From assembly GCA_015134315.1 (NCBI GenBank), contig CP043973.1, positions 25,611-89,610 on the forward strand: a stretch of 64,000 nt of DNA, read 5' to 3'. This document shows positions 1-64,000 of this stretch, piece after piece (the first letter of the stretch is position 1; every line of letters starts with the position of its first letter). The position numbers and the translations under genes are program-made. This stretch comes from Candidatus Stammera capleta (GTDB lineage: Bacteria; Pseudomonadota; Gammaproteobacteria; Enterobacterales; Enterobacteriaceae). Under the pieces are notes generated by a model. That model searched no databases and was not told the origin of the DNA. It worked only from the letters and a program-made list of their open reading frames with translations.

Positions 1-4
1 AACT

Positions 5-877
5 TTATTTAAAATTTAAATTTTTTCTTTTAATAATTAAAATATTATTTTTTATATTTTTTGTTTTAATAAATTTATAATTTATTTTTTTATAATATTT
101 TATGATTTTATTTTTTTGATGACCTACTTCGCATATTAAATAACCACCTTTTTCTAAATATTTATATGAATTTTCAATAATTTTTTTAATTAAATATAAA
201 CCTTTATTTTTAGATATAAGAGATTTTTTAGGTTCATATAAGTATTCTTTTGGTAAAAATTTAATTTCTTTTTTATTTACATATGGCGGATTAGTTATTA
301 TTAAATTATATTTTTTTTTGATATTTTTAAATAAATTTGATTGAATTAGTTTTATATATTTTTGTTTATTATGTAAATAAATATTTTTTTTTGCAACTTT
401 TAATGTTTTTGAACATATATCTGAAGCATCTATTTCAGAATTTAAAAATATATATGAACATATTATAGCTATACATGCACTTCCAGTGCATAAATCTAGT
501 ATTTTTAAATTATTATTATTATATTTAATTATATATTTTAATTTATTTAAAAAATTATCATTAATGTGGCTTCTTGGTATAATTGATCTTTTATCAATAT
601 AAAATTGTTTTTTGCTAAATCATACTTTTTTAGTTAAATATACTATAGGTATTTTATATTTTATTCTTAATTTTGCTAAATATTTTATTTTATTTAATTT
701 ATTTTTATTTATTTTAATTTTATAATATTTTTTATATATATTTAATTTTAAAATAGAATATATTAAATGTATAGATTCAGTATATGGGTTATAAGTACTA
801 TGACCATAAAATAAATTATGTTTATTAAATAATTTTGTATATTTTTTTATTATTTTATATAAAATTATATTTTTCAT
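5..877 (-). CDS. prmB: Ribosomal protein L3 glutamine N5-methyltransferase (PrmB/YfcB type)
   Basis: ORF 620..877 continues through TGA (620-622) with no TAA/TAG down to TAA at 5-7 (290 aa). Motifs DLCTGSACIAI, NLIITNPPYV (NPPY), IIPRS and GGYLICEVGHQ match E. coli PrmB better than PrmC. Confidence 0.85.
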
Positions 878-935
878 ATTATTATTATTATAATATAATA
901 GTATAAATAAATAATATATTATATATTATTTATAT

Positions 936-1016
936 GCGGAAGTGGCGAAATTGGTAAACGCGCTAGAATTAGAATCTAGTTATTTTAAGATACGAGTTCG
1001 AGTCTCGTCTTCCGTA
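936..1016 (+). tRNA. leuW: tRNA-Leu (anticodon UAG)
   Basis: Cloverleaf GCGGAAG...CTTCCGT with discriminator A. Anticodon loop ATTAGAA gives UAG. Long variable arm and T-arm ACGAG/CTCGT. Close to E. coli leuW. No encoded CCA. Confidence 0.9.
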
Positions 1017-1045
1017 ATTAATGTTACATTTAATTTATTAAGTTT

Positions 1046-1116
1046 TGGGGTATAGCCAAGTGGTAAGGCATCGGGTTTTGATCCCGAGATCCCAGGTTCA
1101 AGTCCTGGTACCCCTG
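1046..1116 (+). tRNA. tRNA-Gln (anticodon UUG)
   Basis: TGGGGTATAGCCAAGTGGTAAGGCA...GGTTCAAGTCCTGGTACCCCTG is nearly colinear with E. coli tRNA-Gln. Anticodon stem TCGGG/CCCGA, loop TTTTGAT gives UUG. Discriminator G. No encoded CCA. Confidence 0.9.
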
Positions 1117-1125
1117 TTTTAAAAT

Positions 1126-1200
1126 AGCTACGTAGCTCAGTAGGTTAAGAGCACAGCACTCATAAAGCTGAGGTCACAGGTTCAAATCCTGTCGTAGCTA
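1126..1200 (+). tRNA. tRNA-Met, elongator type (anticodon CAU)
   Basis: AGCTACGTAGCTCAG...CTCATAA...GGTCACAGGTTCAAATCCTGTCGTAGCTA closely matches E. coli metT/metU. It lacks the initiator features (C1:A72, GGG/CCC anticodon stem). A lysidine-modified tRNA-Ile2 cannot be strictly excluded. Confidence 0.82.
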
Positions 1201-1227
1201 ATTTAATTTAAATTTTATATTAATAAC

Positions 1228-2556
1228 ATGTATAGAAAAGTTTATTTAAAAACTTGAGGTTGTCAAATGAATCATTATGATTCAAATAAAATATTAAATT
1301 TATTGAAAATTAATAATAATTTAATAGTTGATAACTATAAAGATTCAGATTTAATAATATTAAATACTTGTTCAATTAGAAAAAAATCAGAAAATAAAGT
1401 TTTTAATTTTATAGAAAAATTAAGATCATTTAAAAAAACTAATAGCAATTTGATTATTTGTGTTTGTGGGTGTTTATCTACTCATTTAAAAGATAAGATA
1501 TTTTTACGTAATAATTTAGTTGATATAATATGTGGTCCTCAATCAATACATAAATTAAATAAATTAATTTATAAATTTATAAAATATAAAAAAAAAATAA
1601 TTTATATAAAATCTTCAAAAATAGATAAAAATTATATTTATAATAAAGATTTTGATAATAATAACATTAAATTAAGTACTTATGTAACTATTATGGAAGG
1701 TTGTAATAAATTTTGTTCATACTGTGTGGTTCCTTATACAAGAGGAAAAGAAATAAGCAGATCGCCAGAAAAAATTATAGATGAAATTTGTTATTTATCA
1801 AATAATAATATACGAGAAATTAATTTATTAGGTCAAAATGTAAATGCTTATTCTGGTACATTTGATGATGGAAATTTATGCAGTTTTTCTAGTTTATTAA
1901 ATATAATTTCTAAAATTGATAAAATTAAAAGAATAAGATTTACAACTAGTAATCCATATAATTTTAATAATGATATTATTAATTGTTATAAGAATATTAA
2001 AAAAATTGTTAGTTATTTACATTTACCTGTTCAAAGCGGTTCTAATAAGATATTAAAATTAATGAGAAGAAGATACAATATAGAATTATATAAAGAATTA
2101 ATAAATAAAATTTTATATATTAGACCTAATATGATATTTAGTACTGATTTTATAGTTGGTTTTCCTGGGGAGAAAGAAAAAGATTTTTTATTAACTTTAG
2201 ATTTAATTAATGAATTAAAATTTGATCATAGTTATATATTTATTTATTCTCCTAGACCTGGTACAGAGTCTTTTTATATGAAAGATAATATTGATTTAAT
2301 TGAAAAAAAAAGAAGATTTAAAGAAATAAAATTATTAATAGATAATAATATTATTTATTGAAATAAAAAAATGTTAAATAATAATTATAAAATATTAGTT
2401 GAAGGATATTCAAAAAAAGATTCTAAATTTTTATTTGGTAGAACAGAAAATAACAGAAAGGTTTATTTTATTGGTAATAAAAATTTATTAGGTAAATTAA
2501 TAAATGTTAATATTACTGATATTAGTAATAAAAATTATTTATATGGTAATTTATAA
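1228..2556 (+). CDS. miaB: tRNA-i6A37 methylthiotransferase MiaB
   Basis: ATG at 1228 gives MYRKVYLKTWGCQMNHYDS (E. coli MTKKLHIKTWGCQMNEYDS) with W encoded by TGA at 1255-1257. Radical-SAM box EGCNKFCSYCVVPYTRG. Track ORFs 1267..2361 and 2371..2556 are in one frame joined by a TGA. TAA stop. Confidence 0.95.
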
Positions 2557-2580
2557 TTTATTAATATATATTAATCTATA

Positions 2581-3249
2581 ATGAAAAATTTATTTAACAA
2601 AAAAATAAAAAATAATTTATATAATATAAAACCTAAAAACAAAAAACAATATTTATATTTAAATAATATTTTTAATAAAGTAATTACTTTTGGCGTAGGA
2701 GTATCTGGAACAGGCAAAACATATTTATCTACAGCTGCAGCTATAGATTATTTTAACAAAAGAAAAATATATAAAATAATTTTAGCTAGACCTATAGTAG
2801 AAGCTGGTGAAAAATTAGGTTATTTACCTGGTAATTTTAATCAAAAAGTCGATCCTTATTTATGTCCTATATATGATATTTTATTTGAAATTTTAGGTTC
2901 AAATTTTTATAATAAGTATATATCTAGTAATATAATAGAAGTAGTTCCTTTAGCTTATATGAGAGGAAGAACTTTTAATAATAGTTTTATAATATTAGAT
3001 GAAGCTCAAAATACCACTATACAACAGATGAAAATGTTTCTTACTAGATTAGGTTTTAATTCTAAAGCTGTAATAAATGGGGATATATCTCAAATTGATT
3101 TACCTAATAAAATTACTTCAGGTTTAAAGCATGCTATAAATATATTTAAAAATTATAATAACATAGGTTTTACTTTTTTTAGTTATAAAGATATAATGCG
3201 TTCATATATTTTAAAAGATATAATTAAAGCTTATGAAGATAAAAAATAA
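2581..3249 (+). CDS. ybeZ: PhoH-like ATPase YbeZ (N-terminal domain missing)
   Basis: P-loop FGVGVSGTGKTYLS, ARPIVEAGEKLGYLPG and ILDEAQNTTIQQMKMFLTRLGFNSKAVINGD are colinear with the C-terminal two-thirds of E. coli YbeZ. Conserved position after miaB. Confidence 0.9.
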   Translation: MKNLFNKKIKNNLYNIKPKNKKQYLYLNNIFNKVITFGVGVSGTGKTYLSTAAAIDYFNKRKIYKIILARPIVEAGEKLGYLPGNFNQKVDPYLCPIYDILFEILGSNFYNKYISSNIIEVVPLAYMRGRTFNNSFIILDEAQNTTIQQMKMFLTRLGFNSKAVINGDISQIDLPNKITSGLKHAINIFKNYNNIGFTFFSYKDIMRSYILKDIIKAYEDKK

Positions 3250-3688
3250 TATTTATTTAATTAATAGATTTTTAAATATAAATATTGCTTTTAATGATTG
3301 TTTTTTTGTAGTTGATAAATTATTAATAAATAAATTATTTTATAATTTATTTTTTTTTTTTAATATAAAAAAATATATTAGCATAACTTTAGTTAATAGT
3401 AATTATATTTTATATTTAAATAAAAAATTTAATAATAAAAATATATACACTAATGTGTTATCTTTTAAATTTTATAGTAATTTAAAATTTAATTTATTGG
3501 GAGATATAATAATTTGTCCTAAAATTTTATTAATGGAGTCAATTAAAAAAAATAAAAATCATATTTTATATTTTTTATATATTTTAATTCATGGTTTTTT
3601 ACATTTAATTAATTTTAATCATAAAAAATTTAATGATTATAAAAAAATGAAATTTTTTGAATATTTTTTTTTAAATATATTATTTTAA
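3233..3688 (+). CDS. ybeY: Endoribonuclease YbeY (16S rRNA 3'-end maturation)
   Basis: TNVLSF, LGDIIICP and the zinc motif HGFLHLINFNH (HxxxHxxxxxH). Follows ybeZ as in E. coli and overlaps it by 17 nt. Confidence 0.85.
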   Translation: MKIKNNIYLINRFLNINIAFNDCFFVVDKLLINKLFYNLFFFFNIKKYISITLVNSNYILYLNKKFNNKNIYTNVLSFKFYSNLKFNLLGDIIICPKILLMESIKKNKNHILYFLYILIHGFLHLINFNHKKFNDYKKMKFFEYFFLNILF

Positions 3689-3776
3689 ATTTTATTATAT
3701 CAATATATTTAAATTTTATAATTTATAAATATATTGTAATTTTATTATATATAAATTAAAATATATAATTTATGAA

Positions 3777-4172
3777 TTGTATTTATTTAATAATATTAAG
3801 AAAATGTATATTTTTTTCGGTAAAATAAAAAATTTTTATAAATTATTTTTAATGTTTATATTGTTATTTTTTATATTTTTATTAAATTATTATTTTATTA
3901 AATTACATATAATATTAAATTTAGTATTTAATATATTAATTTATTTTGTTTTTTTTTCTATTATTAAATCTTTATTTTGATTTAAATATTTTATTATTTT
4001 TTTAAAAGAATCTAAAAAAGAGCTTTTATTGGTTAATTGGCCTTCATTTTATGATGTTATTAAAATTGTTTTAATAGTTATTATATTTAGTTTTTTAATT
4101 TCTTGAATAATATGATTTATTGATATAATTATATTATATACTTTAACTTTATTAAGTAATGTGAGATTATAA
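3777..4172 (+). CDS. secE: Preprotein translocase subunit SecE
   Basis: ORF 3777..3980 continues through TGAs to TAA at 4170-4172. The C-terminal FLKESKKELLLVNWPSFYDVIKIVLIVIIFSFLISWIIWFID matches the SecE signature (FxxExxxELxKVxWP plus TM). Sits directly upstream of nusG. The start is uncertain: TTG at 3777 or ATG at 3804. Confidence 0.8.
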
Positions 4173-4173
4173 A

Positions 4174-4725
4174 ATGTATAATAATAGTAATTTTAAAAAA
4201 TGATATGTTATACAAGTATTTTCGGGGTTTGAAAATAAAGTAGTTAATAAATTAAAATATTATATTAAATTAAATAAATTAGAAAATGATTTTGGTGATA
4301 TATTAGTTCCTACTGAAAAAGTAGTTGAAATAAAAAATGGTATTAAAATTAAAAGTGATCGTAAATTTTTTCCAGGATATTTTTTAATTAATATGATTAT
4401 GAATGAAAGAAATTGATATTTAATAAAAAATATTCCTAAAATAGTTGGTTTTATAGGAGGTAATTTATCTAATCCTTTTCCAATAAGTGAAAAAGAAATT
4501 GATATTATAAAAAATAAATTAAATAAAATAGATGGTAAAATTAAACCTAAAGTTTTATTCGAATTAGGAGAATTAATAAGAGTAAATAATGGTCCTTTTT
4601 CTGATTTTAGTGGTACAGTCGAGGAAGTTGATTATGATAAAAATAGATTAAAGGTTGCAGTATTAATATTTGGTAGATCAACTCCTGTAGAATTAGATTT
4701 TTCTCAAGTAGAAAAAAGTTATTAA
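4174..4725 (+). CDS. nusG: Transcription termination/antitermination factor NusG
   Basis: [33 protein letters not shown] and the KOW region [50 protein letters not shown] are colinear with E. coli NusG. The frame was traced with no TAA/TAG. The gene is invisible in the ORF track because of TGA codons. Confidence 0.95.
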
Positions 4726-4748
4726 TTATTTATAAGTTTTATTTTAAA

Positions 4749-5177
4749 ATGTATAAAAAAATTAAGTCATATATTAAATTACAAGTTTTATCTGGAATGG
4801 CTAATCCTAGCCCTCCTATAGGTCCTATATTAGGTCAAAAAGGTTTAAATATTATGAATTTTTGTAAATTATTTAATGAAAAAACTTCTAATTTAGATAA
4901 AGGTATACCATTACCTGTAGTTATTACAGTATATTTTGATCATACATTTGATTTTATTATTAAAAGTCCTACTGTTGCGTATTTAATTAAAAAATATGTT
5001 TCTATTAATAAAGGTTCTAATAAACCAGGTAAAGAAATTGTTGGATATATAAATAAAGATCAGTTAATAGAAATATCTAAAATAAAAATTCTAGATACAA
5101 ATTCTTATAATATAAATAGTTTAGTTAAATGTATTATTGGAACTGCAAATTCTATGGGAGTTAAATATAAAATTTAA
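4749..5177 (+). CDS. rplK: 50S ribosomal protein L11
   Basis: KLQVLSGMANPSPPIGPILGQKGLNIMNFCKLFN. Position in the rplKAJL cluster. Confidence 0.97.
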   Translation: MYKKIKSYIKLQVLSGMANPSPPIGPILGQKGLNIMNFCKLFNEKTSNLDKGIPLPVVITVYFDHTFDFIIKSPTVAYLIKKYVSINKGSNKPGKEIVGYINKDQLIEISKIKILDTNSYNINSLVKCIIGTANSMGVKYKI

Positions 5178-5210
5178 TTTTTGAATTTAATTTTTGATTT
5201 ATAATTAAAT

Positions 5211-5873
5211 ATGAAAAAAAATATTAGATATAATAAAGATAATATTTTAAATAATTTTATTAATATTTTTAATAATATTAAAAATAAAAATATTAAAAGA
5301 AATTTTATTGAATCTATTGATGTATCTATAGTTTTAGATATAGATTTTAAAGATATTAATCAATATATTTTAGGAAAAACTACATTACCTCATAATAATG
5401 GTAAAAACTATAAAATAGTTATATTAGATAATGATTTAAATAAAGATAAAGCATTATCATGAGGTGCTTATGATGTGTTAAATATAAATGATTTGATTAA
5501 TAAAAAAAAAGTTATTAATTATGATATAGCTATTATGAAGCCAAATAATATTAAATATATAAATAAAATATCTAATATATTTGGTAATAGTTGTATTTTG
5601 CCTAATATTAAATTAGATACTATAACTAATAATTTAAAAGACACAGTTTATGATTTTTTAAATGGTAAAATTATATATAGAAATGATAAATTTGGTGTTA
5701 TAAATTTATGTATAGGGAAAATTAATTTTGATAGTTATAAATTAGCAGATAATTTATTTGTATTATTAAATTCAATTAAATTATATAAATCTAAATTTAT
5801 TAAAAAATTTATATTTATTAAAAAAGTTTATGTTTCTAGTACTATGGGTAAAAGCTATATAGTTAAAATATAA
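5211..5873 (+). CDS. rplA: 50S ribosomal protein L1
   Basis: Track ORFs 5211..5462 and 5475..5873 are in one frame joined through TGA. FIESIDVSIVLDID, TLPHNNGK, YRNDKFGVINLCIGKINFD and VYVSSTMG align with E. coli L1. Confidence 0.95.
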
Positions 5874-5921
5874 TTATGATATTATTAATTAAATTTTAAA
5901 AATTTATTTTAGGTAATATTA

Positions 5922-6419
5922 ATGTTATTAAAATTTAAAGATAAAAAAAGAATAGTTTGTAAACTTAATAATGATTTAATTAATTGTATATCTATAGTTT
6001 TAGTTAGTTTTAAAAATATTTCATGTAATTATTTAAATAATTTAAGAAAAGAAATTTATAATAATAATTCTTACATGACGGTTTTAAGAAATAATTTATT
6101 TAAATTATCTATTAAAAATACTAGTATAAATTTTTTAAGTAAATTTATAAAAGGTCCTAGTATAATTTTTTATTCTTGTAAAGATATTAGTAATATATTA
6201 AAAATATTATATTATAATAATAATAATTATAAAGATAATTTCTTTATAAGAAGTTTAGTATATAAAGGTAAATGTATTTCTTTAAGACTTAAAGATAAGT
6301 TAATTAATTTAAATAATTTTAAAAAATCTATTTATTATTTTTGTTTTTATATAAAAAATATAACTATTTTAAAATTTTTAAATATATTATTGAAATTAAA
6401 AAATTTGTTAAGTAATTAA
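5922..6419 (+). CDS. rplJ: 50S ribosomal protein L10
   Basis: Divergent but colinear with the E. coli L10 N-terminus (LKFKDKKRIV..., LRKEIYNNNSYMTVLRNNL, GPSIIFYS). Lies between rplA and rplL. Confidence 0.85.
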   Translation: MLLKFKDKKRIVCKLNNDLINCISIVLVSFKNISCNYLNNLRKEIYNNNSYMTVLRNNLFKLSIKNTSINFLSKFIKGPSIIFYSCKDISNILKILYYNNNNYKDNFFIRSLVYKGKCISLRLKDKLINLNNFKKSIYYFCFYIKNITILKFLNILLKLKNLLSN

Positions 6420-6440
6420 TTTTATAAAGAATATAAACAT

Positions 6441-6815
6441 ATGAAACAAATAACTAAAGATCAAATATTAGATACTATTTCATCAATGTCTTTATTAGAA
6501 GTTATTGAATTAATAGACGCTATGGAAAAGAAATTTGGTATAAGTAATAATGTTAATTTAAATTATACATCTAATGATAATGTTGTTATTAAAAAAGAAG
6601 AAAAAAATGAATTTGATTTATATTTAAATTCTATTGGTAAAAATAAAATATCTGTAATAAAAATTATTCGTAATTATTTAAATATTGGTTTAAAAGAATC
6701 TAAGGATTTAGTTGATTCTTGTCCTGTATTAATTAAGGAGAAAATTAATAAAAATGATTTAGATATATTGAAAAAATCTTTAGAAGATGCAGGAGCTATT
6801 ATTGAAATTAAATAA
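6441..6815 (+). CDS. rplL: 50S ribosomal protein L7/L12
   Basis: N-terminal ILDTISSMSLLEVIELIDAMEKKFG and C-terminal GLKESKDLVDSCP...LEDAGAIIEIK. Confidence 0.92.
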   Translation: MKQITKDQILDTISSMSLLEVIELIDAMEKKFGISNNVNLNYTSNDNVVIKKEEKNEFDLYLNSIGKNKISVIKIIRNYLNIGLKESKDLVDSCPVLIKEKINKNDLDILKKSLEDAGAIIEIK

Positions 6816-6851
6816 AATTATTTTTTATTTTTAATATAAATTGGGAATTAT

Positions 6852-10865
<4,014 letters not shown>

Positions 10866-10909
10866 ATATATTTTAATAATTTTAAAAATTTAATTAGGAA
10901 TTAATTTAA

Positions 10910-15112
<4,203 letters not shown>

Positions 15113-15159
15113 TATTTAATAATATTTAATAAAATATGTTTTTAATTAATTTTTATTAT

Positions 15160-16161
15160 ATGAAAAATAAAGATACATTATTTAGTGCTATTCAACCTAC
15201 AGGTAATATTACAATAGGTCATTATTTAGGTATATTAAAATTATGAAAAAGTTTACAAAATAATTATAATTGTCTATATTGTATAGCTAATTTACATTCT
15301 TTAAGTATTTTTAATAAAAAAAATATTATTAATTTAAATATATATAATTTAGTTTCTTTTATTTTAGCTTCAAATATTAATCCTTATAAATGTATAATTT
15401 TTTTACAATCAGATATTATAGAACATCTTAAATTATATTGAATATTAAATTGTTATACATATATAGGTGAATTAAATAGAATGACACAATTTAAACATAA
15501 ATCTAAAGGTAAGTTTAATAATAATTTATCTTTATTAAGTTACCCAGTATTAATGGCTTCAGATATATTATTATATGATTCTAAATATGTATGTATAGGT
15601 TATGATCAAATACAACATATAGAATTAGTTAATAATATATCTAAAAGATTTAATAAAAGATATAAAAGTGAAATTTTTACTTATCCTAAATTTATTATGC
15701 ATGAACAATTTTATAAAATTATGTCCTTATTAAATTATGAAAAGAAAATGTCTAAATCTGATATTAATAAAAATAATGTTATTTTTTTGTTAGATAAAAT
15801 TGAATTAATAAAATACAAAATAAATAATTGCATAACTGATAATGATAATCCTCCTAAAATAATATTTGATATTAAGAATAAGCCAGGTATTTCAAATTTA
15901 TTAAATATATTATCAGGTATTAAAAATGTTACTATTAAATCTTTAGAAGAATATTTTGAAAAATGTAATTATAAAAAATTTAAAGATATATTATCTAAAG
16001 AATTGTGTTATTTTATTAAAAAATTACAGAAAAAATTTTATTTTTATAGAAAAGATGAAAATTTAATTAAAAATATATTATTAAATGGAAAAAAAAAACT
16101 TAAAAATATTGCTAAAAATAAAATAAAATATGTTAATAATATATTAAAATATGAATTTTAA
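15160..16161 (+). CDS. trpS: Tryptophan--tRNA ligase
   Basis: MKNKDTLFSAIQPTGNITIGHYLG (HIGH region) and KMSKS (KKMSKSD). 333 aa versus 334 in E. coli. In frame with track ORF 15481..16161. An in-frame ATG at 15136 is a less likely start. Confidence 0.95.
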
Positions 16162-16167
16162 ATAAAT

Positions 16168-16818
16168 TTATCATTTTATTTGTTTTATATTATTTTGTTT
16201 TAAAATTTTATTTATTTTAATAAAATGTTTACATCCAAAAAATCCTTTATTAGCAGATAAATTAGATGGATGTGATGAATATAATATTATATGTTTTTTT
16301 TTATTTATTAATAATGATTTTTTTTTTGCATTATATCCTCATAATACAAATATTATTTTATTTAAATATTTATTTATATATAATATTATTCTATTAGTAA
16401 AAATTTCTCATCCTATATTTCTATGAGAAAGAGGTTTATTTTCTTCTACAGTTAATATACTATTTAATAATAAAATTCCTTGTTTAGTTCATTTTTTTAA
16501 ACATCCATGTTTTGGAATATTAAATTTAGGAAACTCATTTTTTAATTCTTTATATATATTTTTTATACATTCAGTTAATTTAATATTTTTATTAATTGAA
16601 AAGGCTATTCCATTGGCTTGATTTTTTTTATAGTATGGATCTTGTCCGATTATTACTACTTTTATTTCATTAAATTTTGTCAAATTAAAAGATGTAAATA
16701 TTTTATTTTTTTTAGGAAATATATTTTTAGTGTTATATTCTTTTTTTAATATTTTAATTAAATTAATAAAATATTTTTTATTTTTTTCTTTATTAAATAT
16801 TTTTTTTCATGTAATCAT
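16168..16818 (-). CDS. ung: Uracil-DNA glycosylase
   Basis: VVIIGQDPYY, GILLLNSILTVEENK, VLWGYNAKKK and SSHPSNLSANKGFFGCKHF are colinear with E. coli Ung. The frame was traced from ATG 16818 to TAA 16168-16170 through several TGA codons. Confidence 0.93.
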
Positions 16819-16903
16819 TGATTTTTTAATATATAATATTATTATTTATTTTTATTAATTATTTTATTATATTTAATTTTTATTAAATATATATTTATTA
16901 TAA

Positions 16904-18925
16904 ATGTTTAAAAATTTTTTTTTTAATTTAAATTTTAATTATTCATGAAAACAAATAATTTTATTAAGTATTCCTACTTTATTATTAAATTGTTTTAAAA
17001 AAAATTATAATTTTTTTTTTTCTTTTTTACCATCTTTTATAAATTTTGTAGGTTTAGATGTTATTGATGTATTTTTATTAAAAAAACTTTTATTATCTAG
17101 TATTTTATTTTTTTTTAGTATTATATTAATACAATTATGTTATATATTTAAAATATCTTTTTATATTTATTTATTTTTTTTAAATATTTTTTTAGGAATT
17201 TTAAGTGAATTATTTTTTTTCTATAATAAAATTTTTTATGGTTGTTTAATAGTTTCTTTATTTTTTTTTAATTTACTATTAAAATTTAATTTTTTTATCA
17301 TTTCAGTATTATTTTTTTTTTCTATATGATTTTGAGGAATATTACATGTATTTTGAGCGTTTATATTTAAAAATCAATTTTTTAGAGAAAATATTTTTAA
17401 TTTATATAAAGAATTATCTATTTTAATTAAACATAAATATTATTTAAATAATAAAACTAGAATTAATTATGATTTTTATATGTTATCTCATAAAAAAATT
17501 ATGGATTTAATTATTAATATATATGAACAATTAGATATATTATTTTTTTTTAAAAATGAAAAATATTTTTTATTAAAAATGTTTAAAATTGCTATTTATT
17601 TGAAAGATAATTTGTTTATTAATTTGAATATATATAAAAATAAATTTTTAATTTATAATAAAAAAGAATTAAAATTTTTTAACAATAATATAAATTTATT
17701 ATCTAAAATAATTTTTGATATAGGAAATAATATTTTATACAGAAAATATATTATAATTAATAAATTATTAATAAATAAAATTAAAAAATTTAATAAAATT
17801 TTATATAAATTTAATAAAATTTTAAATGTTATTTATTTAAAAAATATAATATTTTGTATATTTAAATTAAATAAAAAAATATATAAAAATTATAATATAT
17901 ATTTTGATGATATAATTTTTATATATGATGATAGAATAATTAAATATTTATTAAATATTAATATTAATTCTTATAGATATTTTTTAAAATTAGCATTTTT
18001 TTTTAATTTGTTTTTTATTATATTTAAAAATTATAAAATTATTAAATATTATTGAATATTAATTACAATTATATATATAAATCAAAGTAATTATTTAAAT
18101 ATTTTAATAAAAATTTTAAATAGATTTTTTGGTATTTTAATAGGAACAGTAATATCTATGTTTTTAATTAAATTATATTTTAATAAATATATTAATTTAA
18201 TTTTAATATTTATTATTACTAATGCAAGTTATTTATTAATAAAAAAAAATTATTTTATATCTATAATTGGTTTTACCATATCTTCTTTTTTAAATAGTAA
18301 ATTGTTATATTTAAATATTTTAAAATTATTTTATTTACGTTTATTAGATATATTTATGGGATGTTTAATATCTTTTTTAGGAAATACTATATTATGATCA
18401 CAATGGAATATAAAATATTTAAAAAATAATATTAATTTTATATTTAATATATATAAAAAAATTTTTTCAAAAAAATTTAATAATTTTAATTTTATAAAAA
18501 TATATAATTATAAAATTAATTTTTTAATTAATCAATTACAAAATAATATATTTAATTATTATATTAATTATTATAATGAATTTTTTTTTAGTAAAATTAG
18601 CATTGAATATATAAAATTATTAATAATTAATAATTATATATTAGTAGAAAATATTAATTCTATTTTTGTTTTAATTAAATATGAATATTTAGATAAAAAA
18701 AGTATTATATTATTTATAAATATATTCAGAAAATATATTTATTTAAATTGTAAAAATTTTAGTAACCTAAAAATAGAAAATAATATAAATTTTTTTTATA
18801 ATATAATATATAAAAATAAAAAAAAAACTATTAATAGTTATTATAAAAAGAAGTTAATTTATCATTTATATAAAATTAATAAACATATATTAATAATAAG
18901 AAATATATATAAATATTTATTTTAA
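16904..18925 (+). CDS. YccS/YhfK-family (FUSC-type) inner membrane protein
   Basis: 673-codon frame traced with no TAA/TAG. It links track ORFs 17480..18055 and 18158..18397. There are three blocks colinear with E. coli YccS. FRENIFNLYKELSILIKHKYYL aligns with LQDNLARCYEQLARYLELK. YYWILITIIYINQSNY...LNRFFGILIGTVIS aligns with GYWILLTSLFVCQPNY...RIIGTLVGIAIG. LRLLDIFMGCLISFLGNTILWSQW aligns with PRVIDTLIGCAIAWAAVSYIWPDW. Confidence 0.75.
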
Positions 18926-19771
18926 TTTTTTAATATATTTTATTTTTATAATTAATTTTGGTATATATTTATAATTAAAATATTTTTTTATACTTTTTTT
19001 AGATAAATAAATAATTTTATTTATTTTATTACCATTTTTTCCTATTAATATTTTTATATATTGTTTTTTAAATGTTATTAAATAAAATTCTATATATAAA
19101 ATATTATTTTTTTTATATAAATTATTTATTTTAAATTTTAAATTATATGGTATTTCATCTCCCATTAATCTAAATATTTTTTCTCTTAATATTTCTTTTA
19201 TGATATATTTATCTGTTTTATTAGTTAATATATTTTTTTTAAATAAGTGATTTTTATTAATTAAAAATTTATTTATTGTTTTATTTATTATATTTAAATA
19301 TTTTTTTTTTTTTAAATTTGTAGGTATTATATTATTTATTTTAAAATTTTTAATTTGTTGTATTATATTTAATAATAAACTTTTATTTTTTAATTTATCT
19401 ATTTTATTAATTAATATCAATAAAGGAATTTTTATTTTTTTTATAAATTTTATTATTTTTATTTCGTTAAAATTTAATTGTTTTTCTATAATTATTATAA
19501 ATAAATTTATATTATTATTTAGTAAATTTAGTTTAATATATTTTATAATATTTTTAAGATATTTTATTATATTAATATTGTTTCATCCTGGATTATCTAT
19601 GTAAATAAATTGTTTATTTTTTTTATTTTTTATACCTATTAAACTTTTTTGTGTAGTATTTTTTTTTTTACTTGTTATAGATATTTTCTTATTTATTAAC
19701 TTATTAAATAATGTAGATTTACCTACATTGGGTTTTCCTATTATAGAAATAATAGATAATTTTTTATTCAT
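18917..19771 (-). CDS. era: GTPase Era
   Basis: [34 protein letters not shown] and IYIDNPGW. Track ORFs 19583..19771 and 18917..19420 are in one frame joined through TGAs. Downstream of rnc as in E. coli. Confidence 0.93.
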
Positions 19772-19783
19772 AATTTATTTTAG

Positions 19784-20443
19784 TTAAAAGTGTAATCCTA
19801 ATTTTAATAATGCTTTTTTAGCTGCTATTTGTTCAGCTTTTTTTTTATTTTTACCTTTACCTTTGGTTACTTTATTATTAATTTTGCAATGTACTGTAAA
19901 AATTTTTTCATGATCTTTACCTTTTTTGTTATAAATATAATATTTAGGTAAAGATATTTTATATTTTTGTAAATATTCTTGTAATATTGTTTTAGGATCT
20001 TTCTTATTTTTATTTATTAGTATCTTTTTATTTAAGAATAAATATTTTATTGTGTTTTCAACTGTATTAATATTTCTACTATCTAAATATATACCACCTA
20101 TAATAGCTTCTAATGTGTTAGCCAATATAGATTTTTTATATTGTCCTTTCATTTTAATTTCACAATTTCCTAAATAAATATATTTATTTAATTTAATATT
20201 TTTTGCTATTTTAAATAAATTTTTTTTATTTACTAAATTGGATCTTAATCTGGTCATGTATCCTTCTTTTTTATATAAAAATTTTTTATATATAATTTTT
20301 GTTATTATAAAATTCAATATAGAATCTCCTAAAAATTCTAATTTTTCATTATGATTTTTATTAAAACTTCTATGTGTTAAACATATTTTTAAAGTTTTTT
20401 TTTTTATAAATTTATATTTGATTTTTTTTTGTAAATTTTTCAT
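19784..20443 (-). CDS. rnc: Ribonuclease III
   Basis: LTHRSF...NEKLEFLGDSILNF signature, with a C-terminal dsRBD (KKKAEQIAAKKALLKL). Confidence 0.94.
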   Translation of the reverse strand: MKNLQKKIKYKFIKKKTLKICLTHRSFNKNHNEKLEFLGDSILNFIITKIIYKKFLYKKEGYMTRLRSNLVNKKNLFKIAKNIKLNKYIYLGNCEIKMKGQYKKSILANTLEAIIGGIYLDSRNINTVENTIKYLFLNKKILINKNKKDPKTILQEYLQKYKISLPKYYIYNKKGKDHEKIFTVHCKINNKVTKGKGKNKKKAEQIAAKKALLKLGLHF

Positions 20444-20471
20444 TTATTATATTTTAATATTTATTTATTTT

Positions 20472-21353
20472 TTAAATATATTTTTTATATTTAATAATAT
20501 TAATTAAATTATTTTTTATTTTTTTTATATTTATTAAAATATATTCTGCTTTTCCTATTATTAAATTTTTATTTAAATATCCTCAATATCTGCTGTCTTC
20601 ACTATTATCTCTAAAATCTCCCATTACAAAATACATATTATTGGGTATAATTCATTTTTTTATATTTTTTTCTTTATTTTTTAAATATATATTATTTATT
20701 AATAATATTTCATGTTTTTTTTTATATAAAGATTCTACTTTTTTTTTTAATATTATTAATTTATATTTATTATTATTATTATATTTATTTAAATAAATAT
20801 TATTAAATTTTAAAAATTTTATTTTTATAATTCTATTTTTTTTAAATTTTACTTTTAATAATATTTTATTATTATTTTTATAATATTTAATAATATTTGT
20901 TAAATAATATTTTTTGTTTTTTTTGTTATATTTTTTATATATTTTGATTTTTTTATGTTTTTCATCATATACAACTAAATCGTTAGGTAATCCTATTATT
21001 CTTTTTATATAATTAATTTTTTTATTTCTTGGATATTGAAATACTACAATATCTCCATAATTCGGATTTTTAATATTTATTATTGTTTTATTATTTATAG
21101 GATTTTTAATATTATAAGTTAATTTATTAACTAATATAAAATCTCCTATACATAAAGTAGGCATCATAGAAGAAGAAGGTATATAATATATTTCATATAT
21201 AAAATATTTTAATATAGAAATAATTATTAATTTAGGTAATAGTTCATTAATAATTTTAATTATTTTGTTTATTATAGCAAAATTTATTATATATTTATTT
21301 AAATAATATAAAATATATAAAATTATTATTATAAAGAAAATATTTTTGTTCAT
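20472..21353 (-). CDS. lepB: Signal peptidase I
   Basis: IPSSSMMPTL (Ser box), GDIVVFQYP and YIKRIIGLPND (Lys box). After the TGA at 20652 it continues VMGDFRDNSEDSRYWGYL. TAA at 20472-20474. Confidence 0.9.
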
Positions 21354-21362
21354 TATATTATT

Positions 21363-23150
21363 TTAATTGAATTTTAATATTTTAGAAAATATTTTATTGT
21401 TTATATAAACATGTCCTATATTTTTCATTTTTTTTTTTCCTAATTTTTGTTTTTTCAATAATTTTTTTTTTCTACTTATATCACCTCCATAGCATTTTGA
21501 AATTACATTTTTTCTTAAAGCTTTTATATTAGTTCTATATATAATTTTATTATTACATAATATTTGTATAGTTATATTAAATAATTGTTTATTAATATAT
21601 TTTTTTATGATATTAATTACTCTATTACTTTCTGTTTTTAGGTTGTTTTTATGTATGAATTTAGATAATCCATTAATTATTTTATTATTTATAGCTATTT
21701 TGAATATAATAATATCTGATTTTTTATATTTATAAAATTTATAATTATATGAACAATAACCTTGAGTAATAGATTTTAATTCATTACTTAAACTAGTTAT
21801 TATTTCTAAAAGAGGAATTTTATATTTTAATGAAATATTATTATTTTTATTTATATATTTATAATTTTTTAATTTTCCTCTTTTTTTATTACATATACTA
21901 ATTATATTACTTAAATATTTATTATTAGATTTTATATAACATATTACTACAGGTTCTTTAATATATTTAATATTTTTAATTAAATCAATTTTATCTGCAT
22001 TATTTATATATATATATTTATTATTTTTAGTTTTAATTTTAAAATTAACTATAGGGTTTATTATATTTATATTAGAATTATATTCTCTTTTAAGCCTTTC
22101 TTTAATAATTTCTATATGTAATATTCCTAGAAAACCACATTTAAATCCAGATCCTAATATTATAGATTTTTCTATTTCATATGTTAAAGAAGGATCGTTT
22201 AATTGTAATTTTTGCAATGATTTTTTTAAATGATTAAAATCGTTATTTTTTTTTGGATATATACTAGCGAATATTTGTGGTTTTACTTGTTTAATTATTT
22301 TTTTATTATTTATTTTATTGTTATTATTATAAATTAAACTTCCTATTAAATTTTTTTTTATTTTTTTAATTTTACATGTTATTCAACCAACTTCTCCACA
22401 ATTTAATATTTTAATATTTTTTTTATTTGGTATATTAATAATAATTTTTTCTATATTATATTTTTTTTTAATATTAAATATTTTTATAGTATCATTTAAT
22501 TTTAAAACTCCTCTTTTTATTTTTATTAGCAAAAAAGCACCTAAATAGTTATCAAAATATGAATCAATAATTATAGCCAATAAAGGTTTATTAATATTTA
22601 ATTTTGGACATGGTATTATTTTTATGATATTTTTTATTATTTTTTTAATTCCATAACCTGTTTTTGAAGAACATAAAAAAATTTTTTTTTTATAATTTAA
22701 TTTTTTTTTTATTTGTTTTATAATTGTTTTTATTTTTATATTTTTAATATCTATTTTGTTTATTATAATTAAAATTTTTAATTTTAACTTTTTTGCTATA
22801 TTATAATTATTTAATGTTTGTGATTGTATTCCTTGTGTTATATCTATTAGTAATATAGCTCCTTCACAAATATATAACGATTTGGATACTTCATATGAAA
22901 AATCTATATGACCTGGAGTGTCAATTAAGTTTAATTTATAAATTTTATTTTTATAATTAAATTTTAGATTTACACATTGAGCTTTTATTGTAATTCCTTT
23001 TTCTTTTTCTAAATCCATATTGTCTAATATTCTTTGTTGATTTTTTGCCAATTTTTTTTTTGTACATATTTCTATTATTCTATCTGAAAATGTTGATTTT
23101 CCGTGATCTATGTGTGCTATAATACAAAAATTTCTTATATATTTTGTCAT
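21363..23150 (-). CDS. lepA: Elongation factor 4 (LepA)
   Basis: NFCIIAHIDHGKSTFSDRI and LIDTPGHIDF. Two track ORFs are in one frame and the gap was traced with no TAA/TAG. 595 aa versus 599 in E. coli. Confidence 0.97.
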
Positions 23151-23170
23151 TTATCTTTTAAAATTATTAA

Positions 23171-24606
<1,436 letters not shown>

Positions 24607-24610
<4 letters not shown>

Positions 24611-26334
24611 AATATTTTTTTATTTATTATTAATAGTAATTTTTTAATAATATTAATATTTTGTTTATTTTGTAAAAAATTTTTTAATGATTGTATTTTA
24701 TTATTATTTAATTTATTTATCTTTTTAATATTAATTTTATTGTTTATATTTATAAAATTATTAATATATTTTAGTTTATTATATATATAATTAGAGGAAG
24801 ATAATCCTATATTTGGTATTGATAATGAATATATAAAGTTATTTAATTTTATATTTTTAATTGAATATTTAATTGATTCTATTAATTTTTTAGATCTTTT
24901 ATATTTAAAATTTTTTATTTTAATTAGAGAATTAACTTTTAATTTTAAAATATCAAATATATTATTAATTATTTTATTTTTAATTAAAGTTTTAATAGTT
25001 TTTTTTCCTAAATATTTTATATTAAAACCATTTTTAGAAACGAAATTATTTATTTTTTTATTAATTTGTTCTGAACAATTAATATTTAAACATTTAGGAA
25101 GATTTATATTTAAATTAATATTGTTGTTACAAAATGGGCATTTATTTATATATAAATTATTATTTTTATTATATCTTTTAATAACTTTATTTATTTTAGG
25201 TATTACGTCTCCTTTTCGTTCTACTAAAATTTTATCTTTTATTTGTATATTTAATTTAATTAAATATTTTAAGTTATATAAATTTATTTTTTTAATTTTT
25301 GTTCCACCAATATATATTGGTTTTATAATAACGATAGGTGTTATTACTCCACTTTTACCTATTTTAAATTTTATATCATTAATAATTGTTTTTTTTGTTT
25401 TAGAGAAAAATTTTATAGCAATAGCTCATTTAATATAATTATTATTATATTTAATTTTTTCTTGTAATTTTCTATTATTTATCTTAATTACTATACCATC
25501 TATATTAAATTTTAAATATTTTCTTATTTTATATATTTTATTATAAAAATTTTTAATTTTTTTAATTGAATTACATATTTTTGTGTGTTTTTCTATATTA
25601 AAACCTAATTTTTTTAATTTTTTTAAACATTTAATATTATTTTTTATTTTTTTTCTGTTATTATTTATTATTAGATCATACGCTATGAATGATAATTTTC
25701 TTTTTTTAATTAAATTTTTATTTAATGATCTTATAGTACCAGATGTTAAGTTTCTAGAATTAGAAAATAATTTTTCTCTTTTAATTATTTTAATAAAGTT
25801 TTTTTTTTTAATAAATAATTCTCCTCTAATTTCAATTTTATTATTATATTTTTTATTATAAATTTTTTTTGGTATAGAAGATATAATTTTTATATTGTTA
25901 GTTATGTTTTCTCCATATATACTATTTCCTCTAGTAATTGCTTTATATAATTTATTTTTTTTATATATTAAGCTAATTGCTATACCATCAATTTTAAGTT
26001 CACAACAGAATTTTGTTTTATTATATTTTTTTTTAATTTTATTAAAAAATTTTTTTATATAATCAAATATATATATACTTTTTATAGAAAGCATTGGTAT
26101 AATATGTTTTGATTTTTTTATATTTTTATTTAATTTATAATTAATAATTTGAGTAGGACTATATTGATTTTTAAAATTAGGATATTTCTTTTCTAAATTA
26201 ATTAATTTTTGAAAATAATAATCATATTTTTGATTTTTAATTAAATTATTATTTTTATTATAATAACTATTAGAATACTTAATAATTTTATTTCTTAAAT
26301 TATTTATTTTATTTTTTATTTTTTTATTATTCAT
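24607..26334 (-). CDS. ligA: NAD-dependent DNA ligase LigA (no BRCT domain)
   Basis: Adenylation motif CELKIDGIAISL and TRGNSIYGENIT. After the TGA at 25426 the frame was traced through the OB fold, the Cys4 zinc finger (CPFCNN...CLNINC) and the HhH region to TAA at 24607-24609. Start taken at MNNKKIKNKINNLR (26334). An upstream in-frame ATG at 26400 is possible. Confidence 0.92.
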
Positions 26335-26426
26335 AAATATTATTTTATTAATTATAAATTTTATTTTGTAAATATTATATATTAGTAATAATATAAACAT
26401 ATTATCAAATTTTATTTTATATATTT

Positions 26427-27830
26427 ATGTTTTGATTATTTAAATGTTTTTTTAAAATTAACTATAAATTTTTATGTTATATTTTATTAATATTATTTAT
26501 TATAATATTATTATTAATATTAATATTAATTATTAAGTATATAATATTATATAATTTTTATATTAAAAAAAATATTTGTATTAAATCTAGTAGTATTTGG
26601 TATAAAAATTTAATTAAATTAAATACAAATAATAAGTTTCTTTTATATAAATATAAAAATAATATTTTTAATTTTATTTATTATAATATAGGAATACCTC
26701 CTGTTTGTTTTAAAAAATTATGATTAATTACTAATAATAATGAATTAATTAAATCATTAATTAATGATATAAAATTTTCTAAAAAGAATATATATATAAT
26801 TTTTTATATTTGAGAACCTGGATATTTATCTAATAAAATTATTTTAGAATTAATTAATGCCTCTAAAAGAGGAGTTAAATGCAAGATAATATTAGATGCT
26901 ATAGGTAGTATAAATTTTTTTAATACTAATTTATCATCATTAATGACCAAACAAGGTATACAAATAGTAAAATATTTAAAATTTAATTTAAATAATATAA
27001 TTTTTGAAAGATTTGATGTAAGACAACATAAAAAAATAGTATTAATAGATAATAAGATTATATATACCGGTAGTATGAATTTAATAGATAATAGTTATTT
27101 TAATAAAAGATCTACATTAGGAATATGAATTGATTTAATGATTAAGATTAGAAGTAAATTATTAGGCAATATTATTAATATAATTTTTTGTTATGACTGA
27201 GAATTACAAACCGGTATAAATATTTTAAGAAAGAAAATTAAGTTTAATAATTTTAATAAAACATTAAATTATAATAAATGTATTAATTGAGTTCAAGTTA
27301 TTACTTCAGGAAATGGTTTACCGAAAAATATTATCCATAGATTTTTATTAAATTTAATATTTTCATCTAAATATAGAATTATTATTACTACACCTTATTT
27401 TATACCTAGTGATTATATAATTGATGCCATTTGTACTGTATCTAGTAAAGGAATTGATGTAAGTATTATTATACCTGAAAAAAATGATAATTTTATAACT
27501 TATTGATCTAGCAGATTTTTTTTTTATGATCTTATAACATCTGGAGTAAAAATTTATTCATTTAAAGGTAATTTTTTACACACTAAACTGATTTTAATAG
27601 ATTATAATATAAGTATTTTGGGTACTATAAATTTTGATTTTAGAAGTATATGATTAAATCATGAAATAGCTTTATTAATAAAAAGTTTTTTTTTAAATAG
27701 AAAATTATTTAATATATTAAAAAAATATATGAATTTTTCTGAATTAATTAATTTAAAAATCATTAAAAGTAAGAATTTTTATGAAAGATTTTTAGAAAAA
27801 TTTTTTATATTATTTAATCCATTATTATAA
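26427..27830 (+). CDS. clsA: Cardiolipin synthase A
   Basis: Two HKD motifs: RQHKKIVLIDNKIIYTGSMNLID and FLHTKLILIDYNISILGTINFDFRSIW. IFYIWEPG and the C-terminal FILFNPLL compare with E. coli IWQPGG and FYFFSPLL. N-terminal TM segments. 467 aa. Confidence 0.92.
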
Positions 27831-28563
27831 AATTTAATAATTTTTTTTTTGTTATATAATTATATGTTTTGATATTAAATTTTTTTTTTATTACTTTGCT
27901 TAATTTTTCAATTCCATATATTTCTGATTTTTCATGACCTAATATAATTAAATTTATATTATATTTTATTATTATGTTGAAATTTAATTCAGATATTTCA
28001 CCAGTTATATAAGTATCTATATTATATTTTATAATTGTTGTTTCTATAAAGTTGTCTCCTTTTCCGCAACATAAACATATTCTATTAATTTTTTTTTTAG
28101 TTTTATAGAATATAAATATTTTAAATATTTTTTTTATTTTATTAATTAATTTATTATTTTTATTATTTTTACATATAATAAAAGGATTATTTTGATTAGG
28201 TAATATATTAATTTGTAAATTTAATTTTTTTGATAAAATAATATTATTACCTATTTTAGGATGTATATCTAATGGAATATGTCAAACATATAAATTTATA
28301 TTATTTTTTAATAATTTACTAATTATTAATTTATTAAAATTTGACAATATATTATTTTTTCATAATAATCCATGATGTACAATAATTGTATTACATTTAA
28401 GTAATATAGATTTTTTTATTAGTTTTATTGTTATACTTACACCGGTAATTATTTTATTTATTTTATTATTACCACCTATTTGTATACCATTTAATGAATT
28501 ATCTATTATATTATTACTTTTTAAATAACTATTTAATAATATTTCAAATTCTATATTATTCAT
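27814..28563 (-). CDS. ybgI: Nif3-family metal-binding protein YbgI
   Basis: MNNIEFEILLNSYLKSNNIIDNSLNGIQIGGNNKINKIITGV...NTIIVHHGLLW is colinear with E. coli YbgI (MKNTELEQLINEKL...NGLQVEG...VIVHHGYFW). 249 aa. The frame was traced to TAA at 27814-27816. Confidence 0.88.
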
Positions 28564-28592
28564 GATAATAAATTTATATTAATTATATTAAA

Positions 28593-28678
28593 CGGAGGTA
28601 GAGAGATTCGAACTCTCGAACGAAATTATCGTTTACGATTTTCAAGATCGTCGCCTTAAACCTCTCGGCCATACCTCC
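28593..28678 (-). tRNA. serT: tRNA-Ser (anticodon UGA, reads UCN)
   Basis: The reverse complement GGAGGTATGGCCGAGAGGTTTAAGGCGACGATCTTGAAAATCGT...GAGAGTTCGAATCTCTCTACCTCCG is colinear with E. coli serT. Long variable arm. No encoded CCA. Confidence 0.9.
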
Positions 28679-28685
28679 AATTTAT

Positions 28686-29495
28686 TTATATATTAATTGT
28701 ATTTTTAGATTTTATTATATAATATTTAATTATTTTTATATTATTTTTTTTTAAATATTTTTTTGTTTTTATATTTTTATTGAATAAAAATATTTGTTCT
28801 TTAAGACATATTTGTTTAATTTTTTTATTTATTATTTTATTTAAATCATTTTTATTTTTATTATTTTTATATTTTATATTTATTTTATTTTTTATTTTTT
28901 TAATATATTTATGTGGTATTGATTTTATATTTAAATATTTTGGTTGCATAGCAACTATATGTAAAGTTATTTTTTTAATCTTATTTGTTTTTATTTTATT
29001 ATTTTTATTAATTTTTTTTACTAAGATTATAGCACCAATTTTATTATTATGATTATAATCATAAATATATTGTTTTTTATTAGATTTTAAATATCTAAAT
29101 TTTTTAATTTTAATATTTTCATTTAATTTATTTGTAATTATATTTATATCTTTAATAAATATTTTATTAATATTTTTTGAGTTTATGTTTTTAATTAAAT
29201 TATTATTTTTTATAATATTTTTTATAATTTTATCTTTAAATTTTTTAAATTCTAAATTTTTTATAATAAAATCTGTTTCAGATTCTAATTTTATTATTAA
29301 TGAAATATTTTTTTTAGTTTTAGTTACTATAAATTCGTAAAAAGATTTATTTTTTTTTTTAATTTTTTTTTTTTTAAAATATTTCAAAGATTGATATATA
29401 TTGAAATTATTTTTTTCTAATATTTGTTTACATTTTAATATACTAATTTTTGTTATTTTTCTTAATTTTTTTATAATTTCTAATCTTTTTTTCAT
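28686..29495 (-). CDS. tsf: Elongation factor Ts
   Basis: N-terminal UBA-like IIKKLRKITKISILKCKQILEKNNFNIYQSLKYFKKK. Immediately downstream of rpsB, as in E. coli. The rest is very divergent and K/N/I-rich. Confidence 0.85.
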   Translation of the reverse strand: MKKRLEIIKKLRKITKISILKCKQILEKNNFNIYQSLKYFKKKKIKKKNKSFYEFIVTKTKKNISLIIKLESETDFIIKNLEFKKFKDKIIKNIIKNNNLIKNINSKNINKIFIKDINIITNKLNENIKIKKFRYLKSNKKQYIYDYNHNNKIGAIILVKKINKNNKIKTNKIKKITLHIVAMQPKYLNIKSIPHKYIKKIKNKINIKYKNNKNKNDLNKIINKKIKQICLKEQIFLFNKNIKTKKYLKKNNIKIIKYYIIKSKNTINI

Positions 29496-29501
29496 ATATA
29501 T

Positions 29502-30185
29502 TTATTTATTTTTACATATATTATATATTTTATATATTTTATTTAAATATCATTTTATAGCTTTTTTAGAATCATCATTTCCTGGAATTATATAATCTAT
29601 ATTATCTGGATTTGTATTGGTATCTACTATAGAAAATATTTTTATTTTTAATTGTTGTGCTTCTTTAATGGCTAAATTTTCATGTTTTGCATCTATAACA
29701 AATATTGCATCTGGCATTCCGTTCATATTTTTAATTCCATTTAAATTATTATATAATTTTTTAAATATTTTTTTTTTATTTAAATATTCTTTTTTAATTA
29801 AATTATTAAAAAATTTATTTTTAAATTTTTTTTTTAAATCTTTAAATAATTTAATAGATTTTTTTACAGTTTTTCAATTAGTTAATGTTCCTCCTAATCA
29901 TCTTTTATTTATATAAAATTGTTTACATTTTTTTGCTGTTTTTTTTATTAATTTAGATATATTTTTTTTAGTTCCTACAAATAAAATTTTATCTTTATTA
30001 ATAAATATTTTTTGAATTTCATGTAATGCTTTTTTAAATTGTTTAATAGTTTTTACTAAGTTTATTATATGTATTTTATTATATTTTGTATATATAAAAG
30101 GTTTCATTTTTGGATTTCAAAATTTAGTTTGATGCCCAAAATGTATTCCTGCTTTTATCATTTTTTTAATTGATAGATTTATCAT
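29502..30185 (-). CDS. rpsB: 30S ribosomal protein S2
   Basis: ATG at 30185 gives [32 protein letters not shown], then ILFVGTKK. The C-terminal part has IPGNDD. TAA at 29502-29504. Confidence 0.95.
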
Positions 30186-30267
30186 ATTATTATTTTAATT
30201 ATTTAAATAAATATATAATGTATTATATATTATAATATAATATTATTTTAAATTATATTTATTATAT

Positions 30268-31014
30268 ATGTATATTAGAATAAATAATTTTAAAGATATA
30301 AAAAATATTATTTTAGTTTCTAAAATAGTTCATAAAATTTTAAATTATATAAGTTTTTATATTAAACCTGGTATATCAACAGGAGAAATTGATAATATTT
30401 GTTATAATAAGATAGTAAATTATTATAAAGCATATCCTGCATCATTAGGTTATATGAATTACCCAAAATCAATTTGTACTTCTATTAATGATGTAGTTTG
30501 TCATGGTATACCAAGATATAATGAATTTTTAAAAAATGGTGATATTATTAATATTGATATTAGTATATGTAAAAATAATTATTATTCTGATGCTTCTAAA
30601 ATGTATTTAGTTGGTAATGTTAATAGTGAATCAATTAATTTATGTAGAGTCACAAAAAATAGTATATTTAAATCTTTAAAATATATAAAACCTGGAAATA
30701 AAATAAATTTAATAGGTAGTTCAATACAAAATTATGTAGAGAAATTTGGTTATTCTGTTGTTAGAGAATATTGTGGTCATGGTATAGGTAAAAAGTTACA
30801 TGAAGATCCTATTATATTACATTATAAAAATAATTATGAATTTACATTTAAAAAATATATGATTTTTACAATAGAACCTATGATTAATATTGGTAGCCAT
30901 AGAACTAAAGTAATGAATGATGGTTGAACAGTAAAAACTATTGATAAGTCTTTATCAGCTCAATATGAATATACTATTCTAGTAACAGAAAATGGTTATA
31001 AAATATTAAAATAA
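30268..31014 (+). CDS. map: Methionine aminopeptidase
   Basis: VVCHGIP, DISICKNNYYSDASKMY, EYCGHGIGKKLHE, FTIEPM and SAQYEYTILVTENG. Divergent from rpsB as in E. coli. Confidence 0.95.
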
Positions 31015-31020
31015 TTATTA

Positions 31021-31770
31021 TTATGTGTTTTTACAATAATATATTTCGTACATTTCTTTTAGTAATAATTTAATTATTTTATTTTTTTTTTTTTTTTTAA
31101 TATTATGTTTATTTTTTATTAAATTTTTAAATATATATTTTTCTATATTTATTTTTTTTATTATCATTTTTATGTTAAAAAAATTTTCTTGGTGTATATT
31201 TAATTCTAAAATGTCATATTTGATTTTTATTTTTTTTTTAATATAATTTTTTATAGAATTTATTTTTTTATTTATAAAATATTTTCGTCCTTTAATGTCT
31301 TTTGTAAATCCATTAATAAAATAATTTATATTTATTAAATCAGATTTAAAAAATAATATTATATTATTAATATAATCTAATGATGATATATATCCATAAG
31401 AATATATATTTATATCAGTTCTAATTGTATATATTTTAATTTTAGGATAATAATTTTCAATATATGTATAAATAGATATATTATTATTATCTAAATATGA
31501 TAATAATATATTTTTAATAATATTAATTATTTTTAATTTTTTATTTATTTCAAAATTATAATTTAATTTATATATATTTAATATTTTTGATTTTGTTTTT
31601 TTAGATATATATTTGATTAATTTAATTAAATTATTATAATTATATATATTATTAATATAATTTAAATAATGTTTATATGTATTTATTGAATTTATATAAT
31701 AAATATTATATATAGATATATTTAAATTTTCATTAATATTATTAAAATTTAATATTTTTTTTTTTTTCAA
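31021..31770 (-). CDS. Hypothetical protein (orphan, no recognisable motif)
   Basis: An uninterrupted 249-codon frame (no TAA, TAG or TGA) on the A-rich strand, which is the coding-type strand in this genome. There is no recognisable gene on the opposite strand. There is no ATG near the 5' end (TTG at 31770), and there are no Gly-rich or catalytic motifs. It is probably a real but unidentifiable gene. Confidence 0.45.
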   Translation of the reverse strand: MKKKKILNFNNINENLNISIYNIYYINSINTYKHYLNYINNIYNYNNLIKLIKYISKKTKSKILNIYKLNYNFEINKKLKIINIIKNILLSYLDNNNISIYTYIENYYPKIKIYTIRTDINIYSYGYISSLDYINNIILFFKSDLININYFINGFTKDIKGRKYFINKKINSIKNYIKKKIKIKYDILELNIHQENFFNIKMIIKKINIEKYIFKNLIKNKHNIKKKKKNKIIKLLLKEMYEIYYCKNT

Positions 31771-31866
31771 TTTGTTAATTCCAATTTTAAAATTTTTAAA
31801 TTATTTTTATATATTTAAATTTTATTGTTATATTTATTATAAAATTTTTTTATTAATTATTTAATT

Positions 31867-33471
31867 TTAATTTATATTTTTAAGTTCAATTATTCTATCA
31901 AATATTATTTTATTGTCATATAATTTTTTATTTAATTTAAAATATCCTTCTCTTTCAAATTGAAATATTTTATTATTATTAATAATATTTTTTTCAATAT
32001 ATCCTTTTTTTATTAATATAGAATTTTTATTAATTATTTTTAATATATTTTTTGTTTTATTTGGATTTTCTTTTAAAAAAAGATTATTAAATAATCTAAA
32101 TGTTACTTTTTTAGATTTTTTTTTTGATATTCAGTGTATTATTTTGATTTTATTTTTTTTATTAAAATTTTTATTATATTTATAATATTTACATTTTATA
32201 TATATATTTTTATTATTACTTTTTATATTTTTTGTAAATTTTATTATTCCTGCATATCTTAATTTTATATATATTGTTTTTTTGTTTTTTTTTATTTTTT
32301 TTTTTACTTTTTTAAAATCATTTTTATCTATATAAATATATTTATATAGATATATTTTTCGTTTTCCTAATTTAGGATTTATAGGATTTTTATATATATA
32401 AAATTTTTTTTTTTTTATATTAATCAATTTTATTTTAATTGGATTTAATATACACATTCTTCTTTCTGATTTTTTATTTAAATATTTTCTTAAATATCCA
32501 TTTAATATCGATATATTTATAATATTTTCTTGTTTACTTATACCTAATATTTTGCAAAAATTTAAGATTATTTTAGGTTTATATCCTCTATTTTTTAAAC
32601 CTGAAATTGTCAATAGTCTAGGATCATTTCACCCATTAATAATATTTTGTTTTATTAAAGTTTTTATTTTTCTTTTAGAGGTTAAATTATAAGTAATATT
32701 TAATTTAGAAAATTCATATTGTTTAGGTATATGATTAACTTCTATATTTTTTATTATTCATTTATATAAAGATCTATTATTTTGAAATTCAAGTGTGCAA
32801 ATTGAATGAGATATTTTTTCTATAGAATCTGCTATGCAATGTGCAAAATCATACATAGGGTAAATACATCATTTGTGTTTTGTTCTTGGGTGTATTTTAT
32901 ATTTTATTCTATATAAAATAGGATCTCTTAATATTAAATTATTAGATTTCATGTTTATTTTTGCTCTTAAACACATACTACCTTCTTTATATAAACCTTT
33001 TTTCATGTTTTTAAATAAATTTAAATTTTCTTTTATACTTCTATTTCTATATGGACTATTTATACCATTTTTTTTAAATGATCCTTTATTAATTTTAATT
33101 TGTTTTTTAGATTGTTCATCTATATATGCCAATCCTTTATTGATTAATATTTTTGCATATTTATAATATTTATTAAAATAATTTGATGAATATTTTATTC
33201 CATTATGTCATTTGATACCCAGTCATTTAATATTTTGTTTAATTTTTTTTATATATATGTTTTTTTCTGTATTAGGATTTGTGTCATCAAATCTTAAATA
33301 AAATTTACCATTATAATATTTTGCTATTTTGTAATTTAAATATATAGATTTTACATGTCCTATATGTAAGTAACCATTTGGTTCTGGTGCAAATCTTGTT
33401 ATTATTTTTTTATATTTTTTATTTTTAATATCTTTATTTATAATTTTATATATAAAATTTTTATTAATCAT
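31867..33471 (-). CDS. glnS: Glutamine--tRNA ligase
   Basis: [43 protein letters not shown], with C-terminal [11 protein letters not shown]. Three track ORFs are in phase and the gaps were traced with no TAA/TAG. 534 aa. Confidence 0.96.
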
Positions 33472-33481
33472 AATTTTTATA

Positions 33482-34381
33482 TTATTTATTTTTTATATTA
33501 TTAATATTATAATGTATTATTTTATTATTTTTTATTGCTATACATGTACCTGTTATGTTATTTTTAATTAATTTTATTGCATAATATCCCATTCTAAATG
33601 CTAGAATTCTATCAAAAGCTGTAGGTTTAGGACTTCTTTGTATATAACCAATGGATGAGAATCTTGTTTCTATATTAGTTCTTTTTTCTATTTCTATTGA
33701 TAATTTTTTAATATTTGTAATATTTTCAGTTATTATAATTATAGAATATTTTTGTTTATTTTTTTTTATTTTCTTTATTAAAGAATCTATATTAAATTTA
33801 TTTTTAGAAGTTACAATATAACAATTTTCACATGAAATACAAGAATATAAAGCTAAATCACCACATTTTCTTCCCATAACTTCTAAAATTAATATTCTTT
33901 TATGTGATAATAATGTATATTTTATATTATCAATATATTGAACAATTACTTCTAGTGCACTAGAAAAACCTATAGTATAATCTGTTCCATAAATATCATT
34001 ATCTATTGTACCGGGTATAGTTATGCATGGTAAACCTATATTATGTAATTTTAAAGCTCCTTTATATGATCCTTCTCCTCCTATTACTATTAATATGTTG
34101 ATTTTTTTTTTAATATTTTCTATAATTTTTTGTTCTATTTTAATAGTTTTAAGTTTTTTAAATCTAGAAGACCTTAAAAAAGTACCACTTTTATCAATTA
34201 TATTATTTATATTTTTATATTTTAATAATTTTATTTTATTTTTAAATAATCCTTTATATCCATCAAAAATACCATAAACTTTAAATTGATTTTTAATTGA
34301 ATGTATAAATATACTTCTTATAGCAGCATTCATTCCTGGACTATCCCCGCCACTAGTTAAAATACCTATTTTTTTTATCAT
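33482..34381 (-). CDS. pfkA: ATP-dependent 6-phosphofructokinase
   Basis: [37 protein letters not shown] and [10 protein letters not shown]. Confidence 0.96.
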
Positions 34382-34612
34382 CTTATTTTTTAATAAATAT
34401 TAAAATTATTATTTTAATTAATAATCATATATAGTATATAATATATTATAATATAATTTTATTAATTTATATTAATCAAATATTTGTTTAATATATATTT
34501 ATTATTATATAGTTTTATATTATTAAATTATATAAATTTTAATAATATATATTAATATATAATAAATTTTATTATTTTAATATATTTTATATTTAATATT
34601 GGTTTATTTTAA

Positions 34613-35524
34613 ATGTTAATTAAATTTTTAGGTACTAGTGCTGGTTGTCCTACTTTAAAAAGAAATGTATCAAGTATAGCGTTTATTTTAAATAATCCTA
34701 GTTATGAAATATGATTATTTGATTGTGGTGAAGCTACTCAACATCAAATTTTAAAATCTTGCATTAAGATAACGAAAATACGTAAGATTTTTATTACTCA
34801 TTTACATGCTGATCATATTTTAGGACTTATAGGTTTATTAACTACAATATCAATAAATAAATCAAATAATTTATTAGAAATTTATGGTAGTAAAGGGATA
34901 AAAAAATATATTAAATGCTCATTAAAATTTACTAATTCATATATTAACTATCCAATCAAGATATATGAAATTAAGGAAGGGGAAATTTATAATAATGGAA
35001 TTTTTAAAGTAAAATGTTTTATATTAAATCATATTATAGAAAGCTATGGATTTTATATTAAAGAATTAAATAAAAAAGGTTCTTTAAATGTAGATAAATT
35101 AATTTTAGATGGAATTTTTCCTGGTCCTATATATAAAATAATTAAAAATAATGAAAATATTATATTAGATGGTAAAAAAATTAATTGTTGTAAATATATT
35201 AAAAATATAATTAAAGGAAAAAAAATTGTTATATTTGGAGATACATCACCTATAAAATTATATAATAAAAATTTATTAAATTGTGATTTATTAATTCATG
35301 AAGCTACTTTACATCATAAATATAAAAATATTGCAAATCAAAGAGGTCATTCTACTAATATACAAGCAGCTTATATAGCTAAAAAATATTGTGTTAAAAA
35401 ATTAGTAATAACTCATTTAAGTGCTAGATATAATTATAATGATTTAAAATATATTTTAAAAAGTTGTATTAAAGTATTTCCTAATACATTTATTGCTTAT
35501 GATTTTTATAGTTTTAAAATTTAG
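34613..35524 (+). CDS. rbn: Ribonuclease BN / RNase Z
   Basis: Not in the ORF track because there is one early TGA and no later ATG. The full frame was translated by hand: MLIKFLGTSAGCPTLKRNVSSIAF...WLFDCGEATQHQIL...ITHLHADHILGL (HxHxDH)...FGDTSP...HEATL...RGHST...ITHLSARY. It is colinear with E. coli RNase BN. 303 aa, TAG stop. Confidence 0.9.
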
Positions 35525-35632
35525 TTATTAATAAAAATTTATAATATTAATGATATTTAATTATTTTTTTTATTTATAATATATATTTTTTATTATATAA
35601 TAAAATATTTATTTATTATTTATATTAAGTTT

Positions 35633-36142
35633 ATGAAAATTGGTATATTTTATGGTAGTAGTACAGGTAATACAAAAAAAATATCTTATTTAATATATAC
35701 TAAATTAGTCAAATATGTTTATTGTAAGATTTTTAATATATCTGAAATAAATTTAAGTGAATTTAATAAATTTGATATTTTAATATTAGGTACATCTACT
35801 TGATATTATGGAAGATTACAATTTGATTGATATAATTTTTTAAATTATAATAAAAATATTATTTTAAAAAAAAAAATTATATGTTTTTTTGGTTGTGGAA
35901 ATAAATTAAATTATAGTTATACTTTTTGTGATGGTTTGTATTATTTATATAAATCATATAATAAAAATAATACAATTATTGGATATTGAAATAATATATA
36001 TAAATTTAAAAATTCTAAATCTTTATTGTGTAAAAATTATTTTTTAGGTTTAGTTATAGATGATAATAATAGTTATAAAATAAATAATAAAATTATAAAT
36101 ATATGGCTATCTAATTTTTTAGTATATTTATTTAAAATATAA
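35633..36142 (+). CDS. fldA: Flavodoxin 1
   Basis: MKIGIFYGSSTGNTKKIS, ILILGTSTWYYG, FFGCGN, GLVIDDNN and the C-terminal KIINIWLSNF are colinear with E. coli FldA. Three TGA-Trp codons plus one TGG. 169 aa. Confidence 0.9.
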
Positions 36143-36193
36143 TATTATTTATATATTTTATTTATATATTTTATAATATAATTTTTTATTAAT

Positions 36194-36198
36194 GGAGG
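36194..36198 (+). promoter_or_regulatory. Shine-Dalgarno sequence (GGAGG) for pgk
   Basis: GGAGG lies 5 nt upstream of the ATG at 36204. It overlaps the alternative upstream ATG at 36192, so it favours 36204 as the start. Confidence 0.55.
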
Positions 36199-36203
36199 TA
36201 TTT

Positions 36204-37364
36204 ATGTTGTTAAATATAAAAAATTTAGATGTTTTAAATAAAAAAGTATTTATTAGATTGGATTTAAATGTTCCTATTAAAAATAATGTTATATTGTCTA
36301 AAGCTAGAATTATATCTAGTATTCCAACTATAAAATTATTAATTAATAAAGGAGCTAAATTAATTTTAGCATCTCATTTGGGTAGACCTAAAAAAGAATC
36401 ATATGATAGTAATTTATCTTTATTACCAATTTGTAAAGAATTACAAAATATTTTAAAAATTCCTATTAAATTTATTAAAAATTATTTTAATGATAATAAT
36501 TGTATAAATTTAAATAATATAAATGAAAAAATTATTATGTTGGAAAATGTAAGATTTAATAAAGGTGAATGTAAAAATTATAAATTATTATCAAAGTATT
36601 ATGCTAGTTTGTGTGATATATTTATTATGGATGCATTTGCAACATCACATCGTAAACATTCATCTACTTATGGAATATGTAAATACTGTAAAGTATTATG
36701 TTTTGGTTTATTATTTAATAAAGAAATAAAGTCTTTGTCTAAAATAATACATAAACCTAAAAGACCTATGGTATCTATAGTTGGTGGTTCTAAAATATCT
36801 ACTAAATTTAATGTTTTAAATGTTTTAGGAAATATTTCAGATTATTTAATTGTAGGTGGTGGTATTGCTAATACTTTTATATCTATTAATAATAATATTG
36901 GTAAATCTTTATATGAACCTAAATTTATAGATTTAGCTAAAAAATTAAAAAGAAAATATAGTAATATTCCATTACCTTTAGACTGTAGAGTAGGTAAAGA
37001 ATTTTCAGAATTATCTAAATCTTATGTTAAAAAATTAAATAATATTTCTGATAATGAAGAAATAATGGATTTAGGAGATTTAACTATAAATTTGTATTAT
37101 AAAATTATATTAAAAGCTAAAACAATTTTATGAAATGGTCCTCTAGGTGTGTTTGAATTTCCTAACTTTAGAAAAGGTACTAAAAAAATTTCTGAAGCTA
37201 TAATAAAAAGTAAAGCTTTTGTAGTTGCAGGAGGAGGAGATACTATATCTGCTATAGAATTATTTAATATAAAGAATAAAATTTCTTACATCTCTACTGG
37301 TGGTGGTGCTTTTTTAAAATTTATAGAAAAAAAAACTTTACCTATATTTAAATATATTAAATAA
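36204..37364 (+). CDS. pgk: Phosphoglycerate kinase
   Basis: [23 protein letters not shown] and NVRFNKGE. After a TGA it continues [17 protein letters not shown]...AGGGDT. 386 aa versus 387 in E. coli. Confidence 0.96.
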
Positions 37365-37403
37365 TATATTTAAATATTAAATTTTAATTTTTGAAATACT
37401 GTT

Positions 37404-38492
37404 ATGAAAAATTTATTAAGTTATATTAAACCTGGTGTATTATCAGGTAATATGTTGAATAAAATATTTTATTTAATAAAAAAATATAATATAGCTTTAA
37501 TAGCTATAAATTGTGTAGATACTAATACTATTAATTCTATTTTAGAATCAGCTAGAATATATAAAACTATTGTAATAATACAATTTTCATATTCTGGTTC
37601 ATGTTTTTTTATAAATAGTAATTTTAATGAACTTTCAAAACATAAATGTTCTATTATGGGATCTATATTAGCTGCAAAATATATACATGAGGCTTCATTA
37701 TTTTATCAAGTACCTGTTATATTACATACTGATCATTGTGTAAAAGAAAATTTAGATTGAATAGATAATTTATTAAAATATAATAAAGAATATTATAGTT
37801 CATTTGGTAAATCTTTATTTACATCTCATATGATTGATTTATCAAATCATAGTTTGAAAGAAAATTTAGATATTTCATGTTATTATTTGAATAAATTTTC
37901 TAAATTTAATATATCTTTAGAAATTGAACTTGGTTGTACTGGAGGCGAAGAAGATGGCGTAGATAATAGTAATATTTCTATTAGAAAATTATATACTAAT
38001 CCTAAAGATATTGTATTTGCATATAATAAATTAATTAAAGTTAATAATAATTTTTTAATAGCTGCTTCTTTTGGTAACACTCATGGTGTATATAAACCTG
38101 GAAATGTGGTTTTATGTCCTAAAATATTATTAAATGCTCAAAAACTTATTAAAAATAATTATTCAATTAAGCAAGTTAATCCTTTAAATTTTGTTTTTCA
38201 TGGTGGTTCTGGTACTAATTTTAATATTATAAGAGAATCAATTGAATATGGTGTAGTAAAAATTAATTTAGATACTGATATTCAATGAAAATATTGATTA
38301 GGAATATTAAATTATTATACAAATAATAAATATTATTTAAACACACAATTAGGAAATCCAAAAGGAGATTATAATCCTAATAAAAAATTTTATGATTCTA
38401 GAGTATGAATTAATAAAGGTCAATTAAATGTTATTAAATATTTATCAAAAATTTTTGATATGTTAAAATGTAAAAATTTAATTAATTATTAA
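37404..38492 (+). CDS. fbaA: Fructose-bisphosphate aldolase, class II
   Basis: PVILHTDHC, SHMIDLS, LEIELGCTGGEEDGVDN, AASFGNTHGVYKPGNV, FVFHGGSG and GNPKGDYNPNKKFYD. The pieces are in phase. 362 aa. Follows pgk as in E. coli. Confidence 0.96.
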
Positions 38493-38544
38493 ATTTACTA
38501 TATTAGTAAATAATATAATTATATTTATAATATAATTTATTGTT

Positions 38545-39900
38545 TTATAAACCTGCTATTTGTAAATTATATACTAAAATTGATCCAATTCTAATTTTAG
38601 AATTTTCATTTATTTCGTTGCTTATATATTTTATATTTTTAAATAATTTTATTAAATTACCTGATATAGTAATTTCATGTATAGGATATTTTATTTTACC
38701 ATTTCTTATTAAGAAACCTGATGCTCCTTTAGAAAATATACCATTATTAATATTTACTCCTTGACCTAAAAAATTATTAATAATTATTCCATTATTCATT
38801 ATATTAATTAATTTTTTTAATGTTATATTATTATTTTTATTATTTATGAAACATCAATTATGTATACCTCCAGAGTTAAAGGTATTTTTAATTTTTAATT
38901 TTTTAGATCATTTTGTATTTAATATTCATGTTTTTAAAATACCATTTTTAATAATTATATACTTTTTAGTATTTAATCCTTCATTATCAAATGGTTTTGA
39001 ACCTATTCCTTTATATAAAAAAGGATCTTCTGTTATATTAATTCATTCAGGTAATATTTTTTTATTTAATTTATTAATCATAAAAGAAGTTTTATTATAT
39101 ATATTTTTTCCTTTTATAGATTTATATAAATAATTAAATATTTGAGAACTTATTTCTTTAGTAAAAATTACTGATAATTTTTGAGTTTTAATTTTTTTAG
39201 GATTTATTTTATTAATTAATTCTATGTATGTATTTTTAGGTAAATTATATGAATGATGTATTAAATCTGATAATTTATGTTTATATATATATTTAGTATT
39301 ATATATCATAATATCGGATTTATTATAAAATATATTATTAGTTATTATATAATTTTTTGATATATAATATTTAATAAATTTTAAATTATTATATATAAAA
39401 TTATAATAAGTATATTTTTGAAATAATACACCGTCACTAAAAATATTTTTATTAAAATTTATTGTATTTAGTTCAATATTTTTACATAAATTAATTATGT
39501 TATTAGTATTTATATTATCATTAAATATTATTCCTAAATTTTTATTATATTTTTTGTTAAATATTTTTTTAGATGGTAATTTATTATAATTATCTTTTGA
39601 TGTAAAATGTATAGTTTTATTAACATATTTTATAAATTTTAATAAAGTTTCTTTTTTAAAATTATTACATATAAATTTACATTTTTTTTTATTATTATAT
39701 ATTGTTATATATATACATTGATTATTTTTAAATTCTATATTTTCTACTTTCTGATTTTTTATTTTTATATCTTTACCAATTATAGTTTTTATATTAATTT
39801 GTATTTTATAGTTTATATATGATTTTATAAATTTGAATATTTGAATAATTTTTTTATTATAATATTTTTTTATATTTTTAATTTTTGAATTTATATTCAT
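38545..39900 (-). CDS. pmbA: Metalloprotease PmbA (TldE)
   Basis: C-terminal [46 protein letters not shown]...[12 protein letters not shown] compares with E. coli [38 protein letters not shown]. N-terminal KVENIEF compares with EVENVEF. The start was chosen at the second ATG (39900) by length alignment. The track start 39966 is possible. Confidence 0.87.
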
Positions 39901-39986
39901 ATTATATTGATTTAAATTTTTATTTAAATATATAATTATATTATATATATATATATTTAAAATCAATATTTATTAATTAATTATAA

Positions 39987-39991
39987 AAGGA
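39987..39991 (+). promoter_or_regulatory. Shine-Dalgarno-like AAGGA for ppa
   Basis: AAGGA lies 5 nt upstream of the ATG at 39997. It is one of the few G-containing motifs in any spacer. Confidence 0.45.
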
Positions 39992-39996
39992 TATAT

Positions 39997-40530
39997 ATGA
40001 ATTTTAATAATATACCTTGTGGTTTAAATATACCTAATGATATTTTTACTATAATAGAAATATCTTATGGAAGTTCTTTAATAAAGTATGAAGTTAATAA
40101 AAAATATAATACTATATTAGTGGATAGATTTATAAGTACTCCTGTTTTTTATCCTTTTAATTATGGTTATATTAATAAAACTTTATCTAATGATGGTGAT
40201 TCTTTAGATGTAGTATTGATATGTAATTATAGCATTATGACAGGTGTTGTAATACATAGTCGTCCTATAGGTTTATTAAAAATGAATGATGAATCAGGAG
40301 AAGATAATAAAATTATAGCTGTTCCTAATTATAATATTACAAGTGAATTTAATGATATCCATGATATTTCTGATATATCTAAATTAATTTTAAAAAAAAT
40401 ATATTTTTTTTTTAATAATTATAAATTTTTAAATAAAAACAAATGAACTGAAATTGATAATTGATATGGTATTGATGAATCAAAAAAAATAATTAAAAAA
40501 TCATTTATAAATTATAAGAATAAAAAATAA
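39997..40530 (+). CDS. ppa: Inorganic pyrophosphatase
   Basis: IFTIIEISYGSSLIKYEVNKK, VDRF, FYPFNYGYINKTLSNDGDSLDVVLI, GLLKMNDESGEDNKIIAVP and, after a TGA, WTEIDNWYG. 177 aa. Confidence 0.95.
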
Positions 40531-40550
40531 TAATATTATTAATATTTTTT

Positions 40551-40595
40551 ATACCTTCTTATTATTATTTAAATTAATAATAATTAAGAAGGTAT
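40551..40595. terminator. Stem-loop between convergent ppa and ybhL (intrinsic terminator candidate)
   Basis: ATACCTTCTTATTATTATT / loop TAAATT / AATAATAATTAAGAAGGTAT. This gives about 19 bp with one bulge, including the only G:C pairs in the spacer. It is followed by TTTTAT on the + strand. It is the only clear hairpin I found at any gene end in the window. Confidence 0.55.
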
Positions 40596-40599
40596 TTTA

Positions 40600-41346
40600 T
40601 TAATTAATTTCTTGTTCTTTATCTTCTTCTTTAATTTTATTTAATCTTGTTCCCAATATTTTTAATATTAGAATATATATATTAATAAAATCTAAATATA
40701 ATAGTAAAGCTCCTAATATGGAGTATTTTTTTAATTGATCATTATGTTGGATAATAATATTGTTTCCAATTTCTTTAAGTTTTTGTGTGTCTCATGCAGT
40801 AATTATAGTAAAAATTATTATACTAATATATGATGTGATTCAAATAATATATGAATTTTGTAATCATATATTTATAATACTTGATATTAATATACCTACT
40901 AAACACATTAAAGATAAATTTCCTATTTTAGTAAGATCCTTTTTAGTTGTATGACCTCATATACTCATAATAGAAAACATTATACTAGTTACAAAAAAAC
41001 AAGTACATATTGATGAATATGTATATATCAAAAATATACTTGAAATAGATATTCCAGTTAATATAGAATATATTATAAATAATATAATAGCTGTTTTTGC
41101 TGTTAATTTATTAATTGAATTAGATAATATTAATACTATCATAAGTTGTAATATAAATATAATAAATACAAAAAACTTGTTTGTAAATATTAATTCTAGT
41201 ATTAAAGGTATTTTAACTGAATATCATGCTGTTAATGCTGTTAATAACAACCCAAAAGCCATTCATGCGTATACATTGCTAATATATGTAACTAATATAT
41301 TATTTTTTAATTTAAAATAGTTATTATTATAAAATTTTTTTTTCAT
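40600..41346 (-). CDS. ybhL: BAX inhibitor-1/YccA-family inner membrane protein YbhL
   Basis: The hand translation is colinear with E. coli YbhL throughout: NVYAWMAFGLLLTALTAWY, ELIFTNKFF, SILTGISISSIF, WGHTTKKDL, AWDTQKLKEIG and KKYSILGALLLYLDFINIYILILKILG. 248 aa. Confidence 0.88.
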
Positions 41347-41369
41347 TATTATATTCCATTTTAATTATA

Positions 41370-42089
41370 TTATTTAATTTTATTTAATCAATTTAATATA
41401 TTTTTTCAAGTTTTTTTAGACGTATTTTTATCGTAAGATTCGCGTTTTTTATCTAAATAACTATGTTTACAATTTTTATATATAATTAATTTAATATTTT
41501 TATTATTTATAATATTTTTAAAATTATATATATCTTTTTTAGGTATTATTTCGTCGTTTTTTGCATATATTCCTAGTACAGGTATTTTTATTTTATTTAC
41601 AAAATCAATAGGATGAATAGGATGTTTTTTATTTTTAATATTATTTATTCTTCCATATAATACAATTGATTTTTTTATTTTTTTTTTATTATAGTATGAA
41701 TATAATCATGTTATTCTACCTCCTCAACTTAATCCTATCATTGAAATATTATTTGTTTTAAATTTTTTTTTAGACCAATCTATTAAATAATTTAAATCAG
41801 ATATTATTTGTTTATCTGATAGTTTATTTATTTTACTTCTTAATATATCTATATTTTTATTAAAATCTATATTTTTAATTCTAAAAAATAATTGCGGAGA
41901 TATACTTATATAATTATGTTTGTTTAATTTTTTACATATATATCTTATATGATTATTTAATCCAAATATTTCTGATATTACTAATATAACTTTATTATTT
42001 ATATTATTTTTTTTTTTAATATAATAAATTATAGGTAAATATTTTTTGTCTTTTGTTTTAACAATATCATTTTTAATAATTATATTCAT
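41370..42089 (-). CDS. ysgA: Dienelactone-hydrolase-family protein (YsgA-like)
   Basis: An alpha/beta-hydrolase pattern: VILVISEIFGLNNHIRYICKKL, nucleophile elbow IGLSWGG, GIYAKNDEIIP and C-terminal KNCKHSY. 239 aa, joined through TGAs. Confidence 0.72.
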
Positions 42090-42141
42090 GATTTATTAAT
42101 ATATTTATTTTATTTAAATATTATATTTAATTTTATTAAAT

Positions 42142-44439
42142 TTAATTTGTTTTTTTGTTTTGTAAATTTAATATATCTTGATCTATTAAAGCATTAAATT
42201 TTTTTTTTAACATTTTTTTACATTTTGTTACAATATTATTAATTTCTATATCTTTTAAAGTTTTTTTATTACTTTGTATATTTAAATTTAATGTTATATT
42301 TTTTTTATTTATTTTATTTAATTTTTTATTTAAAAAAAAATTTATTATTTTGATATTTTTAATATTATTAATATTTTTGCATGAATCAACAATAATATTA
42401 ATTGGTATATTTTTATTTATTATTATAGTAATATCTCTTTTATTACATGGATATTTTGATAATTTTTTAATTTTATGTTTATTTGGAAATAATATTTTTT
42501 TTAAATTTATTTCTGCAATAAATATAGGGTGTTTTATTGAAAGTTTTTTTTGTAATTTACAATTAATCATTCCTAAAAAACCTATTTGTTTTTTTTTTAT
42601 ATATATATTTGCATTTTGCGTTTTATCTAAAAATTTATATTTACTCTTTTTAAGATAAAAATTTTTTATTTTATTTTGTTTTTTAAATAATAATTCTATA
42701 TCTCCTTTTATATCATAAAAATTAAAAATTTTATCTTTTTTGTTTTTTCAATTTTTTTTATATTTTAATCCATATAATACTAATGATATTTTTTTGTTTA
42801 ATATAAAATTATTATTTTTAATTTTATAACAAGTTCCTATTTCAAATAATTTAATATTATTATTTTTTCTTTTAATATTATAAATGACATTATTAATTAA
42901 TTTTGGTATTAAAGATGATCTTAATATTGACATCTTTGTAGATATAGGATTTATTATTTTAATATATTTAATATTACTAAAAAAATTTTTTTCTTCTATA
43001 ACGTTACTAAAATGAAAGTTTATTATTTCGGTGTATCCAATATTAGATAATAATTGTTTTATATTATTAATATGATATGAATATTTATTATTTTTATTTA
43101 TTTTAAATATTGTTTTTATATTTTTATATTTAATATTATTATATCCATAAAATTTTATTATTTCTTCTATAAAATCTTCTTTTATATTTAAATCATATCT
43201 AGTTTTATGTGATTTTATAAATATATTGTTATTTTTTATTTTTATTTTACAGTTAATATTTTTTAATATATTTAATATAATATTTTTACTTATATATATA
43301 CCAATTTTTTTTTTTATTTCTGAATATTTTATTTTAATAGTTTTATTATTTTTTTTATTATTTTTTATATTTTTAAATAAAATTATATTACCATTTCATA
43401 TATTTTTTATTAAAAATGATATTTTTTTAATACAATAAAATTGTATTTCTTTATTACAATTATTATTATATATAAGTAATGAGTTATAATTATTTTTATT
43501 ATAATTATTATAAATAAAATTTTTTTTAAATAATATTGATAATATTAAAATTTTTTTTGTATTTTTATTTGGTAGATATTTTTTATTATAATTATTAAAA
43601 TTTTTTAATATTATTTCTCTATTATTTTTAATTATTATATCTTTATTTGTATTATTCTTTTTTTTTATTATATCTAAAAATATTTTATAATTTTTTATTT
43701 TATTAAAATCAAATATAATTAATATATGACCAAATTCAACTGATATATAATTTATTATATCCAAAATATTATTATTAATTGTAAAACCCATATTTTCAAG
43801 TTTATTTCTAATATAGAATGGTATATTATTTTTTTTAATATTAGTATTATTTATAATTAAATATTTATAATTATTTATATATTTAAAACATTTATTTAAA
43901 AATTTTATTTTTAAATTATATATATATTTATTTTTAAATTTTATTTTTATTTTTTTTTTTTCAATTTTTTTTTTATTTAATATACATATTTCTTTTGATA
44001 TATTATATATATTATTACAATCAATTCTATTATATGGAATGTTAATTTCTAAAAATTTTTCATATTTTTTAATAGAATTTATATATTTTTTAACTATATA
44101 ATAATATTTATTATTTATATTTTGTATTTTAATATTGAAAATATTATTTTTATATATTTTATTTTTAAATATATTGTTATTTATTCATATATATTTATAA
44201 TTAATTTTTTTTTTATATTTTATTTTTAAATTTATTTTTAAGGTATTTAATTTTATATTTATTAAATATATATTTTTTTTAAATATTTTATATTTTATTA
44301 TTTTTGTTTTTATAAAATTTTGAGGAGTATATTGAATATTAGTTTCAAAACCATTATTATTTAAAATTTTTTTTATATATTTAATATTTATATTTGATTT
44401 ATTTATATATTTTTTTATTCATTGTAAATAAAATTTCAT
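42142..44439 (-). CDS. pheT: Phenylalanine--tRNA ligase beta subunit
   Basis: MKFYLQWIKKYI compares with E. coli MKFSELWLREWV. Three track ORFs are in phase. All gaps were checked codon by codon with no TAA/TAG. 765 aa. Lies 4 nt downstream of pheS. Confidence 0.93.
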
Positions 44440-44443
44440 ATTT

Positions 44444-45418
44444 TTAAAATTGATTTAATCATTTTATATTATTTTCATATAACATCTTTATATTACATAT
44501 TTTATATTTTATCATTGTTAATCTTTCTACACCAATTCCAAATGCTAATCCTGAAAATAAATTACTATTAATATTAGAATTTTTTAAAATTTTAGGGTGT
44601 ATAAGCCCACAACCTATTATTTCAATTCAATTATTTTTATGATTTTTAATATATATTTCTGCTGAAGGTTCGGTAAATGGAAAATAAGAAGTAACTATTT
44701 TTGTTTTTATTTTTTTTTCAAAAAATGTATTTAAAAAATTTTTTATTATATAAATTAAATTACAAAAATTTATATTATAATCTACTAAAAATATTTCTAT
44801 CTGATGAAACATAGGTGTGTGAGTTTTATCATAGTCTTTTCTAAAAACATTTCCTATAGATATAACTTTAATAGGTGGTTTATTTTTTTTCATATACTTT
44901 ATTTGTATACATGATGTTTGAGTAATTAATAAATTTTTTTTATTAATTCAAAATGTATCTTTATTTGATCTAGCAGGATGATTTTTATTTATATTTAATA
45001 AATCAAAATTATAATATATATTATCTATTTCTAAATTTCTTATGGTTGTAAATCCTAATTCATTAAAAAATTTTTCTATTCAATTTATAGTTATTGTTAT
45101 AGGGTGTAAATTGCCATATAAAATATACTTGTTTCCTGGTAATGATATATCTATAAATTTATTTTTTTTTTTTATTTTTTTAGCTATATATATATTTTGT
45201 TCATTTATTAATTTAATTGTTTTTTTTTTTAATATATTTATTATTTTTCCTATTTTAGGTTTTTCTTTATTAGATAATTTATTAAATAATTTTATAATGT
45301 TACTAAAATATCCTTTTTTTCCTAAAAATTTTTTATATGTTAAATTTAATATTTTTTTATTTTTTATATTTATAATTTTTTTTATTTTTATTTTAATTTT
45401 TTTAATTAAATTTAGCAT
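44444..45418 (-). CDS. pheS: Phenylalanine--tRNA ligase alpha subunit
   Basis: LGKKGYF, LHPITITINWIEKFF, NHPARS, QTSCIQI, HTPMFHQIE, YFPFTEPSAE, GCGLIHP and AFGIGVERL. 324 aa. Confidence 0.96.
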
Positions 45419-45425
45419 TTAAATA

Positions 45426-45776
45426 TTATATTTTTTTTATAGTTAATATTAATTTTTTAAATATTTCAGGGTTATTATTTATTAAATTTGATAAAATTTT
45501 TCTATTTATATTAATTGATTTTTTTTTTAATATATTGATAAAATTATTATAAGATATTCCATATTCTCTAACTTTGGCATTTATTTGAATAATTCATATT
45601 TTTCTAAAATATCTTTTTTTTTGTTTTCTATCTCTATATGAATATTGACCAGCTTTTATAAATGCTTGATTAGCTGTTTTAAAACATTTTGATCTTGCAC
45701 CATAATATCCTTTACATAATTTTAATATTTTTTTATGATATTTATGATTATTTTTACCTTTTTTTATTCTTATCAT
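45426..45776 (-). CDS. rplT: 50S ribosomal protein L20
   Basis: [62 protein letters not shown]. Tandem ATGs at 45779 and 45776; the second aligns with E. coli MARVKRG. Confidence 0.95.
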
Positions 45777-45793
45777 CATATTTTCCTAAAATT

Positions 45794-45985
45794 TTATATA
45801 TATAGTATATATTTTATTATTTTATTATTTGTTTTAATAATAGATTTTTTTTTAGCATTTCTTTTATATTTTCTGCTTTTTTTTGTTAATATATGATTTA
45901 AATTTGAATGTTTAAACTTTATTTTTCCTAATGATGTTTTTTTAATTCTTTTTTTAATTGATTTAATTGTTTTAATTTTTATCAT
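45794..45985 (-). CDS. rpmI: 50S ribosomal protein L35
   Basis: MIKIKTIKSIKKRIKKTSLGKIKFKHSNLNHILTKKS compares with E. coli [36 protein letters not shown]. Confidence 0.92.
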   Translation of the reverse strand: MIKIKTIKSIKKRIKKTSLGKIKFKHSNLNHILTKKSRKYKRNAKKKSIIKTNNKIIKYILYI

Positions 45986-46001
45986 TTATTTAATTATAGT
46001 A

Positions 46002-46499
46002 TTATTTATTTGGTTTAAAGATCATTATCATTTGATTATTTTCAATTCTATTATTTAAGTAATCTAATTGAGAAATTTTTTGTAAGTTATTTTTAATATT
46101 ATTTAACATTTTTATAGCTATATTTTTATGAATTATTTCTCTTCCTTTGAATCTTATTATAATTTTAATTTTATATTTTTTTTTAATTAAATTTTTAATT
46201 TTTTTTAATTTTATATTATAATCATTCTTATTTGTATTTGGTCTAAATTTTATTTCTTTTATTATAAGATTTTTATTTTTATTTTTTTTTATGTTTTTTT
46301 TTCTCTTATATATAAATTTTCCATAATTTAGTATTTTGCATATTGGAGGATTAGTATTAGAATTTATCTCTACTAGATCCATATTTAATTTTTTTGCTAT
46401 ATTTAAAGCTTCTTCAATATTTACAATTTTATTTGTTTTTATATTTTCACCTGTTATTCTTACTGTCTTAGATTTAATATTATTATTTATATTGAACAT
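46002..46499 (-). CDS. infC: Translation initiation factor IF-3
   Basis: VRITGENIK, DLVEINSNTNPPICKILNYGKFIY, EIKFRPNTNKNDY, RFKGREIIH and NQMIMIFKP. The ATG at 46499 is given here. An in-frame ATT at 46532-46530 would restore the E. coli N-terminal length (see findings). Confidence 0.93.
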   Translation of the reverse strand: MFNINNNIKSKTVRITGENIKTNKIVNIEEALNIAKKLNMDLVEINSNTNPPICKILNYGKFIYKRKKNIKKNKNKNLIIKEIKFRPNTNKNDYNIKLKKIKNLIKKKYKIKIIIRFKGREIIHKNIAIKMLNNIKNNLQKISQLDYLNNRIENNQMIMIFKPNK

Positions 46500-46527
46500 A
46501 TATATTTTAGTATTTTTTATATTTGTT

Positions 46528-47748
46528 TTAATAATTTTTTCCTTTAAATATTTTTTTAGTCTTATTCTTAATTTTTTTAATTATATATTTAATTTTTTTT
46601 TGTTTATTTGTTTTTTTTATGGTATTTCTTATATTAATTTTTTTTAAATTACATTCTTGATCACCACATATTATTATATAAGGTATTCTATGTAAAGTAT
46701 ATTTACGTATTTTAAAATTTATTTTTTTATTTTCTATATCTATTATTGATCTTATAAAGTTATATTTATTTAAAATTTTGAATATTTTTTTACAGTAAAT
46801 AATATTTTTTTGTGATATATTTAATATAACTATTTGTATTGGAGTTAATCATATAGGCAATCATCCTTTGTTTTTTTCTATTAATATGCCTACAAATCTT
46901 TCTATAGATCCTAATATAGCTCTATGTATTATAATAGGATTTTTTTTAATATTATTTTTATTTATATAATTAATTTTTAATTTTTTTGATAAATTAAAAT
47001 CTATTTGTATAGTTCCACATTGTCATTTTTTATTTTGTTTATCTTTTATAATAAATTCTATTTTTGGTCCATAAAATGCTCCTTCTTTATTATTAATTTT
47101 AAATTTAATATTTATTTTATTTAAAATATTTATTAATTTATTTGTTATATTATTTCAATGTTTTTTTTTTCCTAAATATTTATCTGGTCTAGTTGATATA
47201 TATACGTATATATGTTTAAATTTGAATATTTTATATATTTTTTTAGTTAAAATTATACATTTTATGATTTCTTCTTTAATTTGTTTTAGTGTACAAAAAA
47301 TATGAGCATCATCTTGTGTAAATGATTTTGTTCTCATTAATCCATATAAAGAACCTGATGGTTCATTTCTATGACATATACCAAATTCAGATATTTTCAT
47401 AGGTAAATCTTTATATGATTTTATGTTATTTTTAAATATTTCTATATGACCTAAGCAATTCATAGGTTTTAAACATAATTTAAAATTTTTTTTTATATAA
47501 AATATATAATTTTTATAATATTCTCAATGTCCGCTTGTTTTTCATATTTTTTTAGGTATTAAATGTGCTGTTTGAACTTCATAATATTTATTTTGTTTAA
47601 GTTTTTCTTGAATTAATTTTTTAATTATATTTACAATTATTAATCCATTTTTATTTCAATATATTATTCCAGGATTATTTTTTTGTATATGAAATATTTT
47701 TATATATTTATTAATTATTCTATGATCATTATTATTTAAATTATTCAT
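46528..47748 (-). CDS. thrS: Threonine--tRNA ligase, catalytic core and anticodon-binding domain only
   Basis: The protein starts MNNLNNNDHRIINK, equivalent to E. coli RDHRKIGK at about residue 240. KPMNCLGH, GICHRNEPSGSLYGLMRTKSFTQDDAHIFC and YIIICGDQE. The frame was traced with no TAA/TAG. 406 aa. An in-frame TAA lies 3 codons upstream of the ATG. Confidence 0.93.
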
Positions 47749-47850
47749 ATTATTAATTTATTATATTATTTATTTAATTTAAAATAATCAATATATTAAA
47801 ATATATTTATAATATTATATATAATAAAATAATTATTTTAAACATATAAT

Positions 47851-48384
47851 ATGTCTTTTAGTAATCATTTAATTTTTTCTTTATTTTGTTGTGTTATATT
47901 TATTAAATATTTAAATATAAATTTTAATATAAATTTATTAAATTTAATTATATCTTGTTTGTTTGTTAGTTTATTACCAGATATTGATCATAATAATTCA
48001 TTTATAGGTAGTAAATTTAAATATATTTCATATTATATATTTAAATATTTTGGTCATAGAAATATAACTCATAGTTTTATATTTTTATATTTATTATATA
48101 TATTTATATTTCATTATAAATATTTATATTATTTAAATATTGATATTAGTGTTAAATATGGTATTATTATAGGTTATTTAAGTCATATATTAGCAGATAT
48201 GTTTACAATAAAAGGTGTAAATATTTTTTGACCTTTAAATTTTAATTTTAAATTTCCTTTTATATATATAAAAAGTAAAAAATTGGAATATATAGTTTGT
48301 ATATATTTGTTATTTATTTCTATTTTTTGAGAAAATTTAATTTGTATATTAAAAATTTTATTTAAAAATATTTATATAATTTAA
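47851..48384 (+). CDS. Membrane-bound metal-dependent hydrolase, YdjM/YbcI (DUF457) family
   Basis: LLPDIDH, GHRNITHS and SHILADMFTIKGVNIFWPL in a multi-TM protein of 177 aa. Confidence 0.7.
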
Positions 48385-48386
48385 TT

Positions 48387-51300
48387 ATGTTTATATTATA
48401 TCAATCTAACGATTTTAAATTACTTAAACATATGTTTTTATATGTTTTAAAAAAAAATAAATTTAATAATTATAATAATAATATTATATTAATATCTAGT
48501 AGTAATATATCTTTAAGATTAAAAATTTTTTTTAGTAAATATTTAAATGTATTTGCAAATTATCAATTTTTATTAACTGCAAAATTTGTATGAAATTTAT
48601 GTAAAATTTATTTTAGTGATATATCAGATATAAATTATTTTAGCAAAATAAATTTATTTTTTATTATATTAAATTTATTACCTAAATTAATTAAAGATAA
48701 ATATTTTTTAAAAATAAAAAATTATTTAAATAATGATTTACATTATAATAAATTATTTAATTTATGCTATAAAATAGCAGATTTATATGATAAATATATG
48801 GTTTATAGACCTTATTTATTAATAAATTGAGAAAAAAAAATATTAGATAAAGAAATAAATAATGATAATCAAATATGGCAATCTATTTTATGAAAGAAAA
48901 TTATTAATTTTTATTTATTAAATTTTAATTGTAAATTATATAGATCTAAAATTTTAATTAATTATTTAAATATTTTAAAAAAAAAAAATATATTTAAGAA
49001 TTATTATAAAGATATTTATATATTTAATGTTTATAATTTACCTCCATTATATTTAGATATTATTTATTTTATATCTAAATATATTAATATTCATTATTTT
49101 ATTATTAATCCATCTAAAGAATATTGATATGATATTAATTATTTTTTTAATATTAATAATAGTTTATATGAAAATAATTTTAATTTAAATAATATAAATT
49201 CAATTTTATTATATTATGCAAAAATATTTGCTGAATATTTATATATTATTTTAAGTTATAATAATTTAATTCAAATAGATTATTATAATATAATTTTTAA
49301 AAAAAATATTTTAAATTGTGTTAAAAATAATATTTTATATTTTGATAATTGTAAGTTTAATTTATTAAATAAGTATAATCTTAAAGATAATTCAATAATA
49401 ATTAAATGTTGTTATGGATACTTAGATGAAGTATATAAATTAAGAAAATTTCTATTAAAATTAATTATAAAGAATAATTACAAATGTAAAGATATTATTG
49501 TAGTAGTTACAGATATTAAAAAATATTTATTTTATATTAATTTAGTTTTTTTAGGTTATAAATATAATAAAATTATTCCATATTTAATTTTAGATAATCA
49601 TTATACCAATGATAATAATATTATTTTTAAATTTTTATTAAAATTATTAAATATTAAAAATATTGATTTAAATTTATGTTATTTTTTAAATTTACTTAAA
49701 AATAATATTATTTTGGAAAAATTTAAAATTAATGATAACGAATTAGATATTTTCTTAAATTTAATTAAAGATATATCTTTTTTAAGAGATATTAAAAATT
49801 TTGTATTTAATAAAAAATTATTTAAAAAGTATAATTATACATCTATTATTGATAATATTAAAAATTTATTATTAGGTTATGCAATAAATAAAAAATTTTA
49901 TATGTGAAAAGATATTTATAGTTATCCTTTATTAGATAGCGATTTTATGTATAATTTAATTGGTAAATTTTCTGATTTAATATTTAAAATATTATACTGG
50001 AAGAATGTTTTTAGTAAAAAATATTTTTTAAATAAATGAATTTTATTATATTATAAAATTATAAATGATTTTTTTTCTTATAATTTAATTAATAATTATT
50101 TTTTTTTAAATACAAATTATTTAAATAATATATTATATAATTTTAAAATTATAAATTTTAAAAAAAAAATTAACAATTTAGTTTTTATAAAAATAATAAA
50201 TATATTGTTTAAAAAAAAAAAAAGTTATAAACAATATTCTATTAATTGTATAAATTTTAGTTCTTTTTTACCTTTAAGATCTATGCCATATAAAATTATT
50301 TGTATATTAGGCATGAATTCAAATGTTTATCCTAAAAATACATTTAACTATAATTTTGATTTAATGTATTTATATCCTAAAATAGGTGATAGAAATAGAT
50401 TAGAAAACGAAAAATATTTATTTATGGAATATTTTTTTTATTCACAAGATATATTTTATGTAAGTTATATTAATACGTCATTAAATAATAATAAAAAATA
50501 TTTTCCTTCAATATTATTAGATATTTTTATAAATTATATTAATATTAATATAATTTATTTAAAAAAATTTAGTTTTGTTAATTGTAAAATTGCAATTAAG
50601 AACAAAAAATATTTAAAAAAATATAACAATAAATTATTAAATTATAATTTTAATATTATATATAAAAATAGAAATATTTATCTTAAAGATATTCATAATT
50701 TTTGATTTAATCCAATAAAATATTTTTTTAATAATTCTTTAAAAATATTTTTTTATGAAAATATTAATTTAAATATAAATAATTATTTTTTAAATTATAA
50801 TATAAAAAATTTTTATATTTTTAAAAAAAAGATAATTAATAATTTGTTAATTGGTAAAAAATTTAATAAAAATTTTTATTTATACTTACAATTATTTAAT
50901 TTAATCCCTTTAGGAAATTTTGGTAAAATTATATGACAAAAAGAATTATTTAATATAATGAAATTATTTAATAATATTAATAAATTATCATGAATTAGTA
51001 ATGAATATAAATTTTGTATATTGATTGATAATAATTATATAAATGGTATTATTAATTTAAATGATAAATTTTGTCATTATAAATATTTACCTAAAAATTT
51101 AAATTTAATAGATAGTTTAATATTTTGAATAAATCATTTAATATATTGTGCATTAGGTTTTAATAAAAATAGTTTTTTATATGGTTATAATAATAAATTT
51201 ATATTTAAAAAATTAGATATTCAATTATCTAAATATTTATTATCTTTTTATATAAAAGGTTTTATATATGGTTCTAAAGATCCTTTATTATTTTTACCAA

Positions 51301-51560
51301 AATTAAGTAATTATATAATTAGTAATATGTATGATTTTGATAATAATAAATTATTAAGTAATTATAAAATTAATAATCTAATATTTTTAAAATTAAAATA
51401 TTTAATTAATAATAAAAATTATTTATTTTATGATTTAAATGATATTTATATTAATTATTTAATAAAATATAATTATATTAAAAATATTAATGTAATTATT
51501 GATAATTCTAAAAAATGATTGTTACCTATGTTAAAATATACTAAAATAAAAAATTATTAA
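48387..51560 (+). CDS. recC: Exodeoxyribonuclease V subunit gamma (RecC)
   Basis: MFILYQSNDFKLL and ADLYDKYMVYRPYLLINWE compare with E. coli MLRVYHSNRLDVL and ADLFDQYLVYRPDWLAQWE. Every codon of the 1057-aa frame was checked with no TAA/TAG. All four track pieces are in phase. Confidence 0.9.
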
Positions 51561-51563
51561 ATA

Positions 51564-54500
51564 ATGAATATTTTTAATTATTTAAATAGTATTATATATA
51601 GAAGTAATTTAATAGAATCTTCTGCTGGTACTGGAAAAACAAATATAATTTCATTATTATATTTAAGATTTTTATTAAATATTAATATAGATAAATATTT
51701 TTCAAATTTATCTATTAATAATATATTAATAGTAACTTTTACTGATTTAGCAGTTTTAGAAATTAAAGATAGAATATTAAATAATATAAGAGATTTAAAA
51801 CAATCATGTATAAAAAATTATTGTGTTAATGATAATATAAATAATATTTATAAATACATAAAAAATATATTTAATATAACTAATTTATTAATTCAATTAG
51901 AAAATAATATTGATTCTATTTCTATATTTACAATACATGGATTTTGTAAAAAAATTATTTTTAACTATTTTATTGAATTTAATATTAATCCTAATTCTAA
52001 AATTTTGCCTGATGAATATAATTTAATTTATGAATTAGTTATAAATTATTGGTATAGTTATATATCTACTTTAGATGAAAAAATAATATTAATAATATTA
52101 AAATATTGAAATAATTATACTTATTTATTTAATGATATAATAAAAATTTATAATTTTAATAAAATTAAGTATAATTTTGATACAAAATTATTTTATTCTA
52201 TTAAAAATTGTTATTTAGATACTTTAAATTATATAAATTTTTTTAAAAAAGAATGATTACTAAATAATAAAATTTTATATAATTATTTATTAGAATTTAA
52301 AAAAAAAATTTTTAGTTTAAATTATTTAAATAAATTATTTAAAGATATAAGTTTTTGAGCTAATAAAAAAACATTAGATTTTAATATTCCTAAATATTTA
52401 TATAAATTAAGTTATAAATATTTATTAATTAATTATAAAAATTATTTTTTAATTAATAATTATATGTTTTATTATATAGATTTTTTATTATTTAAAATAA
52501 ATAATTTATATAATTATATATTATTAGATTGTTTAAAATTTATTAAAATAAATATTAAATTAAAAAAAGATGAAGAATCTTTAATTAGTTTTAATGATTT
52601 AATAACTAAATTTAATGTATTTTTAAAAGATAAAAATAATATAATTTTTATAAATCATATAAGAAAAATATTTCCTGTGGCATTAATTGATGAATTTCAA
52701 GATACAGATATAAATCAATATTATATTTTTAATAAAATCTATATTAGAAATAAATCTGAAATTAAAACTAAAATAATATTAATTGGTGATCCTAAACAAT
52801 TAATTTATTCTTTTAGAGGCGCTAATGTATTTAGTTATATGTATGCTAAAAATAATGTTGATTATATATATACTTATAATATAAATTGGCGTTCTTCTTA
52901 TATATTAAATAAAAGTATTAATTATATATTTACTAGAATTAAAAATTTTTTTTTATATAAAAAAATATTTTATGTAAAATTAAAGTCTAATATAAATAAT
53001 AAGAAATTATGTATTAAAAAAAACAAATTAATTGATTATTCTATTAAATGTCATATATTTGATAATATAAGTTATAATAATATTAAGTATAATTTAGCTA
53101 AATATTGCGCTATTAAATTAATTAAATCATTAAACGATAAAAATAAATATATTTTAGATAAAAATAATAATAAACGTAATTTAATTTTTTCTGATTTTTG
53201 TATATTAGTTTATAGTAATTCAGATATTAAAATTATTTTAGATGTTTTTAATAGTTTTAATTTACCTATTTATCATATTGATATTAAAGATAGTATTTTT
53301 AATTCATCTGAATCTAAAGATATAATATATATATTAAAATGTATATTATTTCCAACATCTAAAATAAATATTAAAAATATGTTATTAACTTATTTATTTG
53401 GTTATAATATTTTTAATATTAATAATTATATAAATAATAATTTTAATTTAAATAATTTTATAGAGGAAGTGTATTTCTATTATGATTTATGAAATAAATA
53501 TGGAATATATTATATGTTTAAATATATTGTAAAAAAAAAAAAGAAATACATTTATAATAATATTAATTATAATCAATATATTATTAATATATTTCATTTA
53601 TCAGAGATTTTACAATATATGTATTTAAAGTTTAATAATAAATTTTTATTATTAAAATGATTAGAAGATAAAGTTATTTATAAAAAAGATATATTTAAAG
53701 AAAAATATTATCTTAGATCTTATTTTTATAATAAAGAATCTATTAATATTTCTACAATACATAAGTCTAAAGGTTTACAATATAATATTATTTGAATGCC
53801 TTTTTTAATAAAATTAAGAACTTATAGTAAATTTTTTTATTATTATGATCGTAAGAATTTTATTTTTAATTTAGATTTATATAAAACTTATTATGGAAGA
53901 TATCTAATGATAGAAGAAATGCTTTCGGAAGAAATTAGATTATTTTATGTGTCAGTTACAAGAGCTATATATCAATGTAATATTTTAATATATGGTTATA
54001 ATAATATTAATAAAATGTTTAATAGTGTTTATATAAATAATATTTTTGGTATATATAAAAAAAATAGTTTTATAGATTTAAAAAAATATATTAAATTAAA
54101 TTTTTATTATAAATATATATTAATAAAATTTGTTAATATTAATAAATATTTTAATTATAAAAATTTATTTATTTATAAATATAAAAAAGATAAATTAAAT
54201 TTTAAAACTAAAGAAATAAATATTAAAAATAATAAAAATATTTTAAGCTATTCTAATATAAAAGAAAAAATTATTAATTTAAAAAAAATTAATATTACAA
54301 AAGATAATTTAAAAAATAATATTTGTTTACCAAGAGGAAAAAATATAGGTAATTTTTTTCATAATGTTATAGAAAATATTAATTTTAATAATTTTAATTA
54401 TGATATAAATTTTTTATTATATAAAATAAAAGAGTTTAATATTAATAAAAAATATTTTTTTTTAATTAAAAATATTATATTTAATTTATTAAATGTTAAA

Positions 54501-55061
54501 TTTAAATATTTAAATATAAATTTATGTAATAGAAATATTTTAAATTTATATAAAGAATTTAATTTTTTTTTATATATTCATAAAAAGTTTAGTTTTAGTA
54601 ATTATTTAAAAATTATTAATAAATATGATTTAATTTCTAAAAAATGTAATAATATTGATTTGAATTTTAATTTTTATGGTTTTTTAAATGGTGTAATTGA
54701 TTTAGTTTTTAATTATAAAGATAAATATTATATTATAGATTTTAAAACTAATTGAATAGATTATCATTATTCTTTATATAATAGTAAAAATATGTTTAAA
54801 TTAATGTGTAAAAATAGATATGATATACAATATCAAATATATTCTTTAGCATTGCATAAATATTTAATAATGAAATATAAATATTATAATTATAATAATA
54901 ATTTTGGTGGAATATATTATATATTTTTAAGAGGTATATTTTTAAATACTAATAATAATAGTTTTACTGGTATATATTTTATTAGACCAAAATTTAAATT
55001 AATTTATAAATTAAGCAAATTTTTTAAAAAAAAAAATGTTTTATGAAAAATTAATAAATAA
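51564..55061 (+). CDS. recB: Exodeoxyribonuclease V subunit beta (RecB)
   Basis: Helicase motifs ESSAGTGKT, ALIDEFQDTD, IGDPKQLIYSFRGA and TIHKSKGLQYNIIW. Nuclease motifs GVIDLVF...YYIIDFKTNW and DIQYQIYSLALHKYL. The track stop at 55044-55046 is TGA, so under table 4 the gene ends at TAA 55059-55061. Confidence 0.93.
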
Positions 55062-56859
55062 ATTTTTATTAAATTCTTATAAAAAAAAATATATGAAGTT
55101 AATAGATATAAATTTTTCTAAATTATTTTATTTAAAAAATGATAAAAATAGTTATATTTATATGTTATTTGCTTCAATATTAAGTTTATATAATAGATTA
55201 GGCAATATGTATTTATTTTTAGATAATTTTTTTATAAATAATATTTATTTATCTGAATACATTTTAAATTTTTTATATTATTTTTTTAAAAATTTTATTT
55301 CTATAGAAAATTGTGTAAATTTAATGTTAAATTCTAACATTATAAGTTTATGATTTAATAAAAGATGTACTCCGTTTATTTTATATAATGATTGTATATA
55401 CTTATATAAAAATTGATATTATGAAAATTATATAGTAAAGTATTTAAATAATAATATTTATTTAAAGATAAGTAATAATTTAAATTTAAAAAATTTATAT
55501 TTTTATTTTAATGAATTTAATATTAATTTAAATTTAAAAAAAATTATTTTAAGTTCAATTTATAATAAATTTACTATTATTTCAGGATCAGCTGGTACTG
55601 GTAAAAGTACTTTAATTATTAAATTAATTATTTTATTATATAAATTATTTGATTATAAAAATAATAAAAATATTATTTTATTATCACCAACTGGTAAGTT
55701 ATCTTCTTGATTAACTAATAATTTAAATAATATTTATGATATTTTAAATATTAATAAAAAATTTAAATCTATTTTACCTAATAAATGTTTTACTATTCAT
55801 AAATTTTTAGGTTTTAATTATTTATATAATTATATAAAATATAATAAAAATAATAAAATATTATCTAATTATATTATTATAGATGAATGTTCAATGATAA
55901 GTATAAATATTTTTTATAATTTATTATCATCTTTAAATAGTTATACTAAATTAATATTAATAGGAGATTATAATCAATTAGGATCTATAAATTCTATATC
56001 TATATTTAATGAGATATGTAATTCAATTTTTAATAAATTTTATATGAAAAATAATTTTAATTATTTTATATATTATAAAAATATATTTATATTAAATAAA
56101 AATTATCGTTATATAAATAATAATAAAAATATAGGTATATTTTTGAATATAATTAAAAATAAAAATTTTGATTTATTAAATAAATATTTATTTGATAATT
56201 TTTTATCTAATATAAAATTTTATGATTCTAAAAAATTAGATTATAATGCATTTATAAATTTATGTATTAAATTTTATAAAAATTATATAGAATTTATTAT
56301 TGAAGACTTTATTAAAATAGATAAATTATTGGAAATTTTCAAAATAAATCAAATTATTTGTGTTCTAAAACATAGTGATTATGGAATTAATATTATTAAT
56401 GAATTAATTAATAAATATATATGTAGTATAACTAAAAGTAGTAATTTATATTATTCTAACAATAGAATATATTTTATAGGAGAACCTATTTTAGTGACTA
56501 AAAATAATAATGATTTAAAATTATATAATGGTGATTTAGGATTTTTTATAATTGATAAAAATAAAAAGTTACGTTTATATTTTAATAAATTATGTTATTA
56601 TTTACATCCTTTTATGTTATATAATTGAATTAATTCTTGGTGTATAACTGTTCATAAATCCCAAGGATCGGAATATAATAATATTTTATTTGTTTTGCCT
56701 AATAAATATATTGATATATTAAATTATAATTTAATATATACAGCTTTAAGTAGAGCTAAAAAAAAAATTATTATTTATGGTAATATTGATATATTAATTA
56801 ATAGTTTAAAAATAAATATTAATAAAAATACTAATATAATAAAAAGATTAAAAATTTAG
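55036..56859 (+). CDS. recD: Exodeoxyribonuclease V subunit alpha (RecD)
   Basis: ISGSAGTGKST, IIIDECSM, LIGDYNQL, ITVHKSQGSEY and YTALSRAKKK. 607 aa versus 608 in E. coli. Overlaps recB by 26 nt. TAG stop. Confidence 0.92.
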
Positions 56860-56876
56860 TAAAATTATTTTTTATA

Positions 56877-57581
56877 TTAATATTTAATTATATATATACA
56901 TATTAATTCTATATCATTTCAATATAGTTTATTAAACATTTTATAATTTTTTTCATATTTATAAAATATTTTTAATATTTTTACTGTATTTAATATTTTA
57001 TTATTATTAATATTTTTAATAAAATTTTTAAATAATATATTTAATATTAATATTTTATCTACATTTAGATTTTTAATATTTTTTATTATATTAAAAATAT
57101 TTTTTAATTTTTTATTGTTTATATTATTAATTAATTGATTTATTATTTTGTTTACTTTATTTAAAAATACGAATTTGTTTTTTTTATTTAATTCTATTAA
57201 TAATATATTTTTGTTTTTATTTATATAGTATTTATATTTATAAAATATTTCAAAAAAAAATATTATATATATATTTTTTGTTATAAATTTTAATATATAT
57301 TTATTAAATATATTATTAATATCTTTGATATTTTCTATAATATTTAAAATAAATATTTTATTTTTAGATATTATATTTTCATTAATTATTTCTTTTATAA
57401 TTAAATTTCATTTAAATTTTTTGTTTATAAAAAAATTATATTTTATTATATTTTTATAAGTATTATTAATATTATTTATTATATATTTTTTAAGTTTATG
57501 TTTTTTTTTTGTATTATTGCCTACTATACAATATATATTATATATAATATTTTTATTTATTATTAATTTATATTTATGCAT
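56877..57581 (-). CDS. holA: DNA polymerase III subunit delta (HolA), shortened
   Basis: A 234-codon frame checked end to end, 8 nt downstream of leuS. NIYCIVGNNTKKKHKLKKYIINNI and KWNLIIKEIINENIISKNKIFILNI align with E. coli AAYLLLGNDPLLLQESQDAVRQVA and DWNAIFSLCQAMSLFASRQTLLLLL. The call rests on these two blocks plus synteny. Confidence 0.55.
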
Positions 57582-57589
57582 TTATATTA

Positions 57590-60112
<2,523 letters not shown>

Positions 60113-60335
60113 ATTTAATTATTTTTTATTATCTTTGTAATTAAATTATTATTTATATATTTAATTCTATTACATATAAGATATTTTTGAATTTTAAATT
60201 TTATAATTATATTTTTTATATACTTATTTATTATATTAATAATTTTATTTAATTTGTTATTATTTTTTTTATTATATATTATATTTTTATTTTTTTTCAT
60301 ATTACTATTATTCATATTTTATGTTTTATTTAAAT

Positions 60336-61811
60336 TTATTTTATCTTATTTTTTTTATATTTTATTATTATTATAGAATAGTTTGGTGTTTGGATTTTTT
60401 TATTAGGTATAATAATAGTTTTAATATTTTTTTTATTTATATTATATAAAAAATTTTTTTTTTTGTTTAATATATAGTAAGCTATATTAATAGGAGCTGT
60501 AACATGTATTTCTTTTATGTTTTTTTTAAGAGATTTTTCTTGTATAATTCTTAAAATTAAGAATGATAAAGATTTATTATCTCTTATTATACCATTACCT
60601 TTGCATCTTGGACAAATATAATAACTTGATTCTTTTAGAGAAAGGTTTAATCTTTGTCTAGACATTTCTAATAAACCAAATTTTGATATATATCCAATTT
60701 GTGTTTTAGCTTTGTCTTTATTAATTATTTTTTTAAATTTTTTTTCTACTATTTTTTGATTTTTTAATATATTCATATCAATAAAATCTATAACTATTAA
60801 TCCTCCTAAATCTCTTAATCTTATTTGTTTAGCTATTTCTTTGGAAGCTTCTAGGTTAGTATTTAAAGCTGTAATTTCTATATTTTTTTCTTTATTATAT
60901 TTATAAGAATTAACATCTATTGATGTTAATGCTTCTGTAATATCTATTGTAATTAAGCCACCAGAAGGTAATCTAACTTCTCTATTAAACGCTGACTCAA
61001 TTTGATTTTCTATTTTAAAATAAGAGAATAATGGTATTTCTTTTTTATAAAATTTTATTTTTTTCAATATTTCTGTTTTATTCAATTTTTTAATATAATT
61101 TATAGCTGATATATATGTTTTATAATTATCTATTATTATTTCTTCTATATCATTATTTAAATATTCTCTAAATATTCTTATAAAAATATTATTTTGTTGA
61201 TATATTAAAAATGGATATTTTTTTTTTTTAAATGTTTTTTTTATATATATTCAATTTTTTAATTTTGATGATAAATCTGATTTAAATACATTAATAGATT
61301 GTCCTAATCCTGAAGTTCTGATTATTAATCCCATATTTTTAGGTATTTTTAATTTTTTAATAATTTTTTTTATTTTTTTTCTTTCTTTTCCTTCTATTTT
61401 TCTTGATATTCCTATAATATTATTATTATTATTTGGCATTAAAATTAAATAATTTCCTATTAAATTTATAAATGTACTTAAAGTAACTCCTTTTTTATTT
61501 ATTTGTTCTTTAGTAATTTGTATTATTAATTCTTGACCTTTATATAAATTATTAATATTATTATTTTTTTTTTTAGTAAAATATTTAGGTGAAATTTCTT
61601 TTAAAGGTAAAAATCCAAATTTTTTTTCTCCATAATCTATAAATACTGCTTCTAAACTAGGTTCTATTCTGATAATTTTACCTTTATAAATATTATATTT
61701 TTTTTTTATATATTTATTATTTTCTATATTTAAATCATATAGTTTTTTATTATTTATTAATGCTATTCTAAGTTCTTCTTTTTGAGTAGCATTTATAAGC
61801 ATTCTTTTCAT
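60336..61811 (-). CDS. rne: Ribonuclease E, N-terminal catalytic half only
   Basis: MKRMLINATQKEELRIALINNKKLYDLNIE, YKGKIIRIEPSLEAVFIDYGEKKFGFLPLKEI, LPSGGLITIDITEALTSIDVNS and CPRCKGNG. Divergent from rluC as in E. coli. 491 aa. Confidence 0.93.
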
Positions 61812-61926
61812 ATAATTTTAATTTATAATAACTTATTTAATTATTAGTATATAATGTATTGTTGATTAATTAATATTTTTATAATATTTTATATATAATT
61901 TTTATATTAAAATTTGATATAATTAT

Positions 61927-62898
61927 ATGTATAATAAATTTTTTATAAGTTTTTTAAAAGTTACTTTATATGATGTTAATCAAAGATTAGATAATTTTTT
62001 ATTTAAAAATATTAAAAGTTTGCCTAGATGCAAAATATATTCTTTGATTAGAAAAGGAAATATAAGAGTTAATAATAATAGAAAATCTTATAGATATAAA
62101 TTACAATTTAATGATATTTTAAGAATACCTTTAATATATTTAAATAGTAATAAATTCTTATATCTTAGTAAAAATATTATATATAAATTTACAAATAATA
62201 TTATATATGAAGATAATTATTTAATATTAGTTAATAAATATTCAGGTATTAGTGTGCATAGTGGAAATAAAGTTAAATATAATTTAATTGATATTTATAG
62301 ATCATTAAAATTAAATAATTATTTAAATTTAGTACATAGATTGGATAAATATTCTTCTGGATTATTATTGATTTCTAAAAATAGAGAAATATTAATTAAC
62401 TTAAATAATCAATTTAAAAATTTAAGTATTATTAAAAAATATTATATATTAGTATGTGGTGTTTGACCTAAAGATATTTATAAAGTTAATAATTTAATTT
62501 ATAAATATAAAGATAAAGGTTATATTATGAATAATAATAAAAAATATTTAAAAAATATAAAATTAAAATGATCTTTAACTTATTTTAAAATAGTAAAAAT
62601 TATTAATAATTTTACATTATTAAAAGCTTATCCTATTACTGGAAGATTTCATCAAATTAGATTACATGTAAGTTATTTAGGTTATCCTATTTTATTTGAT
62701 AATTTATATGGAAATAAATATTTAAATAATAAATTTTATATTAATAAAATTAGTAGATTATTTTTACATTGTAATTATATATCTTTTTATCATTGTATTT
62801 TAAAAAAAAGATTAATTTTTAGTATTAAATTAGAAAATGATTTATGTTATATATTAGAATATATAAAAAATAATAATATTATAAAACAAGGAGATTAA
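61927..62898 (+). CDS. rluC: 23S rRNA pseudouridine synthase RluC
   Basis: S4 domain (RLDNFLFKNIKSLPRCKIYSLIRKGNIRVN), VHRLDKYSSGLLLISK and TGRFHQIRLH. 323 aa, joined through TGAs. Confidence 0.92.
62888..62893 (+). promoter_or_regulatory. Shine-Dalgarno sequence (AAGGAG) for rpmF
   Basis: AAGGAG lies inside the last codons of rluC, 7 nt upstream of the rpmF ATG (62901). Confidence 0.55.
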
Positions 62899-62900
62899 TA

Positions 62901-63074
62901 ATGGCTGTTCAAAAGAGCAAAAAAAGTAAATCTAAAAGAGGTCATAGAAGATCTCATAATTATTTAAGATTACCTGTATTATTTTTTGATAAAAATATTA
63001 ATGAATATGTTTTATATCATCATGTTAGTAAAAATTATTTAATTAATAAAAAAAAAAACAATAATATTAGATAA
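62901..63074 (+). CDS. rpmF: 50S ribosomal protein L32
   Basis: MAVQKSKKSKSKRGHRRSHNYL compares with E. coli [22 protein letters not shown]. 57 aa. Confidence 0.93.
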   Translation: MAVQKSKKSKSKRGHRRSHNYLRLPVLFFDKNINEYVLYHHVSKNYLINKKKNNNIR

Positions 63075-64000
63075 AAAAAATTTCTTTATTTATTTTTAAT
63101 GTTAATAAACTGAATAAATATATAAATATACTATATATTAGTATTAATAATATTTTTATAATTCTTTCATAAATGTTAAATTTTATAAAATTAATTTCTA
63201 AGTTATTAATTAATTTATTTAAAAATATAAATATTAGTAAATTAGATATAAAGATCTTAATTATAAATTTTTTTCATTTATATACATGTTTAAACATTTT
63301 TTTATTTATTAATTGTTTATATAATAAAATACAATTTATATAAGATGCTATCATCATAGATATTGATATACCTATATATTTAAATATTTTTATTGTAAAA
63401 ATATTTATTATTTGTGAAAATATTAATATAAAAATAGATATTTTATTAGGTATATTAATATTTTGTTGAGAGTAATAACATGATATAAATATTTTATTTA
63501 ATAATAAAGTTGTAAATCCTATAGAATATATAATTAATATTTTAGATGTCATAATTACATCTAAATATTTAAATTTTCCATATTTAAATAATAATATTAT
63601 TAATAATTTTGATAATTTTATTAAAAATATTGATATAGGTATACTTATTATTAATATTATTTGTATATATTTTTCTACTAATTTATTATATTGATCTATA
63701 TTTTTATTATTATATTTATTTGATAATTTTGATAATAATAAGGTTCCTGTCATTGTTCCTAATATACTTAGTGGTAATTCTATTATTTTATCAGCATAGT
63801 ATATTCATGATATAGATCCTTCTTTAAAATATGAAGATAAATTATTATTAATAATTTGTGACGTTTGATATATTAATACACTTAATATAGTTGGTATAAA
63901 TTTTTTAATAATTTTAAATATTCCTTTATGAAAAAAATTTACTTTATTAATATTAATATTAATTTTAATTTTTTGAATATATATTTTTTGTATTGTTAGT
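63067..64000 (-). CDS. murJ: Lipid II flippase MurJ (3' part; the 5' end lies beyond the window)
   Basis: GSISWIYYADKIIELPLSILGTMTGTLLLSKLS, LFKYGKFKYLDVIMTSKILIIYSIG and YYSQQNINIP are colinear with the C-terminal half of E. coli MurJ. The frame is open to the window edge. TAA at 63067-63069. Confidence 0.9.

Follow-up and report, generated by a model that had tools for sequence, protein, structure and literature searches.

Stammera is the extracellular, pectin-degrading gammaproteobacterial gut symbiont of tortoise leaf beetles (Cassidinae). We analysed a 64,000-nt segment of a Candidatus Stammera capleta chromosome (the window), in which 51 protein genes could be named via NCBIfam or by position, together with four tRNAs for Leu, Gln, Met and Ser; neither a tRNA-Trp nor an rRNA was found within these 64 kb. 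With translation table 4 (TGA read as Trp), the 51 genes are intact and cover 95.5% of the window. The gene set resembles that of the Enterobacterales, and the E. coli-like operon order proposed in the initial annotation is borne out by four E. coli-type fragments: the tRNA Leu-Gln-Met cluster with miaB-ybeZ-ybeY, secE-nusG-rplKAJL-rpoBC, era-rnc-lepB-lepA, and pheST-rplT-infC-thrS. In E. coli the equivalent tRNA genes, leuW-glnU-metU, likewise adjoin miaB. The genes prfB, prfA, lysS, recJ and trnW are all absent from the 64-kb window; lysS and recJ are the neighbours of prfB in E. coli. The features relevant to this study are listed below, where "on Trp" refers to the aligned residue in E. 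coli.

1..64000: whole window, Ca. Stammera capleta chromosome segment, 51 protein genes and four tRNAs, GC 14.5%
935..1201, + strand: cluster of tRNA-Leu(UAG), tRNA-Gln(UUG) and tRNA-Met(CAU), upstream of miaB and without a tRNA-Trp
1228..2556, + strand: miaB, tRNA ms2i6A37 methylthiotransferase; TGA at 1255 and 2359, both on Trp
4174..4725, + strand: nusG; two TGAs, one of them at 4201, on Trp
6852..10865, + strand: rpoB, 1337 aa; TGA at 7386, 9255 and 10662, all on Trp
10910..15112, + strand: rpoC, 1400 aa, GTG start; TGA at 11009, 11408, 11618, 12137, 12647, 12965 and 13961
15136..16161, + strand: trpS, tryptophan--tRNA ligase; TGA at 15244 and 15439, both on Trp
16168..16818, - strand: ung; last sense codon TGA (16171-16173), followed by TAA (16168-16170)
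21363..23150, - strand: lepA; a single TGA (22383-22385), on Trp
28592..28679, - strand: tRNA-Ser (UGA anticodon)
34613..35524, + strand: rnz/rbn, RNase Z/BN; TAG stop
35633..36142, + strand: fldA; TGA at 35801, 35828 and 35987 and TGG at 36104, all on Trp
48387..51560, + strand: recC; 11 TGAs, nine on Trp, and two TGGs on Trp
51564..55061, + strand: recB; eight TGAs, of which seven align, 7/7 on Trp
55036..56859, + strand: recD; four TGAs, TAG stop
57590..60112, - strand: leuS; 19 in-frame TGAs, 16 on Trp

TGA as a tryptophan codon

Within the 51 genes as read with table 4, in-frame TGA occurs 154 times and TGG 12 times, making TGA the main Trp codon of the window (154/166, 93%). The claim that almost every long gene is interrupted by TGA holds up well: 41 of the 51 genes (80%) have at least one in-frame TGA, and the number of stop-free open reading frames of at least 500 aa rises from one under table 11 to 11 under table 4, while dropping TAG rather than TGA as a stop codon does not change the number of open reading frames. 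The base 3' of the in-frame TGAs shows no bias when compared with all codons. All ten in-frame TGAs singled out in the initial annotation, in miaB, nusG, rpoB and rpoC, are present at the positions given and with the peptides quoted for them; in rpoC two more occur, at 11408 and 12647. Continued use of TGG is also confirmed, both at rpoC 11255 and in fldA at 36104.

To avoid presupposing Trp, TGA was masked as X before the window genes were aligned by tblastn with 13 regions of E. coli K-12. Of the aligned masked TGAs, 101/121 (83%) are on a Trp of the E. coli K-12 orthologue, compared with a background of 1.15% Trp in the aligned residues (binomial log10 P = -175, i.e. P about 1e-175), and the placement of TGA on conserved Trp positions proposed earlier is thus well founded. 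The aligned TGG codons are on Trp in 9/9 cases; for rpoC, six of the seven TGAs are on Trp and one is on Leu, with the TGG at 11255 on Trp. The other 20 of the 121 TGAs align with non-Trp residues (L, F, A, Q, R and others) or gaps, mostly in poorly conserved stretches, as expected at 20-45% identity, and the eighth TGA of recB (55044-55046) lies within an unaligned C-terminal tail. When the aligned E. coli residues are tabulated by codon, all other codons match their standard amino acid, and thus no further reassignment is apparent; CTC and CGG are not used.

The same alignment bears on whether UGA could specify another amino acid, as it does for Gly in Gracilibacteria and Absconditabacteria (code 25), or Cys, or selenocysteine, for which it is the codon elsewhere. 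Against 101 TGAs on Trp there is none on Gly (0/121) and one on Cys (1/121), while selenocysteine is incompatible with 154 sites in housekeeping proteins, and Stammera genomes are reported to lack both tRNA-Sec and selB (PMC13462651). We therefore regard a meaning other than Trp as refuted by the alignment of the masked TGAs, with a vanishingly small probability of being correct.

With regard to gene ends, the initial annotation had TAA throughout except for TAG in rbn and recD, with no gene requiring TGA, and this is what was found: of the 51 genes, 49 terminate with TAA and two with TAG (rnz/rbn at 35522-35524 and recD at 56857-56859), none with TGA, and their lengths match those of the orthologues. 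Three TGAs are located close to a C-terminus (ung 16171-16173, recB 55044-55046 and ydjM 48328-48330), and none of these marks the end of the orthologous protein. The possibility that the terminal TGA in ung is a fossil stop codon was rejected, since the codon is TGG in two other Stammera genomes (L019 and L020, see below) and the E. coli residue is Trp. In the window, UGA is a Trp sense codon, and genes end only at UAA or UAG.

Stammera genomes with and without the recoding

An NCBI protein encoded on a 258,283-bp contig matches the RpoB of the window with 100% identity, and both the size of this contig and the GC content of 14.5% in the window fall inside the ranges reported for Stammera (0.21-0.34 Mb and GC 13.9-20.4%; PMC13462651). 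RpoB identity is 83% with CP024013.1, which is Ca. Stammera capleta (PMC9543054), and 86% with CP144843.1 (L001), with the same gene order. The latter shares its accession series with CP144853.1 (325.6 kb), which like CP043989.1 (212.7 kb) is a named Stammera (PMC11842425). CP024013.1, from the host Cassida rubiginosa (Salem et al. 2017), has the same named species and genetic code 4, and across the 24 kb that were compared its genes follow the same order as in the window: dnaE, rpmBG, a peroxiredoxin gene, holB, prmB, tRNA Leu-Gln-Met, miaB, ybeZ and ybeY, and secE, nusG, rplKAJL, rpoBC, trpS, ung, a FUSC-family gene, era, rnc and lepB. It is a different strain, with a chromosome of 271,175 bp versus 258,283 bp and a GC content of 15.9% versus 14.5%, and a similar TGA to TGG ratio (39/4 in 21 genes). 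The nearest relatives suggest that the host of the strain studied here may be a Cassida-group beetle. An exact 41-mer from rpoB gave no matches in the genome contig collection scanned; Stammera reportedly fails the quality control of GTDB and is missing from it (bioRxiv 10.64898/2026.05.24.727570). Taken together, the window is almost certainly part of a roughly 258-kb Ca. Stammera capleta chromosome, of a lineage which uses genetic code 4, and no observation in the window speaks against this.

A comparison of the window with L001 gives 26 conserved TGA/TGA pairs and a single TGG/TGA swap. A very different picture emerges from L016 (CP144790.1), L019 (CP144774.1) and L020 (CP144793.1), which belong to the same named species and share the local gene order and the orthologous Trp positions with the window, and which have a higher GC content (19-21%) and still contain murB and tatD at the places where the window has lost both. 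A TGA in the window corresponds to TGG 22 times in L020, 20 times in L019 and 13 times in L016, and the in-frame TGA versus TGG counts are 0/31 in L019, 0/41 in L020 and 1/29 (in 20 genes) in L016. The one in-frame TGA of L016 is on a conserved Trp, the same lepA Trp column that carries the single TGA of the window gene, whereas in nusG of L019 TGA is a real stop codon located exactly at the E. coli C-terminus, where the window has TAA. Code-11, near-TGA-free and fully recoded lineages (L019 and L020, L016, and the window, respectively) are therefore found within one named species; a basal code-11 Stammera clade which retains prfB was already reported in a 2026 preprint (bioRxiv 10.64898/2026.05.24.727570). 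The miaB gene is present in all eight Stammera loci examined, while in the seven related loci a tRNA scan detected the Leu-Gln-Met cluster alone and no tRNA-Trp.

Tiny symbiont genomes do accumulate pseudogenes, and as table 11 breaks almost every long gene, the TGAs could in principle be genuine stops in the decaying genes of such a genome. The interruptions are exclusively TGA and never TAA or TAG, there are no frameshifts, and the TGAs are found in essential genes (rpoB, rpoC, aminoacyl-tRNA synthetases and ribosomal proteins), with 83% on Trp columns; they are also conserved among strains with residue differences of 10-25%. The Trp-column alignment, the conservation between strains and the TGG counterparts in the TGA-free relatives refute gene decay, which we consider extremely improbable.

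Alternatively, the lineage could be in a transitional state, with RF2 present and UGA partly read through by tRNA-Trp(CCA), and hence ambiguous rather than fully reassigned; such leaky readthrough was proposed for Providencia siddallii PSAC, a symbiont of leeches (PMC10540940). Some code-4 Stammera assemblies are reported to have prfB (15/49; PMC13462651 Table 2; bioRxiv 10.64898/2026.05.24.727570), and since L016 has one TGA on a conserved Trp against 29 TGGs in 20 genes, early states exist in this clade. For the strain studied here this is nevertheless very unlikely, as 93% of the Trp codons are TGA, 41/51 genes are affected, including rpoB (three), rpoC (seven) and leuS (19), so that competing termination would make full-length LeuRS vanishingly rare, and no gene ends in TGA.

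Decoding of UGA in Stammera and in other recoded bacteria

The assignment of UGA to Trp in this window is real and was correctly interpreted in the initial annotation, and it is already known. The finding is not new because code 4 was described for Stammera in 2017 (Salem et al. 2017, cited by PMC10540940). It has since been inferred by Codetta in 2021 (UGA to W; PMC8629427, code-4 organism in Table 1), used for genome annotation in bioRxiv 10.1101/2023.12.12.571295, and treated in further papers from 2023-2026 (PMC10540940; PMC13462651; PMC13092985). The known cases listed in the initial annotation (Mollicutes, Hodgkinia, Zinderia and Nasuia) were therefore incomplete rather than wrong, as Stammera was omitted. 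Since the recoding was published in 2017 and has featured in code-prediction benchmarks from 2021 onwards, the window adds nothing new scientifically. In practical terms it needs translation with table 4, as table 11 breaks 41/51 genes; the comparison of both tables suggested earlier gives one versus 11 long open reading frames, with 95.5% coding under table 4.

As prfB and trnW lie outside the window, the statements on RF2 loss and on the anticodon of tRNA-Trp come from published work on other Stammera genomes. Most of these are reported to lack a prfB annotation (present in 15 of 49 assemblies; PMC13462651 Table 2), including the genome compared in PMC10540940 (Table 2). The only tRNA-Trp is reported to have a CCA anticodon (PMC10540940 Table 2; PMC13462651 Table 2) and an ordinary 5-bp anticodon stem (PMC13092985), and Stammera reportedly never has a tRNA-Trp(UCA) (bioRxiv 10.64898/2026.05.24.727570). 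The initial annotation had taken a CCA-only tRNA-Trp, together with an intact, expressed prfB, as a sign against reassignment; in this form it does not apply, as Stammera is reported to have only CCA and yet uses code 4 (PMC10540940; PMC13462651), and the CCA anticodon alone is thus no refutation. Based on these genomes, prfB (release factor 2) would have been lost or disabled, and therefore nothing would terminate at UGA; the single tRNA-Trp, keeping its CCA anticodon and 5-bp stem, would read UGA via a C-A mismatch at the third codon position; and strong AT mutation pressure (GC 14.5%) would then have turned TGG into TGA at Trp positions.

This raises the questions of how a standard-stem tRNA-Trp(CCA) decodes UGA efficiently, and what course the switch took in a mixed code-11/code-4 clade. 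We tentatively consider an undescribed adaptation for reading UGA, specific to the recoded Stammera lineages, although we think it rather unlikely; it may be a Hirsh-type D-arm change (positions 9 or 24) in tRNA-Trp, a dependence on MiaB/MiaA ms2i6A37 modification, or a ribosomal change. L019 and L020, L016 and the window form a natural series for finding such an adaptation.

Comparison with other recoded bacteria shows both similarities and clear differences. Candidatus Hodgkinia cicadicola, Candidatus Nasuia deltocephalinicola and the Mycoplasmatales share UGA to Trp reassignment and loss of RF2, but unlike Stammera they encode a cognate tRNA-Trp(UCA) (PMC10540940; PMC13462651). Candidatus Zinderia insecticola, a betaproteobacterial spittlebug symbiont with about 13.5% GC which has lost prfB, uses code 4 with tRNA-Trp(CCA) as Stammera does (PMC10540940 Table 2), although it is from another class and its gene set is much smaller. 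Its tRNA-Trp(CCA) has a 4-bp anticodon stem, proposed to enable the reading of UGA, versus the 5-bp stem reported for Stammera (PMC13092985), which would thus have neither the UCA anticodon of Hodgkinia, Nasuia and Mycoplasma nor the 4-bp stem of Zinderia. Within the Enterobacterales, P. siddallii PSAC also uses UGA as Trp with only a tRNA-Trp(CCA), but represents an early stage, with UGA in about 20% of its genes versus 80% in the window, and with prfB retained though itself containing UGA; some PSAC genes may still stop at UGA, while none do so in the window (PMC10540940).

In-frame TGA codons and gene content

The initial annotation had proposed, from the sequence alone, that TGA encodes Trp throughout the window, and all TGA codons cited in it were verified to be in frame with matching peptides, as was the TGG at 11255. 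When TGA was treated as a sense codon, the window held 11 stop-free ORFs of 500 aa or longer rather than 1, while removal of TAG instead of TGA left this count unchanged. Under table 4 (TGA read as Trp) we delimited 51 genes, named via NCBIfam or by position and homology, which together cover 95.5% of the window, itself with a GC content of 14.5%. These genes contain 154 in-frame TGA versus 12 TGG codons (TGA thus making up 93% of the Trp codons), with at least one TGA in 41 of the 51 genes. Stop codon usage was as had been described, with 49 genes ending on TAA and two (rnz, also annotated as rbn, and recD) on TAG. In the window UGA is shown to specify Trp and is the main codon for it, with termination by UAA and UAG only. 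Among the 20,343 codons of the 51 genes, AAA, AAT, ATA and TTA together account for 45%, whereas CTC and CGG do not occur, and CGC occurs once and CTG twice.

The genes identified are prmB, miaB, ybeZ, ybeY, secE, nusG, rplKAJL, rpoBC, trpS, ung, a YccS-like transporter gene, era, rnc, lepB, lepA, gltX, ligA, clsA, ybgI, tsf, rpsB, map, speD, glnS, pfkA, rnz, fldA, pgk, fbaA, pmbA, ppa, pheT, pheS, rplT, infC, thrS, ydjM, recC, recB, recD, leuS, rne, rluC and murJ, with the following ORFs of weaker assignment:
40600-41346, minus strand: membrane protein of 248 aa with 6 TGA codons, whose sole family match (MAG0110) is below threshold
56877-57581, minus strand: ORF of 234 aa at the holA position, adjoining leuS, no NCBIfam match
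YghX-family hydrolase ORF: weakly assigned on a sub-threshold match

TGA positions and E. coli tryptophan columns

With X in place of TGA, to avoid presupposing Trp, the 51 proteins were aligned by tblastn with 13 segments of the E. coli K-12 MG1655 genome. Of 121 aligned TGA codons, 101 were opposite an E. coli Trp, while only about 1.4 matches would be expected from the Trp background of 1.15% of aligned E. coli residues (binomial log10 P = -175), bearing out the placement of TGA on conserved Trp columns; none was opposite Gly and one was opposite Cys. All nine aligned TGG codons were also on Trp, and in the per-codon table all other codons used fell on their standard amino acids. The 20 TGA codons not opposite Trp are mostly located in weakly conserved stretches, often replacing L or F. 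Three TGA codons are close to C-termini (ung, recB and ydjM), and the one in ung (16171-16173) immediately precedes the TAA stop; since two relatives free of in-frame TGA have TGG at this site and E. coli has Trp, it codes for Trp and was rejected as a relic stop.

Between the window and the close strain L001 (CP144843.1), 26 TGA/TGA pairs were kept, next to a single TGG/TGA swap and four TGA/TTA changes. The column statistics and this conservation between strains show that the initial reading of TGA as Trp is correct, and refute both pseudogenes in which TGA is a real stop and a reading of UGA as Gly, Cys or Sec. A leaky transitional state, in which RF2 is retained and UGA is only partly read through, is very unlikely because leuS contains 19 in-frame TGA codons and rpoC contains seven.

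Decoding of UGA and genome reduction

Going by the literature on Stammera, full decoding of UGA as Trp would involve loss or disabling of RF2, with the sole tRNA-Trp(CCA) reading UGA via a third-position C-A mismatch, and AT pressure would turn TGG into TGA. None of prfB, prfA, lysS and tRNA-Trp is located within the 64-kb window, while trpS and miaB both are. The latter (1228-2556, plus strand), encoding the ms2i6A37 tRNA methylthiotransferase, is kept in the window, L001 and the Stammera relatives L015-L020, although these genomes are only 0.26-0.33 Mb; it is speculation that MiaB-dependent modification of tRNA-Trp aids the reading of UGA.

Gene content differs between these loci. The five more basal loci (L016-L020) have murB between ybeY and secE (~5600-6980), but it is gone from that place in the window, L001 and L015, with a 115-bp spacer left (3689-3803 in the window), while murJ is still carried by the window. 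Similarly, tatD is present between holB and prmB in L016, L017, L019 and L020, and absent in L001, L015 and L018. The window thrS (46528-47748, minus strand) encodes only 406 aa, which cover 169-564 of the 565 positions in the ThrRS profile, and its N-terminal region appears to be missing; in E. coli this region includes the editing domain. The rne product (60336-61811, minus strand) has 491 aa versus 1061 in E. coli, comprising only the N-terminal catalytic half without the C-terminal scaffold. The recC-recB-recD genes (48387-56859, plus strand) are complete in this 258-kb genome, with a recB/recD overlap of 26 nt and loss of ptrA.

The code switch within Stammera

With the table-4 RpoB as query, an NCBI protein encoded on a contig of 258,283 bp was 100% identical, approximately 40 further matches of 63-86% identity were on contigs of 212-326 kb, and the first named matches below these are symbionts of reed beetles (Donacia, Plateumaris). 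CP144843.1 (RpoB 86% identical) and CP024013.1 (83%; named Candidatus Stammera capleta in PMC9543054) share the gene order of the window, which is therefore assigned to a strain of Stammera capleta, and the nearest relatives suggest a host from the Cassida group. Reported Stammera genomes range from 212.7 kb (CP043989.1) to 325.6 kb (CP144853.1; PMC11842425), and Stammera is reported missing from GTDB (bioRxiv 10.64898/2026.05.24.727570).

We counted TGA and TGG in the same ~20 genes of the relatives (18-20 in L019 and L020). L001, L015, L017 and L018 have 32-39 TGA versus 0-8 TGG, whereas L016 (CP144790.1, GCA_036689315.1) has one TGA versus 29 TGG in 20 genes, and L019 (CP144774.1) and L020 (CP144793.1) have no in-frame TGA versus 31 and 41 TGG, respectively. 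The sole TGA of L016, in lepA (21859-23655), is at a conserved Trp column where the window also has TGA (22383-22385), and L016 looks like an early stage of recoding. In L019, nusG (7286-7837) has a terminal TGA precisely at the E. coli NusG C-terminus, with at least 10 further stop-free codons if read through; the L019 and L020 lineages are still on code 11 (TGA as stop). Window TGA codons correspond to TGG 22 times in L020, 20 times in L019 and 13 times in L016.

Reassignment of UGA to Trp in Stammera is thus real, but has been described before. A passage in PMC10540940, citing Salem et al. 2017, includes Stammera among endosymbionts with stop-to-Trp reassignment, and the same paper gives prfB as absent, trnW as unchanged (CCA) and UGA in 62% of genes. 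Codetta also recovered UGA as W (PMC8629427), and code 4 was applied to all genomes in a 50-genome study (bioRxiv 10.1101/2023.12.12.571295). In Table 2 of PMC13462651, tRNA-Trp(CCA) is present and tRNA-Trp(UCA) absent, prfB is found in 15 of 49 Stammera genomes, and UAA makes up 88-97% of stops, while the anticodon stem of tRNA-Trp(CCA) has the normal 5 bp, unlike in Zinderia (PMC13092985). A 2026 preprint (bioRxiv 10.64898/2026.05.24.727570) describes a basal Stammera clade retaining prfB and code 11, and draws attention to GCA_036689315.1, a genome next to this clade that uses code 4. The loci compared here independently reproduce this published picture, in which the code switch arose within Stammera.
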